Shown: positions 1 to 64,000, numbered from the stretch's first letter. The stretch: 64,000 nucleotides of DNA from Terrimicrobiaceae bacterium (GCA_044342325.1 JBIIPZ010000010.1:16540-80539); one strand, 5' to 3'. Translations and numbers: made by a program. The notes: generated by a model from the letters alone, not told the origin.

Positions 1-504
1 GAGTGCGGAGAGATCCCCGACGTAGCGTTGCTCCAGCCAGTTCCGCCAAAAGGTAAGCGCCGCCTCGCTGCGAATCCCGCTCTCGAACGGTTCGTTCCAT
101 AATACCCACTGACCGAGCGCCGGATGAGAAGCGTAGCGGCTGGCGCATTGGCGCACATAAACCGCTGCGGCCTCTTTCTGCGCGGAGGTCAGAAAACCGG
201 AGTGCGTGCTCAAGACGCTGGGAATCCCGATGTGGCTCGGCCCCGAGTTGGCCGTAAGGGTTGCCTTGATCTTGATCCCGTGCCGCGCGGCGGCATCGAA
301 GGCGCTGTCGTAAAGACCAAAGTCCCATTGACCGGGCTCGGGCTCCATCCAGGGCCACATGACGAAAAGGCGAACCCAACCGAAGCCGGTCTCTGCAGCT
401 AGCCGAAAGAGATCATCCACGCGCGCCGGATCATCGTGCTGCTCGAGCCAGATCTGGGTGCCGAGCAGGGCGCGGGCTGGATGGGAAGGATTGGTAGTAT
501 TCAT
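1..504 (-). CDS. Clan GH-A glycoside hydrolase (GH42/beta-galactosidase-like), 5' part; continues beyond window start
   Basis: Manual translation from ATG at 504 (ATGA overlap with stop of the upstream gene): MNTTNPSHPARALLGTQIWLE...GFGWVRLFVMWPWMEPEPGQWDFGLYDSAFDAAARHGIKI...WVLWNEP; NEP acid/base motif. Confidence 0.75.
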   Translation of the reverse strand, partial: MNTTNPSHPARALLGTQIWLEQHDDPARVDDLFRLAAETGFGWVRLFVMWPWMEPEPGQWDFGLYDSAFDAAARHGIKIKATLTANSGPSHIGIPSVLSTHSGFLTSAQKEAAAVYVRQCASRYASHPALGQWVLWNEPFESGIRSEAALTFWRNWLEQRYVGDLSAL

Positions 505-2039
505 TTTTCTGAGATGTTGAGGTTGTGTTCTGCGTGATACCGCGTCCAGATGTCCTTCCACTCCGCGTAATCCTGCTCGGTGAAGGCCTCGTAGCTCAGG
601 CTCCCCTCGCCGAACACGCCGTGGGTAAACCAGCTGGCCGGGATGCCGGTTTCGGGCGCGGCCCGGAGCATTTTCCGCCACTCGCCGATGTCATACATGC
701 ACCAGCCGTCGGTGTTGATGAGCCAGTCGGAGGATGCCTTCGCGATTGATGCCCGGTAGCGCATCTGCTCGACGAGCGTCGGGTTCTTGAATGCGTAGTC
801 GTTGAGTCGAAACACATCGACCACATCGGCAAAGTAAGGATGGCAGCAATGCGAAAGGATCATGGCATCCGGCTTTGCCGCCTTGGCGGCCTCATGAATC
901 AGGCGGACATACTCGTGGAGAAGCTCCATCCCCCATCTGCCGCCATCCGGACGGGTAGCGGCCCCGGCGGGCATTTCCGCCGTGAAATCCAGAAAGAAGC
1001 CGTCGAAGTCGTAGCCATCTGAGCTAATGAGCTGGGTCACATCCTCCTGGAGCTGTTTGCGAAAGGTCGGACTCTCGGGGTCGAGCGATAGGCGCTCCCC
1101 TTTGTCATTAAGGATGCACATGTGGGCCGGGGCTTGATCGTGCTTCCACATTCCGAGCCAGGCGACCACATGGCGTCCCGCCCGGTGGTGCCAATCCACA
1201 TATCCCCGGAAGTCGGGAAACTTGGCGGGATCCGGAAGAAGGCGGTGGCGGCTGAGTTGCCATTTGTCGCCCAGGCTGGCTACGCCGAGCGGAATCCCCT
1301 TTTCGTCGAGGCGTCCATACCAGCGCATCTCATTGGCCTGGGTGTCGTAGGACCCTATCTCGTCGGGAGTATTGTTCGCCATAACCCGGATACCACGCGC
1401 GTTGAGAAGATTACACTGCTCGCCCCACGCCTGTGAGAAAGGCCGCGTCCACCATGACGCCGGAGCGCGCTTGGGAGAGGGCGCCCATCCCTTTGCGCGC
1501 AGCCAGTTCGAGTAATCGGCAATCACCTCCTCGGGCTTGTCACGCGCCGCCTTGGGCACAAAGAGCGTGAAGAGATGCCCCTCCCCGTTCCACTGTCCCT
1601 CGTAGTAAATCTCCAGCGTGAATGCTCCCGGCGCGACGGGCCGGTAGGTCCAGCCCACATACTGATTGCGTCCCGGTTCCGCACCGAGACCGATGCCTAT
1701 CCATTTCCCTCCGCTGAGCATCGGAAAAATCAGGGGGGCCGGCGTGAAAAGCCATTGCTCGCCGAAGACCTGATCGCCGTGAGAGGAGCGTATTCCCTGG
1801 TGCGCCTGCAGCCAGCCGGGGATCCGGCGCAGATCGTTCATGTTGGGCGAGGCGGGGAAAATCTCATCGACCGACGCAAAGCCATCCACCTGCACAACCA
1901 CTTTGTTGAAGCGGTGCGCGACAGGCGTGCTGACCCGGATGCAAAGCGCCTCTGGATGTGTTTCGGTGAGAATTTCCAAGGCATGAGTTTGATCGGAAAC
2001 CAGACCTGTGGCGGAGAATGCGAGGTTTTGTTTGTTCAT
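501..2039 (-). CDS. Clan GH-D-like (GH31/GH36-type) TIM-barrel glycoside hydrolase
   Basis: 512-aa ORF; PDPAKFPDFRGYVDWHH, LDPESP, DFDGFFLDF (nucleophile Asp) and FRLND motifs. Confidence 0.65.
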   Translation of the reverse strand: MNKQNLAFSATGLVSDQTHALEILTETHPEALCIRVSTPVAHRFNKVVVQVDGFASVDEIFPASPNMNDLRRIPGWLQAHQGIRSSHGDQVFGEQWLFTPAPLIFPMLSGGKWIGIGLGAEPGRNQYVGWTYRPVAPGAFTLEIYYEGQWNGEGHLFTLFVPKAARDKPEEVIADYSNWLRAKGWAPSPKRAPASWWTRPFSQAWGEQCNLLNARGIRVMANNTPDEIGSYDTQANEMRWYGRLDEKGIPLGVASLGDKWQLSRHRLLPDPAKFPDFRGYVDWHHRAGRHVVAWLGMWKHDQAPAHMCILNDKGERLSLDPESPTFRKQLQEDVTQLISSDGYDFDGFFLDFTAEMPAGAATRPDGGRWGMELLHEYVRLIHEAAKAAKPDAMILSHCCHPYFADVVDVFRLNDYAFKNPTLVEQMRYRASIAKASSDWLINTDGWCMYDIGEWRKMLRAAPETGIPASWFTHGVFGEGSLSYEAFTEQDYAEWKDIWTRYHAEHNLNISEK

Positions 2040-2122
2040 TGAAAGTTTCCTCCTTATCGCGGAAGGGAGCAGAGAGGAGTAAATTTATACATTATTATAA
2101 AAAAACGAAGGTATGGTTATTT

Positions 2123-3754
2123 TTAAAATTTGGCAATGAGTTTTCCAGAACGCGTCGCCCTCAGACTCTCGCGAAGAAAAATTTCCACCGGAGGTTTCTC
2201 CGGGAAAAGCCTCATCAAGCGGGCTGTGGTCTGCTCGATGCGCTCCAAGGAGGCATTGTAGAATTCGCGGCAATTGTGGAAGTGCGAAGAGTGACCGCCC
2301 AGATTGAGGTCGATGCCGAGGGGAATCACATTGCGGTAGGCCTGCGCATGGCCTTCCTCCGTTCCGGGAATACTGTGGTTTGCACCGGGCATTTGAAGGG
2401 AATCGGCCTCGCCGCGCGTCTGAATGGAGTCGCCCGAGAGAAGAACTCTACGCCCGTTCCAATCCAGCCAGTAACCGGCGTGCACCAGGCAATGACCGGG
2501 CAGATGCACCGTGTGGATCACAGTTCCATGCCAGACCAGCGGGCTTTGGCGCGTCAATTTGAGATCTACCGGACACGCCTTCCAACCGACATCATACCAT
2601 GGCAGGAGTGCGGGATAGGGATAGTCTTCCGGGTGCTCGATCACATCGGCGACAGGGCCCCAGGCTCCAAGTCGGCACTCCGGATAGCGCTGTTGCACCT
2701 CGGGCCAGAGATCGTAGTGGTCGCCGTGGAAATGAGTGACCAGCACAAGATCGATGGCTTTAAGGCCGGCTTCGGTCTCGAATTTTTCGAGGTCGGCGAC
2801 AAAATCCTCCTTCCGCGAGGGGTTGCCGAAATCGCACGGGCCGGGATCGACCAGAAGCCCTAATCCCTCCGAATTGATGATGAGGATGGTGTTGCCGAAA
2901 TTCGTGATCTGATAGACCGAGTCTCCATGGTCGTGGTAGCGGCCGAGTCGCGCAGGTTCCTTTTGCGGGAACGCTACCGGCGGAGCCTGGGTGAAGTTCA
3001 GAAAATCGCCGACGCGCACCGCCAGCGGGTTGAGCAGGAAAGCAGGGGCCTCCACGGGACCACCGGTTGAAGGAAACATCCATGCGGGTTTGAGCGCCGC
3101 CGCCTCGCGCAGGGTGGAGGCGATGCGCTCCCAAGGCAGGCCGGCGTAGTTGGACTCGAAGCCGTGCGCATCGGGCAGGTAGCACGAGGCCTCGACGAGA
3201 TCGCCGGAAAACAAGGCCATCGTCTCCTCTCCCCGCTCGAGGGCGAAGCCGACGGAGTAGAAATTCCTGACTGAGAAATCCAGCACGCGGAAGCGGAAGC
3301 CGCGCCACTCCAGGAAGTCTCCGGCTTTGAATGTCTGAAACCCCGAAAGCGGCCTGGAAAGAGGCTGCACGATGAGACTACCCGCGACCCCATAGGTCTC
3401 GCGGCCGAAGGTTACCATCCACTCCTCGGGATGTTCCCAAGTGGTGCGGGATTTTTTCCAATAATCTTCGGAAACCTTGGCCACCTCGGCAAACGAGGCA
3501 GGCAGACGGATTAGGGATTCAAAGTCACTTCCCTCAGAGGCCAGCGCGTCATCCACCTGCGTGTGCCAGATTTCCTCCGGCACGGGATGCCCTGCGGCAA
3601 GGATCGCCGAAGGCTCAAGGCCCGTGATGCAGTTCACCAGCAGGCTGGCGCCCCCGGATACAAGCAGATGGCAGGATTTGCCCCCGTTGGAAATAGTCAC
3701 CACGGAGAGATCCGGAGCCACTGCGAGGGTGCTAGAGAAGATGGTTTCACTCAT
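2123..3754 (-). CDS. MBL-fold metallo-hydrolase, tandem domain with degenerate N-terminal copy
   Basis: LLVDPG, THFHGDH, PGH and LLSGD motifs in the C-terminal half; HTQVDD/FSGD remnants in the N-terminal half. Confidence 0.8.
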   Translation of the reverse strand: MSETIFSSTLAVAPDLSVVTISNGGKSCHLLVSGGASLLVNCITGLEPSAILAAGHPVPEEIWHTQVDDALASEGSDFESLIRLPASFAEVAKVSEDYWKKSRTTWEHPEEWMVTFGRETYGVAGSLIVQPLSRPLSGFQTFKAGDFLEWRGFRFRVLDFSVRNFYSVGFALERGEETMALFSGDLVEASCYLPDAHGFESNYAGLPWERIASTLREAAALKPAWMFPSTGGPVEAPAFLLNPLAVRVGDFLNFTQAPPVAFPQKEPARLGRYHDHGDSVYQITNFGNTILIINSEGLGLLVDPGPCDFGNPSRKEDFVADLEKFETEAGLKAIDLVLVTHFHGDHYDLWPEVQQRYPECRLGAWGPVADVIEHPEDYPYPALLPWYDVGWKACPVDLKLTRQSPLVWHGTVIHTVHLPGHCLVHAGYWLDWNGRRVLLSGDSIQTRGEADSLQMPGANHSIPGTEEGHAQAYRNVIPLGIDLNLGGHSSHFHNCREFYNASLERIEQTTARLMRLFPEKPPVEIFLRESLRATRSGKLIAKF

Positions 3755-5852
3755 GAAGTCTCTCCTTGAGCCAGAGGATCGAAGTGACGCCCCTTGGATA
3801 GTATTTGCTGCCCTGAGCCCTGCCGCTCACGATCTGGTCGCTCCACGCCCAGTAGGTGTTCCTCGGATCGCGCAGCCAGGCTGCGTGGGTCCGGTCCGCC
3901 ACGGCGCCGGCCTTGCCCGGGCGTTCCCCAAGGATTTCCGAGGCGATGAACTGGCAGAGATAGACCTTGCTGAGCCACGAGTTGTTGCTGGTCGAGCTGA
4001 TCTTCCAGCCCCCGTCGGGAAACAGGCAGATTCCCTGCTTGAGCACGCCGCGCAGGTGGCGGCGCAGGGCGGCGATGAGGTCGCCGAATTCGCCGGCAGG
4101 CGAGAGGGCTTTCTTGAGGCCGAGGGCATGGGGAATGACGAGTCCCTCGATCGCCGGAATGATGCGGCTCTCCACATTCTCGTGAAGGACGGCCGGCAGC
4201 AGGCCGTTTTTGTCGGCGGAAGCGGTCACGGTTGCCGCCGCGCGGACGGCCTGTTCGCTGGCGATGGTGGAGCGTTTCTTGTCGCCGACAACGGCGAACA
4301 GGTCGGCCAATCCGACATAGCATCCCCAGCATTTCACGGCGAGGTAGAGGTTGTTTCGGGCCTGGCCGAGCGAGACATCGAGACTGTCGTAGGTCGTGAT
4401 CTCGCTACCGCCGGCGCAGCGCGAGCTGTCGAGCGACATCACGCCGTCGCGTTGGGCGGGATCGGGGTGGTCGCGGTTGAGCAGGCTGGTGAGGATTTTT
4501 TGGAATGTGGGGAGACTCTTTTTCCTCCAAGCCGTGTCGCCCGATTGCTTGGCATAGACGAGCGCGCAGACAAGCCAGTTCACCAACTCCTCGTGCGACA
4601 TGTGGGAGAAGCAGCCGTGCAGGCCGCTCTTCTCGTAGACCGAGCGACCGGCGGGCGTGAAATGGTTCGTATTGCCCATGTCGTGCGTGAAGGTGATGCC
4701 GCCCGGATATTCGGTGGCATCCCCCGGAAACCGCACGGTATCGGTGTAGGAGTAGCGCTGAAGGAACCAGTCGAGCTCGTTACGCACGGTCCAGGGGTTC
4801 ATCTCCATCTCGAAGAAAAGCTGGTCGATCGTGAGGTCGAGCGTGTTGATCATCCGGTATTCGCCCTCGTTCACCACCCAGAGCGGCTTGCCTCCGCATT
4901 CCAAGAACTGCGTGCTGCCGTAGTAGCTGTGAACGGCCTGGGCGAGCATGAAGGAACGGGCCTCGCCGAGCCTGGCCTTGGCCACCTTCTTGTCGAATGC
5001 GTCACCGCGTTTCTTGAGCGCGGCGAAGTTTCCAAGCGCATAGGCCGCGACGGATTCGAGTCCGTCAAAGTGGCGCGTGTAGTGGTAGCGGGTATCGAGC
5101 CCGGTGGTGGCCTGCCCCGTGCGATAAAAGCAAACGGCAAAACGGAAGGTCTGCTTTCTGCCGGGCTTCACCGGGCAGACCATGAGCCCGACGCTACCGA
5201 TCCCGAATCCTCGATTGAAAGGTTCGGTCTCCTCCAGAATGTGCTCGACGGTGAAGCCGAGGGCGGAGTGGACGCCGGGCGACTCGCTCGCGATGGCCAG
5301 CGTGTCGCCGCAGGCGAAGCCCACGATTTTTTCCGCGCCCTCGAGAAGGCGCATCCCGCGCACCGGGTCGTTGCCCTGGAATCCGAAGATCGCCCTGCGC
5401 TCCGACTTTGAGCGTGTGTTGTCCACGGTCAGTTCAACGGTCAGCGCGGGCACATAGGCCAGGCGAAGATCATTTGCCACAGCCTTTCCAGGCTCGGGCG
5501 CCGACATCACCGGAGTGTGGATGGTGAAAGTCAAATCCCCCGCGCTCCAAGTGTCGGAACCCGCCGAGAAGTCGCGCCGGATTTCCTTTTCAGCCCACGG
5601 ACGCGGAACCACGCGCTTTTGCACCGCCGCGGCCTCCACATCGAAGCGGGCGCTGTCATCCTCCGTGGTCTCCTGAAAAAACGGCAGGCAGGTGATGCTG
5701 TTTTCATCCGCAATGCCGATAAAGACATTCTGATCAGCCGGCTTGCCGAGTTCGAGGCCGAGTCCGCCCACGGCTCCCTTGGCCCCGAGGGTGAAGCTCG
5801 CAAATGAGCCAATCGGTGAATGCTGGGTGTTGAAGAAGATGTTTGTGTTCAT
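3747..5852 (-). CDS. Beta-xylosidase, glycoside hydrolase family 52
   Basis: N-terminus FFNTQHSPIGSFASFTLG, VNEGEYRMINTLDL, EITTYDSLDVSLGQAR and GSKYYPRGVTSILWL are characteristic of GH52. Confidence 0.93.
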   Translation of the reverse strand: MNTNIFFNTQHSPIGSFASFTLGAKGAVGGLGLELGKPADQNVFIGIADENSITCLPFFQETTEDDSARFDVEAAAVQKRVVPRPWAEKEIRRDFSAGSDTWSAGDLTFTIHTPVMSAPEPGKAVANDLRLAYVPALTVELTVDNTRSKSERRAIFGFQGNDPVRGMRLLEGAEKIVGFACGDTLAIASESPGVHSALGFTVEHILEETEPFNRGFGIGSVGLMVCPVKPGRKQTFRFAVCFYRTGQATTGLDTRYHYTRHFDGLESVAAYALGNFAALKKRGDAFDKKVAKARLGEARSFMLAQAVHSYYGSTQFLECGGKPLWVVNEGEYRMINTLDLTIDQLFFEMEMNPWTVRNELDWFLQRYSYTDTVRFPGDATEYPGGITFTHDMGNTNHFTPAGRSVYEKSGLHGCFSHMSHEELVNWLVCALVYAKQSGDTAWRKKSLPTFQKILTSLLNRDHPDPAQRDGVMSLDSSRCAGGSEITTYDSLDVSLGQARNNLYLAVKCWGCYVGLADLFAVVGDKKRSTIASEQAVRAAATVTASADKNGLLPAVLHENVESRIIPAIEGLVIPHALGLKKALSPAGEFGDLIAALRRHLRGVLKQGICLFPDGGWKISSTSNNSWLSKVYLCQFIASEILGERPGKAGAVADRTHAAWLRDPRNTYWAWSDQIVSGRAQGSKYYPRGVTSILWLKERLHE

Positions 5853-5892
5853 TTTATTTTTGGAAAACCGGAATGGTTGTCAGGAATGGAAT

Positions 5893-6054
5893 TTATTGGA
5901 TATAGGCCGTCGGCTTGGCGCCGCATTCCCGGACCCCACTGTGAATCCAAAGCACAGCAGGCGAAGGACTTTGGTCCTGATCGAGCAGATAAAGATCCAG
6001 AACCTGCGTCGGGCTGCCACCGGCGGGATAAGGATTATCATCAATGGCTCTCAT
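5893..6054 (-). pseudogene. Truncated alpha/beta-hydrolase (esterase) N-terminal remnant
   Basis: ATG at 6054 overlaps the upstream TGA; MRAIDDNPYPAGGSPTQVLDLYLL...PAVLWIHSG resembles the Y...Q.LDLYLP...P.VIWIHGG start of esterases, then stops after 53 aa. Confidence 0.6.
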
Positions 6055-6662
6055 GGCCTGGAAAAAAAACCGACACCGGCAACCTTCGAAGGAAGGTCGG
6101 ACAACATCACATGCCGCCATTCGCCCCTACGGTGGAAGCCGCAGACAATGTGCGGTGATGTGGTCGAGATGACTGGGCTTGGTGCTCCCGGCGTGTAATC
6201 GTAGCGACCAAAGGAGAGCAGCCACTCGAGATGGTCGCCGGGAAAGAGACCCTTGAGCGGAATCCTTGCCTCGACACTCCATCCCCCGAGAAGGATTGCT
6301 GTTTTGCTCGTGAAAAGCGGCTTGGCGACTGCGCGCTCCTCAAGGGTTTTCTTCACATCCGTTCCATCAAAATAAAGCTGGAGGATGCTGTTGGAGGGGG
6401 TCACATGGAGTTCGTAGTAGTCCTTAACGTCGGCGGGCCCGAGGAAAATCTCGAACGCGTCGCACTGCATGAAAGCCGGGAAATTGAGTGAAAAGACATC
6501 CTGCATCGGATGCGCATCGGTCAACTCCGCACGGATGAGGAGTTCGTTTCCCGAAAAGCCGAGTATGACCTGCCCCGGAGCGAAAGCGGGTTCGGGCTGC
6601 GGAAGCCAGGGCTGTGCGAAGGACCAGGCGTGTGTTCGGTTTTCCTTGGAGTCTTTTTTCAC
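6051..6662 (-). CDS. Carbohydrate-binding family 9-like (DOMON-like) protein
   Basis: DAFEIFL, YYELHVTPSN, GWSVEARIP and FGRYD motifs; GTG start at 6662 overlaps the upstream stop. Confidence 0.7.
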   Translation of the reverse strand: MKKDSKENRTHAWSFAQPWLPQPEPAFAPGQVILGFSGNELLIRAELTDAHPMQDVFSLNFPAFMQCDAFEIFLGPADVKDYYELHVTPSNSILQLYFDGTDVKKTLEERAVAKPLFTSKTAILLGGWSVEARIPLKGLFPGDHLEWLLSFGRYDYTPGAPSPVISTTSPHIVCGFHRRGEWRHVMLSDLPSKVAGVGFFSRP

Positions 6663-7309
6663 AGGCCAGCCGTCTTTTCCAGCCAGCATTTGGCCATGAG
6701 GTGATGACCCGCGGCGGAGGGATGCACCCCGTCGGCGGCCCAGTATTCCGGTGGCGCGAGTTTGACGGCCTCGTCGAACATCGATTGGAACGGCACCAGC
6801 ACCGCGCCGAATTCCTTGGCAAGTTTTGCGACCACCGCGCGGCGCTCATCGATCTCCTCGACCCAGTCGTCGCGGACCACGCCGCAGCGGAGCACAAACG
6901 GCTCGCAAAGGACGAACTTCACATTGGGCAAAGCTTCGCGAACCTCGTTGAGCAGGTCGCGATAGATGCGCTCATACTTCGGAATGGCAACGCCATTGCT
7001 CCAATCGGGATTCTTGCCGTGCCAAGTGTCGTTCACCCCGATGAGGATGCTGAGCAAATCGGGTTTGAGATTGAGTATGTCGCCCTGAATCCGGGCGTAG
7101 AGATCGACGACACGGTTACCGCTGATGCCACGGTTGAATACACGGAGGCTGTCTGCAGGCCTCGTGCTCAGGAGTTCCGCTGCGGCCATCATGGCGTATC
7201 CCTGGCCGAGTCCGCAGAGATCATTTACTTTTCCGGCTGCGTCGCGGTTGCGCCCGCAATCGGTTATGGAATCGCCTTGGAAGAGGATGGTGCTATTTTT
7301 TGGAATCAT
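6659..7309 (-). CDS. SGNH/GDSL hydrolase (acetylxylan esterase-like)
   Basis: FQGDSITD, NRGISGN, GVND and DGVHP blocks. Confidence 0.92.
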   Translation of the reverse strand: MIPKNSTILFQGDSITDCGRNRDAAGKVNDLCGLGQGYAMMAAAELLSTRPADSLRVFNRGISGNRVVDLYARIQGDILNLKPDLLSILIGVNDTWHGKNPDWSNGVAIPKYERIYRDLLNEVREALPNVKFVLCEPFVLRCGVVRDDWVEEIDERRAVVAKLAKEFGAVLVPFQSMFDEAVKLAPPEYWAADGVHPSAAGHHLMAKCWLEKTAGL

Positions 7310-8421
7310 GGTGTTGGTTTTTGAAAGAGTTCGCCTGGGTTGTCCTTGATCAACACGCCGGGGCCATGTCCTCCACGGTCGAGGATGAGTTCCTTGAGGG
7401 CGCCGGAGTCCATGACATTGTCTTTGATCACCACATTGCGCAGGCCCTCGGCAATGACCCCGTATTGGGGCGACCAGTTCTCCTCCCTACTGAAGCCGGT
7501 GCTGCCCTCGTTGTTCTCGTCATCGAGTCCGGCGACCATCGTGTTGCCGGTGACCGTCACACCGCGAGCGCCCGCGAGCACGATGTGGGCGCTGCAGTCC
7601 TCGCCGGGGCGATTCCAGATAGGGCGACCGCTGCGGTAGATCATATTGCCAGTGATGCTCGTGTAGCCGACGCGGCCGACGATGCGGTTGGTCACGACCG
7701 GATTGCCAGGCGTGGCCGCGAAGAGGATGCCTGGGCCGCTGCGGTCGATGTAGTTTCCGGTGATGTTGTAGTGGGAACCGTTGAGGATGCGCAGGCCGCC
7801 GAGTTGGTTCCACTCGATCCGGTTGCCGGTGATGGTGACGGCGTTGTTCTCGCCGATGCTCGCGTAGCCGGCACCGCCATTGAGCGAGAGCCAGTTGTCG
7901 AGGACGAATCCGTCCCAACCGCGAACCGAAAGGCCGTGGCCCTTGTTTTCGGAAAACATGTTGCCACGGACCCGGAAGCACCAGATCCGGCTCAGGCGAA
8001 CGCCGTCGCCGCTGAAACGCGAGACCTTGCATCCCTCGATGAGCGGGCTGTCCTCGGTGGTGCCGTAGTCGGGCTTGTCCACCAAGATGCCGTGCACGCC
8101 GTCGCCAAGATGCTGTCCATCGAGGCAGAGGCCATTGACCCGCGCGCCGATGGCGAGTGTGAGATCGAGCAGGCAATGGGCAGATGGGTCGATAAGCTTG
8201 AGCGTGGATCCTCCGTTTCCCTTCCATGCGTAGGCGGGCGAGCCGGTGATTGCGGTGTTGGGATGCACCTTCAGCCGTCCGACGCAATAGGTCCCCGGAG
8301 GAACCTCGACGGTCGCCTGACTCTCGGCGGCGAGATCAAGGAGCTTCTGGAAGACGGCTGTGTCGTCGGTCTTGCCGTCGCCCATGGCGCCGGCGGTTTT
8401 GACATTGAATCTGGTGGTCAT
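7306..8421 (-). CDS. Right-handed parallel beta-helix protein (pectate lyase 3/GH28-related N-terminus)
   Basis: FNVKTAGAMGDGKTDDTAVFQ start; repeated ITGN turns. Confidence 0.85.
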   Translation of the reverse strand: MTTRFNVKTAGAMGDGKTDDTAVFQKLLDLAAESQATVEVPPGTYCVGRLKVHPNTAITGSPAYAWKGNGGSTLKLIDPSAHCLLDLTLAIGARVNGLCLDGQHLGDGVHGILVDKPDYGTTEDSPLIEGCKVSRFSGDGVRLSRIWCFRVRGNMFSENKGHGLSVRGWDGFVLDNWLSLNGGAGYASIGENNAVTITGNRIEWNQLGGLRILNGSHYNITGNYIDRSGPGILFAATPGNPVVTNRIVGRVGYTSITGNMIYRSGRPIWNRPGEDCSAHIVLAGARGVTVTGNTMVAGLDDENNEGSTGFSREENWSPQYGVIAEGLRNVVIKDNVMDSGALKELILDRGGHGPGVLIKDNPGELFQKPTP

Positions 8422-8425
8422 GATT

Positions 8426-9697
8426 TCAGTGGACTATGTCCGAAGGGCAAGGGTCGTAGTGCGGATGAGGGGCGTTAGGGATGCGGAGTCCCCCGGTTTG
8501 GTAAACCACGGGGGCACCGTCGCATTCGATCTTCAGCGCAGGCCAGAGGCCGGTCTCGTCGGTTGCGGGCACATTCCCTATCTGAACGCGTGTGCCGCTC
8601 TGGGTAAAGGGCAGAGCCTCACCGTTGTCGAGGCGGCATACCGAAAGGACTTTGTTCTGCAGGCCGCCGAGGGTCGCTTTGTCGCCGGGTGAGCGACGCA
8701 GCAGCCAGAAGAGGGAATTACCCTTCACCGTCATCGGGCCGTGGAAATTCCAGTCGCCGCGATGGTCGCCGCGTTCCTGCAGGTTGAAGGTGAAAAGTTC
8801 GGTGCCGTAGATGGCCTCGCCGTTTTTGCGAAGCCATTCGCCAACGCGGTGCAGCACGCGGGTGCAGGGCTCGGGCACGATGCCGTCCGGCGTGGGGCCG
8901 ACATTGAACAGGAGGTTGCCGTTCCCTTGGGCGCAACGGGTGAGCATGTCGAGGACTTGCGACTCGGTTTTCCATTCGTGGTCGCCGGCATGGAAACTCC
9001 AGCTCTCGTTCATCGTCACGCAGGCTTCCCACGGACGCCACGGATGCGGCGCGCTGAGATGCTGCTCCGGTGTGGCGAAATCGCCCGGCAGGCCGTTGCG
9101 GCCGTTGAAGAGGATGTGCGGTTGGATTTCCCGCACCATGGCGTTCATCTTCTCCGCCTGCCATCCCTCGGCGTTGAACGGCCACCAGCCGTCATACCAG
9201 AGGATGTCGATCGGGTTGTAGCGGGTCACCAACTCGCGGATACGCGCATGCGTGGCGGAGATGAATTTTTCGTAGGAAGCAGAGTCCTCCAGCGCGGCGA
9301 CCGAGTCGGGCTGGTCATACCAGTTGTTGAGACTGTGGTAGAGGCCGACCTTGAGCCCGTGCTTGCGGGCGGCGGCGATGATCTCGGCGACCAGATCGCG
9401 TCCGGCGGCCCCGCTATTGCCGATGTGGAAATCGGAGAGCTCCGTCGGATAGAGCCGGAATCCCTCGTGGTGCATCGTCGTGAGCACCACATAGCGCATG
9501 CCGGCATCGACTGCCATGCGGCAGAGCTTGTCGGCGTCGAAATGTTTCGCCGTGAAGCGGGAGGCGAGTTGTTTGTATTCCTCCAGCGGAATCTCCTCAC
9601 GGTTCCAGACCCACTCCGCGCGTTCGAGCAGGGAGTAGAGGCCATAGTGAATGAAGAGCCCGTAGCGAGATTCGGTGAACCAGTTGTTTGATGTCAT
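8426..9697 (-). CDS. Alpha-L-fucosidase, GH29
   Basis: YGLFIHYGLYS, AGMRYVVLTTMHHEGF, ILWYDGWW, WEACVTMNESW and NLLFNVGP motifs. Confidence 0.92.
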   Translation of the reverse strand: MTSNNWFTESRYGLFIHYGLYSLLERAEWVWNREEIPLEEYKQLASRFTAKHFDADKLCRMAVDAGMRYVVLTTMHHEGFRLYPTELSDFHIGNSGAAGRDLVAEIIAAARKHGLKVGLYHSLNNWYDQPDSVAALEDSASYEKFISATHARIRELVTRYNPIDILWYDGWWPFNAEGWQAEKMNAMVREIQPHILFNGRNGLPGDFATPEQHLSAPHPWRPWEACVTMNESWSFHAGDHEWKTESQVLDMLTRCAQGNGNLLFNVGPTPDGIVPEPCTRVLHRVGEWLRKNGEAIYGTELFTFNLQERGDHRGDWNFHGPMTVKGNSLFWLLRRSPGDKATLGGLQNKVLSVCRLDNGEALPFTQSGTRVQIGNVPATDETGLWPALKIECDGAPVVYQTGGLRIPNAPHPHYDPCPSDIVH

Positions 9698-9716
9698 GTT
9701 GTTCAGAAACGTCGGC

Positions 9717-11072
9717 CTATCGCCCTTGGTTGAGTTTGGGATCTGTCATCTCCCCTTCGACAAAGGCGCCCTGTTCATGGAGAGCGTGGCGGATTTCGGC
9801 GGAGTCCAGCTCGCGCACATCGTGTTTTCCGAGTGTTGCCGTGAGCGCTGCTGCCACGCCTGCGGCCTGGCCAATGGCACAGAGCGGTGCCATGACGCGG
9901 TAGCTGGAATGGGCTTCGTGCGTGCCGCTGATGCAGCGCGATCCCAGGAGGAGGTTGCGGAAGCCTTTTGCCCGAATGCTGCGGTAAGGTATATGGTAAT
10001 AACCCGGCGGGGGAATTATCTCCAGCTGGGTGCCACTGCCGGAGGGATTGTGGATATCGATCATGTAAGCGCAGGCGGCAATCATGTCGTCGAACTTCGC
10101 CGGGCGCAGACAGTCCTCGGCGGTGAGAATGTAATCGCCGACCACCCGGCGGCCCTCGCGCACGCCCATTTTGGTGGAAATGAAATCAACCGTCGCGTTG
10201 GCGAAGGCGGGGTGGCGTTTCAATGCAGCGATCAGTTGATTGACCTGCCGTTCCCCTTCGCGTTTGGCGTCTTCCACGGAGCCCGGTTTGGTGGGATCGA
10301 CTCCGAGCACGCGCGTGTTGTTGAAGAGAAGGGATTTCCCGTCGGGATATGGCAGCCCAAAGACTTCGTTCTTGGGGATGTCCACCTCGCCGGCAGCCTT
10401 GGCCTCGCGATAAACAACGCTGACGGCGTTATTGAACGCGATCATCTCCGCCCAATTCGGCAAACGATCGGTGGGGTAATCCACTCCTGCCTTGGCGAAA
10501 TCAATGTTCGTCAGGCCAAAGGTGAGCGTCGAGGGCTGGAGGGCGCCGTCGCCGTCGCGTCCGATTTGAAACTCCGCGCCCGCCAGCGCGGAGAGATTGC
10601 CGTCGGCGGTCGAGTCGATCCAGACACTCGCCGTCAACCAGCCGGACTCCCGGCCCTCCATGCGGACGCGTTGAATTTGGCCGTCAACTGTTACCGCCTC
10701 GGCGACATGGGTTCCCGTCCAAACCGTCAGGTTCTCTTCCGCCGCAAGGATTCGTTGGTAGCGTTCCAACAACAGGCGGTGGTCATAAGTCTCGAGCGCC
10801 GGTCCACACCATGGCTCGGGAGCAGGTAAGAGAGCGGGCGAGTCATAGACCTCGGGAAAGAACTCGCAATGCAAACCGGTATTGATCGGACGCAGATTGG
10901 AATCCCGGAAATTGCAAACGAGTCCGACCGGCGAATGAACTCCGGTGCCGCCGATGACTTCAGCGGCTTCGAGCAAAAGAACTTTCGCACCGGCACGCGC
11001 TGCCGCGACGGCGGCAGAAACTCCACCCACGCCAGCTCCGGCGACGATCACGTCATAATGTTGTTGTTTCAT
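9717..11072 (-). CDS. FAD-dependent oxidoreductase
   Basis: DVIVAGAGVGGVSAA Rossmann motif, IDSTADG, GVREGRR, YHIPYRS, SSYRVM...GQAAG. Confidence 0.9.
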   Translation of the reverse strand: MKQQHYDVIVAGAGVGGVSAAVAAARAGAKVLLLEAAEVIGGTGVHSPVGLVCNFRDSNLRPINTGLHCEFFPEVYDSPALLPAPEPWCGPALETYDHRLLLERYQRILAAEENLTVWTGTHVAEAVTVDGQIQRVRMEGRESGWLTASVWIDSTADGNLSALAGAEFQIGRDGDGALQPSTLTFGLTNIDFAKAGVDYPTDRLPNWAEMIAFNNAVSVVYREAKAAGEVDIPKNEVFGLPYPDGKSLLFNNTRVLGVDPTKPGSVEDAKREGERQVNQLIAALKRHPAFANATVDFISTKMGVREGRRVVGDYILTAEDCLRPAKFDDMIAACAYMIDIHNPSGSGTQLEIIPPPGYYHIPYRSIRAKGFRNLLLGSRCISGTHEAHSSYRVMAPLCAIGQAAGVAAALTATLGKHDVRELDSAEIRHALHEQGAFVEGEMTDPKLNQGR

Positions 11073-11076
11073 GATT

Positions 11077-14000
11077 TTACCGGAGGGGTCTGGTTGCGTA
11101 ATCGGGCTTTGAAATCAGGACCTTCCGTGGCGGCCCGCCGCGAAGTTCGATCCCTGTGGTGTTCTGCGAGTCATAACTCCATGGTCCCCTGCCCTCGAAG
11201 CGACTGCCGAAGGCCTCGATGAGTTCCCCGTCGGGCACGCAGGCCGTGACGGTGCCGTCGGCGGCGCGGCGGATCCAGCCGGCACGGCCCACGAAGCGGA
11301 CTCCGTCGATCGACTCGTCCACCATGTCGTTATGCAGCCAGACATGGTCGGTGTATTCCGGGGTGACGACCTTCATGCCGCTGGCGCCGAATGACTCGAT
11401 GCGGATCTCGCGACCTCGCTCGCGGGCGAAGAGCAGGGTGCGGTAGATGCCGTCGGTGTGGTTGTAGAGGCGGAAGTAGTGCTGCGCGTGCTTCGCCCGG
11501 GCCTCCTCGCCGCCGCAACCGGGATGGAGATTCGGGATCAACTCCCCCGTCTCCATCTCAAATTGCACCGGATGCTGGACATGGGCGAGCAGGTCGAGGT
11601 CGAAACGCCCCTCGGCAGTGATTTTGGAGTCTTCCCGACGGATGTCGGTGCCGGTGAAATGGAGGTTGTATCGGTGGGGCACCTGACCATAGACCCGGTC
11701 GAAGAGAACTGTGTAGTCGGGTTTGACGAAAAGCAGTTGGCGCACTTTCCAGACCTTCGGCCCGACGGGGTTCTTGTCGCCGATGTAGAAGTAAGGCGTC
11801 TTGGTCCGGTCGATCTTGCCGTCCTTGTTCTCGACCTCGGCGAATGATCTCACTTTGCCCCAAAGGAGCTTGAGAGTAACCGGCACCTCACAACGCGTGT
11901 AATCAAGCGCCGGGGTAAAGAGGTGGTCGCCGAGGTAGCCGCGACGCAGGGGGTCCTCGTCGGGAATCTCTACCAGATTGTGGGCGCCCCCCACGCCGAC
12001 ATCGCCGGTGTAGGTGCCGTAGTCCATGCAGAGCGGCGTCCCCTTGGCATACCAGTTGAAGGCCGTCTCATCGGCTTCGTAGTGATCCTTGGCGAAGCCG
12101 ATTTTCTGGAAGAGATAACTCTCCTCCGGTCGCCCTTGGTGGTCGCGCAGGGCGACGCCGACCTCATCCATGCACTCGCTCTGTAAAGGATGAAGGATGA
12201 AGGATGAAGGATGAAGTGAAATCCCAAAAGGCGCCATGGCGGCCATGACGACAGGGTAATGCTCACCGGGGCGGGCATAAGAGTCGCCCATTTTCCAAAG
12301 CGCGAGGCAGGAGGCGCGCAAGGGATCATCCTCCGCCAACTCGGCCGCGAAGCAGAGCATCGTGTCGGCGCCAGTCTGCGGGAGCACCGCATTGCCGATC
12401 CCTGGCATGGTGTGCACGCCGAAGCGCTTGTCCACCGGCCCGACGAAGCGGCAGAGCCAGGAGACGAAGCGGCGCACCCGCTCGTCGTTGAAATAGTCAA
12501 TGCCCCAGCGTTCCTTGACTACCTTGAAGGTGATGACGAAGTAAGAAAGCGTGTAGAGCGCGTAATTGATCGACTCCTGCCAGGCGCCGCTTTTCCCGCA
12601 GTAGGCATCCAGCTGGCGGTCGATCTCGTCGAGTCCGAAGCGCCGCCAGAAAGCGGCGTCCGGGTGATCCTTGAAGACCGCCGAGAGGTGTGCGAGCGCG
12701 CAGAGCGGATCGCTCTGGAAGTTGGGCAGGCTGTTGGTCCAGATGAGTCGGTCGGGCTTGTGCTCGCCGCCGTAAGTGTAGAAGTCGCGGCTCGATTCCG
12801 GGTGGTCCGGGTGCTTCCAGGTGCGGGAATGCGGCCAGCGTCCCTCGTCGAGGATACGGCGCGCGGCGAAGGCGAAGTAGGCGCCCAGTTTGCGGAACTC
12901 TTCTTCGCTCAGCGCCGCGTCCCTCCGCAACTGCTCGTAGGCGAGAAGCATGCCACGCAGGTAGCGGGAGAACCCGATGACATTCTTCATGTAATCCGGT
13001 TGGTTCGCGCGGTAGCCCTGGAACTGGCGCACCCAGCGCTCGAAGCGCTCGATCAGGAACCCGTAAAGCGCCTGGGCGTTCTCTGGGGTCGGCTCAAGGA
13101 GATACCGGTAGCTGGCCAGATGTATCGCACCGCTCTGCTTGAGCCAGTCGTCGGGATCGTCGAGCACGCCTTGCAGACACGGGTATTGCCCGAGGCGGTT
13201 GCGAGCTGCGGCGTGAAAATCGCCAGCAGCGAATACGCCGGGAAGAGCGGCGCACGAGGCGTCCAAGGCGGCATCGCCGGTGAGGTCAAGATGCTCGTCG
13301 AGACGCAGTGCGTTGAACTCGGCATGCAGCCGGTGGAAGACAAAGCGCCGCTCCGGCGTGAAAGTTGTCTCCACCGGGCCGGTGTAGAGCAGCCAGTGGC
13401 GCACCCCGCTCTCAAGCGCGGCGTTCCACTCGACGGTGCCGCCTTTGTCGAGCAACTCGGGCATGTTGGCCACCGGTTCCTCCCATTTCGCTCCATAGAG
13501 GCCGAGGATGCCGATCATGCCGCGCGACTCGTCGCGCTCGTCGCAGAAGGCGAACCAGCCCCGGTTGTTGGGAATGAAATACTCCGTCTGCACCGGCATC
13601 TGCAGGCGGCAGAGCAGATCGCGCGGATGCTCGACACCGAGCGGTTCGACCGTCGGCTGGGAGTCTCCCTCGAAGCTGTCGCGGCTGATGATGTGGGTGA
13701 GGTTTTTCTCCGGATTGATTGTCCAGACGAGCCCGGCCCCCATACGCAGGCTGAAACGCTCCTCGGCCTCGATGTAGGAATCCTCCTTGTAGCAGCGGAA
13801 GCGGAGGGTGTAGGCGCGGTTTTCGCCGTAGTCGTAAACCAGCCGATAGTCGGTGAACAACGGCCCGTCGCACACACGGGCAAGCGAGGAGCGCAGCAGA
13901 GGATGATCGCAGCGAATCTGCGACTGCATCGGAAATCCCGCGAACCCGAGGAACGGGGAAGTGGACGAAACCAGAAGTCCCCTCCCCTCCGTGCCGATCA

Positions 14001-14286
14001 TGACGGGAGCGTCAAAAGGAATCGCGCACGCCGTCAGGTCGGTGCCTGAAGCATCCGCTTCGGAGAAGACCAACTCGCGTGTCTCTCCCTTGGTGAAGCC
14101 GAGTTTGACAAGAATTTCAGAACCAGTTTCCGACGAGGTTCCTGTGTATTGGAATGGCAAGGAAACGCCATCCACCGCGAGTGCCAGTGGCGCTCCGGGT
14201 TCGACGCCGGCGAGGCGGAGGCGGATATACTGCGGGGACCAGCCCGTGAAGAGCGGGCTGGAGAGGTTCATGGTGATGTTGTTCAT
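11077..14286 (-). CDS. Large heparinase II/III-like or polysaccharide lyase-like protein
   Basis: Start reassigned to MNNITM at 14286; GAWQESINY, DHYEADETAFNWYAKGTPLCMDYG, AHNLV and RQLLFVKPDYTVLFD resemble the heparinase II/III-type architecture. Confidence 0.55.
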   Translation of the reverse strand: MNNITMNLSSPLFTGWSPQYIRLRLAGVEPGAPLALAVDGVSLPFQYTGTSSETGSEILVKLGFTKGETRELVFSEADASGTDLTACAIPFDAPVMIGTEGRGLLVSSTSPFLGFAGFPMQSQIRCDHPLLRSSLARVCDGPLFTDYRLVYDYGENRAYTLRFRCYKEDSYIEAEERFSLRMGAGLVWTINPEKNLTHIISRDSFEGDSQPTVEPLGVEHPRDLLCRLQMPVQTEYFIPNNRGWFAFCDERDESRGMIGILGLYGAKWEEPVANMPELLDKGGTVEWNAALESGVRHWLLYTGPVETTFTPERRFVFHRLHAEFNALRLDEHLDLTGDAALDASCAALPGVFAAGDFHAAARNRLGQYPCLQGVLDDPDDWLKQSGAIHLASYRYLLEPTPENAQALYGFLIERFERWVRQFQGYRANQPDYMKNVIGFSRYLRGMLLAYEQLRRDAALSEEEFRKLGAYFAFAARRILDEGRWPHSRTWKHPDHPESSRDFYTYGGEHKPDRLIWTNSLPNFQSDPLCALAHLSAVFKDHPDAAFWRRFGLDEIDRQLDAYCGKSGAWQESINYALYTLSYFVITFKVVKERWGIDYFNDERVRRFVSWLCRFVGPVDKRFGVHTMPGIGNAVLPQTGADTMLCFAAELAEDDPLRASCLALWKMGDSYARPGEHYPVVMAAMAPFGISLHPSSFILHPLQSECMDEVGVALRDHQGRPEESYLFQKIGFAKDHYEADETAFNWYAKGTPLCMDYGTYTGDVGVGGAHNLVEIPDEDPLRRGYLGDHLFTPALDYTRCEVPVTLKLLWGKVRSFAEVENKDGKIDRTKTPYFYIGDKNPVGPKVWKVRQLLFVKPDYTVLFDRVYGQVPHRYNLHFTGTDIRREDSKITAEGRFDLDLLAHVQHPVQFEMETGELIPNLHPGCGGEEARAKHAQHYFRLYNHTDGIYRTLLFARERGREIRIESFGASGMKVVTPEYTDHVWLHNDMVDESIDGVRFVGRAGWIRRAADGTVTACVPDGELIEAFGSRFEGRGPWSYDSQNTTGIELRGGPPRKVLISKPDYATRPLR
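12186..12213. repeat. Heptamer tandem repeat (AAGGATG)x4 inside the CDS
   Basis: Read directly; encodes LHPSSFILHP. Confidence 0.9.
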
Positions 14287-14309
14287 AGGTTCATGGTGAT
14301 GTTGTTCAT
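14264..14309. repeat. Exact 23-bp tandem duplication spanning the start codon
   Basis: AGGTTCATGGTGATGTTGTTCAT at 14264-14286 and 14287-14309. Confidence 0.95.
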
Positions 14310-16246
14310 GCATTAAATTCGCTGGGTTCCCAGACAAACAGGGCGGGAGAACCGGGGTTCGGCACGGCGAGACGCAAGGAAGTGTCCGTGGAGAAGGGAC
14401 GGCCCGAGAACATCTCCACGCCCGTCCGGGGCCTGTCGAGCATGACCTCCGGCCCATCACCTTGAACGAGCAGCATCGAGGCATTTTCCCAGGCACACAC
14501 GCCGTCGGAGGCGAAGAAGTGGACTCCGGCGGCCTCGGCGTATTTCCTCACCTCCTGCGGGCTGGGATAAAAACCGGGTTCCGCATTCCAATGGAAATGG
14601 ACCGCCGGATGACTCTCCCGGTAGGCCGCGAGGCGCCGGATCGCGGCCGGATCGTGAATACCGAAAGGGGCGACGATTTTCCAGGCAGGAAGGCTTTCCT
14701 CTAGTAAATCCTCCAGCAGCAGAACCTCGACCGCACAGCCCATCCGCATGAGCGGAGCCATGGCGCGGTAGACTTTTTGCTCGAAGGCCTTGTGATCAAG
14801 TGTCTGGCGGGCCACGGAAAACTCGTCCAAAACAATGGCAATCTGCGCCTGATTGGAACGGTCCCGCGTGACAAGTTTCTCACCGAGTTGCTGGAGACGG
14901 TTGATTTCCTCCAGCACCTCCGGATGGTCGAAATTCGGGCGGTAGGCGTTGAGCCAACCGGTGAGTTCGGTGAGCCAAAGATGCTTGCCCCGGGCAAGCG
15001 CGAGGCCGAAGGCCCAACGGAGCATCACGACCGTCTCTTCCAAAGTCTCCGCCGCACCCACATCCAGCGCGACCAGGCGGGAGTCGCCGTTCGTTGGATT
15101 GATAAATGTGTAGTTATCGTTCTCATCGAGCCAAGCCTTGCCATGGCGGTGGCAGGTTCCGAGCGGACCGTGCTCGAACAGCATTCCATTTGCAGGACGC
15201 CTATTGGAATAGGCATACGGCGAGGCCAGAAAATCGAGATGCGGCGAGCGAACGACGCGTCCCGTGGCATGGTGCCCGCCGAGAAAGCCGCCGGCCCCGT
15301 AGAGTCCGGTAAACGGGGTCTGCTCCCGCGCGGTGAGCGTGTAGCCGTAGAAGGCGCCCAGGGTCAGATTGCCGCCGCTCTCCTCTTTGGCCGCCGAGCA
15401 GAGGGAAAGAAGCATGTCGACCGTCATTTCGGAGAGTGTCTGCTGGTGGTCGATGACATCCTGTTCTTCGGGTATCTGGCGGAGTCCCTCCCCGCCGCCC
15501 GCGCGCTCCCTGCGTTCGCGACCAGGGATCTCCGCCGCATCGATGCGGGACGGCCTGCCCCAGGCTTCCGAAAGCGCGGCGTCTGTGCCGTATTTTTTTC
15601 GGAGAAACTCCCTGAAATAACTCGCCGCATGCGGGCTGTGGTCGGGGAATCCGTCGGTCCCGAGGATCGACCATTCCCAGGTGATTCCATAACTGACGAG
15701 AAATGCGCCCACACGCCTGCTCCATCCCGAGCGGATCAGCCAGCGGACGAATTCCCTCATCGCCTGCACGCACTCCTCACGCCAGAGCGGCGAGGCAAGG
15801 CTGGGCAGACGACGCTCACCGGCCCGCTGCAACTCCCGCTCGGTCGTGTCGTCGGCATAAACCTGGAGATGCCCGGGGTTGGCGTCCAACCACCATTCCG
15901 GCGCCCCGGCATAGACGCGCAGCAAAAGCAAGGCGTCGGGACACTCACCAAGCACGAGTTTGAAATAGCGGTCCATCGCCGAGCCATCAAAGCGTCCGGG
16001 CCCATGCCAGAAACGGAGTTCCGGATGGTAGATATCCTCCGAACAGGTCGCATCACACTGGAGAAAGCGGGCTCCGGCGCTTTCGAGCGTCCGGAACAAG
16101 GCCACATTGTCACCAAGGAACGGCCTCTCGCCTCCAAGGCCGAACCAAGGTTGACCATCACGGTGCAGAGTCGGCACACCATGGTGGTTAAGGATGCGGA
16201 TATCCGGCCAGTCGGTGGAAGGTGTAGGGCTGGGATTTGAGATCAT
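14306..16246 (-). CDS. Beta-galactosidase-like (GH42-related) glycoside hydrolase
   Basis: Start at 16246 (ATGA overlap); SLASPLWR, GITWEW, FREFLRKKYGT..ALSEAWG, GAFYGY, LDFLASPYAY motifs. Confidence 0.65.
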   Translation of the reverse strand: MISNPSPTPSTDWPDIRILNHHGVPTLHRDGQPWFGLGGERPFLGDNVALFRTLESAGARFLQCDATCSEDIYHPELRFWHGPGRFDGSAMDRYFKLVLGECPDALLLLRVYAGAPEWWLDANPGHLQVYADDTTERELQRAGERRLPSLASPLWREECVQAMREFVRWLIRSGWSRRVGAFLVSYGITWEWSILGTDGFPDHSPHAASYFREFLRKKYGTDAALSEAWGRPSRIDAAEIPGRERRERAGGGEGLRQIPEEQDVIDHQQTLSEMTVDMLLSLCSAAKEESGGNLTLGAFYGYTLTAREQTPFTGLYGAGGFLGGHHATGRVVRSPHLDFLASPYAYSNRRPANGMLFEHGPLGTCHRHGKAWLDENDNYTFINPTNGDSRLVALDVGAAETLEETVVMLRWAFGLALARGKHLWLTELTGWLNAYRPNFDHPEVLEEINRLQQLGEKLVTRDRSNQAQIAIVLDEFSVARQTLDHKAFEQKVYRAMAPLMRMGCAVEVLLLEDLLEESLPAWKIVAPFGIHDPAAIRRLAAYRESHPAVHFHWNAEPGFYPSPQEVRKYAEAAGVHFFASDGVCAWENASMLLVQGDGPEVMLDRPRTGVEMFSGRPFSTDTSLRLAVPNPGSPALFVWEPSEFNA

Positions 16247-16737
16247 AAAGTTGGGTGTCCAAGATTCGATATGCTTTCCAAATCTTTCACATCGACGCAG
16301 ACCAGCGGCGGTCTGGCATCGGGTGTTTCCGTGGTGAAGCGCACATTCTCGAGCCTGATCTGCTCCGCGTGGCGGAGATAAAGTCCACTGGCCGGCATGG
16401 CAAACCATCCGCCCTGCGGATAGCCGTTAGCAGGCATACTCGGTTCGGTTTCAAATCCGCCGTCGGTGATGCCCTTAATCGGGAGTCCCGGCGTGCGCAG
16501 CATTTTCCATGTGTAGTCACCAGCGGGCAATGGCGCGCCGGATCGATCCAGACCGTCCCAGGCAAATTGATGCGAACCAGCCTGCATCGGCAAAGCCCGT
16601 GGCAACTCACGCACCATGCGACCGCCCTTGTCGTAAATGGGTGCCGAAACATTGCCAGGTTTGTCGAGGGTGAACGGGATGTCGGCGGCGTGGGTTATAC
16701 CGGAGGTGAAAAGAAGGATTTTGAAGAGGAGTTTCAT
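16243..16737 (-). pseudogene. Chimeric ORF: signal peptide + FlgD-Ig N-terminus fused to a GH28-type C-terminal tail
   Basis: First ~85 aa match the N-terminus of 16764-20288 (TLDKPGNVSA.IYD..GRMVREL.RA.PMQAG); last ~60 aa (YPQGGWFAMPASGLYLRHAEQIRLENVRF...DARP) resemble GH28 C-termini. Confidence 0.6.
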
Positions 16738-16763
16738 GATGTGGAGGTCTAAGCGCGCTCAAA

Positions 16764-19700
16764 TCACGGCGGGCTCAGTGCTGCGGTCGGCACGTGCTCC
16801 ACCGGCTGGCTGAGGCTTTCCCAATTCAGGTGAAACGATGGGTCAGGCTTGGGAGATTTGGGGTCCATGGGCACGGCGCGGTATTCGATGCGGATGGAGA
16901 CCTTCTTGCCGGATTCCATCGGTATGGGGAGCGAGTGGCCTTTGCGAATCTCGCGCTCGCGCGGATAGTCCTGCTGGGCCCAGGTCACTTCCTTGCCGTC
17001 AACCCAGAGCTTGAACTCGCCTCGGGCGTAGATGCTCAGGCAGTAGTCCTCGGTGAAGCGTGGCTCGATGAAGCCGGTCCAGCGAATGCTGAAATCCTTG
17101 GCGGGGGTGTCCTTTGGCCACGGTTTGTCGATCCCGAACCACAGGCGCTCGTCGATGCGGGTGAGCGCGGGATCGCCAGCGAGATCGAGGTTGGAAAAGA
17201 CCTCGGCTTTGAGGCCTGTGCCATTGTGCAGGGGAGCTGTGACGGGTTGCGCAAGGGTGATTTCGCCTCGCTGGCGCACCCAGCCATCCCAGCCGGTGAT
17301 GCGGTAGCAGGGGTTGTTGTTCGCGCCCTGGCCGAGGAAGACGACGCTGCCATCGGGGAGTTCGGCAACTTCGCCACCGGTGCGGGAATCGTCGGAGGCG
17401 ATCGGAGATTGCTGATCATAGTTGTTTCTTCCGATCCGTTTTCCATTGATGCCGTGCCAGGTGTAGAGGCGATCCGGCTGGCTGCCAGGATTGCTCAGAT
17501 CGCGGCCGTCATAGGGATCGCGGCCATCGAAGAGGCCTCCGACATAAAGGCCGTCGGTCGTCCAGAACTCACACGGCTGCTCCAACCAGTCGAACACCGG
17601 CACGCAGCCTTTGAGTTCGCGGCCGAGGTGCCACGCGCCGTGCAGTTGACCGCGCGGATGCGGCCAGCGAGCGACCTTCGACGAGCTCCGCCAGATGCGG
17701 TTGCCAGCGGCATCGAGCCGCAGCAGCGCCATGCCATCGGTCATCGTCGAGGGCCAGCCCCATCCGTGAACGGCGGTGTCATAGGTGCTGGAACTCTTGG
17801 TGCCGTCACCATTGCCGCCGAGAAGGGCAAAAGCCCCTCCATCAGTGACAGGCAGGAGCGACCGCGTCTCGCCACGGCGCTCGGTCTTGGGTCCGGCAGC
17901 CACACCTTGCAGCGGCCATACCGGCGCGCCGCAGGCCGTGATGCGCTCGGGTTTGTAGATGAGATACATGCCGTCCTTGTTGGTGCTACCGCTGCCGATC
18001 CAGGCATTCAACGCATCGTCGATCCGGAGGCAGAAGCCCCCATTGAGTCCCGTCGGTGAGCTGGCATCACGATGGGCTTCCCCGAGACGCAGTTCGTTGG
18101 CGTCGATGAGACCGTCGCCGTTCTCATCGGCCCAGGAATAACGGGCGTATTTGATCCGTGACTTCGCATCTGCCGGATCGCCTCCTGCAAGGCGGATCGC
18201 CTCGGCCCAAGCGGGCGGGAGTTGCTCAACGGTCGCGGTGTTGTCAGCCGCCCAGAGATCCCGGTGCATGAGGCCGAGAGAGGCGCGCGGACGCAGGCGG
18301 TCGTTCTTTTCATCATGCACGAGCAGCAGCGGCAGCGCTGTAAACTCAAGCAGCAACTCCGGCTTGCCATCGCCATCGAGATCGCGACGCATCGTTCTCA
18401 TGCGGTTGAAGCTTGGCACCCGACCGGAGAACCATGGCGCGTAACTTTGCCGCGTGGCATAGATCGCATCGCCGGTGCCGCCGCCCTTCGGATCAAACAT
18501 CTCCGTCCAGCGATACGCGGCGACGGGCTGCCAGTCGCGTTTGGCATAGTCGAGCTTTGCCTGCACGATCGTTTCGTCGTCCTGGCGAATCCAGCCAAGC
18601 GAGGGATCGGACGGATCGAGCGCTGTCTGCGCGTAGAAATCCATGCCTCCGAACCATTCCTTCACCGGCTCGCCCTTCGCATCGAAGCGGGCCGTGCGGC
18701 GCGGCACGGTATTCTGCTCGATGACGACGAAACCGCCGTGCCCGTCGGCTGCAATGCCACGCAGGCTGGAAAAATCGTGCGGTTCGTAGCGACCGAGCTT
18801 GCGACCGCCCTCGCGACCATGCGTGGCGATCAATTTGCCTGCGGCGTCAAAGGCCTTCACCTGCTGAACCTCGCCCCCCTCGGCGACAAAGATCCCGCCG
18901 GTCTTCGCATCCACATCAAGAGCCACGGCATCCCGCAGGCCACGCAGAAGAGTGACGGGCTTTTTATCCTCCCGCGAGAAACGCACCACGCTGTCGCCGA
19001 TGAGCGCGAAGACTTCGTGCTTCGGCCCGAGCGCGATGTCACGAACATCGGCGAGCGGCATCGAATCGATCGTGCCGCCCGTGGCGGGATCGAGCCAAAC
19101 CAAACGACCAGCTCCAAGGGATGCAAGCAGCAGCGTGGAATCATCGGCTGCGATGCGATCCGCCATCGCAATGACCTCGATCTTGCGCAGACCCCAATGC
19201 GCGGCCTTGGGCTTTGCACGCGGGCTCTCCGGGATGAACTTAAGGCTCAGCTTGCCGTTCTTCACGGGAACCGCGCGTGGCCCCCCGTAAATTTGCGGCA
19301 GAAAGATCGGCTTCGTTTTCGCGGCGGCGGCCGATGGCGGCAACTGCCACCACGCCATCTTGTCGGCGAGCGTGTAGTGGCCGGGATAAGCTGCCATGCC
19401 GTTGGGCTGAACCTCCACGAGAGTTGTTGCCTGGGCATCGTCACCGTAGTGATAGCGCAGCAGATAATCGCCATCGGGAAGCGGCGCTTCAAACACACGC
19501 GGCTCCAGCGCATCGCAGGTAGTGCCGCCGCTGCCTTGCTTCATGCCCTCGATCGAGTTCCATCCGGTGGTCGTCACGGCATCGAGTGCCGCGAGCGGAA
19601 CCGCTGTTTCCCCCGCTTCAGGCAGACCGTTGCCGAAGACGAAGGTCTTCACAGGAAGCTCTGCAGAGAGCGTCGTGCCATACTGCCCCTTTCCCACGGG

Positions 19701-20288
19701 CTTACAGGTGGCCAAGTCCAAAACATAGACCTTGCCACTGTCATCCAAGTAAAACGCCTTCCCTCCCCCCACCGCGAGGTCGCGGGGATTGCGCGCTGGC
19801 TCAAACTGTGTGCGCTCCCAGATGACCTTCCCGTCAAAGCCCACACGCGTCAGATAGGGCGGCCCCTCGGAATTCGCGGCGGCAATCAGCGAATCCTCCG
19901 TCACCACAAGGGCTATCGGTCCCGCATGGTTTCCCGGCCACCAACGCTCACCCACGCTGGTTCCCACGCTCATAAGATACTCACTGCGCAGCCCCTGAGT
20001 CTGCAGCGAGCGCCATTCATACTTGCCCGCCGGCGCCGGCTTGCCATCCATGTCGAGTCCGTCCCACTCGAGCGCTTGCTTGCCCGCCTGCATCGGCACC
20101 GCCCGCGCCAATTCGCGCACCATACGCCCCTGCGCATCGTAGATGGCGGCGGAAACATTGCCCGGCTTGTCAAGGGTCACGGTGATTTTGTCACCCGGCG
20201 CTTCGGGTTCTTTCGCCGTCGCCTGTTGTTTTAAAGAACCGGTGAAGAATGACAGGGAAACGAGGAAGAGGAAGTGATGCAGTTTCAT
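16764..20288 (-). CDS. Secreted FlgD-Ig + beta-propeller + PA14 domain protein
   Basis: Signal peptide; EWDGLDMDGKPAPAGKYEW (FlgD-Ig); GNHAGP; DENGDGLID Ca-binding-like loop; C-terminal GLKAEVFSN...FSIRWTGFIEP (PA14). Confidence 0.75.
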   Translation of the reverse strand: MKLHHFLFLVSLSFFTGSLKQQATAKEPEAPGDKITVTLDKPGNVSAAIYDAQGRMVRELARAVPMQAGKQALEWDGLDMDGKPAPAGKYEWRSLQTQGLRSEYLMSVGTSVGERWWPGNHAGPIALVVTEDSLIAAANSEGPPYLTRVGFDGKVIWERTQFEPARNPRDLAVGGGKAFYLDDSGKVYVLDLATCKPVGKGQYGTTLSAELPVKTFVFGNGLPEAGETAVPLAALDAVTTTGWNSIEGMKQGSGGTTCDALEPRVFEAPLPDGDYLLRYHYGDDAQATTLVEVQPNGMAAYPGHYTLADKMAWWQLPPSAAAAKTKPIFLPQIYGGPRAVPVKNGKLSLKFIPESPRAKPKAAHWGLRKIEVIAMADRIAADDSTLLLASLGAGRLVWLDPATGGTIDSMPLADVRDIALGPKHEVFALIGDSVVRFSREDKKPVTLLRGLRDAVALDVDAKTGGIFVAEGGEVQQVKAFDAAGKLIATHGREGGRKLGRYEPHDFSSLRGIAADGHGGFVVIEQNTVPRRTARFDAKGEPVKEWFGGMDFYAQTALDPSDPSLGWIRQDDETIVQAKLDYAKRDWQPVAAYRWTEMFDPKGGGTGDAIYATRQSYAPWFSGRVPSFNRMRTMRRDLDGDGKPELLLEFTALPLLLVHDEKNDRLRPRASLGLMHRDLWAADNTATVEQLPPAWAEAIRLAGGDPADAKSRIKYARYSWADENGDGLIDANELRLGEAHRDASSPTGLNGGFCLRIDDALNAWIGSGSTNKDGMYLIYKPERITACGAPVWPLQGVAAGPKTERRGETRSLLPVTDGGAFALLGGNGDGTKSSSTYDTAVHGWGWPSTMTDGMALLRLDAAGNRIWRSSSKVARWPHPRGQLHGAWHLGRELKGCVPVFDWLEQPCEFWTTDGLYVGGLFDGRDPYDGRDLSNPGSQPDRLYTWHGINGKRIGRNNYDQQSPIASDDSRTGGEVAELPDGSVVFLGQGANNNPCYRITGWDGWVRQRGEITLAQPVTAPLHNGTGLKAEVFSNLDLAGDPALTRIDERLWFGIDKPWPKDTPAKDFSIRWTGFIEPRFTEDYCLSIYARGEFKLWVDGKEVTWAQQDYPREREIRKGHSLPIPMESGKKVSIRIEYRAVPMDPKSPKPDPSFHLNWESLSQPVEHVPTAALSPP

Positions 20289-20386
20289 AAAGTTGTGCAC
20301 GACTGGATGGCGATCCCGCTGATTTCAAAACTTCCTGCGCAATACGGCTGAAGGCCGCCTGACTTAGGAACCAACGAGAAGGTGAG
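20281..20386. repeat. 106-bp direct repeat, copy 1 (copy 2 at 24942-25047)
   Basis: Manual alignment, 5 mismatches, offset 4661. Confidence 0.95.
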
Positions 20387-20836
20387 CAGTTCGGTGGGCA
20401 TCTGGGGAGTCAACACCACGCGGTAAGTTTCCCAACTCTCCGTGATCGCAATGGGTGACCATGGCTTGGCGCCCCCCCAGGAGCGCAGGACGCTCAGATA
20501 CTTCGGGCCGGTGAGGCTGCGGGCTTTGAAATGAACCTCAAACGCCTCCTCCGGTTGAAATGTGCGGGGCAGGGTGAAGATCGCCCCGGCGTGCTGGCTC
20601 CAGGCATCTTTGTGAAACGGCCCGGAGAGCGTGACGGCGAGGACATCGCCTTCAAATCCATCCACCGCCGGATCCGCCTTACGCCAGCCAAGAAACTCGG
20701 GTGCGGGCAGCCATTCCGCGATCTTGTCTTCAAGGATAGACGGCTTCCGAGCGCTCCAGCAATCCCTGTCCGCCGCGAGACCGGGAAAGCAGAACAATAA
20801 AAAGAAAACCAGGATGCGGATGGTTGATGGCAACAT
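20285..20836 (-). CDS. Small secreted protein, probable carbohydrate-binding jelly-roll domain
   Basis: Signal peptide MLPSTIRILVFFLLFCFPGLAA; FEVHFKARS and ITESWETYRV motifs similar to CBM4/9 folds. Confidence 0.5.
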   Translation of the reverse strand: MLPSTIRILVFFLLFCFPGLAADRDCWSARKPSILEDKIAEWLPAPEFLGWRKADPAVDGFEGDVLAVTLSGPFHKDAWSQHAGAIFTLPRTFQPEEAFEVHFKARSLTGPKYLSVLRSWGGAKPWSPIAITESWETYRVVLTPQMPTELLTFSLVPKSGGLQPYCAGSFEISGIAIQSCTTL

Positions 20837-20847
20837 GGAAAGAATGG

Positions 20848-21117
20848 TCAATCGGCGATCTGGCATGTGGATGGCAGGTCGCGGAAGGAGGTGAATCGGG
20901 GCCCGCCAGGCGTGCGCGGTTGGTGAAGCACCCGCTCCAACGAGTTTTCGGCAATGAGGAAATCATCCACGAAGAGCTGGAGCCCCAGATCGATCGGGAT
21001 GACTGATGGCGGGCTCTCAAGGTATGGCGCCGGCATCGAAGCGTCCGACGCGGGCTCTATCCCGCGAGGCGGCCACTCCTCCGGCAGATGGATTCCATTG
21101 GGTAAGGTCGAGGCCAC
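20848..21117 (-). pseudogene. N-terminal fragment of a five-bladed-propeller (GH32-like) hydrolase
   Basis: NGIHLPEEWPPR...MPAPYLESPPSVIPIDLGLQLFVDDFLI...LERVLHQP is the start of a much longer protein family; the ORF ends soon after. Confidence 0.6.
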
Positions 21118-21142
21118 GGAGATCGTTAACCGTTTTTTGCAA

Positions 21143-24100
21143 TCACGGGTTCACCTGCACCTCATCCCACTCGGCGGGTTCGAGGCGGCTTTCGTTCGGG
21201 ACATCCTTGAGGACATTGGACGAGAAGCTCCGGTTCTTGAGATAGGCACGGGCCATTGCCGAGGTGCCAACCTCGTTGCCGAAGATGTAGCCGAGATCCA
21301 TGCGAACCGGCGTGCCGGCTTTGAGAGTCACACCAAGCAACTCGAGCGGAATGGTCGCGACGGCGGTGAATCCAGACGGCGTCTTCGTGTATTTCAGTTC
21401 GACGCCCTGGACGATATTGATCTCGTCGAACGACTCCTTGCCAGTCGGCGAGGTGAGCACGATCGATTCGCCGCTGAATCCTTTGACCTTCGGGCGGAAG
21501 AGAACGGCGTAGGTCGCAGGCTTCTTGCCATCGGCTCCGGGTTGGCGGGTCACGAGCAGGCGGACATCGCCTGCTGCGGGTGTCTTGCGGGCCGGGTCGG
21601 CGGAAGGGTCGGCGGCGATCTGGATGTCGAGGCAGTTGCCCGCCTTGAAGAGGAGCTTCGGCTCGGTGTTCGCATTGAGCAACTCGGCGGGCGAGGTCAC
21701 CTCGTAGCTGACATAGAGGTTTTTTTCGTCATAAGCCGCGGCAGCCTTGAATCCCCTGGCGCCATCGACATCGCGCGGGATCAATGCCGCATTTTTCAGG
21801 GAATCCAGGCCCTTGGTGAGGACGAGCTTCTGCGACGAGGAGTTCTTGGCGTTGAAATCGGCGATCGCATCGGAAGCGATTTTGGCCTCCTCCTCGCCCA
21901 GAGTGAACTTCCACTCTGGCAGCGGCTGAATGGTATCAAGCCCGAGAACCTCGGTGACGCGGGAATCCTGGCCTCCGGCCAGAATGAAGGTGCGCGGCGC
22001 GGTGCCGGGCTTGGTCACCAAGCGGACCATGGAGCCGCCTTGCCCTTCGGGTTGGTGCATTTCCATATCGGAGTCGGCGGCGGTGCGACCGTCCTTGCCG
22101 ATGGCGGCGGCATAAATGCCGTTGCGCAGGAAGAGGTGGCAGACGCCGAAGTAGGTCATGTTGCCGAAGACATCACCTGCCACACCGAGGGCGCCCGTGG
22201 TCCCCCAGAGGCGACCGGCCCGGACGGGCGGGAGGCCGAGGGATTTGTTCCACTGCTCCACAAACGGGTAGCCCCATTCCATCTTGCCTTCGGGGCTCCA
22301 CTTGGCAAGCGAGGGCGTCTTGCCGTTCGCGAGGGTGTAGATCGAGCCCTCCGGATCCAGCCAGAGGTAGCCGACTCCAGCCGCCGTGCCGGTAAGGAAG
22401 GTCGCCTCAAGTTTGGAGGCATCGTAAACCGGTTGGCCATTGGCCTGGATGCTGACCGGCTTGAGCTTGTGCCCCCCGTTGAGCCATATTGTCAGATCGG
22501 CGGAGATGTCCCTGATAGTTAGGCGGTTCTTCCACTTCTTATCCAAAGGCTGGAATTCCTCGGGTTGGATCCGTTGGTCCTCATTGAGGTCTTGCCAGAG
22601 ATAGTTGCCGTCTGGGAGCTTGGTGGCATCGCCAAAATCTTTCCATTCAACCTCCTTGCGATCGACCTTGTAGACGGCCAGGAACGGTTTGAAGAGATCG
22701 CCCTCGCGACGATAAAACGCCGAGGCGCGGCTGGGATCCACGAGGCCCCAGCCGTATTGGCGCTTCTCCTTGGTGGTGAACATCCTGAAGCCCTGCGGAT
22801 AGGCATGGACATGCGGCTCGCCGACCATATCAGGCAGGGTTTTACGCCAGATCGTCGTGATCGGGGTCGTGGTTTTCTTGTCCCAATCGATCTTCCAGAG
22901 CACATTGTGGGTGTAAATCTCGTCTGGAACCGCAGGGTCTATGGTGGCGTAGCCGAAGTAGCTGCTGCTTCCGAAGAATTCCTTCTCGAATGCTCCGGTG
23001 CCAGCATTCCACACGCTGATGCGCTTCGGTCCGTCGGCCTCCTCGGCCACCCAGAGGCGGCCCTGTGCATCGATGGCAATGCCGTCCGGCATGAACATTC
23101 CTTTGGCATCGAAGCGCCCCTTCGCAGGACGACCGCCCGACTTGCCGATACTGCGGAGGAACTTGCCCGAGGCGTCATACACAGTCACATCGTTTCGGTT
23201 CCCCTGGTTGCTGACATAGATGAGTCCCTTGGCATCGACGGCGATGCCCGAGGGAGTATCAAGATTCTTGTCGCCCAGCGGCGTCGCCTTGCCATCCTTC
23301 ACGGCCACGAGTTTTCCGTCACTGATACCGACGAGCGAGCCATCGGGGCGTGCGGCCAGGACGCCGGGTTTCGGAATCTCCCACTGCGCCTCGGGCTTGC
23401 CGGTCGTGCTGTCAAAGACGCCGATCAGGTTGCGTGCCCCGTAGCTGACGAAGAGTTTACCGTTGGCACAGGCGATGCCGGTGACCTTGTTGCTTTCCTT
23501 GTCGCCGCCTTCGGGGGCTTTCACTTCCGACTCGCCACCGAAATCAAGCGGACGGCCATCGGCCAGGTCAAAAGCTTTGATGCCCTCCGAAGACTGGAAG
23601 CCTGCCGGCTCGAAGAGAAAAAAACGCTTGCCGTCATTGGCAATGTAAGTCGCGGTGTTTTTGATTCCCCATTGCTTGCGCCCCTCGGCATCGACCCGGA
23701 TGACGCCCCAGCCATACTCGGCGCCTTCCCATGCGAGTAGCATCCCGCCGTCCACCGCCGAGCAACCCGTCGGCGGACCGTGATCCCCTCCCCAGCCGCC
23801 CTTGTTGTCGGCCGTCGGATACGGAGGCACTCCGGCGTTATGCACAGAGAACTGGAACTCTCCCTTGATCGGATCGTGGATGATCCCCTTCACCGTGTAG
23901 GTTCCGGGCAGGATAGGCTTAGCGTTGTCATCCATGCCATCCCACTCCTCGGTGTTCTGGCCCTTGCTGCGGGCGGCCTGCGCGACCATCGTGCGTCGAA
24001 TCAGGTTCTGGTCATCAAAAAGCTGAATGGTCACCTCGCCGTCCCGTGGCAACTCGTAGGTGAACTTCAGCGGATTTGGCTTGGCCTGCGGCACGCCTGC

Positions 24101-24949
24101 TTCGACGAGTTCCTTGGCCACCTGGCCATTTTCCGAGAAAATGATTTTTCCCCAGACCCCGGTGTTTTGATAAACAAAGCCCGGCCCGCTCATCACATCA
24201 TAGGCCCAGGCAGCGCCGCCGCCTGTCTTCAGCCCGTCTGGCCGTCCCCAGTTGAACTGCACCGTTCCGGCCACGATGTTGCCGCCCTTGAGCGGAGCCT
24301 TGGCACCAAGTGTGCTCCAGGGAATGCGGTATTCGAAGGTGTATCCCTTCCCGTCCGCCATCTTTGTATACTTGCCCTTGTAAAGGTCGTTCGGAATGAC
24401 TCCAAACGGAGCCCATTCCGGACGCGGCGTGCGGTAGGTCATGCCTAGTTGCATGGCGATGCACGCCTCGTCGCGGTCGGTGTAGTGCCAGAGCGTAAGG
24501 TGGACGATATCGTCGCGCGTGTCCTGCTGCGTATTCTTGGGATCCTTGTATTGAAAGGTTGTTTGCTGGATGGGATACGGTTGGGCGGGATCCACCGTGA
24601 GACGGAACTGGCACGAATCGGCATCCCAGCCCCGGTTTCCGTTCGCTTTGGGGTCCTGACGATTCATCATCGGCGAAGTGTCGCGCACCTCGGCGGCGAG
24701 GTAGAGCGCCTCACTGTCATACATGAGGGCAAATTTCGCACCCTGGGAATCCTTCCCGTCCGCCACCACGAACATGTCGATCTCGCCGGAGAGATCCCAA
24801 TCGTCGAGCTTGCCATCAAGCTCGACCTTGCCGGGAGTAGGCACGGCATAAAGTTGCTTGTGGCGGCCCAGCCCGGTTTCCTGGGCGTGGAGCGTGACGA
24901 GGGATTGAACGGCGAGGAGGGCGGTTGTGAGGAGGTATCGGAGTTTCAT
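21143..24949 (-). CDS. Secreted sugar-binding (CBM9-like) + FlgD-Ig + NHL/beta-propeller protein, paralog 1
   Basis: Signal peptide, LDGKLDDWD, YTFEYRIPW, EEWDGMDD...PGTY, PSGIAVDAKGLIYV and PDGIAIDAQGRLWVAE NHL-like repeats. Confidence 0.78.
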   Translation of the reverse strand: MKLRYLLTTALLAVQSLVTLHAQETGLGRHKQLYAVPTPGKVELDGKLDDWDLSGEIDMFVVADGKDSQGAKFALMYDSEALYLAAEVRDTSPMMNRQDPKANGNRGWDADSCQFRLTVDPAQPYPIQQTTFQYKDPKNTQQDTRDDIVHLTLWHYTDRDEACIAMQLGMTYRTPRPEWAPFGVIPNDLYKGKYTKMADGKGYTFEYRIPWSTLGAKAPLKGGNIVAGTVQFNWGRPDGLKTGGGAAWAYDVMSGPGFVYQNTGVWGKIIFSENGQVAKELVEAGVPQAKPNPLKFTYELPRDGEVTIQLFDDQNLIRRTMVAQAARSKGQNTEEWDGMDDNAKPILPGTYTVKGIIHDPIKGEFQFSVHNAGVPPYPTADNKGGWGGDHGPPTGCSAVDGGMLLAWEGAEYGWGVIRVDAEGRKQWGIKNTATYIANDGKRFFLFEPAGFQSSEGIKAFDLADGRPLDFGGESEVKAPEGGDKESNKVTGIACANGKLFVSYGARNLIGVFDSTTGKPEAQWEIPKPGVLAARPDGSLVGISDGKLVAVKDGKATPLGDKNLDTPSGIAVDAKGLIYVSNQGNRNDVTVYDASGKFLRSIGKSGGRPAKGRFDAKGMFMPDGIAIDAQGRLWVAEEADGPKRISVWNAGTGAFEKEFFGSSSYFGYATIDPAVPDEIYTHNVLWKIDWDKKTTTPITTIWRKTLPDMVGEPHVHAYPQGFRMFTTKEKRQYGWGLVDPSRASAFYRREGDLFKPFLAVYKVDRKEVEWKDFGDATKLPDGNYLWQDLNEDQRIQPEEFQPLDKKWKNRLTIRDISADLTIWLNGGHKLKPVSIQANGQPVYDASKLEATFLTGTAAGVGYLWLDPEGSIYTLANGKTPSLAKWSPEGKMEWGYPFVEQWNKSLGLPPVRAGRLWGTTGALGVAGDVFGNMTYFGVCHLFLRNGIYAAAIGKDGRTAADSDMEMHQPEGQGGSMVRLVTKPGTAPRTFILAGGQDSRVTEVLGLDTIQPLPEWKFTLGEEEAKIASDAIADFNAKNSSSQKLVLTKGLDSLKNAALIPRDVDGARGFKAAAAYDEKNLYVSYEVTSPAELLNANTEPKLLFKAGNCLDIQIAADPSADPARKTPAAGDVRLLVTRQPGADGKKPATYAVLFRPKVKGFSGESIVLTSPTGKESFDEINIVQGVELKYTKTPSGFTAVATIPLELLGVTLKAGTPVRMDLGYIFGNEVGTSAMARAYLKNRSFSSNVLKDVPNESRLEPAEWDEVQVNP

Positions 24950-25047
24950 AAGGTTGTGTATGACTGGATGGCGAGCCCGCTGATTTCAAAACTTCCGGCG
25001 CAATACGGCTGAAGGCCGCCTGACTTAGGAACCAACGAGAAGGTGAG
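24942..25047. repeat. 106-bp direct repeat, copy 2: orphan 3' end of the 20285-20836 gene
   Basis: Near-identical to 20281-20386. Confidence 0.95.
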
Positions 25048-25049
25048 TT

Positions 25050-26700
25050 TTATTTTACGGATTCAGATTTCGTGGAGTAGCGGAGGTCGTCTAGGCTGTC
25101 GCCATCAATTCCAAGGAGGTTGGCGGCAAACTGCCATTGCCAGTTACAGTGGTTGGACTTGATGACGAGGGTATTTTCCCCTTTTTTCAAAACGGCATCC
25201 ACAACGACCTTGCGGTTTTCTTTGAGCTGGGGATCCTGCGTCAAATCCTTTTCATAAATCAGGTTACCATTGAGCCAGACGCCGAGATGAATACGGGCCG
25301 CAAGGCCTTTGGTGGTGAGTTCGAGCTTCACAGGGCGTTCGCGGTCACTGTGAATCCATCTCGCTGCATAGCCGCCTTCGAAGGTCACCCCATTCGAGAT
25401 AGCAGCATAGTCGATGCTCCCCGGGTCTGCTCCACCGGTGAGATTCACGCTTGGGTAGAGCTTACGCCAGGTCAGGATGGTGTTTTTGCCGCAATCGATC
25501 GGGGCGGTGAAGTCACCTCCCTTTACAATAACTTCATCCACAGGTGAAACAGAAGCCTTGGAATCAAATTCCAGCGGAGACTGTTTCCATGGTTGAACTA
25601 ATCCGGCGGCCACGAGCCATGGTGCGGAAATGGAAACCTCGCTTTGTCGAACCTCTTCTCCGCTGCGGCCTTCGAGTTTGAGGAGGTTCCTCAACTTGGT
25701 AGGCTTTCCCTTGACGATGAAGCTCCCGCTTGTGCCCTGACTTTGATCAGGCGTCGCGCTCCAACCTTCGGGAAGGGAGATTTTCACCGTCGGGCTTGAC
25801 GCAGGCTGGCCCGGCTTTTTCGCCCACCAATAGCGGATCAGGTAGGAATCGGGTTCATCCAGCACCTGGACATCGTAGGAGAGCCCATTGGCTTTTTCGG
25901 TGGCCTTAAGAAGAGCGGGTTTGATGCGTTGTTCCAGAAGCACATTGGCAGCCTCCTCCTCGCCAAGACCGCGAAGCATTCCGACGGCCACGGCTTGGTT
26001 ACCGATAGCGTCGGGATGAATGTAATCGCGCGTGATGTGATACTCGGGTGAGAGTTCACGCCCCATGGCCAACACCTCCCAGCAGGCTTGACTCGTCGGC
26101 GCCACCACCGCCCCCATCTCTTTGGCGAGTGCTTTCAAACGCTCATTCATCCGATGGATTTGCTGGTTTTTAAATGTCGAAGGATCCTCGGTGAACATCG
26201 TTACAGAGCCAAAAACAACGGCTTTGGGTTTCGCCCTTTCCATGAGTGATTCCACAAGTTTGCGATAACTTCCGATCCACTTGTCGAGATCCTCATCGGT
26301 GCCGCCGATATAGGGAGCAAGGACATCATTCATGCCAAGCATCACAACCAGCACATCCGCCGGTTGGTTCAGATTCGCCTGCACACCGACATTCTTGACA
26401 TCCAGAAAAGCCTCGGCCGTGCGGCTTTTGTTTTCGCAAGCAATCCAATTTCCGACCCCCCATGCCACTTCCTCCAAGCGCAACCAATTGGGGCGTAGCC
26501 TCCGGATACACCTGCTTCAGAGCCCACTCCATCTGAAAGCAATACCCAGCCCCAAGCCACCCCCCTCCTTGACCGGTGATGCTATCGCCGACAAACACCA
26601 CCCGCCCGTTGCCGTTCTGCAGTATCGGTTTGAAATCTGCTCGGACGAGCGCGGTGAAAAGTAAAAAAAGAACTGCAAATAGTGAGATATTTTTTTTCAT
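25050..26700 (-). pseudogene. Secreted SGNH/GDSL hydrolase with C-terminal beta domain, split by a +1 frameshift
   Basis: MKKNISLF...FVGDSITG...LGGSGMG in one frame; VGNW...MLGMND...DYIHP in another; switch at the C6 run 26456-26461. Confidence 0.85.
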
Positions 26701-26737
26701 ATGCTTAGAAGCGTTCAATTTTGGGTGTTCAAGGCAT

Positions 26738-29700
26738 TCACTCCACCGCCGCCTCGCCCCATTCCTTGGGTTCGAGACGCGCTTCGTTCGGGATGTCGTC
26801 GATGACATTTGCCGAGAAGCTATTATTGGAGAGGTAGGCGCGGCGCACCGCCTTGCCGACGCCCTGGGCGTTGCCGAAGATGTAACCGAGGTCCATCTTG
26901 AGCTTCTGGCCCGGCTCGAGCTTCAGCCGCAAGACCTCCAGTGGGATCGAGAGTTTCGCTTGGAAGCCTTTGTCCGTCTTCTCAATGGTGAGGGGGACAT
27001 CCTCCAAGAAGCGGATTTCGTCGAAACTCTCCTTGCCGGTCGGCGAGTTGAAGACCATCGGCTCGCCCTTGAAGTCCTTCACCTTCGGGAAGTAGACGGT
27101 CGCGAGCGGCTTGCCCTGATGCTGCGTCACGAGCACCCTCACCGGCTCGCCAAGGTTGTTCTCCAGCTGGATATCGAGGCAGTTGCCGCCTTTGAAAAGC
27201 AGCTTCGGGTCCGGCACGGTGTTGAGCAGCGGCGTTGGTGAGGTGACATCGTATTCGATAAGCAGGTTCTTGTCGTCACGGGCCAACTTCGTCTTGAAGC
27301 CCCAGCCGTTTTCCAACTCCTTCTGCACAGTCTTGGCGGCCGCAAGGTCCTTGCCGATCACGATCCGGTTGCCGGCTGCGATCGCCATCTTGTATTCCCG
27401 CTGCGCCTGCTCGGCCTTTGCGGCCAACTCCGGGGTGTGCACATAGGTGCCGCCGGGCAGATCCTTGATCGTGTCCAGACCGATCACTTCCCACACGCGG
27501 GCATCCTGCCCTCCGCCGATTGCGAAGTAGCGCTCCTTGCCCTCGATATTGAGCTTGCCGAAATAGCCACCCTGCCCTTCCGGCTGCCCCTCATCCTGGC
27601 CGCGGTTGAGCATGAGGCGGCCATCTTTGAGCAGCGCCCCCACATACATGCCGTCGGTGCGGAAGATATGGTTGGGGCCGAAGTAGGTCTGGAAAACAAG
27701 GAAGTCGCCGCCCTTGCCCATGCACTTGGTCATGCCCCAGAGCCTGCCGGGTCCGGTGACACCCAGGTTCAACGCACCATGCCACTGTTTGATGCCACTG
27801 TAGCCCCAGAGCGGATTGCCATCCTTGGCGAAGCGATTCAACCGACCCGCATCAATGTTGTAACTGACGATGCCGCCGTCTTCCATTGGAATGGCGCTAT
27901 AACCGACAGGCATCGGGTATTTCTCCGCCTTGGCGAGATCGTATTTCGGGATGCCGTTCTCCACGCTCACCGGCTTGAGCAGGTAGCCATTGCTGAGCAG
28001 CACGGAAAGATCAGGGAAGACATTGGCGATATTGAACCGCTCGAGCTTCGTGCCCTTGAGCGGAACGACCTCCTCCGGCTGCACGCAGAAGTCGCCGTTC
28101 TGATCCTGCCAAAAATACTCGCCCTGCGGGTATTTCGCCCGGTCGTCATCCATGAACGGGATACCGGCCGGTCCAATGTAGGCGTAGCCGACATGGATCA
28201 TGCTCATGGTCGGCTTGAAAAGGTCACCGTCGCGGTAGAACAGCCCCGAAAAGTGAGCGTATTTGTTGCCGTAGAGATATTGGCGGCCGTTGGCAGCGGT
28301 GAGGATCCGTGAGTTCCCATCATGGGCCCCGGCCCCCAATGCGGGCACCATGTCCGGCGATGTCTTCCGCCAGATCGTGGTCTCGGGCGTGACCTTGTAG
28401 TTCTTCCAATCGATCTTCCAGAGCACATTGTGCACGAGCACCTCGTCAGGCTTCGCTGGGTCGATGCAGCCGTAGGCGAAATAGTCGCTGCCGCCAAAAA
28501 ACTCCTTTTTGAAGGCTCCGGTCTTCGCGTCCCAAACGCTGATCCGCTTCGGGGAGTCGGTGGTTTCCGGCACCCAGAGCTGGCCAGTCTTGTCCACCGT
28601 GATTCCACCGGGCATATAGATGCCGAGTGGGTCATACTGGCCCTTCGCGGGCCGTCCGCTCTCCTTGCCGATGCTGCGGAGGTATTTTCCGGTCGCATCG
28701 AAGACCGACACATTCATGAGCTTCCCGGCATTGGCCACGAAGATCATGTTCTCAAACGCGGCGATGGCGGCGGGCTTGTCGAGGTTCTCCACAATCGTCA
28801 AAACCGGCTTGCCATCCTTCAACACGAGAACCTTTCCTTCACTGATCACGGCCAAAGAGCCGTCGGAGAGCACGGCGAGCCGCTCGGGCGAGGGTGCCGC
28901 CCAGGTCCCGAGCAGGCCTCCGGTCTTCGGATCAAAACGCCCGATCAGGTTGCGGGCCTTGTAGCTGGCGAAGAGCGTTTTGCCGTCGCAGGCGAGTCCG
29001 GTGACAATATTTGCTTTGTCGTCGCCGCCGGGGGGCGCTGCGATCTCATTCTTGCCTCCAAGCTGGATCGGTCGCGCCTCCTTGGCAGTCATCAGCTGGA
29101 TGTTTAGACTCTTCGTAAATCCATGACCTCCAGCCGAGAATACCGTTATACCGTCCGTCGCCAAATAGGTGGCATCGAAGTTGCACCCCCACTGCTTCTT
29201 GCCGTCGAAATCGGTGCGGATCACGCCCCATCCGTATTCGCTGCTATCCCAGGCCAGGAGCACGCCATCGTTGAAGGCAAAGGCGGCCCGAGGCATGCCG
29301 TGGTCGGCACCCCAGCCTCCTTTGCCGTCAACGGTCGGATACGCCGGCTGGCCGGAGTTGTGGACGCTGAAGCGATACTCAGCCTTCACCGGCTTGTGGT
29401 AGATGCCCCGCCAGGTATAGTTTCCTGCTGGGAGCAGATTGCCGTTGTCGTCGCAGCCGTCCCACCGCTCGGTATTCGTCCCACCGAGCCTCTCCTGCTG
29501 CGGCACGAGGATGCGGACGTTTTCGTTCTTCTCGTTGAAGAGTTGGATCGTGGTCTCACTGTCCTCGGGCAGCGTGTAAGTGAAGTCGAGCGGCAGTGGC
29601 CGGTCGGGCGGCACACCCTCCAGAACGAGCTTGCGATCTACCTGGCCCGCCGGAGAGAAGACGAGCTTGCCCCAGCACTTCGTGCTCTGGAAAGGAAAAC

Positions 29701-30466
29701 CAGCCTCGCGCAGGAGGTCATAGGCCCAAGCCGCTCCCCCGGCGGTCATCTGCCCGTCTGGCTGCGAGTAGTTGAACTGCACCGTGCTCGCCACCACATC
29801 CTCGGCTTTGAGCGGTGCCTTGGCATTGAGCGTCTTCCAGGGAATGCGGTATTCGAAGGAGTAGCCGGTGCCGTCGGGCCGTTTGAGATACTTGGCCTGG
29901 AATTGATCCTGCGGCACCAACCCGCGCGGGGCGTTAACTGGCTCGCGGTAGGTCATGCCGAGCTGCATGGCCATCTGCGGTTCGCCCGTGCCAGTGTAAT
30001 TCCAAAGCGTGAGGTGGACGATGTCGTCGCGTTTCTCCGTCGGGTCGTTCGTCCCCTTGTATTTGAAGGTGCTCTCGTCGAAAATCGGATAGCCGACTGC
30101 CGGATCGGTGGTGAGCCGGAACTGGCAGGAATCGGCGTTCCAGCCTTGTCGCGGATCGGTGCGCGGATCGCGCATGTTCATCATAGGACTCGGGTCATTG
30201 ACATCCGCGCCAAGGTAGAGCGCTTCGGCGTCATACATGATGGCAAACTTCGCGTTCATTGTGCCGCGCGTCGCCTGAATGACGAACATCTCGATCTCGC
30301 CGGAGAGATCCCAGTCGTCGAGCTTGCCATCGATCGTCACCTTGCCAGGGGTCGGCACGGCGTAGAGCTGCTTGTGCCTTCCACGCCCGTTGTCTTGGGC
30401 GTGAAGCGGGACGCATGTCTGAGCAGCCAAAAGGCTGGTGGCTAAGAGGAGGTATCGGAGTTTCAT
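26738..30466 (-). CDS. Secreted sugar-binding + FlgD-Ig + NHL/beta-propeller protein, paralog 2
   Basis: Collinear with 21143-24949 from MKLRYLL and GRHKQLYAVPTPGKV through to PNE.RLEP.EW. Confidence 0.8.
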   Translation of the reverse strand: MKLRYLLLATSLLAAQTCVPLHAQDNGRGRHKQLYAVPTPGKVTIDGKLDDWDLSGEIEMFVIQATRGTMNAKFAIMYDAEALYLGADVNDPSPMMNMRDPRTDPRQGWNADSCQFRLTTDPAVGYPIFDESTFKYKGTNDPTEKRDDIVHLTLWNYTGTGEPQMAMQLGMTYREPVNAPRGLVPQDQFQAKYLKRPDGTGYSFEYRIPWKTLNAKAPLKAEDVVASTVQFNYSQPDGQMTAGGAAWAYDLLREAGFPFQSTKCWGKLVFSPAGQVDRKLVLEGVPPDRPLPLDFTYTLPEDSETTIQLFNEKNENVRILVPQQERLGGTNTERWDGCDDNGNLLPAGNYTWRGIYHKPVKAEYRFSVHNSGQPAYPTVDGKGGWGADHGMPRAAFAFNDGVLLAWDSSEYGWGVIRTDFDGKKQWGCNFDATYLATDGITVFSAGGHGFTKSLNIQLMTAKEARPIQLGGKNEIAAPPGGDDKANIVTGLACDGKTLFASYKARNLIGRFDPKTGGLLGTWAAPSPERLAVLSDGSLAVISEGKVLVLKDGKPVLTIVENLDKPAAIAAFENMIFVANAGKLMNVSVFDATGKYLRSIGKESGRPAKGQYDPLGIYMPGGITVDKTGQLWVPETTDSPKRISVWDAKTGAFKKEFFGGSDYFAYGCIDPAKPDEVLVHNVLWKIDWKNYKVTPETTIWRKTSPDMVPALGAGAHDGNSRILTAANGRQYLYGNKYAHFSGLFYRDGDLFKPTMSMIHVGYAYIGPAGIPFMDDDRAKYPQGEYFWQDQNGDFCVQPEEVVPLKGTKLERFNIANVFPDLSVLLSNGYLLKPVSVENGIPKYDLAKAEKYPMPVGYSAIPMEDGGIVSYNIDAGRLNRFAKDGNPLWGYSGIKQWHGALNLGVTGPGRLWGMTKCMGKGGDFLVFQTYFGPNHIFRTDGMYVGALLKDGRLMLNRGQDEGQPEGQGGYFGKLNIEGKERYFAIGGGQDARVWEVIGLDTIKDLPGGTYVHTPELAAKAEQAQREYKMAIAAGNRIVIGKDLAAAKTVQKELENGWGFKTKLARDDKNLLIEYDVTSPTPLLNTVPDPKLLFKGGNCLDIQLENNLGEPVRVLVTQHQGKPLATVYFPKVKDFKGEPMVFNSPTGKESFDEIRFLEDVPLTIEKTDKGFQAKLSIPLEVLRLKLEPGQKLKMDLGYIFGNAQGVGKAVRRAYLSNNSFSANVIDDIPNEARLEPKEWGEAAVE

Positions 30467-30539
30467 CGGGTTTTTAAGGGTGAGTGTTTGTTGGATGTGA
30501 TTGTGGGTTTGGACGCGTTGGGTGTTAAAAATTTGGAGT

Positions 30540-32450
30540 TCACGGAGTCTTCAGCAACGCCTGGATGGCCTTGGCAGCCGGTTTCATCCGGCCATGGAAG
30601 TCGAGGATGGAAGTGTTCGCGAGACACGGGAACGAATCATGGCCCATCCAGATGATGAATCCGCCGATGGCCGGGAAGCGGTTCCTGCAGGAGGTCAGCG
30701 CGCGGATGAGCGCCCTGGCCTGGTGCTCCTGGCTCCAGCCGACATAGTCCTCGATGGTTTGCGGTTTGCCGCCGTTTTCGGCCATATAGGTCTCTTGGTC
30801 CACCCACCAGAAAAAGCGCCGCCAATAGATGTTTTCAACACCCACCGGGAGCAGGTCGCAATCCGGGTAGAATTCCTTAAGAATCTCCATGGAGCTGGCT
30901 CCGGGCGCGCCGGTTTCGCTTCGGAAGAGGGCATCGTCTTTTTTCCAGTAGCTTTCCGACTCGATGCGCCACGGCCCGTGGACATCCCAGTGGCAGCCTT
31001 TGCCGAAGTCCTTTTCCTCAGCGACAAAAATCGGACCCGAGGAGGAGCACGGCAGGAAACGGGTGGATGGATCCTCCGCCGCGCAAATTTCCGCAAAACG
31101 GGCGAGCATCGGATGCGCGGCGCTGAGCGGGAGGCCGATGCCGGGACCACCCCCAGGGGCGGTTTGCAGCTCATTGCCCCCGCACCAGATCAACAGCGAG
31201 GCATGGTGCCTGCGCCGCCGGATGTAGCTCCTTGCGACTTCGCCCCAAGCTTCGATGGTTTCGGGATCGGAGGGCGGCTCGTTGTCGGGCCCGGACGAGG
31301 AGAGCGGAAACTCCTGCCAGACCAGAAGTCCCATCTCATCGCAAAGACGGTAGAAAATTTCCTTCTCAAGAAAGGCGCCGCCCCAGACCCGCAGCACATT
31401 GAAACCGATTTCCTTGTAGGCCTGCAGGCGCAGGCGGTAGTCCGCCTCGGTCACATCCGCGTAATGCGCGCGGATCGGCGTCCAGTTTACCCCGACTAAA
31501 AAGACTTTCGCGCCGTTGAGTTCGCAAATCCAAGGATCCGCCGCAGAAGGCGCGCCGGCGCACGGCACCCAGGCGACATGCTTGAATCCAACCGCCTCGT
31601 CACGACGATCCAACACCATGCCGCTGGCATCGCGCAGTTCCAGGCCGAGCCGATAGAGACGCGATTCCCCCCGCCCGTTGCACTGCCAAGGAGCGACCGG
31701 AAGGCCTGACACGGAAACGCCTCTGACCAGTTCACTGCCCGGAAAGGAACGGAGCGTCGCCCCGTCGAGCTGGACCTCCAATATCGTCCCCTCAGGAACA
31801 TCCCCTTTGAGCGTCAGGATGCCGGTGTCGGCGGCAAGATCGAAATCGGCGCGGATGCCAAGTGTCTCCAGCACGGGCTCGCAATCGATCTCCAGGCGGA
31901 TCTCATCCCATATGCCGATCTGCACATTGCGGGGCATCCAGTCCCAAGCATAGTTGAACCGGGCTTTGAGGTCGCGGATTCGCGAGGAAATATTGGGAGT
32001 CCCATTGAAGCGCGGCAGGTCGCTGAAGATGATTTCCAGGCGGTTGACCTCCTGCAAGGGCACGGCGCTGAGATCGAAGGCATGCGGCACATAGCCATTG
32101 CGAAAGGTTCCCACGCGGGTGCGGTTGAGGAATACCTCGCCGTAGCCATCGAGGCCCAGGCAACGCAAAACCCGGCTCTTGCCCTCCAGTTCGCTCCGGG
32201 GAATCTCGACTGCAAAAATCCAGTCGCGGTGATCGACCCACTCGCACTTGTAGGAGTTGAGTTTCTTGTTCCAGTCGGGGATGACGCCCGCATGGAGCAA
32301 TGCCTGGTGCACCGAGCCCGGCACCTTGGCGGGCACCGGCGCAATTTCGGGAATGCAGGGTATGGCCTGCTCGAGCGTCCGCCCCATGGCCCAGGAAGTG
32401 GGTGAGTAACCGGCCAGCGACCACTCGCGTTGAGAGAGATTAAGAATCAT
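30540..32450 (-). CDS. Glycoside hydrolase family 2 (beta-mannosidase-like)
   Basis: AKVPGSVH, FNYAWDW, GVNWTP, LRVWGG, CDEMGLLVWQEF, WCGGNE and FRSETG motifs. Confidence 0.88.
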   Translation of the reverse strand: MILNLSQREWSLAGYSPTSWAMGRTLEQAIPCIPEIAPVPAKVPGSVHQALLHAGVIPDWNKKLNSYKCEWVDHRDWIFAVEIPRSELEGKSRVLRCLGLDGYGEVFLNRTRVGTFRNGYVPHAFDLSAVPLQEVNRLEIIFSDLPRFNGTPNISSRIRDLKARFNYAWDWMPRNVQIGIWDEIRLEIDCEPVLETLGIRADFDLAADTGILTLKGDVPEGTILEVQLDGATLRSFPGSELVRGVSVSGLPVAPWQCNGRGESRLYRLGLELRDASGMVLDRRDEAVGFKHVAWVPCAGAPSAADPWICELNGAKVFLVGVNWTPIRAHYADVTEADYRLRLQAYKEIGFNVLRVWGGAFLEKEIFYRLCDEMGLLVWQEFPLSSSGPDNEPPSDPETIEAWGEVARSYIRRRRHHASLLIWCGGNELQTAPGGGPGIGLPLSAAHPMLARFAEICAAEDPSTRFLPCSSSGPIFVAEEKDFGKGCHWDVHGPWRIESESYWKKDDALFRSETGAPGASSMEILKEFYPDCDLLPVGVENIYWRRFFWWVDQETYMAENGGKPQTIEDYVGWSQEHQARALIRALTSCRNRFPAIGGFIIWMGHDSFPCLANTSILDFHGRMKPAAKAIQALLKTP

Positions 32451-32487
32451 GAATGGGTTGGATTAATCCTCGAGAGTTCGCGTTTGG

Positions 32488-33519
32488 TTATTCGAGGCCT
32501 TCAGGAATCTTGACCACTCTTCGGGTGCGGGCGGATTCCTCGGCCGCGAAGACCACCTGCACGGCGCGGGCGCCGTCCTGGAGCGAGGGGTAACATTCGC
32601 CGCCTTGCCGGATGGCGCGGTGAAAATTCCTCAAGTTGCCGCAGAGATCTTCTTCTCCAATGAGCGGCACGGACTCGAGAGGCTCTACACCATTGACTCC
32701 GGAGACTTTCTGAAGCTGCAAAGTGGTGCCCTCGCTGAAATACCGGTCGTTGCGGTAGAGGTTCGCCTTGGTGCCGTAGAGGCTGAGCGTGTGCCGGTAG
32801 GGCGTGACATGGTAGGCATTCAGCGTTCCGACCAGGCCGGAGGCGAATTGAAAGTGGCAAATGGCGACATCCGCCGTGCCGGTCGTATGCACATCGTAGC
32901 GCATCAGCGCCGAGACCTCGGTGATCGGGCCGAAGTAATACATCAGCTCATGAAAACCATGGACGCCGCACTGGAAGAGCATTCCGCCGGGGTTCTTCGC
33001 CGCATCGCCTCGCCAGTCGCCGGGCTGGATTTTGAGGCCTCCCGAGTGGGCTGTGGTTTTTTCAAATGTCGCGATAGTTCCCAGCGCGCCGCTATCGATT
33101 AGGTCTTTTGTCGTGCGCGATGTGCGGCAGGTGGAGTGATCCGCGTGGCCCACAGCCACGACGCGTCCTGTGCGGCGCTGTGTTTCCAACAAAAGCTCGA
33201 CCTCCTCCGGAGTGGAGCAGAGCGGCTTCTCAACAAAAACATGCAGCCCTTTTTCCATCGCCCGCACCATGTGGTCCGCATGATCCTTTCCGCCGCTGCA
33301 AATGATGACGGCCTCGATGTCCGGAGTCTCCAAAAGCTCGTCATAACTGCCCACCGGCTGCGCCCCATCCTCTGCCACACAGGCCGCAAGCGCCGCGGGA
33401 TTTAAATCATAGGCCGCCATCAAATCAAAGAGCCCACTTTCCCTCAGGCGCTCGCGCCGATACCCGCCGAAATTCGCAACGCCAACCTGTGCTACTTTGA
33501 TTTTTTCAGAAGAGATCAT
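32488..33519 (-). CDS. Gfo/Idh/MocA family oxidoreductase
   Basis: HVFVEKP, WRGD...PGGMLFQCGVH. Confidence 0.9.
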   Translation of the reverse strand: MISSEKIKVAQVGVANFGGYRRERLRESGLFDLMAAYDLNPAALAACVAEDGAQPVGSYDELLETPDIEAVIICSGGKDHADHMVRAMEKGLHVFVEKPLCSTPEEVELLLETQRRTGRVVAVGHADHSTCRTSRTTKDLIDSGALGTIATFEKTTAHSGGLKIQPGDWRGDAAKNPGGMLFQCGVHGFHELMYYFGPITEVSALMRYDVHTTGTADVAICHFQFASGLVGTLNAYHVTPYRHTLSLYGTKANLYRNDRYFSEGTTLQLQKVSGVNGVEPLESVPLIGEEDLCGNLRNFHRAIRQGGECYPSLQDGARAVQVVFAAEESARTRRVVKIPEGLE

Positions 33520-33591
33520 TGAAAATGGGAATATGCCAATTCTAAAACCAAGAGCAATTACATTGTTTTATTTTTTTATAATTAGTTTTAA

Positions 33592-33912
33592 AGCGGCGCA
33601 GGCGATAGGCGTGGTTTGGGCGAAGCGCATCCTGTAGCGGCGTCTCTATGAGCGCCGGGGAGGTGCTTCGCCCTCGCGAAACACATTTTTCAACCACGAA
33701 TTGCTCGATTTTTCACGAATGGGGAGCGGCTTCGCCGGAGATTCTCCTTGCTGGTTTTATTCGTGTTCATTCGGGCTATTCGTGGTTTAGGGACAGCCGT
33801 GCAGGATGGGCGCAGGGCGGCGTTCGACCATCGAGGAGGTTCCGGCGCGGGTGTCTTTCGCGGTCGACGCTCCATTTTTTGCCCGTCGCACATTAAGAAC
33901 CGCCTGGAAATT
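33592..33912. repeat. Mosaic REP/REPIN-like spacer A, including 96-bp palindrome AACCACGAA...TTCGTGGTT (33692-33787)
   Basis: 33682-33849 is repeated at 34768-34935; 33632-33787 is repeated inverted at about 47113-47268. Confidence 0.85.
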
Positions 33913-33934
33913 CACATCGACCTTGATGGGATGC

Positions 33935-33956
33935 CTACAATGTGATCACATTGTAG
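33935..33956. promoter_or_regulatory. Perfect 22-bp palindrome, probable autoregulatory operator of the mazEF-type pair
   Basis: CTACAATGTGATCACATTGTAG ends 1 bp before the antitoxin ATG. Confidence 0.75.
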
Positions 33957-33957
33957 T

Positions 33958-34212
33958 ATGACTACATCGCTTATCGCCATTGGAAACTCGCGTGGCATAC
34001 GAATTCCGAAGCCACTTATTGAGCAATGCGGACTACTAAACGAGGTGGAGATGGAGGTGCGGGATGATGCGATTGTATTAAGGTCTCCCCGGTCGCCGCG
34101 TGCAGGATGGGACAAGGCTTTCGCTCAAATGGCCCGATTGGGAGACGATGCCCTGCTGCACAGCGAGCCCCGTCCTTCGAAATGGGATGAGGAGGAGTGG
34201 GAGTGGAAATAA
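33958..34212 (+). CDS. mazE: AbrB/MazE family antitoxin
   Basis: IAIGNSRGIRIPKPLIEQCGL AbrB motif; overlaps toxin start. Confidence 0.9.
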   Translation: MTTSLIAIGNSRGIRIPKPLIEQCGLLNEVEMEVRDDAIVLRSPRSPRAGWDKAFAQMARLGDDALLHSEPRPSKWDEEEWEWK

Positions 34213-34526
34213 GGAGATTCGAGGTTTATCTCGTGACACTCGATCCGACCCGTGGACGGGAAATCTCAAAAACACGACCTTGCGTCGTTGTATCGCCGGA
34301 TGAAATGAATCGCCATATCGGGACGGTAATCATTGCACCGCTGACAAGCCGAACTCGAAGCTACCCATCGAGGGTTGATTGCTCATTTCAAGGCAAACAA
34401 GGACAAGTGGTGCTCGATCAGATAAGAACCGTAGACAAGAGTCGCATGGTAAAGCGCCTCGGCAAGCTCTCCGCAGCAACAAGCGCAAAGGTGGCGGATG
34501 GTCTTATGGAGATGTTTCGCAAATAG
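34203..34526 (+). CDS. mazF: PemK/MazF family endoribonuclease toxin
   Basis: VYLVTLDPTRGREISKTRPCVVVS, IIAPLTS, LDQIRTVDKSR; start could also be 34197. Confidence 0.92.
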   Translation: MEIRRFEVYLVTLDPTRGREISKTRPCVVVSPDEMNRHIGTVIIAPLTSRTRSYPSRVDCSFQGKQGQVVLDQIRTVDKSRMVKRLGKLSAATSAKVADGLMEMFRK

Positions 34527-34531
34527 GTCTC

Positions 34532-35260
34532 GGCGGCGCAGGCGAGAAGCTGGGTTCGGGCGGTTTTGGAGCAGAGAGGAGCATCGCTCTCGCATGCCCC
34601 ATTTTTCAGCTGCGAAGCGGCGTCTCTGCTGGATGCGATGGCGGCCTTGCCGCGCAAATGGGTCAGCGGCGGCCTCCGGCTCGTAGCCTACGCCTCGGAG
34701 AGCGCGCCGACCCTACCCTAGATCTACGAGCGCGCTGCCGCGCGGGTCGTGCATCGTCCTCGCATGGCACATTTTTCAACCACGAATTGCACAATTTTTC
34801 ACGAATGGGGAGCGGCTTCGCCGGAGATTCTCCTTGCTGGTTTTATTCGTGTTCATTCGGTCTATTCGTGGTTCAAGGACATCCGGGCAGCAGGGGCGCA
34901 GCGCGGCGTTCGACCATCGAGGAGGTTCCGGCGCGCGGCGTGATGGGAACGAGGCGGCGTGGTGGCGAGCCATTCAGTCTTGGGTCAAGCCGGAGGTTGA
35001 CCCTCCAAGGGTTTGCGCGCGGCAGCGCGCTTCGTTATTCCGGGAGGGGCATCGTCCTCGCATGACCCATTCTTCAGCCGCGCTTCCTGCTCGTAGCGCA
35101 GCGCGCGGAGAGAAGCGGCGTTTCTTCTGGATACAATGGCGGCCTTGCCGCGCAAATGGGTCAGCGGCGGCCTCCGGCTCGTAGCCTACGCCTCGGAGAG
35201 CGCGCCGACCCTACCTTGGATGAACGAGGGCTCTCCGCGCAGGACCGCCTGGCGGAAATC
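34532..35260. repeat. Mosaic REP/REPIN-like spacer B
   Basis: Internal duplication (about 34638-34717 and 35136-35215), 96-bp palindrome 34778-34873, modules shared with the other spacers. Confidence 0.85.
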
Positions 35261-35261
35261 C

Positions 35262-36023
35262 TCACAGCGGCTTATGCGGCTCGGCAAGAGCTACTCCCTG
35301 AATCAGCAATTCATCGACCAGCATCTCGGCACTGAGGCCGGCGCGTGGTAAATAATATTCATTAGGGTGCGCTCCGAGAAATACATTCAATGTTTCAGGA
35401 GCCACGCCGTCCACTTGCTCATCAATGAGAACATTTCCGTTATCGCTGATTTTCAAGTTACTTCCATCTCCACCTGCATCGGTTTTTACCACCACGGCTA
35501 TGTGATGCCATTGCTCGTCGAGAAGATCGCTGGCTACGGATTTAGTGAACCACTTGGAGGTTCCCAACTTGAACATCGAATTTAATTTTCCGGCTTGGTC
35601 CACTTGGAGCCCAATGCATAGCGCTTTCTCATCCTGCCCGCCCGGGTTTAAGATGCAACCGATATGACCGGGCCCTGAAAGTTTGACCCAAAAGCTCACA
35701 GTGAATTCCGCCTCCGCCAACTTAATTCCAGAAGTGGATAAAGTATTCTCGGGTTTGAGGGAGAGTGCCTGCCCGAGATTGGAAGGGCCAGATGCAAAAA
35801 CGGGCTCAGCAGGCGAACGATTGGACCCGCTCTCCGTGGGGGTTTCCAGAGCGTCAAGTTTAAGACGCCCGCTATCGCCTTCGAGACTTCCATCAAAACT
35901 CCAATAACTGAGCGTATCCCCATTCGGCGTATTGGCGCGCGGCCAGGAGAATTCGGCATGAGAGACGCTGAGAGAGAGAAGCGAGGCAGCCAGTGTATTG
36001 AACAGCAGTTTGGTGGATTTCAT
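35262..36023 (-). CDS. Secreted LamG/concanavalin A-like jelly-roll protein
   Basis: Signal peptide; YWSFDG, FTVSFWVK, QWHHIAVV and VDELLI motifs. Confidence 0.8.
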   Translation of the reverse strand: MKSTKLLFNTLAASLLSLSVSHAEFSWPRANTPNGDTLSYWSFDGSLEGDSGRLKLDALETPTESGSNRSPAEPVFASGPSNLGQALSLKPENTLSTSGIKLAEAEFTVSFWVKLSGPGHIGCILNPGGQDEKALCIGLQVDQAGKLNSMFKLGTSKWFTKSVASDLLDEQWHHIAVVVKTDAGGDGSNLKISDNGNVLIDEQVDGVAPETLNVFLGAHPNEYYLPRAGLSAEMLVDELLIQGVALAEPHKPL

Positions 36024-36159
36024 AGGGTTTTTTGAGGGTTGCAGATTTAAGATTTTGAATTCTGATCTGAGCGTGTCAATAAAAACTTAAGGTTCAAAAT
36101 AAAAATCAATGTATTTTCAGTGGAGTCCGGCAAATGGGAATGCTCAGCTTGGGATGCTC

Positions 36160-36486
36160 GACAAAATCATGGATGGCAGAATCATTTTTTTGATGGAGCG
36201 GGCGCGCTGCCGCGCGATTGCTGAAGCGGCGTCTCTATGAGCGCCGAGGGGGGACTCCGATTCGGCAGTCATAGACAGCCGCTACAAACCCGCGCGGCAG
36301 AGCGCTATTCGTGTTCATTCGGGGTATTCGTGGTTCATGGACATCCGGGCAGGATGGGATTTGGGCGGCTTTTGAGCGGGGTGGTGTCCGGGAGTCATCC
36401 CGCGCCTTCCGTGGAGGAATTTGGGCCATGCCAACCGAAGCCACGGGCGTGGCGTAGGAAGCACATCGCAGATGGCCCGGAGGGCG
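36160..36486. repeat. Mosaic REP/REPIN-like spacer C
   Basis: AGCGGCGTCTCTATGAGCGCCG...CGGCAGTCATAGACAGCCGCTAC hairpin pair; 57 bp (36430-36486) identical to 45678-45734. Confidence 0.8.
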
Positions 36487-36511
36487 AATTGGTTTCGAAA
36501 ATAATCCACCT

Positions 36512-36550
36512 TTGACAACCGGGCTTCCATCGTAATACATTCGGTATGAC
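36512..36550 (+). promoter_or_regulatory. Sigma70-like promoter with overlapping inverted-repeat operator
   Basis: TTGACA 36512-36517, TACATT 36536-36541; GTAATAC-N5-GTATGAC abuts the ATG. Confidence 0.6.
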
Positions 36551-36775
36551 ATGAAGACCATCACGGCAAAAATCCCTGATGCCCTGAACGAGAAACTCAG
36601 GAAATCCGCCGCTCTGAAGAAGGAGCATTTTTCCGAAATCATCCGGCGTGCGTTGACGCGGGAGCTTGATGGCGATGTGGACTTCGCTGCCATGGCCGCA
36701 CCGTATTGCGGGATGTTCAGCGGTCCCTCGGACCTCTCCACGCGCGAGGGCTATGGAAGTCCGGACAATCGTTGA
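36551..36775 (+). CDS. Ribbon-helix-helix (CopG-like) antitoxin
   Basis: MKTITAKIPDALNEKLRK...SEIIRRAL and GPSDLST motifs; upstream of PIN gene. Confidence 0.82.
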   Translation: MKTITAKIPDALNEKLRKSAALKKEHFSEIIRRALTRELDGDVDFAAMAAPYCGMFSGPSDLSTREGYGSPDNR

Positions 36776-37166
36776 TGCCGGTCCGTTGATCGGTTGGCTC
36801 AATTCCACCGACCAATGGCACAGGTGGAGTGTGTCTGTTCTTCAAAAAGTCAAAGGCCCGATCCACACAAGCGAGGTTGTGCTTGGCGAAGCCTGTTGGA
36901 ATCTGGGAGGTAACACCAAGCCCGTTCACGCCTTGCTCAGCTTGGTTGGCAAGGGATCCATCCAGCTTTTGCGGCCTTGGCCCGAAAATCTCACCCGCAC
37001 GCAGGAACTGATGCTCAAGTATCCCACGATGGACGCCGGCGATGCCTCGATCGTTGTTCTGTCCGAACAGAATCCCAAGGCGCAAATCATCACCACAGAC
37101 CGCGCGGATTTTTCGATATACCGCCGCTTCCGCTCCCAAAAAATCCCCGCCATTTTTCCGAGGTAA
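36753..37166 (+). CDS. vapC: PIN-domain toxin
   Basis: IVDAGPL, DQWH, VLGE, MDAGDAS and TTDRADFSIYR acidic PIN motifs. Confidence 0.85.
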   Translation: MEVRTIVDAGPLIGWLNSTDQWHRWSVSVLQKVKGPIHTSEVVLGEACWNLGGNTKPVHALLSLVGKGSIQLLRPWPENLTRTQELMLKYPTMDAGDASIVVLSEQNPKAQIITTDRADFSIYRRFRSQKIPAIFPR

Positions 37167-37229
37167 CGAGAGTTTGCATTTGAGGGAATCAAGCCTGCCC
37201 TCACACGAAATATCTTTTACCGTAGTGCG

Positions 37230-37735
37230 GTCTCGTGCGGCACGAGGCCCATTTTTCAGCCGTGCTTCCGGCTCGTAGCGCAGCGCGCGGAGAGAAGCGG
37301 CGTAGATGCTGTAAGTGTCGTGGCATTCGCCTACGACACTTACACCAACCCCTCAAAAAACAACGGGGTGCTCGACGCAACGCTTACGTAGAGCCTACGG
37401 GTCGGAGAGAAGCGGCGTGCCAGGGGAGCATGACCGTCTCGGTCGTGTAGGCGCAAGGCGGGGTTCGCCCATCGATGAGGTTGCGGCGCGAGTGCCTTTC
37501 ACGCTCGAGACGAGCGTGCTCCCCTCTTTCGCGCTGCCGCGCGCTTCGTTACTTGGGAGGGTCGACCTCCGGCTTGACCCATTTTTCAGCCGCGCTTCCG
37601 GCTCGTAGCGCAGCGCGCGGAGAGAAGCGGCGTTTCTGCGGGAGTTGCTTTGCGCGTTTTGCGGGGTGGTGTCTGGGAGTCATTCAGCGCCTTCCGAGGA
37701 GGAATTTGGGTCAAGCCGGAGGTTGACCCTCCCGG
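37230..37735. repeat. Mosaic REP/REPIN-like spacer D
   Basis: Duplicated 37248-37303/37578-37633; inverted REP pair 37556-37581/37707-37732; 37469-37542 similar to 45496-45570. Confidence 0.85.
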
Positions 37736-40700
37736 GGTTTTCGATTGGCTCGGCGACGGAGGTATTGGACGGCGAGGCCTGCGAGGAGGGCGAGGGCGTA
37801 GAAGTAGGTTTCGGTTTCGGGGACGGCTATGATGAGGCTGCCATTACCTTCGAAGCCACTGACTTCAAATCCGTTGCCGATGAATCCACTGCCACTGCCG
37901 CTGTAGAAGCTGATTTTTGCGAGGTCGGAAGCCACGAGGGAATTATCGGTAAAGACAAGGTTGCTGGGGGTTAGATAATTGTTGACTGGATCACCGTAGC
38001 GCGGCACTCCGCTCCAGTTCCAGATGGCCAGGTTGGCGCTGGGCGCCCAGGAGCCTACGCCGCTGAAGCGAAGCGTGCCGACGAAGCCGGCAAAGTCGAT
38101 GATGGAATCCTTGCTCAGGGTGAGGAGTCCGACATTCTCGTTGAATGTTCCACTTACGGCCAGGGTGCCGCCATCGAGGTTGATATTTGTGCTGTCGCTG
38201 ACGGCGTTTGCGGCGGTGACGAGGAAGGAGCCGCCGGTGACATTGACTACTGTGGTGTTGCCCATGGCTCCGGTTGCGGCGGCTTGGAGCGTGCCGCTGT
38301 TGACCGTGGTGCTGCCGGTGAAGCCACTGTTGTCGCCAGTGAGGACTTGGGTGCTGGCGCCGTCTTTCACGAGGGCGGAGTTGGAGGCGCCTGTGATGCG
38401 GCCGGCGTAGGTGGTGCTGCCGCTTGTCGCGTTGATTGTGAGGGTATTGGCGCCGAGGGTGACATTTGAGCTGGCGGCGCCGGTGAGCGAGGCCACGGAT
38501 TGGCTGGCGCCGAGGGCGAGTGTGGAGCTGCCGGTGCCGGTGGTGTCGATCGAGATGGCGGATCGGCCGTTGGCTGTCGGCAGGGCGTTGGTGACATTGG
38601 CGTTCAGGGTGGCACCGTTGATGATGCTGGTTGGGCCGTTGTAGGTATTCGCGTTGGCGAGCGTGGTGGTGCCGCCGTCGATGACGAGGTCGGAGTTGGC
38701 AGAGGAGCCACTGATGACGCCGCTCACCGTGATGCCGTTGCTACCGCCTGCGAGGGTGAGTGTGGTGCCGTTTTTGCTGAGGGCGCCGGAGAGGGTGAGG
38801 AGGCCGGTGCCGCTGTTGCGGATGGTGCCGGTGCTGCCTGTGGCGCCGGTGATGGAGATGTCGCGGGTCAAGTTGCCTGCAGCGCCGTTGTAGATGAGTG
38901 CGGTGGCGTTGGCGAGGTTGACGCCGGAGGTGGAGCCGAGGGCTGAGACACTGCTGATCGAGAGGTTCCCGGCGCTGATGGTGGTGGCACCGCTGTAGGT
39001 GTTGCTGCCATTCAGGGTGAAGGTGCCACTGCCTGTTTTTATGAGGCCGTTGGTGCCGGCGAGGATTGCGCTGACCGTGCCGTTTTGCATGGCGTAGTTT
39101 CCACCGTTGTTGGTGATTGTGCCGTTGACCAGTGTGCCGCCGCTGATGCTGGTGATGGTGTTGGTGAGGCTCTTGCCGCCCATGTCCAGTGTGCCGCCGG
39201 TGAGGCTGATCGTGCTGGTGCCGAGCGTGCCGTTGCCGGAGAGGAGCAGCGTGCCATCCGCAACCACCGTGCTTCCGCTTAGGGTGTTATTTCTGGAAAG
39301 CGTGACGGTGCCACTGCCATTTTTGGTCAATGTGCCACTGCCGGCGAGGATGGTCGAGACAGAGCCGTTTTGGAGGATATAGCCGTCGGTTGCGGTGAGT
39401 GTTGACGTGAAAACTCCTCCAAGTTCAATGACATTTCCATTTGTAAGCGTGAGGAGAGAAATAGCGTTATCCCTATTTTGCATATCCAATGTGCCCCCGT
39501 TTATCGTCACGTTATTGGAAGCCGAGATGACATTGCCCTCACCTAAACGCAATGTTCCTGCATTGATCACGACGCCTCCCGTAAAGGAGTTTGACGCACT
39601 GTTAATTTGCATAGTCCCTGTGCCATTGAGCGTTATGCCACCGGATCCGCTAATGACTCCACTGAAAGCGAGAGTGCTGCTGGAATTCCAGAGAAGTGTG
39701 CCATTATTGGCGATATTTCCGGCCCCATTGAGAGTTCCTGAACCAGCGATCTCCAGAATTCCGGCTGAAATGGTCGTGCCACCGCTGTAGGAATTGCTGC
39801 CGGTGAGCCGGAGGGTGCCGGCGCCTGCTTTGGTGAGGGAGGAGGAGGCGCCGGAGATGACGCCGCCGACGGTGAGGTTGCCGCTGGTGAGGGTGATTGT
39901 GCGCGAGGCGGAGTTGCCGAGGGCGACTGTGCCGGTGCCGAGGTTGAGATCATTTGTGCCGGCGAAGGCGAAGTTGGCATTCCAGTTTTGGGTATTGTTG
40001 CTGGTAAGGGTGATACTGGTGCCGCTGGTGTTGTTGAGGGTGCCGCCGTTGATAGTGAGCGCGCCGGTGCCGATGGCGGTGGAGTTATTGAGCACCAGGG
40101 TGCCGCTGTTGAGCGTGGTGCCCCCGGAGTAGGTATTGGCGGAGGAGAGGGTGAGGTTGCCTGTGCCGCTCTGGGCCAGCGAACCACTGCCACCGATGGC
40201 TGTGGAGGTGAAATCCGTGCCTTGGGCGAGATTGTTCGAGCGGTTGAATGTGAGCACGCCGTTGTTTGTGATCGTGCTGCTGGTGGAGAGGGAGCCAGTG
40301 GTGCCTCCGTTGCCGATCTGGAGGCCGCCGGCGGTGATCGTGGTGGTGCCGGTGTAGGTGTTGCCGCCAGTGAGCGTGAGGGTGCCGGAGCCGGTTTTCA
40401 CAAGCGCGCCACCTGCGCCGCCCATGCTGCCGCTGAATGTGGTGCTGGTGTTGTCGCCGCCGACCGTGAGGGTTTTGTTGCCGAGGGCGATGGAGGATCC
40501 GCTGGCACCGGCGATGGAGGCGATCGTCTCGCCGGAGGCGGTGATGGCACTGATATCGAAGCTCGTGCCGCTGGCTGCGAGGTTCATGGTTTCACTGTCG
40601 GCAAGAGCGCCGGAGCCGCTGAGGGCGATGCCGCCGGCTGAGATGGTGATGCCGCCCGTGTGGGTGTTATTCGCAGTGAGCGTGAGGGTGCCAGCGCCTG

Positions 40701-43700
40701 TCTTGCTGAGGGCTCCGGTGGAGGAGAGCACGCCGGAGAGGGTGGTGTTGTTGGAATTGGTATCGAAGACGGTGGTGCCAGAGGAGAGGACGATGTTATT
40801 GGCCAGGGTGAGGCCGCTGGCGCCGCTGCGGAGGGTGGCTGTGTTGCCTGCGCCCGGATTGAGTTTGACCTCGCCGCTTGAGTTGCCGAGGGCGGTGCTG
40901 CTGCCGACGACGACGGTGCCGCTGCTGATGGTGGTGCCGCTAGCGTAAGAGTTGCTGCCGCCCAGGATGAGCGTGCCGTTGCCGGTTTTGGAGAGACCGG
41001 CGCCCGCTCCAGCAAGGTTGGCATTTATCGTAGTATTTCCTGTTGCAGAGACATTTATGGCAGAAGAGGAGGATGATGTCACATTAAGCGTATTGGAACC
41101 ATTGATCGACACTTCGGAGGTGGTAATGGCGAGCGTATTGATGCTGTAGTTGGCGCCAAGGGTGGTAGTGAGGTTGCCGGCATTGGTGCCCGCGAAAATG
41201 ACATCCGATTGATCGGTGAGGGAGCTTCCGGGGATTGAAGCGGTGCCGTTGATACTGGTGCTGAAGTTGGTATCCACCCAACTGCTGCCGTTCCCGCCGG
41301 TCCAGTAGGCCAGTGAGGAACTGGCCGCCGCCGTGAGCCAGAGGGAGGTGGTATTCGATGTGAGGCTGAAAGAATACCCTGTCTGAGGGGCGTAAGTGCC
41401 CAGGCTCCATGTGCCATTGAGACCACTGGTGGCAGTGAGGAGTGTCCAGTTTCCCCCGCTCGAAATGGAGTTGAGAAAGCTAAGGTTCACAATATTGGTG
41501 CCATTAAGAGTTGCTGCACCTCCAAAATTCAAGCGGTCCGACGCGCTGCTGCTCAGATCCACATCGAACGAAAGCTTGGCTGTGCTGAGTGAGATACCGG
41601 AGCTGCCGAGTGTGATCGTGCGCGTGTCGCCATCGGCAAAGCTGAGCGTGGAGCCACCTGAGGCGCTGAGGCCAGTGATATTCGAAGAAAGAGCGCCAGC
41701 GCCGCTGAAGAGGAGCGTGCCTGCGGTGGCTTCGACCGCGCCGGAGTTGGTGTTTGTGCCATTGAGGGTGGTGGTGCGTTCAGACGATTGCACGATATTG
41801 CCTGCGCCGCTGATGTTGTTTGAAATGGTTGCATCAGCGCTGCGGTTGAGTTGGAGTGCCGCTCCGGTGTTGACCGCTATGGCTCCCGCGACGGAGCCGG
41901 ATGCGACGGAGAGCGTGAGCGTGCCGCCATTAATAGTGGTGCCTCCCGTGTAGGAATTTGCGGCAGAGAGCGTGAGTGTGCCGGTGCCGTTTTTGGTGAG
42001 GCCACCGGTATTCGAGCTATCCATCGCGCCGGCGAAGGTCGCCGATTGGCCGTTGGTATCGAGAATCATGGCGGAGGCGCTGTTTTTGATGCGGGCGCCG
42101 TAGTCGGCTCCCGAGCCGCCAGAGGCGAACTGCATGGTGCCGCCGGAGAAGGTGATGTTGCCAGTGGTGCCGAGGGCGGCGGTGGCGTTGATGCCGAGGA
42201 TGCCGGCCGAGAGAGTCGTGCCGCCGGTGTAGGTGTTTGTGCCGGAGAGCGTCCATGTGCCGGTGCCGGCTTTGACGAGCGCGGTGGTAGCTGTATTTGC
42301 GGCAAAATCATTGATCACTCCCGACAGCTCACCGGTGCCGCTCGTGGAGCCCTGGAGAGTGAGGGTTTTGTTGCCATTGCCTGTGGCTACGACAGCACTC
42401 GTAAACCGCAGCGTGCTGTTGCCAGATTGATCGATCACGGCGCCGCCGGTCGTGCCCGAAAGGTTGATGGTGCGGTTGGTCGTCTGAGCCGCACCAGTGT
42501 AGAGAAGCGTGCCAGAGCTATCCCTCAATCCGATGTTGATGGCAGAGCCGCTGCCTACGGCACTGTTTACGGTGCGGTTCCCGATCGAGGCCACGCTGAG
42601 CGTGCCGGCTGCGATGGTGGTGTTGCCACTGTAGCTGTTCGACCCATTGCCGAGCGTGAGCGTGTTGTTGCCGAGCTTGGTGAGCGCGCGTGTTGTGCTG
42701 AGGGTCGGATTGAGTGTAAAACTCCCAGCCGTGGTATCTACCGCCACGCCAGAGATATTATTAAGACTAAACCAACCCGCAAAAGTGCCAGTTCCATTTG
42801 TGGTTGACGCATTGAAAAGCGTCGCGACATCGTTCTCACTGTAGTCGCCAGATGCCGCGCCCACACCGAGGCCTACGGTGACGCCTGCGGAAATAGTGAC
42901 ATTGCTGCTCGTGGGGCGCGCGGCAGTATTTCTGAAAACGAGCGTGCCACCGCCAACGATCGTGGCACCGGTGTAGGTATTGTTTCCAGAGAGCGTCCAT
43001 ATGCCAGTTCCGGACTTGGCGACCCAGGTGAGATTTGTTCCATTGTTACCGATCGAGCCCGCAATCTCGCCCATACCGGTGCCAGAGAGTGTGAAGACTT
43101 TTGATGATTCGAATCTGGATGTGACATTGCTTGTGAACCGCAGCGTGCCGCTGGAGTTGTCGGCAAAAATATTGGCCCCCGGTCCCCCGGCAACCGTGAT
43201 GTTTTTATCCGTTGTCTCTCCTGTGCCGGTATATAAAAGAGTGCCAGGAGTGTGCGTAGAACCAATAATTATGGAACCATTAGTGCCCAGATAGCTATTT
43301 GAGCCCGCATTTCCGATGCCGGCCACGCTCAAAGTGCCACTCTGGATCGTGACAGCTCCCGTGAAGCTGCTATTTGAGTTTCCGAGAACAAGAGTGCCGC
43401 CTGCGGCAGACATGCCGAAGAGTAAAGCATTCGTGCCATTTGCAGTTAATGCGCTATTGATCGTAAAGGAATTGAGTGATGCCGCGGCCAGACGGTAAGT
43501 TTGGCCACTGCCAATCACAATGCGCGAGGACACATCGGTGGAGTTGTTTGTGAAAACCAAGCCACCGCCTGTCATATTAATGTTGCCACTATAACCCATG
43601 GCTCCCGCACTTGATAATTGAGCGTAAGGGCTAGTAACGCGCCACGATGAAGCGGAGTTGTTTCCTGAAAGTGTGAGAAACGGATGTGACGAACCCAAAG

Positions 43701-44856
43701 ACACACTGCCATTGACGGCGAGATTTCCGGTTAGAGTTATTGATTTTGAGCTTGTTCCTTGCAAAGTCAAGGCCGAGGTTGCTCCAGCGAGGGATGAGAT
43801 GTCGCCACTGAAGGTGGAGGAATTTGAGGAGAGAGAGATCGTCTGGCTCCCATTTCCGAGAAAGATTCTGTTTGATATGGTGGTTACATCTGACCGGTTG
43901 ACGATAAGCGTGCCGGAATTGATCGTGATATTACTGCTGGCCGAGATGCTGCCCGTCGCGCCATTATTACCAAGTTGCAGCGTGCCGGCGTTGATGGTAG
44001 TGGCTCCGGTGTAGGTGCTGGCACCAGTGAGGATCAGGCTGTTGGATCCTGTCTTGGTGAGGCCCAGAGCGCCCTGTGCGGTGTTGCCGAGGTTCGCCGT
44101 GTAGGTGCGGCTTGCCGTGGTGGTATCAAAGCCGATTGCTGAATCGGCCGCAAAATTCGTCGTGCCGAGCATGGTGGTGATGTTTGCATCCGTTACGGCA
44201 TTGTAAACGGCGAGAGAAGCCCCGCCGGCTACGGAGTATCCGCCATTTGTGCTCCACGAAGGCAGAGCGGAGGTGCTGGTAATGGAAAGCACACCCGCGC
44301 TAACCGTGGTGCCACCGCTATAGGTATTCGCGCCGGAGAGAACAAGCGTGCCGGTGCCTTCCTTAGTGAGACCGAAATTAGTGCCGGTGATGATGCCGCC
44401 GACCGTGAGGGCGTTTGTTGAGTTGTTGCTCCAAGTTTGGTTCGCAGCGAGAGCGAATATTGCGCTCCCTGTGCTTACCGCGCCAGCTCCGGCAGCAACC
44501 TCAATACCCATATTCACACCGCCAGTGGAAACACCGCTCAGCGTGATCGTATTTGAGCCGCTCCCAAAAGTGAGAGCCCCGCTGCTGGAACCAATGTATA
44601 GTTTTCCGAAAGCCGCATTGGCTGTAGCGCTAGGCGCATTTGTGTATGTGGCATTATTAAAATTGCCGGTGAATGTGGCACTGGGTGTCGTGTTAGGGGT
44701 CCAGCTTGTATTTGTCCCAATTGCTGTTGAGCTATTGTTCCAATCGGCCGATGTCTGCGCCCGCGCATCAGGCACGAACGCCACGCCCGCCGCGAGTGCG
44801 AGCAACACCGCGATACGAATCCGGATGCGGGATGAGAGTGGTGAGTGTGTATTCAT
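37711..44856 (-). CDS. Large autotransporter-associated beta-strand-repeat surface protein with PEP-CTERM-like sorting tail
   Basis: Start reassigned to MNTHSP (signal peptide ending ARA-Q); many LTKxGxGTLxLxGxNTYxGxTxIxxGxL repeats; C-terminus VPETETY + hydrophobic helix + LRRR; no beta-barrel. Confidence 0.88.
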   Translation of the reverse strand: MNTHSPLSSRIRIRIAVLLALAAGVAFVPDARAQTSADWNNSSTAIGTNTSWTPNTTPSATFTGNFNNATYTNAPSATANAAFGKLYIGSSSGALTFGSGSNTITLSGVSTGGVNMGIEVAAGAGAVSTGSAIFALAANQTWSNNSTNALTVGGIITGTNFGLTKEGTGTLVLSGANTYSGGTTVSAGVLSITSTSALPSWSTNGGYSVAGGASLAVYNAVTDANITTMLGTTNFAADSAIGFDTTTASRTYTANLGNTAQGALGLTKTGSNSLILTGASTYTGATTINAGTLQLGNNGATGSISASSNITINSGTLIVNRSDVTTISNRIFLGNGSQTISLSSNSSTFSGDISSLAGATSALTLQGTSSKSITLTGNLAVNGSVSLGSSHPFLTLSGNNSASSWRVTSPYAQLSSAGAMGYSGNINMTGGGLVFTNNSTDVSSRIVIGSGQTYRLAAASLNSFTINSALTANGTNALLFGMSAAGGTLVLGNSNSSFTGAVTIQSGTLSVAGIGNAGSNSYLGTNGSIIIGSTHTPGTLLYTGTGETTDKNITVAGGPGANIFADNSSGTLRFTSNVTSRFESSKVFTLSGTGMGEIAGSIGNNGTNLTWVAKSGTGIWTLSGNNTYTGATIVGGGTLVFRNTAARPTSSNVTISAGVTVGLGVGAASGDYSENDVATLFNASTTNGTGTFAGWFSLNNISGVAVDTTAGSFTLNPTLSTTRALTKLGNNTLTLGNGSNSYSGNTTIAAGTLSVASIGNRTVNSAVGSGSAINIGLRDSSGTLLYTGAAQTTNRTINLSGTTGGAVIDQSGNSTLRFTSAVVATGNGNKTLTLQGSTSGTGELSGVINDFAANTATTALVKAGTGTWTLSGTNTYTGGTTLSAGILGINATAALGTTGNITFSGGTMQFASGGSGADYGARIKNSASAMILDTNGQSATFAGAMDSSNTGGLTKNGTGTLTLSAANSYTGGTTINGGTLTLSVASGSVAGAIAVNTGAALQLNRSADATISNNISGAGNIVQSSERTTTLNGTNTNSGAVEATAGTLLFSGAGALSSNITGLSASGGSTLSFADGDTRTITLGSSGISLSTAKLSFDVDLSSSASDRLNFGGAATLNGTNIVNLSFLNSISSGGNWTLLTATSGLNGTWSLGTYAPQTGYSFSLTSNTTSLWLTAAASSSLAYWTGGNGSSWVDTNFSTSINGTASIPGSSLTDQSDVIFAGTNAGNLTTTLGANYSINTLAITTSEVSINGSNTLNVTSSSSSAINVSATGNTTINANLAGAGAGLSKTGNGTLILGGSNSYASGTTISSGTVVVGSSTALGNSSGEVKLNPGAGNTATLRSGASGLTLANNIVLSSGTTVFDTNSNNTTLSGVLSSTGALSKTGAGTLTLTANNTHTGGITISAGGIALSGSGALADSETMNLAASGTSFDISAITASGETIASIAGASGSSIALGNKTLTVGGDNTSTTFSGSMGGAGGALVKTGSGTLTLTGGNTYTGTTTITAGGLQIGNGGTTGSLSTSSTITNNGVLTFNRSNNLAQGTDFTSTAIGGSGSLAQSGTGNLTLSSANTYSGGTTLNSGTLVLNNSTAIGTGALTINGGTLNNTSGTSITLTSNNTQNWNANFAFAGTNDLNLGTGTVALGNSASRTITLTSGNLTVGGVISGASSSLTKAGAGTLRLTGSNSYSGGTTISAGILEIAGSGTLNGAGNIANNGTLLWNSSSTLAFSGVISGSGGITLNGTGTMQINSASNSFTGGVVINAGTLRLGEGNVISASNNVTINGGTLDMQNRDNAISLLTLTNGNVIELGGVFTSTLTATDGYILQNGSVSTILAGSGTLTKNGSGTVTLSRNNTLSGSTVVADGTLLLSGNGTLGTSTISLTGGTLDMGGKSLTNTITSISGGTLVNGTITNNGGNYAMQNGTVSAILAGTNGLIKTGSGTFTLNGSNTYSGATTISAGNLSISSVSALGSTSGVNLANATALIYNGAAGNLTRDISITGATGSTGTIRNSGTGLLTLSGALSKNGTTLTLAGGSNGITVSGVISGSSANSDLVIDGGTTTLANANTYNGPTSIINGATLNANVTNALPTANGRSAISIDTTGTGSSTLALGASQSVASLTGAASSNVTLGANTLTINATSGSTTYAGRITGASNSALVKDGASTQVLTGDNSGFTGSTTVNSGTLQAAATGAMGNTTVVNVTGGSFLVTAANAVSDSTNINLDGGTLAVSGTFNENVGLLTLSKDSIIDFAGFVGTLRFSGVGSWAPSANLAIWNWSGVPRYGDPVNNYLTPSNLVFTDNSLVASDLAKISFYSGSGSGFIGNGFEVSGFEGNGSLIIAVPETETYFYALALLAGLAVQYLRRRANRKPREGQPPA

Positions 44857-45261
44857 AGGGAGGCAGGAGCTGGTATGGGTGGGATGGGATTCGGAATGAA
44901 AGTCGGAAATCCACGGGACGAAAGCGCCAAGGCGGCCACGCTGGGAATCCCTACCCCGCCCGCAAAGCGGCTCAGCGAGGCCCGTGACGAGGCGATGGGT
45001 GTTTGTGGAAGGGAGAAATTTCATTGGGAGAAACTTTATTATTTATTTTTATAAACAAAGCAGAACATTTGATTGACCGCAACCGAAAGTCAAATTTTTT
45101 TTAAAGTTTTTCTTTCCAAACAGTCGATAGCCACAAAAATTTTTGCATAGTAATTTTTTTCAAGGACTTAAAAAAATCATTTCTCTTTATACAAAAAGGG
45201 TTATTCCGCCAGTAGAGAGCTACAGGATCGCTTAATCATGAAAAATCCGCGCCGCGAAGGT

Positions 45262-45810
45262 TCAACAGAATGATGGATGACAGAATCATTTTTTAGGGGT
45301 GTGGCGCGCTGCCGCGCGAGTCCTGTAGCGGCGTCTCTTAATCCCATGGTAGGGATGTCGCGCCGTCGACGTCCCAAGTTTCAGCTGCGAAGCAGCGTTT
45401 CTGCTGGAGATGCAATGGCGGCCTTGCCGCGCAAATGGGTCAGCGGCGGCGCGCCGACCCTACCCTTTGATGCACGAGCGCACGGCGTGGCTTGACCATC
45501 GATGAGGTTGCGGCGCGAGTGTCTTACACGGTCGAGACGACCGTGCTCCTCTCTTTCGCGCTGCCGCGCGAGTCCTGTAGCGGCGTCTCTATGAGCGCCG
45601 GGTGCGGATAGGGCGGTTTTTGGGCGAGCAGGTGTCTGGGAGTCATTCAACGGCTTCCGTGGAGAAATTCTGGTCAAGCCAACCGAAGCCACGGGCGTGG
45701 CGTAGGAAGCACATCGCAGATGGCCCGGAGGGCGCAGCGAGCAGGGCGCGAGCAAGGCAAAGGTCGCCCTCCAAGGGCTTGAGCGCGACAGGGACCGGGC
45801 GGGCGCTCGC
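45262..45810. repeat. Mosaic REP/REPIN-like spacer E, carrying the uninterrupted hairpin alleles
   Basis: GTAG-initiated hairpins at about 45325, 45349 and 45577; 45380-45463 equals spacer B modules without the 30-bp inserts. Confidence 0.85.
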
Positions 45811-45869
45811 ATTTTTCTGGTAATTTTTTAGAAAACGGAACAATGCTTTACCTCCTACTAAAGTAATTC

Positions 45870-46943
45870 GTGGAAAAAACATCCCGCAAAATAAGAAAGA
45901 CGAGCAAGAAGCAGGCGCGCGTTATCGAGGCGATTCGCAAGAAAATCCTGAGTGGCGAATATGCACCGGGAACGCAGATTCCGATCCAGACCGAGCTTGT
46001 GCAGAAGTTCAAACTCAGCAGCGTGACCGTGCAGCGGGCCGTGCATGAGTTGAAGCGGCAGGGGTTTTTGACGGCGAAGCGGCGGCTGGGCACATTCATC
46101 GCGGAGCAGCCTCCTCACTTGAAAAATTACGCACTGGTTTTTCCGGCGGATCCCGCAAAATCCGTCGTGTGGGGGAATTTTTGGGAGAGCCTGCGGCTTG
46201 AAGCGGAAAAGATCAACAAGCGGAGCGAAAAAAGGATTGAGTTTTTCTTTGGGGCCGAGGAGTTCGAACACAGTAAGGATTATTTGCGCCTGGTGGAGTT
46301 GGTGCGCAACCACCAGCTGGCGGGCCTCATTTTTGCGGCTCCGCCGCACAATCTCATGGACACGCCATTGATGACCGTGCCCGACATGCCAAGGGTAGCG
46401 ATCGCCAGTTTGACAAAATATAAAATTCCTGTGGTGAGCCATGCGGATCAAAGCGGACTTTTTACAGCAGCAAAGCGCCTCTCGGAGCGCGGCGTCAAGC
46501 GCATCGCCCTTTTCTGCACGGCAACGACGCAGGTGGAGGAATGGTTGCGCCGGCAATCGGAACTCGTGGATCTAGGCATTCGCACACGCGAGCAATGGTG
46601 CTTCACCATTCCCGCGACCGTTCCAGGCACCGCCAAAGCCTGCACGCGCTTGCTCATGGATCTGCCCGCCAAGGACCGACCAGACGGTATGATCGTAATG
46701 GATGACCACCTCACCGAAGCCGTGGAGCAGGGACTCATCGACGCTGGCGATGACGCCGCAACGCAAGTCGGCGTGGTGGCATTGTGCAACTTCCCCGACC
46801 GCTTCGCCCACCGACTCCCAATCCAACGACTCGGCTGCAACGCCGTGGATTTTCTCAACCTCTGCATCGAAAGCATCGACGCCCAGCGCAACGGCGACAA
46901 GGTGCAGAAGCAAGTCTTTGTGAAAGCCTACTTCGAGGAGTAG
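45870..46943 (+). CDS. GntR-type HTH + LacI/periplasmic-binding-fold transcriptional regulator
   Basis: ILSGEYAPGTQIPIQTELVQKFKLSSVTVQRAVHELKRQG...GTFI; C-terminal RPDGMIVMDD. Confidence 0.88.
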   Translation: MEKTSRKIRKTSKKQARVIEAIRKKILSGEYAPGTQIPIQTELVQKFKLSSVTVQRAVHELKRQGFLTAKRRLGTFIAEQPPHLKNYALVFPADPAKSVVWGNFWESLRLEAEKINKRSEKRIEFFFGAEEFEHSKDYLRLVELVRNHQLAGLIFAAPPHNLMDTPLMTVPDMPRVAIASLTKYKIPVVSHADQSGLFTAAKRLSERGVKRIALFCTATTQVEEWLRRQSELVDLGIRTREQWCFTIPATVPGTAKACTRLLMDLPAKDRPDGMIVMDDHLTEAVEQGLIDAGDDAATQVGVVALCNFPDRFAHRLPIQRLGCNAVDFLNLCIESIDAQRNGDKVQKQVFVKAYFEE

Positions 46944-46954
46944 GAATGAAGAAT

Positions 46955-47294
46955 TAAGTTTTCAGTTTTCAGTCTTAAGTTCCAAGAGCTGCAAGAACCT
47001 CCCCGCCCGCTACACGACCCGCGCGGCAGCGCGACACACCCCAAAAAAATGATTTTGCTGTTCATGATTTTGCCAAACCCTGCCGTGTGCTCATCCTGCC
47101 CGGATATCTTTGAACCACGAATAGTCCGAATGAACACGAATAAAACCAGCAAGGAGAATCTGCGGCGAAGCCGCTTCCCATTCGTGAAAATTTGAGCAAT
47201 TCGTGGTTGAATAATGTATTTCGCGAGGGCGAAGCACCTCCCCGGCGCTCATAGAGACGCCGCTACACGACCCGCGCGGCAGCGCGCCCGCCGC
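46955..47294. repeat. Mosaic REP/REPIN-like spacer F, inverted relative to A/C/E
   Basis: 96-bp palindrome 47113-47208; 47007-47075 is an inverted copy of 45265-45331; short GTTTTCA heptamer run at about 46958. Confidence 0.85.
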
Positions 47295-47702
47295 TCAAGA
47301 ACTCCATGGATTGAATGTGGCGGCATGCCGAAAATCATCAACATTTCTGGTCGCGACTATGGCTCCATGCCTGACTGCCATGGCATCAATCAAACTATCC
47401 CAAAGCGCTTGAGGTTGGCGTTTGACTTCAGGACTATGCCTCAACTTGGCCCAAACCAAGGCGGTATCCGCATCCCAATCCAAGACAAGTGCGGAAAATT
47501 GACCTAAAAAATCTCCAAGGCGCCGGGTGATTTCCTCTTTACGGGCAAGAGATGGCGTTGACTCGGCCCCTTCTTGGATTTCTGCGATGATAACAACCGG
47601 GATCAACCATTCTGCTGAATCGAGCCATTCCAACACAGCCGACGACGGTTTAATTTTCCAAAGCTCGGAGATAACATTTGAATCCAGCAAATACTGACTC
47701 AT
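47295..47702 (-). CDS. vapC: PIN-domain toxin
   Basis: YLLDSNVISE, IAEI, DSLIDA and VATRNVDDF motifs. Confidence 0.9.
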   Translation of the reverse strand: MSQYLLDSNVISELWKIKPSSAVLEWLDSAEWLIPVVIIAEIQEGAESTPSLARKEEITRRLGDFLGQFSALVLDWDADTALVWAKLRHSPEVKRQPQALWDSLIDAMAVRHGAIVATRNVDDFRHAATFNPWSS

Positions 47703-47896
47703 CGACGATTTGGCATTTCCACTGGACCGATAGCGGTCAGCATCTGAAGAGCGCGTTTGCGATCCGGTTCCACCATCGGAACAATGGCAGCAATTTTTCG
47801 ACCGTGCTCGGTAATGAGCACTTTTTGGGAAGCGTGAATAACAGGGCCAAGGATTCGGCTGGTTTCTCGGCGCAGCTCAGTAAGAGTGGCTTGCAT
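47699..47896 (-). CDS. Phd/YefM family antitoxin
   Basis: MQATLTELRRETSRIL...VLITEHGRKIAAIVP; ATGA overlap with toxin. Confidence 0.85.
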   Translation of the reverse strand: MQATLTELRRETSRILGPVIHASQKVLITEHGRKIAAIVPMVEPDRKRALQMLTAIGPVEMPNRR

Positions 47897-47974
47897 AAGT
47901 ATGAAAAATACACACTTTATTTCACTGGTCAAGCTTTGAGCAACGAACGGGCACTTCGCAGTTGGAGGGAAAAT

Positions 47975-48152
47975 AACCACGGATTTCAAAGATGGGCACG
48001 GATGATCCCAGCAAGCTGGGATTGGCAGAAAAAAAAGCAAGAATCTGGCAAGCCTGCTTGCAGAGTTTTTGTTTTTGCCCTGCCCCATTCGCGCCGCGAA
48101 TGCACCCGTTCTCATCTTTTCATATCCGTGTTCATCCGAGTAATCAGTGGTT
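47975..48152. repeat. Long nested inverted-repeat element, divergent relative of the 96-bp palindrome
   Basis: AACCACGGATTTCAAAGATGGGCACGGAT...ATCCGTGTTCATCCGAGTAATCAGTGGTT enclosing GGCAGAAAAAAA...TTTTTGCC. Confidence 0.65.
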
Positions 48153-48356
48153 TTATATTAGTCTTTTCTGTAGAAAGATGTGACTTGTTAGTTAGAAGGC
48201 TCCCGGCCATGCGCGGTAGACTCGGCCGAGGTAAGACAAGCGAACCTGATTTCCATCGCCAGCAACACAAGGGCACTCGATAACCATGAATTTTATTTTT
48301 TTAAATAATGTTTTTCTTGAAGGGGTGATCATGCTTGGTTATGTTGGTTTTTTCCA

Positions 48357-48956
48357 ATGCCCCTTATTGCCACAAATCCTCGAGCGTTTTCGTTGATTGA
48401 GCTATTGGTTGTCATTGCCATTATAGGACTTGTCGCTGGCCTGACTGTCACCGGCTTAGGGTCGCGCAATGCGGCATCGCTTCGCAACTCGGGCTCAATT
48501 GCCGGTGGCGTGGCCGATTCCGCCCGGCAGTTGGCCCAAAGCGGCCGGACGAAAACAGCTTTGGCCGTGGCTACAAGCGGCGCGGACGCCTATCGGGCCT
48601 TGACTGTATTGAAACGCGAACCCAATGGCCAATGGACTCCTGCGGCCCGCTGGACGCGCCTGCCGGAAAATATCATCTTCGACAGCACGGAATCGGATTT
48701 TTTCTCCAACGCCACCAACGGCATCACAAACACTATTCAGATGGCTGGCACCACGCTCACCGCAGGCACAGGTTTCAAAGCACAGGGCTTTTCTTCGGAT
48801 GGTAGTTTGGATGGACAGATTGAGCCGTTAAAGCTGCGTCTGCGCGAGGGGTTCTCTGCCAATGGCACCCAGACATTCACTGCCGGCACCACAAACCGGT
48901 ATTTTGATATCATTATCACTCCCACAGGCGGTCGTGTGAAGTATGTGCAACCTTGA
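48357..48956 (+). CDS. Verru_Chthon cassette protein D-like prepilin/pseudopilin
   Basis: RA-FSLIELLVVIAIIG type IV signal; ARQLA, W.RLP..I and C-terminal P.GGRVK motifs. Confidence 0.75.
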   Translation: MPLIATNPRAFSLIELLVVIAIIGLVAGLTVTGLGSRNAASLRNSGSIAGGVADSARQLAQSGRTKTALAVATSGADAYRALTVLKREPNGQWTPAARWTRLPENIIFDSTESDFFSNATNGITNTIQMAGTTLTAGTGFKAQGFSSDGSLDGQIEPLKLRLREGFSANGTQTFTAGTTNRYFDIIITPTGGRVKYVQP

Positions 48957-48962
48957 TGCACG

Positions 48963-49457
48963 ATGAAGGCTCATAAAAACCACATAGCCTTTCCGAAGCG
49001 CCCATCCCTCCAGGCGATGTCGCTTATCGAAGTCGTCATTGCCATTGGGATCGTATCCTTCGCCATCATTCCGCTTCTGGGGTTAATGGGCATGGGACTC
49101 ACATCCAGCACCGCAGCGAATGAGGATCTCGCTCAGGCGGCAATCATATCCTACATGCAGAGCGATCTGCGCTCGCGCCCCTCGACCACGAATGCCTGGA
49201 CGCCAAGCTCCAATGCGGCATTTTCCATTCTCACGAACGCTTCAGCGATCCGCACCAACTATTTCGACGCCCAAGGCAGTTGGGTGACCAATGGCACGCC
49301 AACCGGAACAAATCTGACCCGCACGATCTATGTTGCCACATTCACGAATGCGACGAGTGCAACGAATTTCATCGATTACAGTATTCTCATCCGTTGGCCG
49401 CACCCATCCTACGGCAAAACCAATTTGGTCCCCGCGAGGCTCTTTCGCTATGAATAA
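48963..49457 (+). CDS. Verru_Chthon cassette protein B-like pseudopilin
   Basis: A-MSLIEVVIAIGIVSFAIIPLLGLM..GL and YFDAQG motifs. Confidence 0.78.
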   Translation: MKAHKNHIAFPKRPSLQAMSLIEVVIAIGIVSFAIIPLLGLMGMGLTSSTAANEDLAQAAIISYMQSDLRSRPSTTNAWTPSSNAAFSILTNASAIRTNYFDAQGSWVTNGTPTGTNLTRTIYVATFTNATSATNFIDYSILIRWPHPSYGKTNLVPARLFRYE

Positions 49458-50382
49458 AAGGGGCGCCTTCAGTTTGATTGAAATGCTGGTGGCCGTGGCC
49501 GTGTTTGCCATTTTACTCACGATTCTTGCCGGCTCCTACAGCGGCATTGAAAGAGCCATTTCCCAGACCAATGCCCGCCGCGAAGCCAATGCCACCGGCC
49601 GCGCCGCCCTGGAGTGGATAACCCGCGATCTCGAGCGCATCCGCCCGCCTGCCCCGGGCTTCATCTGGAGTGTCACCAGAAACACCAATACAAACCGGCC
49701 CGTCGCCACCCTCGGCTCCCAGTTCCTCATCGCCTCAAACCAGATCACCACCAACAAAAACCCCCATGCCGCCTTCTGGCAGGTGGCAAACGAGGAAGGC
49801 GCGGGACGCACAATGGCCATCGTCGGCTACTTCGTGCGCTGGATCACCGAGACCAACAACAGCATCCCCACGACGCGCCCCGTCCTCTGCCGCCTCTACA
49901 TAAACCAGACGAACGCCGCCTATCCATCGGGCCTCAATAGCGCCAACGGCACATGGCTCGACGACAACCTCCTCACCAACGCCCCCGGCAACGCGCCCTC
50001 CTACAGAGGCTGGTTCGCCGACAATATCCACTCCATCTGGTTCCGCGCCCTCGATGCAAACGGCGCCCCCATCTCCACCAACGCCTCGTCCAACGCCTTC
50101 TCCGCTGGATCCTTCGACTCCCGCCAAGGCTACCTCTCCGGCACCAACCGCATCATGGGCCCCGCCCTCCCCTCCTCTGTGGAAGTCGCCGTGATCGTGA
50201 TGAACCCCCAACGCCTCCAGGGAAACACCGACACCTACCCTGTGCTCTCGGGACTCGGCTCAAACCCTGCCAATTTCTGGAGCGATATCCAATCCGCCAT
50301 GAATGACACATCCATCCCGCCGCAGATTCGCGAATCCCTGCGCCTCTACTCCACACGCGTCCCAATCTCATATGCCAAATAA
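49450..50382 (+). CDS. Verru_Chthon cassette protein C-like pseudopilin
   Basis: GA-FSLIEMLVAVAVF, ITRDLE, HAAFWQ, VGYFVRW, FADNI, FDSR and LPSSVEV motifs. Confidence 0.78.
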   Translation: MNKRGAFSLIEMLVAVAVFAILLTILAGSYSGIERAISQTNARREANATGRAALEWITRDLERIRPPAPGFIWSVTRNTNTNRPVATLGSQFLIASNQITTNKNPHAAFWQVANEEGAGRTMAIVGYFVRWITETNNSIPTTRPVLCRLYINQTNAAYPSGLNSANGTWLDDNLLTNAPGNAPSYRGWFADNIHSIWFRALDANGAPISTNASSNAFSAGSFDSRQGYLSGTNRIMGPALPSSVEVAVIVMNPQRLQGNTDTYPVLSGLGSNPANFWSDIQSAMNDTSIPPQIRESLRLYSTRVPISYAK

Positions 50383-53300
50383 CCCCGAAGCCCGACCACC
50401 TTCGGCCGCCGCACCGCGACGGCCCACCTTGGCCTCCCGAGCCAGCGCCTTGCTGGTCACCCTCCTGCTTTTAACCATCGTCACCACGATTGTCGTTCTG
50501 ATGTTCCAAGCCGTCACGATCGACCGCCGACTGGCTGCGGATTTTCAAAAAGGCGTCCAAGCCCGCGCGATCTCGCAATTCGCCCTCGATGACGCCCTGC
50601 AGACACTCCAGAGCGCGCTGAACAACCTCGACGACCCCTTCGGCGCCACCACCGCAGCCACCAACTTCTGGGCCGTCGCCCCCGGCCGCATCGACCTCTT
50701 CTCCCTCGCCAGCGGTAGCTCACGGCCGCAGCGCACCGCCACCATCCCCCTCCACTCCGGCTACGACACCTCCAAGGAACTCGTGGACTTAAACTTCACC
50801 AACGCCTCCGGAAGCCGCGCCATCTGGCCAGGCGGCCTAGACATGCCGGTCAATTGGAAACCTGTTCTCAAAAACCCCTCCTCTGCCGCCAGTGCCACCA
50901 ACCCCATCGTCGGCCGCTATGCCTTCTGGGTCGATGACGAGAGCAGCAAGGTAAACATCAACACCGCCGACGGCACCGAACTCTACACCACCAACAGCTA
51001 CGGCGTCGGCACCCCCTCCTCCGTCCGCCTTCGTGCCATCCTCAGCACCCTCGGCACAAACGACATCAAGGCCATCTCCGCCGAAGCAATCAGCAACCAG
51101 TTCAGCGACCTCTCCGAAGTCGGCCGTCTCAATACAAACTACCTCGCCGCCGTCCGCTCCAACGCCTTCTTCCTCACCGAGTATTCCCGCAGCCCAGAGT
51201 TCAATATCTTCAACGAACCCAGGTTCCAACTCGCCAGCATGTGGGGGGGTAACAGAGCCTCCAATGGCATTACCGGCACCGGCACTGTGGGAACTCCTAC
51301 CAATTTTATCCCGGCATCCCCCCATAACCGGCTCCCCCTTGATTTCCGGCTATCCGCCTATTCCAACACTACGACTCTTGACGCCCAAAACTTTCCCGCA
51401 CGCTCGATCTACCCGACCCCGCTCCAGCTCACCAACACAAACCGCAGCAGCTTCTGGCCATATCTGCCAGCGCTCAACTGCGATACGCCTGCCTCAAGCG
51501 AACCAGGACGAAAGAGCGGCAGCCTCGCATCCCTGGCACAGATCACGAACGCAGTGGGTGCAACCAACAATTACGCGCTTCGCAGTTACAACAGCCAAGA
51601 GCGGTTTGCAGCGGCCCGGCGCTTAGCACTCTATCTGGTCGGGACCAATGCAAACATGCAACCAATAACCTGGCCCTTCGCAGACGCAAATTACTCAACT
51701 ACGAAATATGCACTTAGCCAGATCGACTCGATCATAGTCCAAGCCTTGGACAGGGTGAATCTCGCGGTTTACAATCAAACTCACTTTGCCGCGCCTCCCC
51801 TATTGGCTCCCTATGGCATTTTGGGCACCAACCCCGTAATCGGCCAAGGGAATTTCCCAAAACTCTGCGAGATGCTGTTCGAGTTCAATTGGGGGCGGAA
51901 AAGGTCGAACATTCCAGTCATAACAGGTAATTCGACTAATTGGATAACAGTCGATCCCGACGGATCACGCCTGACGGCGAAGCTCTGGCAGAAAGGCTTT
52001 GTCCCGGCCCACTACCTCAACCCGGTTGCCATCTCAACAAACACGCTAGTTCCCATGTCGGGGACTACGATCAACGGACTGCGTAAAAATTATGGGCCCT
52101 TGCTTCAATCATTCGACGTCGTGCCTTGGAATTATACTGTCGATCGAACTAACTTCAGCTTTTCCACAAATAACTTTCCGTCTAACACGCTCAACGGCTA
52201 CCCCGGCGGAGCCAGCTACTACGCCAGCCCATGGGTAACGGATAGTGCGATTTCCACTAATATCACCAACCCCTACATGAGTTATTGGGGCGACAACCTA
52301 CTACAGGCCGTCGATCAAAATGGTCTCTGCGCAGGCATTGATTTCCACCTGCACCCGTCCCAGTTGACTGATCCCGATCCGAGGAAGGCCATCTTCCGCA
52401 GAGAGGGAAAAGGCAGTTTTACACCTCCTAGCGGCAATACTAACTGGGGCGGCTCGGTCTGGGCCCAAGGAGGCAACGACGGAGGCTATTCGCTCCCAGC
52501 CGGAACGCTCGATTTCGGGAGCGCAGTAACCTTTCAGCAGCCGGGCTCCTACTCGGTCGTCAAGAACTATGGCCACCAATGGGCCCTCCCCTCGCGGGAT
52601 TTTTACAGCACCAATTTCATTGGAGGCGTTCCGCAGCCCCTGATTTCCAGTGGGCCTGCCGCCAGCACAGCCTATACGAACAAGGTCACCAGCTTCACAC
52701 TGCGCGGCGGCATCAATTACCGGGTCAACAGGAATGCCCTCGAAGGAATTTTGGAGATCGTGCCGCTCACCTCGCTCCAGGGGCCGGCCGGATGGTCGAC
52801 AAACTGCATGTTCAGCACGGCAATGCCCGACACAAACGCCGTCATCCCCTTCCCCTCCGGAGTCACCGTTAGCTCCACCACTCCGACGATGTATGTCTGG
52901 GCTTCTGTGGCCGATCCCCTGGTCAATAAATTTCCTGGCGACTGGACGGTCACAGCGAGCACCAATATTCCCGCCCACACAATGGGAACCCTCGGCAATT
53001 CCTGGGATCCCGGTCTCGGCTGGTATTACCCCTTGAATACGCCGAATGCCAGTTCCACCGATATGGCAGCCACTTGGGGCCCGATATCAACGATCCTGAG
53101 GTCAATATCAAGTGTGCCAAATAAGATGACTCTTTCGGCGAACACAATCACCAATACCATCTGCCCCACGCTCAACCTCCCCTCGGTCGGCTCGCTCCAA
53201 TACATCCGCACGAAGATGATTCCGCCCGATGATGCTGGAAACACCAACCGCGGCCAGCCCTTCCGCTGCCTTAGTTTTGCCGGAGCATCCGACGCCACCC

Positions 53301-54034
53301 AGAGCGGCATCCCGGATTGGGCGATGTTGGATCTGATGACCGTTCCGCAAGCCATCTACGACAAACCAGGCAACATCATGTTAAGCGGAGCCAGCAATGT
53401 CATTAACCTCACCTACGGTGGCGCCACCACCGGCAAGCTCAACCCGAACGGCAGCGCCCTCTTCCCCTGGGTCACTAATAGCGCAACCTACATCCGCCCC
53501 CAGCCCCTCACAGCCGTCTTCACCGACCTGCGCTACAATCTGGACGGCTCGACGAATTTCACGCCGCTAGCGACGAACCTCGCCTCCACGCTCGCCTCAA
53601 ATGTCGCCACCTACATCGCCGCCAACGGCCCCCTCTCCATGGCCGGCCAGATCTGCGACATCCCAGCCATCAATGCTTACGGAGCAGCCACCGTCAACCC
53701 CACACGCAACGACATCGTCAGCCAATCCATCGGACTTCTCGAAACGCGCAGCAGCGTCTTCTCCGTATGGGTCGCCGCACAAAGCATCGCAAAAAGACCT
53801 GCGAACACCGGCTATGGCGGCTTCGAACCGGGCGACTCCGTCCAGTCTGAGAAACGCTACCGCTTCACCGTGGAACGCTTCCTCGACCTCGGTGTGGACG
53901 GCGTCCCCGGCAACGCGAACTCCCCCGGCCCCGACAATGTTGTGGGAACATTGGATGACACAGTCGATGCCGTCTACAACCCACCCAACCCCAAATACAA
54001 ATACCGAATCATCAATGCACAAGAAATCCTCTAA
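50372..54034 (+). CDS. Verru_Chthon cassette protein A-like large PilX/GspK-type protein
   Basis: ALLVTLLLL signal lacking E5; NFWAVAPG, GRYAFWVDDESSKVNINTA, PDWAMLDL, GKLNPN, TRSSVFSV and VERFLD motifs. Confidence 0.8.
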   Translation: MPNNPEARPPSAAAPRRPTLASRASALLVTLLLLTIVTTIVVLMFQAVTIDRRLAADFQKGVQARAISQFALDDALQTLQSALNNLDDPFGATTAATNFWAVAPGRIDLFSLASGSSRPQRTATIPLHSGYDTSKELVDLNFTNASGSRAIWPGGLDMPVNWKPVLKNPSSAASATNPIVGRYAFWVDDESSKVNINTADGTELYTTNSYGVGTPSSVRLRAILSTLGTNDIKAISAEAISNQFSDLSEVGRLNTNYLAAVRSNAFFLTEYSRSPEFNIFNEPRFQLASMWGGNRASNGITGTGTVGTPTNFIPASPHNRLPLDFRLSAYSNTTTLDAQNFPARSIYPTPLQLTNTNRSSFWPYLPALNCDTPASSEPGRKSGSLASLAQITNAVGATNNYALRSYNSQERFAAARRLALYLVGTNANMQPITWPFADANYSTTKYALSQIDSIIVQALDRVNLAVYNQTHFAAPPLLAPYGILGTNPVIGQGNFPKLCEMLFEFNWGRKRSNIPVITGNSTNWITVDPDGSRLTAKLWQKGFVPAHYLNPVAISTNTLVPMSGTTINGLRKNYGPLLQSFDVVPWNYTVDRTNFSFSTNNFPSNTLNGYPGGASYYASPWVTDSAISTNITNPYMSYWGDNLLQAVDQNGLCAGIDFHLHPSQLTDPDPRKAIFRREGKGSFTPPSGNTNWGGSVWAQGGNDGGYSLPAGTLDFGSAVTFQQPGSYSVVKNYGHQWALPSRDFYSTNFIGGVPQPLISSGPAASTAYTNKVTSFTLRGGINYRVNRNALEGILEIVPLTSLQGPAGWSTNCMFSTAMPDTNAVIPFPSGVTVSSTTPTMYVWASVADPLVNKFPGDWTVTASTNIPAHTMGTLGNSWDPGLGWYYPLNTPNASSTDMAATWGPISTILRSISSVPNKMTLSANTITNTICPTLNLPSVGSLQYIRTKMIPPDDAGNTNRGQPFRCLSFAGASDATQSGIPDWAMLDLMTVPQAIYDKPGNIMLSGASNVINLTYGGATTGKLNPNGSALFPWVTNSATYIRPQPLTAVFTDLRYNLDGSTNFTPLATNLASTLASNVATYIAANGPLSMAGQICDIPAINAYGAATVNPTRNDIVSQSIGLLETRSSVFSVWVAAQSIAKRPANTGYGGFEPGDSVQSEKRYRFTVERFLDLGVDGVPGNANSPGPDNVVGTLDDTVDAVYNPPNPKYKYRIINAQEIL

Positions 54035-54626
54035 TCCGCTCCAGCATATATTTCTCCTTACGACCGCCTGCCTACTGGCTTTATCAGGCGCTGGCCTCTC
54101 TCAGGAACCGCCGCCCTCGAAGGCGCAATCCCCGCAGCATCCCGTTCGGATCGCGACCGATTGCGCGGGCATCGTGGCCTCCATCTGGGAGATCAGCCGT
54201 TTATCTGAGAACCGCCTGCTCATCGATTGCGGCTTTGACAATCTCTCAGCAAAGCCCGCATTCCTGGCTGCCAACATTCGCAAAGTAAAACAGCCAGGCA
54301 TCGACGGAGGACCCTCAACCGAAGGGTCGGAATTCGAACCCTACAACATCTCGGCTGGCGCGATCCTCACCGATGAGCGAACGGGGCTCACCTACAAAGC
54401 CTTCCCCAGCGGCCCAGCCTCCTCCGGCTTTGGGTTTCGCCCCGGAGATGGCACCGCCTTCAGCGTCACCTTCCCCGCCCCTCCCCCACCTCCTCCACCA
54501 GAAAAACCCGATGCCAAACCAGAAAAGCAGACCGTCAGCATCAGACTTCCCCAAGTCAAAGAACCCTTCCGCAACATCGTCATCCCGCAAAACGAAGGCG
54601 AAGTCATCAAATTCCACCCCAACTAA
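54015..54626 (+). CDS. Secreted hypothetical protein with polyproline linker
   Basis: Overlaps the end of the cassette A gene; hydrophobic N-terminus; FPAPPPPPPPEK. Confidence 0.6.
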   Translation: MHKKSSNPLQHIFLLTTACLLALSGAGLSQEPPPSKAQSPQHPVRIATDCAGIVASIWEISRLSENRLLIDCGFDNLSAKPAFLAANIRKVKQPGIDGGPSTEGSEFEPYNISAGAILTDERTGLTYKAFPSGPASSGFGFRPGDGTAFSVTFPAPPPPPPPEKPDAKPEKQTVSIRLPQVKEPFRNIVIPQNEGEVIKFHPN

Positions 54627-54745
54627 CCCGCGCGGCAGCGCGCTTCGAAAACCTGGGAGGGGCATCGTCCTCGCATGTCCCAAACTTCAGCCGCCCTCCA
54701 GCTCATAGAGCATACGGGTCGGAGAGAGGCGGCGTTTCTGCTGTT
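54627..54745. repeat. Mosaic REP-like spacer G
   Basis: Matches 35016-35125 and carries a 32-bp variant of the mini-insert. Confidence 0.8.
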
Positions 54746-54817
54746 TGCCGCGCCACCCGCCCTCATAAGATAAGGATTTGCGCCATGTAGATTGGCACTC
54801 GCCCGCCGCGAAACGCT

Positions 54818-55672
54818 TCATCGTGCATCAGGAGGGGATACGGTAGCCTGCCGTGGCGTTTTACCTGTCAGTTTTTTGAAGGTTTTGGCGAAATGAAATT
54901 CGTCGTGAAAACCAAGCATCTCGGCCAGTTCCTTGTTGGTGAAACGATGCCGGGCGAGCAGTTGTCGAGCGCGTTCGATGCGCCGCACGAGGGCATAGCG
55001 GGCAGGCGGTTCGCCGGCGAGAGTGGCGAATTTTTTTCGAAAACTCTCGTAGCCCATGCCGCAAGCCTCGGCGATGGATCGCAGTGTTTTTTCATCATCC
55101 GCCGCCCCCCTCTCCAAAAGGTCCACCGCTTGGAGGAACCAAGCCGGACGCTGGTCTCTCGCGCCCTTGGCGCTGCGGTGTGCAAAAATGCGAGATAAAA
55201 TCTGCTGCCACATTGTCACGGCTTCCAGCATCGACTGGCCCGGTTGATTCAATTTCGAAAAGAAGGGCTGCAGTATCTCCAGTCCGATGCGCGGAGCCTT
55301 CCAGTGAAAGACGGGATTTCTCACATCGAAAAGCTCGGCGTCGCGCCAACTTTCAAAGACTGGGCCGCGAAAACAGACATACAGCTCGTTCCAAACTCCG
55401 CCAGGTTCAGGCCCGTAGGAGTGGGCCACTTCGGGAAAGACCAGAATCACATCGCCCGCGCGCAGTGGAACATCAATTCCCCGTGCATCGTGATAATTCC
55501 CACTTCCTGCCACCAAATACACAATAGCCCATTGTCCAAAAACACGCGGTTCATCTCGTCGGATGCCACGTGATTTCGAAATCGTGCCAGCAAGAGTTAT
55601 TTCACCAAGAGGAGATGTGCCTGCTGTCTGCACGAGCGAGGTTTTCCAGTGGGCAAGGCTTGGAATGCGCAT
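54818..55672 (-). CDS. AraC family transcriptional regulator
   Basis: Cupin N-terminus; IAEACGMGYESFRKKF and LAEMLGFHDEFHFAKTFKKLTGKTP. Confidence 0.92.
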   Translation of the reverse strand: MRIPSLAHWKTSLVQTAGTSPLGEITLAGTISKSRGIRRDEPRVFGQWAIVYLVAGSGNYHDARGIDVPLRAGDVILVFPEVAHSYGPEPGGVWNELYVCFRGPVFESWRDAELFDVRNPVFHWKAPRIGLEILQPFFSKLNQPGQSMLEAVTMWQQILSRIFAHRSAKGARDQRPAWFLQAVDLLERGAADDEKTLRSIAEACGMGYESFRKKFATLAGEPPARYALVRRIERARQLLARHRFTNKELAEMLGFHDEFHFAKTFKKLTGKTPRQATVSPPDAR

Positions 55673-55744
55673 TTCCCATTTATTACATAAAATATACCAC
55701 CAGCGCCATTCCTCTTTTTTTCCACCGTGTCAAAGTGATCCCGC

Positions 55745-56659
55745 ATGAAAACACTCGCCTCAGCACCCGTCATCAACCGCACACTCACATCCCTCGGTCA
55801 TGAACTCGAGATGGATGAGCATTCCTTCGGCTGGTTGGAGGATTCCTCTGCCCTCCGCAACGATCCTGCCGCCCTCCAGCAGCGCATGGATGAAAACGGA
55901 TACCTTTACATCAAAGGATTCTTCCCTGGAGAGGTTGTTCTCGAAGCCCGCAAGGCTCTCGTCGAGACACTCGCAAAGGATGGGATTTTTGAAGAAGGCC
56001 AACCTCTCATCGATGGCATCCTGAAAGAAGGCGTTCATCCCAAATTTCACACGACCGCCTGGAAAAACCAACCCGCCATCAACCGCGTCGTCTTCGGTCC
56101 CGAGGTGCATCAATTTTATACTGGCTTCCTCGGTGGAGCTATCCGGCACTTTGACTACATCTGGCTTCGCACGATGGGCTGCGGGCACGGAACCGCTCCC
56201 CATTGCGACATCGTTTACATGGGTCGTGGCACACATCGCCTCTACACCGCATGGATTCCCTACGGCGAAGTGCCACTGGAAGTCGGCGGACTCATGATCC
56301 TCGAAAAATCGCACCTGCAAGCCGACCGCATCCGCAATTATTTGAACTCGGATGTCGATACGAGCTGCACAAACATCCCGGGTCACGACGGCTGGAAGCA
56401 TAACGGACAGCTCACCAACAATCCCGTCTCACTGCGCCAGAAATTCGGTGGCCGATGGCTCACCTCGGAATTCGAACCCGGCGACCTGCTGACCTTCCGC
56501 ATGGACACCATCCACGGCAGCATCGACAACACGACACAGCGAATCCGACTCTCGACGGATACCCGCTACCAGCGTTCCGACGAACCTGTCGATGAACGCT
56601 GGGTTGGCGAAAACCCGATCGGGCATGGGCCGGATGCCAAGCTCGGCCGCATTTGCTGA
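55745..56659 (+). CDS. Phytanoyl-CoA dioxygenase (PhyH) family Fe/2OG dioxygenase
   Basis: PHCD (HxD), TAWIP, GGL, GDLL..., IHGS and RLSTDTRY motifs; divergent from AraC. Confidence 0.88.
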   Translation: MKTLASAPVINRTLTSLGHELEMDEHSFGWLEDSSALRNDPAALQQRMDENGYLYIKGFFPGEVVLEARKALVETLAKDGIFEEGQPLIDGILKEGVHPKFHTTAWKNQPAINRVVFGPEVHQFYTGFLGGAIRHFDYIWLRTMGCGHGTAPHCDIVYMGRGTHRLYTAWIPYGEVPLEVGGLMILEKSHLQADRIRNYLNSDVDTSCTNIPGHDGWKHNGQLTNNPVSLRQKFGGRWLTSEFEPGDLLTFRMDTIHGSIDNTTQRIRLSTDTRYQRSDEPVDERWVGENPIGHGPDAKLGRIC

Positions 56660-56860
56660 CCCTTCGAGAATCCGCCTCCAAACAAGGCGGCGCTCATTCA
56701 CACCGACAAAGAAGCAGCCAGATAATGATCTGCCTGTTTTTTTGAAACTCGTATGAAAAACTTCTGAAGCGAGTTCCGCCTCCCAACGACTGTGATTTGT
56801 TGATTTCTTAATATTCGTATCTCGTCTCCACGGCGAAGCACCTTGCTTCTGGACCACAAA

Positions 56861-56943
56861 TCGCCAAGAAAAGCGAAAACACGCAAGTCGTCATCAGAGA
56901 CGAATAAGATTGCTATAGCGATTCAACTCGGCATATTCGACGA
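56861..56943. promoter_or_regulatory. Three 16-bp palindromic operators (TCGnC-N6-RRCGA) upstream of the hipB-like gene
   Basis: TCGCCAAGAAAAGCGA 56861-76, TCGTCATCAGAGACGA 56888-903, TCGGCATATTCGACGA 56928-43. Confidence 0.55.
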
Positions 56944-56946
56944 TTT

Positions 56947-57300
56947 ATGAGGATTCACGCCCAACTGACCGATCAGAGTGTTCTGGAGGAATTGGGTGCG
57001 CGACTGGCCAGCACCCGACTGAGTCGAAACCTGACCCAAGCGTCGTTGGCGGAGCAAGCGGGCGTTTCCAAGCGAACAGTGGAGCGGCTGGAATCCGGGG
57101 AGGTGGCGACGCAGTTGTCGGGGTTTCTGCGGGTTTGCAGGGGGCTCGGGCTGGTGGATCATTTCGAGAGTTTGATTCCGGAGGCCGTGGCCAGCCCGAT
57201 GGAGCAATTAAAACGGCAGGGCGCAAAACGCCAGCGGGCCTCGGGCAGAAAGGCGGCGGCGAACGCGCCGAAACAATGGACATGGGGTGAGGCGTCATGA
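56947..57300 (+). CDS. hipB: XRE-family HTH antitoxin (HipB-like)
   Basis: RLSRNLTQASLAEQAGVSKRTVERLESG; coupled to hipA. Confidence 0.8.
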   Translation: MRIHAQLTDQSVLEELGARLASTRLSRNLTQASLAEQAGVSKRTVERLESGEVATQLSGFLRVCRGLGLVDHFESLIPEAVASPMEQLKRQGAKRQRASGRKAAANAPKQWTWGEAS

Positions 57301-58601
57301 TCGCGAAAGTGCAACTCTGGGGGCGAACGATTGGCGCGGTGTCACTCGAGGAGGGGCGCGAGGTGGCCGCGTTTCAATACGACGCGGATTTCGCGCGCAG
57401 CGGGATCGAGCTTTCGCCGCTGGTGATGCCGCTGGGGGAGCAGGTGTATCAATTTCCCGCGCTCTCGCGAAACACCTTCCATGGACTGCCTGGAATGCTG
57501 GCGGATGCGCTTCCAGACAAATTTGGTAATGCGCTAATTGATGCATGGCTAGCGACGCAGGGCCGGACGCCGGAGAGTTTCCATGCGGTGGAGCGACTCT
57601 GCTACACGGGCACGCGCGGCATGGGGGCGCTGGAGTTTTCCCCGGCACTGGGGCCGAAGCCCGGCAAGGCGGCAAAGATCAAGGTGGATGCGTTGGTGCG
57701 GTTGGCCGGCGAGGTGTTGACGCATCGCGGAGATTTGCAGGGTCATTTTCACACGGCGGGGCAAGAGAGGGCGTTGCGCGACATCCTCCGTGTGGGCACC
57801 TCCGCCGGCGGAGCGCGGGCGAAGGCGGTCATCGCGTGGAACCGGGAGACTAACGAGGTGCGGTCGGGGCAAATCGCGGCGGGCGAGGGCTTCGATTACT
57901 GGCTGCTCAAGTTCGACGGTGTCGCAGGCAACAAGGACAAGGAGCTGGAAGACCCTAAGGGCTACGGGGCGATCGAATATGCCTATCACCTGATGTCGAA
58001 GGCGGCGGGCATCACGATGAGTGAGTGCCGACTGCTGGAGGAAGACGGACGGCGGCATTTCATGACGCGCCGCTTCGATCGGCTAACGGGCGGAGGAAAA
58101 CTGCACATGCAGTCACTTTGCGCGCTGGCTCATTATGATTTCCAGCAGGCAGGAGCCTATTCCTACGAGCAGGCTTTGCTGGCGATCCGCCGGCTCAAGC
58201 TGCCGATGGCGGCGGTGGAGGAGCAGTTCCGCCGGATGGCCTTCAACATCGTGTCGCGGAATCAGGACGACCATGTAAAGAATATCGCGTTCTTGATGAA
58301 CCAGAGCGGTGAGTGGTCGCTCGCCCCGGCGTTCGATGTGACCTACAGCTACAATCCGTCAGGATCTTGGACATCCACACACCAGATGACACTGAATGGA
58401 AAGCGGGACGGCTTCACCATGGAGGATTTCGAAGCGTGCGCAAAATCGGCCTTGATGAAGCGAGGGCGGGCGGCGGCAATCATCGCGGAGGTCCAAGCGG
58501 CGGTGAGACGGTGGCCGGAGTTCGCCGCCGAGGCACGGCTTGACGATGAACGGCGCGACAAGATTCACAAAACCCACCGGCTGGAGTTTCCCAAGAAGTG
58601 A
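57297..58601 (+). CDS. hipA: HipA family Ser/Thr kinase toxin
   Basis: LADALPDKFG, GTSAGGARAK, WLLKFD, RRFDR, NQDDHVKN and LAPAFD motifs. Confidence 0.93.
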   Translation: MIAKVQLWGRTIGAVSLEEGREVAAFQYDADFARSGIELSPLVMPLGEQVYQFPALSRNTFHGLPGMLADALPDKFGNALIDAWLATQGRTPESFHAVERLCYTGTRGMGALEFSPALGPKPGKAAKIKVDALVRLAGEVLTHRGDLQGHFHTAGQERALRDILRVGTSAGGARAKAVIAWNRETNEVRSGQIAAGEGFDYWLLKFDGVAGNKDKELEDPKGYGAIEYAYHLMSKAAGITMSECRLLEEDGRRHFMTRRFDRLTGGGKLHMQSLCALAHYDFQQAGAYSYEQALLAIRRLKLPMAAVEEQFRRMAFNIVSRNQDDHVKNIAFLMNQSGEWSLAPAFDVTYSYNPSGSWTSTHQMTLNGKRDGFTMEDFEACAKSALMKRGRAAAIIAEVQAAVRRWPEFAAEARLDDERRDKIHKTHRLEFPKK

Positions 58602-59025
58602 GCCTCACTGAATCCATTTCCGATCTCGATCGAACCAGTTAGCTACGTAATCCCAAAAGCATTCATAACATGACTTTCAAAAACTCGGAAATGCTAGTGA
58701 GAAATATTTCAGTATTTAGTGTCACATTTGCAATGAATTCCTATTTTAAATTTTAATAGTTTTGATAATCTATTAAAGATTTTCGCTGCTCATAATAACC
58801 CGTATGGAATCATTATTCTGTCACGGAAGAGACCATGTGGTGACCCGACTGATCTGCCACGATGATAGGAATCGTGGGCTCAGAGCGACGTTGAAGCTTT
58901 TTTTCCGGTTCTTCTACTCATCCTTGCCCCCAAGGAACTCGGCAACCTTCTTGGGTTCGCCTTTCGGGTAAAGCGACCGCACAGGGGGGGGATCGTATCA
59001 ACCCCTCGCGATTTCAAAAAGGGGT

Positions 59026-59871
59026 TCAGCTCTTCTTTAACCTCTCCTTGACCACATCCCCCAGATACTTCTGAACCGTCCGCTTCATGGGACGGGCTCC
59101 GAGAGCCTTGGTGATTCCCTTACGGATGAGCATCTCAACGGTTTCCTCATTCACTGTTAGTTCGATCCCCATCTTTTGGTAACGCTCGATCTCTTCCCCA
59201 ATCACGATCAAGGCAATCTCCCTTTGGGTATCCGGGGTCAGAGGCCTGAAGACGATCTTCTCATCAAATCTCCCGATCAATTCCGGTCGAAAGTGACGGT
59301 GTAGTTCTGCCAGAACAGCACGCTCCAATGTCGCAAACGGCAACCGTGTGGGTCTCATCAGTTGATGGGAACCGATGTTGCTTGTGCAAACCACATAAAA
59401 ACCGCTCAGGTCATAGGTGCGGTGATCGGCCAAGGTGATCCGTGCGGCATCGAGCATTTGGAGGAATAAATCCCAGATCAGCCGGTGGGCTTTCTCCACC
59501 TCGTCAAAAAGAAGGATCCCCCGAGTATGGGACTCCAAGACCTTCCCAAGCCGTCCGGGCATCCCGGTTTCATCCCCAAGGAAGAGCTTCACGCTGTCGA
59601 GGTGCTGGAACTCCGACATGTCGAAGCGATGGATCGACCCGTCACCAAAAAGATACCGTGAGCATTCCAGGGTCAGCTCGGTCTTTCCCACGCCGGTCGG
59701 ACCCAGAAACAAAAATGACCCCAGGGGTTTATCCGGAGGCTGAAGCCCAAGCTCCCCGCGCTCCAGAACGGAGCAGACTCTCGGGATGACATGACCCTGT
59801 CCTCGGATTTTGGATGCAAGGTATCCCTCCAGACCGGAGAGTTTTTGTATGAGGGCGGGATCAGGATTCAT
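59026..59871 (-). CDS. Stand-alone ClpA/ClpB D2-type AAA+ ATPase
   Basis: IRGQ, PLGSFLFLGPTGVGKTE, RFDMSEF, LLFDEVEKAH, TSNIG, FRPELIGRFDE and GARPMKR; no N-domain or first ATPase domain. Confidence 0.88.
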   Translation of the reverse strand: MNPDPALIQKLSGLEGYLASKIRGQGHVIPRVCSVLERGELGLQPPDKPLGSFLFLGPTGVGKTELTLECSRYLFGDGSIHRFDMSEFQHLDSVKLFLGDETGMPGRLGKVLESHTRGILLFDEVEKAHRLIWDLFLQMLDAARITLADHRTYDLSGFYVVCTSNIGSHQLMRPTRLPFATLERAVLAELHRHFRPELIGRFDEKIVFRPLTPDTQREIALIVIGEEIERYQKMGIELTVNEETVEMLIRKGITKALGARPMKRTVQKYLGDVVKERLKKS

Positions 59872-61397
59872 GAATGGGATGGACCTTTGAGTTTTCCACG
59901 CCACCATTGGCGCAGGGCATAGTCGGGACGGAGGCTCGTGAACCACTCGGGGTAATACCCCTCAGGTGTGATGGGAGGCAGGAGCCGCTTCCGAAAGGGT
60001 TTCTCGCAGTGGCAGACGATCGCTTTGAATCGTGGGAGCTTCCTCAAGAGGTAGGGCTCGAACCACGGCTTGATCCGGGTCTGGTAGTTGTAGGAACGCT
60101 TGCCGGAGGCCCATCCCCACGATTTCTCGGTGACCTCGTGTTCCCCGATATTCTTCGCCGCAATCACGGCGGAATCATGGTTTGCGACCGTGAAGATCAG
60201 CTCGTTGCTGAGATTGAGCATCAGGACATCGGCGTAGCGCTTGTCCAGTGATCCCAACAGCGATGTGTATGCCTGTGTGGCCAGAACGATCGTCGCCTTG
60301 GCCTCACGAATGACTCCTGCTGCCCGATGATCCGCAAAGGCCGACTCGGCCCCAGTGATGATCTCCTGTCCCTCGTCGGCAAAAAGGATGAGAAGGTTGT
60401 CCTTTTTCCGTTCCTCGGCAGGTTTGTCGAACCGACTGAGGGCATGGAAATAGTAGGAGAGCTTCAAGATCGTATTGATGTAGAGGCGCTCGCTCTGGAA
60501 CTTCTGCGGCATCGCGAGGCAAACGATCTTCCCCCGGTCGATTTCTCCAACTGAGAAGGTCGGCTCATCTGCACAAAACACCTCGGCGATCTCGGGATTC
60601 AGAAAAAATTCCAGGTAGGTGCTGAGGGTGCCCTGAACACCTCCCAACTGCTCGGGAGGTTGCTCGAGGTAAGATTGCAGGGATGAGAGTAATTCTTTGG
60701 ATCGCTGGTCGACCCGCTTCTCGAGCATTCGAAGAGTTTCCGTGGTATCGGCAGGACTGAGCAGGAGCCGATGGATATTCGGAATGGTGACGAAACATTC
60801 CAGATGCCGGAGGATTTCAAAGGCCATCTGGATGGACAGCTGGGCCTTGATGGGGAAGAAGGGATTCCCGCAACGGCCCCCGGTCAGCGAGATCGCAGTA
60901 TCCACAATCACCTTGGCATAGGTAGAGGCGGGAACCTTGGGATTGCCGGTCAGATTGATGGAATGCGGCGGCCTCCACAGCATGCTTTCTCCCTCAGGAC
61001 GGGTTTGCAGAAGCACAAGATCTCCACTTCTTCCGAAGTGGGCGGCCATCCGAACCAGAATCTCCCAGTAGAGTCCTTTCTGATCGAGGCAGATGCCTCC
61101 CCAGTCCTTCACATTCTGGAAAATCTGGTAGGTGATGGAATTGATTCCTGACTGGGTTTTGCCCGAGCCGGTCCTTCCCGTGATGAGCCATCCTCGGACA
61201 AAATCCTCCATCGACCAAGAAAGTCCGCCCAAGCGAACCACGACATTCCCAGCATGGCCCTCTCCAAAGAGGCTCCATGCTCCGAAGAGTGCACATAGGG
61301 TTACCACACCCCAAGAGTAGGGTGGAACGAGCACAAAGTGCCCGGCGATGGCTCCGGCAATACTGCCAAAAAAGATGATCAAGTCAGCAAGCCTCAT
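59868..61397 (-). CDS. Type IV secretion coupling protein (TraD/VirD4-like)
   Basis: Two N-terminal TM segments, ITGRTGSGKT Walker A, LDQKG, FADEGQE Walker B, LATQ. Confidence 0.82.
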   Translation of the reverse strand: MRLADLIIFFGSIAGAIAGHFVLVPPYSWGVVTLCALFGAWSLFGEGHAGNVVVRLGGLSWSMEDFVRGWLITGRTGSGKTQSGINSITYQIFQNVKDWGGICLDQKGLYWEILVRMAAHFGRSGDLVLLQTRPEGESMLWRPPHSINLTGNPKVPASTYAKVIVDTAISLTGGRCGNPFFPIKAQLSIQMAFEILRHLECFVTIPNIHRLLLSPADTTETLRMLEKRVDQRSKELLSSLQSYLEQPPEQLGGVQGTLSTYLEFFLNPEIAEVFCADEPTFSVGEIDRGKIVCLAMPQKFQSERLYINTILKLSYYFHALSRFDKPAEERKKDNLLILFADEGQEIITGAESAFADHRAAGVIREAKATIVLATQAYTSLLGSLDKRYADVLMLNLSNELIFTVANHDSAVIAAKNIGEHEVTEKSWGWASGKRSYNYQTRIKPWFEPYLLRKLPRFKAIVCHCEKPFRKRLLPPITPEGYYPEWFTSLRPDYALRQWWRGKLKGPSHS

Positions 61398-61659
61398 CCG
61401 GAATGATCGGGTGAAATCTTTTCATCAGAAAGTCGAAGAGCTTGCGCTGGGGATCGGCGATTTCCTGTTTGATCGATCGGAGGTTCACAATCGTCACTCC
61501 ATCGCGCTCATCCGTGGGCTCATGGTAAAACGATTCAACTTGGTTGAGTTTGAAGGCGAATCCCTCGCAACAAATGAACTCAGAATAGTTGGCTTTGTCC
61601 TTGGCGTCTCGATTGGGGCCTGTGATGGGCATGATCGTTTTGGGTGGTTTGGAAGCCAT
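61384..61659 (-). CDS. Small hypothetical protein
   Basis: 91-aa ORF bridging relaxase and coupling protein, overlapping both. Confidence 0.45.
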   Translation of the reverse strand: MASKPPKTIMPITGPNRDAKDKANYSEFICCEGFAFKLNQVESFYHEPTDERDGVTIVNLRSIKQEIADPQRKLFDFLMKRFHPIIPDEAC

Positions 61660-62728
61660 AACGCTGGCTGTAGATGCGGTGATCCTCCCTGTAGGTTTGC
61701 TTCATCCGGCAGAGGAGGGACTGCATCTCCCGGATGGAGATTTTTTCAACGGCTCCGGCGACTTTTTCGACGCTCCGGATAGGTGCTGGCTTACGCCATC
61801 CAAAGACTCGCGGAATGTTCCTCATCACCCGAACTGTGCGCTGAGCCTGACGCTTCTGTTGCAATTCCCGCTCCAGTTTCTGGATGGCCTGGTAGCTATT
61901 TCGGAGGCGACTGGCGTAGAGAGACTCATCCTGCCGGAGCACCTGCAATTGCTGGACCGAGATCTTCGGAACGATCGCCATATTCTGGCTGTCCAAGTGC
62001 ATTCCGAGCGCCTTCCGGAGCTTATCGGGATTTGAGAGAAGCTTGTCCCATTTGCGATTTTCCCGATCAAAAGCACGCATCAGATAGGTCATCTGGTTCT
62101 TGTTTCCCGACTCACGAGTGCGCGACATACTGAGGCCCACATAGTGCCCTTTGGCTGTTCGCGGGCAGATGGCCACATGGGCATGAAGATTGTCCGTGTC
62201 GTGGTGCAGTCCGTAGGCGTAGCCGATGGAATCTGTTGGATGAAACTGCTGCTGAAAGCGGTTCAAAACGGTCTTCAAGGAACTCCTCAAAACGATGTCG
62301 GGATTGATCCCGGTCGCGACCAGTTTGTCGTGAAAAGCTGTGGACATTGTGAAGACCAAACGGTGCTGAATCACGGGATTCGACGATGAGGTTTTGAAGT
62401 CCCGCATGTGCTTCATCCAGGCATCGCAGATCCTCTTTTTCCTTTCGGAATTACTCAGAGCCATCGGCGAAGTTCGGCTCCCGTCCTGATTCAAAACGAT
62501 CCGATGGTGGAGGAATCCCCCGGCATGAACCTGGCCCAGAGTTTCCTTGGAGGCGTAGTCCGCGAACTGGCGGAGCTTCTTGCCAATCTCATTCGGATTC
62601 GCGCTGTCTTCGAGACGGGATTGGTCAAGCCTTGCTGCGACTTTGCGCTCGGAAGTCTCGTCCAGATATTCCAAATCCAGACGCGATCTCCACGTCTTTT
62701 TGAACGGAAAAATGATGCCGTCCTTCAT
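61580..62728 (-). CDS. HUH relaxase (MOB_P-like)
   Basis: FADYAS (candidate catalytic Tyr), HRLVFTMS and YGLHHDTDNLHAHV motifs. Confidence 0.75.
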   Translation of the reverse strand: MKDGIIFPFKKTWRSRLDLEYLDETSERKVAARLDQSRLEDSANPNEIGKKLRQFADYASKETLGQVHAGGFLHHRIVLNQDGSRTSPMALSNSERKKRICDAWMKHMRDFKTSSSNPVIQHRLVFTMSTAFHDKLVATGINPDIVLRSSLKTVLNRFQQQFHPTDSIGYAYGLHHDTDNLHAHVAICPRTAKGHYVGLSMSRTRESGNKNQMTYLMRAFDRENRKWDKLLSNPDKLRKALGMHLDSQNMAIVPKISVQQLQVLRQDESLYASRLRNSYQAIQKLERELQQKRQAQRTVRVMRNIPRVFGWRKPAPIRSVEKVAGAVEKISIREMQSLLCRMKQTYREDHRIYSQRYGFQTTQNDHAHHRPQSRRQGQSQLF

Positions 62729-62961
62729 GTCATCATCTCGATTCGCTCGATGAGATAGTCGATTTTTTGTTCGAGCCGGTCGCTGACATCAGGATCGATT
62801 TTGTGATCCACTGAGGCTTCAAAAAGCAGAGCCTCCATGACCTCGGAGTTCTTGGAAAATCCGAGAGTTTTCTTGAGGGCTTGCAGCCGCTTCAGGCCCT
62901 CCGGAGAGAGCTTCATTTCGACTCGACGGAAGCTTGGTGCATCAACGGACTGCATTGTCAT
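62725..62961 (-). CDS. Small ribbon-helix-helix/MobC-like relaxosome accessory protein
   Basis: RRVEMKLSPEGLKRLQALKK..G.SKNSEVMEALL; ATGA overlap with relaxase. Confidence 0.5.
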   Translation of the reverse strand: MTMQSVDAPSFRRVEMKLSPEGLKRLQALKKTLGFSKNSEVMEALLFEASVDHKIDPDVSDRLEQKIDYLIERIEMMT

Positions 62962-63002
62962 TTTTGCGAAATTGCCGGGTGGATTCCGGAGCGTGCCCGA
63001 CA

Positions 63003-63064
63003 CGCGCAGGAACAAGTTCTTTGCGCAGCAAAGGCGGAGCTGTGATTTTTTCCGGAAAAATCAC
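63003..63064 (-). other. Candidate oriT
   Basis: Minus strand: inverted repeat CTTTGC-TGC-GCAAAG followed by AACTTGTTCCTGC, similar to the IncP-type ATCCTG/C nick motif; second IR at 63042-63064; immediately upstream of mobC-relaxase. Confidence 0.45.
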
Positions 63065-63364
63065 TTTGCTCTGTTACATACAGAGCCCGAATTTCCGGGT
63101 TCTTCTTGGCCCAACGACGGGGTTTCCTTGGTGCCAAGTCGACGGATCTGGTGAGGGATATGGAGCCGATTGCCGGGATGCCGAAAGCGCAGCAGAGGTC
63201 TCCCGGTAATGGGCGGGATGAAGGCCGGTCCTTTAGCAGGGTGAGCTGATTGGACGGAGGAGGCTGGCACCGGGTGAAAGCTTTAGCGAAACCCAGTGCC
63301 AAAAGCGTAGCGGCTGACTCCGGCCAATGAGCGTGCTGGGTTTGTGGATGCACGGATCGAGGGG

Positions 63365-64000
63365 TCATAGATGGATACCCTTCGTTTGGGGCGTTTGACC
63401 GGGAATTTTCCGGGCAAGGACTGGCTCCTCTGTCTTGGTGGGAAGACCTGCCGGAGATTGGGATTCTCCAAGGGACTCCTTTTGTTCCACCCCCAGAATG
63501 AAGTCGGTGCTTCTCTGGGCTTGAGAGGATGCGGTGAAGATCATCTTGGGATCGTTCTGGAACTTCTCGATCCATGAGCCGAGGTAGGCGGCAGAGTTGT
63601 CGAACTGGACCTGGTTCAGAATTCCAGCCTCGTTGGACAGGAACGAAGCTCCGAGCTCCGCGATCAACTCCTCCTTGGAGTATCGTTCTGAACCGAACTT
63701 GATCGGCAGGGTGACTCCCTCCCGGTCGAGGCGAGATGCGTGACCCGTCGAATGGGTCATCTCATGGAAGAGGGTCTGGTAGTAGGACTCGGGGCTCCGG
63801 AAGGTCTTCTGAGCTGGCATCCGGATCACGTCTTCTCCGGGTGAATAGACCGCCGCAAATCCCGTGTGGTAGATGGGACAGGTCTTGGCTTCCTCGACGA
63901 TCTTGGCGGCCTTTTCGAGCGGGTGAAGTGGGTTCTGAACAACGGCCTGAGTTTGGGCAGGTGACGCGATGCCTTCGGTCTGGTCGAGGTTGAAGGCGTT
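63365..64000 (-). CDS. ardC: ArdC-like antirestriction protein (zincin-like metallopeptidase domain), 3' part
   Basis: Frame is open to the window end (AFNLDQTEGI); YYQTLFHEMTHSTGHASRLDR, YSKEELIAELGASFL, SAAYLGSW. Confidence 0.85.
   Translation of the reverse strand, partial: NAFNLDQTEGIASPAQTQAVVQNPLHPLEKAAKIVEEAKTCPIYHTGFAAVYSPGEDVIRMPAQKTFRSPESYYQTLFHEMTHSTGHASRLDREGVTLPIKFGSERYSKEELIAELGASFLSNEAGILNQVQFDNSAAYLGSWIEKFQNDPKMIFTASSQAQRSTDFILGVEQKESLGESQSPAGLPTKTEEPVLARKIPGQTPQTKGIHL

Follow-up and report, generated by a model that had tools for sequence, protein, structure and literature searches.

A hairpin-forming DNA module of 30–33 nt, with the consensus C(C/T)TCCNGCTC(G/A)TAG...CGGAGAG, was found inserted into unrelated repeats of a Terrimicrobiaceae bacterium, and it recurs, nearly letter for letter, in uncultured bacteria labelled as several other phyla, in contrast to the lineage-specific REP/REPIN sequences. 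As a general rule, the insertion follows directly after G, usually GG, with hairpin loops as a favoured but not the sole target. The module could well be a mobile hairpin of the REP/SDR kind, very small and non-autonomous.

The window, i.e. the whole analysed stretch of 64,000 nucleotides from this lake bacterium, contained six matches to the pattern GCTCRTAG-N8-12-CGGAGAG, all on the plus strand, compared with none in each of 100 dinucleotide-preserving shuffles. The filled, empty and partial sites that an earlier note on this DNA had listed for two host hairpins were all recovered at their positions; together with the empty forms of two further hosts, they are:

34605..34622, plus strand: host hairpin 2, empty, with a GAAG-type loop
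34673..34702, plus strand: 30-nt module of the CCTACGCCT subtype within the host hairpin 1 loop; in minus-strand reading, this host is a REP with a GTAG tag
35083..35112, plus strand: module copy of 30 nt, one-base variant of the CGCAGCGCG subtype, within the host hairpin 2 loop
35171..35200, plus strand: module copy identical to that at 34673, in host hairpin 1
37265..37294, plus strand: module copy of the CGCAGCGCG subtype in host hairpin 2, with a poor DNA fold and of degenerate appearance
37383..37409, plus strand: partial module copy, comprising a first-unit remnant and the second unit (16 nt, 37394-37409), after which comes the 3' arm of hairpin 2
37500..37519, plus strand: host hairpin 3, empty, with the 3-nt loop AGA (filled copies at C3:10822, C19:48591 and C19:45893)
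37595..37624, plus strand: module copy identical to that at 37265, in host hairpin 2
45380..45397, plus strand: host hairpin 2, empty
45438..45463, plus strand: host hairpin 1, empty, with the insertion point between 45449 and 45450
45527..45546, plus strand: host hairpin 3, empty
45730..45760, plus strand: host 5, empty, a short direct-repeat context and not a hairpin
54695..54726, plus strand: 32-nt module of the CATACGGGT subtype within host hairpin 2, with a poor DNA fold

Hairpins 2 and 1 follow each other in a composite repeat that is empty/filled at 34587-34716, filled/filled at 35060-35214 and empty/empty at 45375-45465; three of the four possible fill states are thus present in the window, which indicates that the two hairpins gained or lost the module independently of each other.

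Genome-wide, approximately 28 occurrences including fragments were detected in the source genome, distributed over at least five unrelated host sequences, and empty forms exist for four of the five (host 4 is represented by one filled copy only). Host 1 was present in four empty and three filled copies (plus one filled and one one-unit copy outside the regular expression), host 2 in 41 empty, nine filled and three one-unit copies, and host 3 in ten empty and three filled copies; host 5 is filled in run X3 contigs and in five paralogous copies of the source genome, where a divergent module variant follows the position that corresponds to 45745. The filled and empty forms of hairpins 1 and 2 differ by exactly 30 nt, with a boundary that slides by one G, and this confirmed the previously described 30-nt inserts that lack a target duplication and coexist with empty alleles. 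The claim of clean, shared ends stood in part: the inserts are precise and without target duplication in hosts 1, 2 and 5, but host 3 has ragged ends with two to three extra bases, (G/A)CG. In addition, the module copy at C19:45893 itself contains a nested, related 31-nt hairpin that is absent from the paralogue C19:48591. A comparable arrangement was observed in a second genome with a different REP (G043): 59 hairpins are empty, and at least eight of 15 modules from this genome occupy precisely the tip of that hairpin, the filled form of which folds with −21 kcal/mol (z = −4.9). In host 2 the module subtypes co-vary with the host subtypes, and long flanks are common to many module copies in G041 and G043; in consequence, copy number may largely reflect the amplification of filled host repeats. 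Orthologous-site gain or loss of the module was not seen, as the relatives within the genus are too diverged or non-syntenic and the public contigs break at repeats; a site-specific metagenome scan for such events also found nothing.

The module is made up of two quasi-repeats of approximately 16 nt, CCTCCGGCTCGTAGAG and CCTACGNNTCGGAGAG, and the pairing of unit 1 with unit 2 forms a single imperfect hairpin: a 5-bp outer stem, a variable 3x3 internal loop and, with CGTAG/CTACG as its arms, a 5-bp inner stem closed by 0–3 nt. GTAG and its complement CTAC thus lie in the middle of the module, where they form the inner stem, while the ends read CCTCC... and ...GGAGAG; GTAG is present on both strands, and each of the two units starts with CC|T. 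One-unit and multi-unit forms exist, including a locus with the second unit three times in tandem; every one-unit form is derivable by deletion between direct repeats of 3–5 nt, and whole-unit steps are a mode of decay and expansion of the copies. In the alignment across phyla, 9 of the 32 columns are invariant and 9 nearly invariant, in both arms. Type-specific substitutions are always common to both units of a copy (seven C-type, about 50 T-type and one mixed row in alignment A1), and the differences between units 1 and 2 are found at fixed, mutually complementary positions. Compared with a near-perfect C-type sister hairpin, the common form shows C-to-T and G-to-A changes by which G-T(U) wobbles are retained on the plus strand: at pair 7-27, 47 rows have G-U and eight have G-C; at pair 9-25, 37 have U-G and five have C-G. 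Structural covariation did not exceed that of shuffled alignments, so that the hairpin is supported by the conservation of its sequence and not by covariation. The folding energy is modest and alike on both strands (z −1.1 to −1.7), and searches against Rfam 15 yielded no family at gathering score in the window, nothing on the module at E <= 5 over 34300-37900 and no match at E <= 0.01 over 14 module loci of other genomes.

Across genomes, 148 distinct flank contexts were distinguished, 139 of them with G at position −1 and 123 with G at position −2. Flanks able to pair over at least 5 bp were found in 27 of the 148 contexts; in 200 shuffles, the corresponding number was 5.2 on average and 11 at most. 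The earlier description as an insertion into REP hairpin loops holds insofar as hairpin tips are enriched approximately 5-fold, but the remaining 121 contexts are not hairpin tips; short-tandem-repeat junctions are over-represented among the sites as REP-type hairpin tips are. One identical 31-mer occurs in at least five unrelated contexts in G042. Together with the five or more unrelated hosts of the source genome, these contexts confirm that the module is a separate unit, and not part of one long ancestral repeat with ragged ends restricted to two hosts. With respect to orientation, the plus strand of the module coincides with the strand on which CCTAC follows the 3' arm of the host REP in host 1, in five of the eight filled REPs of G043 and at loci L114, L229, L222 and L227. 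Orientation relative to GC skew (13 of 18) was uninformative, and so was that relative to neighbouring ORFs: 14 modules of G042 lie in the same sense as the upstream ORF and 15 in the opposite one (according to crude ORF calls).

Among 24 further species of the genus, 12 carried the module, with 0 to 20 copies per species, and it was found in none of 16 genomes from other families of the order. At least 119 matching loci were obtained from public genome contigs; among the loci listed, 107 were classified by eye as hairpin modules and 12 as coding look-alikes. By label, two metagenome-assembled genomes (MAGs) of Desulfobacterota contain 107 and 51 copies, one of other Verrucomicrobiota 23, one of Nitrospinaceae 12 and one of Planctomycetota three, and the reversed-pattern control gave no match in any of these five genomes. 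These phylum labels were taken from the titles of the MAG records, and matches on single contigs (Bacteroidota, Nanoarchaeia, Chloroflexota) could be binning errors. Mostly one module subtype is present per genome, and identical copies prevail within genomes (49 of 51 in G042, 9 of 11 in G016 and 89 of the 100 among those listed in G041). Three of five matches in viral contigs proved to be real modules. All true matches originated from MAGs or uncultured viral contigs; no match was obtained among 72,556 plasmid records and 50,697 phage records that derive from cultures.

In agreement with the earlier statement that no cognate enzyme is encoded here, no Y1, reverse transcriptase (RT) or YhgA-type gene was matched on the contig of the window. 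The suggested mover of the HUH/Y1 (RAYT) type, however, was not supported by its distribution: Y1 genes are present in 22 of the 24 relatives of the genus versus 12 for the module, and they are nearly universal in the order. G043, with 23 modules, gave no Y1 match at E <= 0.001, and the best IS200-type matches (E about 1e-38) belong to G002 and G023, both of which have no modules. The only clear RAYT-type gene of the source genome (C9:58623-58883) has a REP of its own at its flanks, GTAG-tagged and different from the module. In G041, 3 of 18 Y1 matches lie less than 500 bp from a module, and all three modules are situated in the usual composite repeat and not at an element end. Within the genus, the mean number of modules is 6.1 in the eight RT-positive and 0.75 in the 16 RT-negative genomes, a difference confounded by relatedness and mobile-DNA load; the RT of the source genome belongs to an ordinary group II intron, which is devoid of the module, and no RT was matched in G043 or in G021 (five modules). 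The YhgA-like transposase was absent from G041-G045 and DUF559 from G042-G044. No transposase recurred beside the modules, the neighbouring families common to genomes being a deacetylase, GGDEF and an FAD oxidase. Neither Y1/RAYT nor RT, the YhgA-like transposase or DUF559 tracks the module, each being missing from at least one module-rich genome.

Among known systems, the miniatures of the IS200/IS605 family likewise insert 3' of a short target without duplication, as found for the module, and have single-stranded DNA (ssDNA) intermediates and hairpins near their ends. IS200/IS605 elements possess two distinct subterminal hairpins and defined left and right cleavage tetranucleotides, and are usually longer than 100 nt. 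A co-resident TnpA with matching element ends would be expected for them, but no classical IS200-type TnpA co-occurs with the module. MITEs are characterized by terminal inverted repeats, target-site duplication and a related full IS, whereas the module has neither a duplication nor a recurring transposase; no MITE is known to be as small. The SDR of heterocyst-forming cyanobacteria are reportedly hairpin repeats of 21–27 nt that behave as mobile insertions, nest in each other as well as in repeats of other kinds, and show polymorphism between orthologous sites; they are said to have no known enzyme and to be confined to one cyanobacterial group. Nesting is found in the module as well, but its sequence is a different one, it consists of two units and it is spread over several phyla.

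A close resemblance exists to REP/REPIN-RAYT systems, for which a comparison with IS608 has been drawn (PMC3116915, PMC3333891). Both comprise short imperfect palindromes (20–40 nt in REPs; 30–33 nt in the module) that are highly repeated (3 to 107 copies per genome for the module), mainly intergenic and non-autonomous; REPs are thought to move as folded single strands, with the doublet as the replicative unit, and, like the module, show clustering and tandem duplication (PMC3116915, PMC3333891). The TnpA-REP of E. coli acts on ssDNA only, requires GTAG beside the hairpin and cuts C|T, including within CTAC (PMC3333891), and the module carries GTAG/CTAC and CC|T motifs of this kind. In contrast to the unpaired terminal GTAG (or CGTC) tag of REPs and REPINs, GTAG is internal in the module and on both strands; its stems are of only 5+5 bp, no RAYT gene is flanked by modules as cognate RAYT genes are by their own REPs, and it is nearly identical across labelled phyla whereas REPs and REPINs are lineage-specific. 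The hairpin-in-hairpin pattern itself has a precedent in the GTAG- and CGTC-tagged REPs that are located, as units or dimers, inside small palindromes, e.g. GTAG-23 of Thermomicrobium roseum with hundreds of empty targets (Di Nocera et al. 2013, PMC3733652). The same source describes alternative short and long self-complementary REP loops (to 27 bp in Bradyrhizobium), GTGG tag variants and, in the verrucomicrobium Opitutus terrae, REP dimers only 1–2 bp apart. Its inserts are species-specific REPs, and that paper expressly leaves the insertion into palindromes unexplored; GCTCGTAG, CGGAGAG and their reverse complements are absent from four of its supplementary files.

Several explanations do without transposition of the module. 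It might be an alternative long loop, i.e. a modular stem extension, of REP/BIME-type repeats that originated on one or a few occasions in each lineage and multiplied only with the host repeat, with gene conversion or template switching between tips and with unit slippage as the source of partial and expanded forms. Such a history would accommodate the co-variation of host and module subtypes, the shared long flanks of many filled copies, the ragged ends of host 3, the one-unit forms, the tandem triple second unit and the lack of a dedicated enzyme, and it has parallels in REP loop variants and in REPs within palindromes with hundreds of empty copies (PMC3733652). We nevertheless regard it as rather unlikely in view of the 148 contexts, most of them not at hairpin tips, of the unrelated contexts of one 31-mer in G042, and of the strict preceding G, which suggests that joining follows a defined rule; moreover, phyla with entirely unlike host repeats have almost the same module, so that conversion between homologous repeats cannot explain it. 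Conservation could instead reflect selection and not recent spread if the module were functional, as a binding site of a conserved protein or as an RNA hairpin that stabilizes transcripts or signals processing: both arms are strongly conserved across phyla, wobble pairs are kept on the plus strand, and REPs have often been proposed as RNA elements (PMC3733652). The absence of covariation above shuffles, the modest and strand-symmetric folding, the balanced ORF orientation in G042 and the lack of Rfam matches render this improbable; the 0 to 20 copies among species of the genus and the common degenerate copies rather look like neutral decay.

Slightly less probable again is a filler DNA, repeatedly synthesized from a short template in units of approximately 16 nt by RT or repair synthesis and ligated at breaks that end in G, such as cleaved hairpin tips. 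The 16-nt periodicity, the uniform type of both units, the tandem extra units, the G before the insert and the higher module numbers of RT-positive genomes of the genus would all fit, but if a single template were simply copied again and again, the fixed complementary differences between unit 1 and unit 2 would not result; furthermore, the RT of the source genome is that of a group II intron without the module, G043 and G021 bear modules without an RT match, and the RT association is confounded by relatedness and general mobile-DNA load. An adapter or assembly error in MAGs, as might be suspected from the restriction of true matches to MAGs and uncultured viral contigs and from their absence in cultured plasmid and phage records, is very hard to reconcile with modules in short-read and long-read assemblies of many studies, internal to contigs of up to 380 kb, with lineage-specific subtypes, decayed, partial and nested copies, and host contexts conserved across species of the genus.

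If the module is a mobile element, a trans-acting enzyme that recognizes its sequence would copy or move it, folded and single-stranded, into DNA that is transiently single-stranded as well, such as hairpin loops or slipped repeats; the likeliest candidate would be an ssDNA-cleaving and -joining enzyme of the HUH/RAYT type, or an unrecognized one. It would enter new lineages by hitch-hiking on transferred DNA, and filled copies would be multiplied further by the host repeats. More tentatively, the module can be pictured as a cosmopolitan selfish hairpin of approximately 32 nt, among the smallest mobile DNAs, that crosses phyla on phage or other transferred DNA, joins 3' of G in any transiently single-stranded DNA by means of an unrecognized trans-acting enzyme or a universal host function, and so builds the hairpin-in-hairpin mosaics of REP arrays. 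It may also belong to a larger, undescribed class of cross-phylum mini-hairpins.

Mobile DNA is normally traced via the enzyme that it encodes or borrows, and REP-type repeats are regarded as travelling, each within its lineage, with a RAYT of their own. A module of 30–33 nt with up to about 100 copies per genome that is present almost letter for letter in several phyla, inserted precisely after G and without a detected partner enzyme, does not fit this picture. On the practical side, its insertions break short-read assemblies and create spurious ORFs. If the module moves by itself, it would set a lower size limit for mobile DNA, indicate an unrecognized single-strand joining activity and serve as an easily scored natural tracer of horizontal DNA transfer between environmental phyla; otherwise, it would still explain how mosaic, nested repeat arrays are built.

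Re-reading of the window confirmed the module, a hairpin-forming insert of 30-33 nt, and the observation behind it as real; every coordinate given in the earlier note proved correct. The pattern GCTCRTAG-N8-12-CGGAGAG gave six matches in the window, all on the plus strand, and none in each of 100 dinucleotide-preserving shuffles. The repeats that carry the module (hosts) occur in filled and in empty form (an oblique stroke marks the insertion point):

45438-45463: host hairpin 1 (GGTCAGCGGCGG/CGCGCCGACCCTAC), empty
34673-34702 and 35171-35200: host hairpin 1 with the 30-nt module
34605-34622 and 45380-45397: host hairpin 2 (TTCAGCYGYG/AAGCRGCG), empty
35083, 37265, 37595 and 54695: host hairpin 2, filled

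For both hosts the difference between the filled and empty forms in the window is exactly the module, with a boundary that slides by one G; no target duplication is required to relate the two forms, as had been claimed. Hairpin 2 followed by hairpin 1 constitutes a composite repeat, which was found in the states empty/filled, filled/filled and empty/empty, indicating that the two hairpins switched state independently.

The MazE/MazF (PemK) toxin-antitoxin pair (33958-34526) lies midway along an intergenic repeat array of 1.7 kb and is flanked on both sides by a 197-nt repeat (33653-33849 and 34739-34935, 90% identity). Directly upstream of the module at 37265, a PIN-domain ORF (36666-37166, 166 aa) is located, overlapped by an antisense ORF for which no Pfam match was obtained; the region may be a further toxin-antitoxin remnant in this repeat-rich stretch. 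The minus-strand ORF at 37711-45024 (2437 aa) contains 16 PATR (passenger-associated transport) repeats and is a giant, autotransporter-like surface protein; many internal joints occur here in contigs from public data on related strains, consistent with a repetitive, variable gene.

In the whole assembly under study (2.93 Mb, 78 contigs, 56.5% G+C, 86% completeness), of which the window is C78:16540-80539, the strict module pattern was present in 14 copies. A profile search yielded 38 matches at E <= 10, 28 of which were accepted by eye: 19 two-unit modules, five copies of a divergent variant (type CTTCCTGCTCGGAGAG + CTATACAGCTCGGAGAG) and four fragments; one more one-unit copy lies outside these 28. 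The "two different host contexts" of the earlier note were right as to multiple hosts but too few in number, as at least five mutually unrelated hosts are present in this genome:

Host 1: 4 empty and 3 filled copies (strict regular expression), plus 1 filled and 1 one-unit copy beyond it
Host 2: 41 empty, 9 filled, 3 one-unit copies
Host 3 (CACGGTCG-loop-CGACCGTGC): 10 empty, 3 filled copies
Host 4: one filled copy only, contig C4:2859
Host 5 (short direct-repeat context, not a hairpin): empty at window 45745/45746; filled in five paralogues of this genome and in contigs of the public sequencing run X3

The inserts in host 3 have an additional (G/A)CG, so that the module ends are not clean everywhere. 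At C19:45893-45965 a three-level nest was encountered: host hairpin 3 encloses a module, which encloses at the position of its variable middle a related 31-nt hairpin with GTGG/CCAC replacing GTAG/CTAC. A paralogue 2.7 kb off is without the nested hairpin, and the GTGG type was seen once in the genome.

The module consists of two quasi-repeats of ~16 nt, CCTCCGGCTCGTAGAG and CCTACGNNTCGGAGAG, that are identical at 13 of 16 positions; where they differ, unit 1 has T and unit 2 has A, and since these differing positions pair with each other, both units fold into one hairpin (5-bp outer stem, variable 3x3 internal loop, 5-bp inner stem, loop of 0-3 nt). As DNA, the folding energy amounted to -5.8 to -7.1 kcal/mol (z -1.1 to -1.7), nearly alike for the two strands, and the module prolongs the host stem coaxially, e.g. 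from -8.4 to -14.6 kcal/mol in filled host 1. The CGCAGCGCG subtype of the window and the copy at 54695 folded poorly and look like decayed modules. The long hairpin accounts for pairing in 78.4% of cells across 58 distinct variants, the alternative of two small hairpins for 72.5%; covariation did not exceed that of shuffles for either structure, and the hairpin is thus backed by conserved sequence, not by compensatory change. Seven of the 58 belong to a sister type (GCCCGTAGGGCC...CCGGAGGG) with a nearly perfect hairpin of 14 bp, from which the common type differs by C-to-T and G-to-A at the equal position in both units, changes that leave G-T pairs on the plus strand. Rfam searches of the window and of module loci from other genomes gave no family on the module. 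Module orientation gave no informative signal: relative to GC skew, 13 of 18 modules lie on the G-rich strand (6 of 10 by contig); orientation relative to neighbouring ORFs was read with a crude ORF caller and is confounded by spurious ORFs within the repeats. One-unit forms occupy the hosts' usual module sites:

C70:34424
C70:34570
C3:74415
C50:680
window 37394

Each of them is derivable from the two-unit form via deletion between direct repeats of 3-5 nt; conversely, one extracted locus (L093) carries unit 2 in tandem triplicate.

For the flank analysis, 188 modules with flanks were reduced to 148 distinct contexts. In 139 of them G directly precedes the module, and in 123 the second base before it is G; the following base is A 70 times, C 42 times, G 23 times and T 13 times. 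Perfect stems of at least 5 bp within 4 nt of the insert were formed by the flanks of 27 contexts, against 5.2 on average and 11 at most when the flanks were shuffled 200 times: hairpin tips are preferred, yet represent a minority of sites, and the proposed insertion into hairpin loops accordingly describes an enrichment and not the general rule. Short direct repeats in the flanks were about twofold in excess (26 versus a shuffled mean of 12.6, maximum 22) because copies sit between short tandem repeat units. Such positions are frequent in Desulfobacterota-labelled MAGs (L033, L040, L056, L058, L092, L102, L112), where the units are 7-8 nt long, end in TGG (AATNCTGG or ATACTGG types) and form arrays recurrent in these genomes.

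An independent series of filled and empty sites was provided by a distant verrucomicrobial genome (G043), whose REP hairpin GGACGGCTGG(G/C)CCAGCCGTCC exists in 59 empty copies, while at least 8 of 15 fetched modules are positioned exactly at its apex; the filled hairpin reaches -21 kcal/mol (z = -4.9). On the module plus strand, CCTAC terminates both this REP and host hairpin 1, and by this shared end both are GTAG-tagged REPs in opposite-strand reading; the sense of the module is identical in the two.

The strict pattern was detected in 12 of 24 other species of the genus (0 to 20 copies each), and 16 genomes representing 15 other families of the order had none; a reversed-pattern control in genus and order genomes gave 0-1 per genome. 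In species-representative genomes, a 20-base version of the pattern retrieved at least 119 loci, an unexpected abundance, of which 107 were judged by eye to be hairpin modules and 12 coding look-alikes (mostly Microbacteriaceae). Among the matches listed, 80 loci had record titles: ~60 were MAGs labelled Desulfobacterota, Deltaproteobacteria or Thermodesulfobacteriota, six Verrucomicrobiota, two Nitrospinaceae, and one each Planctomycetota, Chloroflexota, Bacteroidota and Nanoarchaeia; the last three, single short contigs, could be binning errors. Full counts in five of these genomes were 107, 51, 23, 12 and 3 copies (control 0). One subtype predominates in each genome, and identical copies prevail, with 49 of 51 in G042 (another module-rich lineage), 9 of 11 in the genus relative G016 and 89 among the 100 copies listed for module-rich G041. 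Three of five viral-contig matches were genuine modules; plasmid and phage collections of cultured origin gave no module match. The neighbouring gene was carried by 20 lake or freshwater DNA runs from 14 studies, and by no RNA run among those listed. Four loci, L207 and L218 (Nitrospinaceae-labelled G044), L029 (a delta-proteobacterial MAG) and L187 (G042), share a longer context, ..AGCCCGCCCTGG, the module and then YGCGA..TCGTT.ATATAT.GATC.., that is kept between MAGs of different phylum labels, reflecting either a larger element that ferries the module between lineages or mis-binned contigs.

Of the interpretation in the earlier note, the discrete multi-host insert was supported, whereas the postulated Y1/RAYT mover was not. 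Of 24 genus relatives, 22 carried Y1_Tnp (RAYT/IS200 type), as did 14 of the 16 genera tallied across the order, a near-ubiquity that does not discriminate between genomes with and without the module; in G043 with its 23 modules it had no match, and on both grounds it was rejected. In G041, 3 of 18 Y1 matches are no more than 500 bp from a module (~0.6 expected), and at all three loci the module resides within its usual composite repeat. The genome under study has three Y1 genes, of which the one on C9 is RAYT-type and sits inside arrays of another GTAG REP (GTAGCGGCGGTCTATGACCGCC type, C9:58200-59300), so dense that the upstream stop-to-stop frame encodes a repeated peptide from them; REPs of this type also occur in the window arrays (33633-33660, 45320-45335, 45575-45605).

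RVT_1 (reverse transcriptase) was detected in 8 of 24 genus relatives, with a mean of 6.1 modules versus 0.75 in those without it; it was dismissed as mover, being an ordinary group II intron enzyme in the genome under study, where the module is not within the intron, and without a match in G043 and G021 (a genus relative). The intron lies outside the window on C3 (~72455-74390, minus strand; L230 ~2955-4890) and encodes 406 aa with RVT_1 and GIIM maturase domains, with Rfam Intron_gpII domain V/VI directly downstream. It starts with GTGCG immediately after the hairpin GGGTCAAGCCGGAGGTTGCCCC, a dispersed repeat (window 34980 and 37706), and resembles a class C-like intron that targets hairpins, with the repeat as its landing site; comparable introns exist in G001, G024 and G014. 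Ten of 24 genus relatives have Transposase_31 (YhgA-like), as does one of 16 genomes of other families in the order; the genome under study has five copies, all outside the window:

C40:109342-110304
C46:35565-36572
C50:93570-94622
C50:1-450
C3:74690-75922

Transposase_31 was absent from five module-rich genomes that belong to other lineages (G041-G045) and was discarded. All five ORFs have a hairpin-2-type repeat 75-270 bp away, some filled; the gene is thereby associated with host hairpin 2 rather than with the module, and this hairpin may derive from, or form an end of, a Transposase_31-carrying element. At three of the genes this repeat lies 170-210 nt upstream of the start, is directed away from the gene and is followed by the conserved tail CCCTCCACCAGATTTT. 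DUF559 was absent or merely a domain of large proteins, and ORFs within 1.5 kb of modules had only ordinary families in common between genomes. No candidate mover tested fits all module-bearing genomes.

A direct gain or loss of the module at an orthologous site is missing from the comparisons made. In G024, the nearest genus relative (mazF 93% identity), the entire composite repeat after mazF is absent, not the module alone; the gene that follows the 54695 copy has orthologues in G016 and G055, but with non-syntenic upstream regions; a site-specific pattern for 37265 found no match in metagenome contigs; and Logan contigs from four runs are broken at every repeat, bridging no module site. Loose contig ends at 37594 and 35081 run on as the empty form, but are possibly paralogous and were excluded from the evidence.

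The module is a discrete 30-33-nt unit, for which two genomes hold several hosts both filled and empty, that joins 3' of G without duplication, is uniform in subtype per genome, decays and expands by units and is nearly identical across phyla. For these features, autonomous-looking mobility by an unknown mover is an evenly balanced proposition: the module, folded as a single strand, would enter DNA that is transiently single-stranded, moved by a trans-acting, sequence-specific enzyme. TnpA-REP, the closest worked example, acts on ssDNA only, requires GTAG adjoining an imperfect hairpin, and cleaves at C/T, including CC/TAC inside CTAC (PMC3333891). Both module units begin with CC/T, the unit junction being GAGCC/TACG, and cutting and rejoining at both CC/T sites would yield exactly the observed unit-2-only forms; the parallel is a likeness in possible mode of action, not evidence for RAYT action.

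That the module is a loop variant carried along by host repeats and conversion appears unlikely; most flank contexts are not hairpin tips, and the hosts are mutually unrelated. A selected functional site, to which the conserved sequence might be referred, is improbable given covariation no higher than in shuffles, and templated filler ranks slightly lower still. An artefact is hardly credible.

Among the nearest kinds to the module are REPINs and cyanobacterial SDRs. Measured against the REP/RAYT system, the module deviates in three of four tested features, namely terminal tag, cognate RAYT and lineage specificity. A 2013 paper notes in passing, and does not pursue, REPs within small palindromes with hundreds of empty targets, as well as REP loops that are long and self-complementary and, in a verrucomicrobium, REP dimers with very close spacing (PMC3733652); four module-motif strings had no match in its supplements, and a module 15-mer occurred in none of the papers searched. 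The module is rated as a REP/SDR-like miniature hairpin element, new in that no partner enzyme was found for it and in its letter-for-letter spread across phyla.
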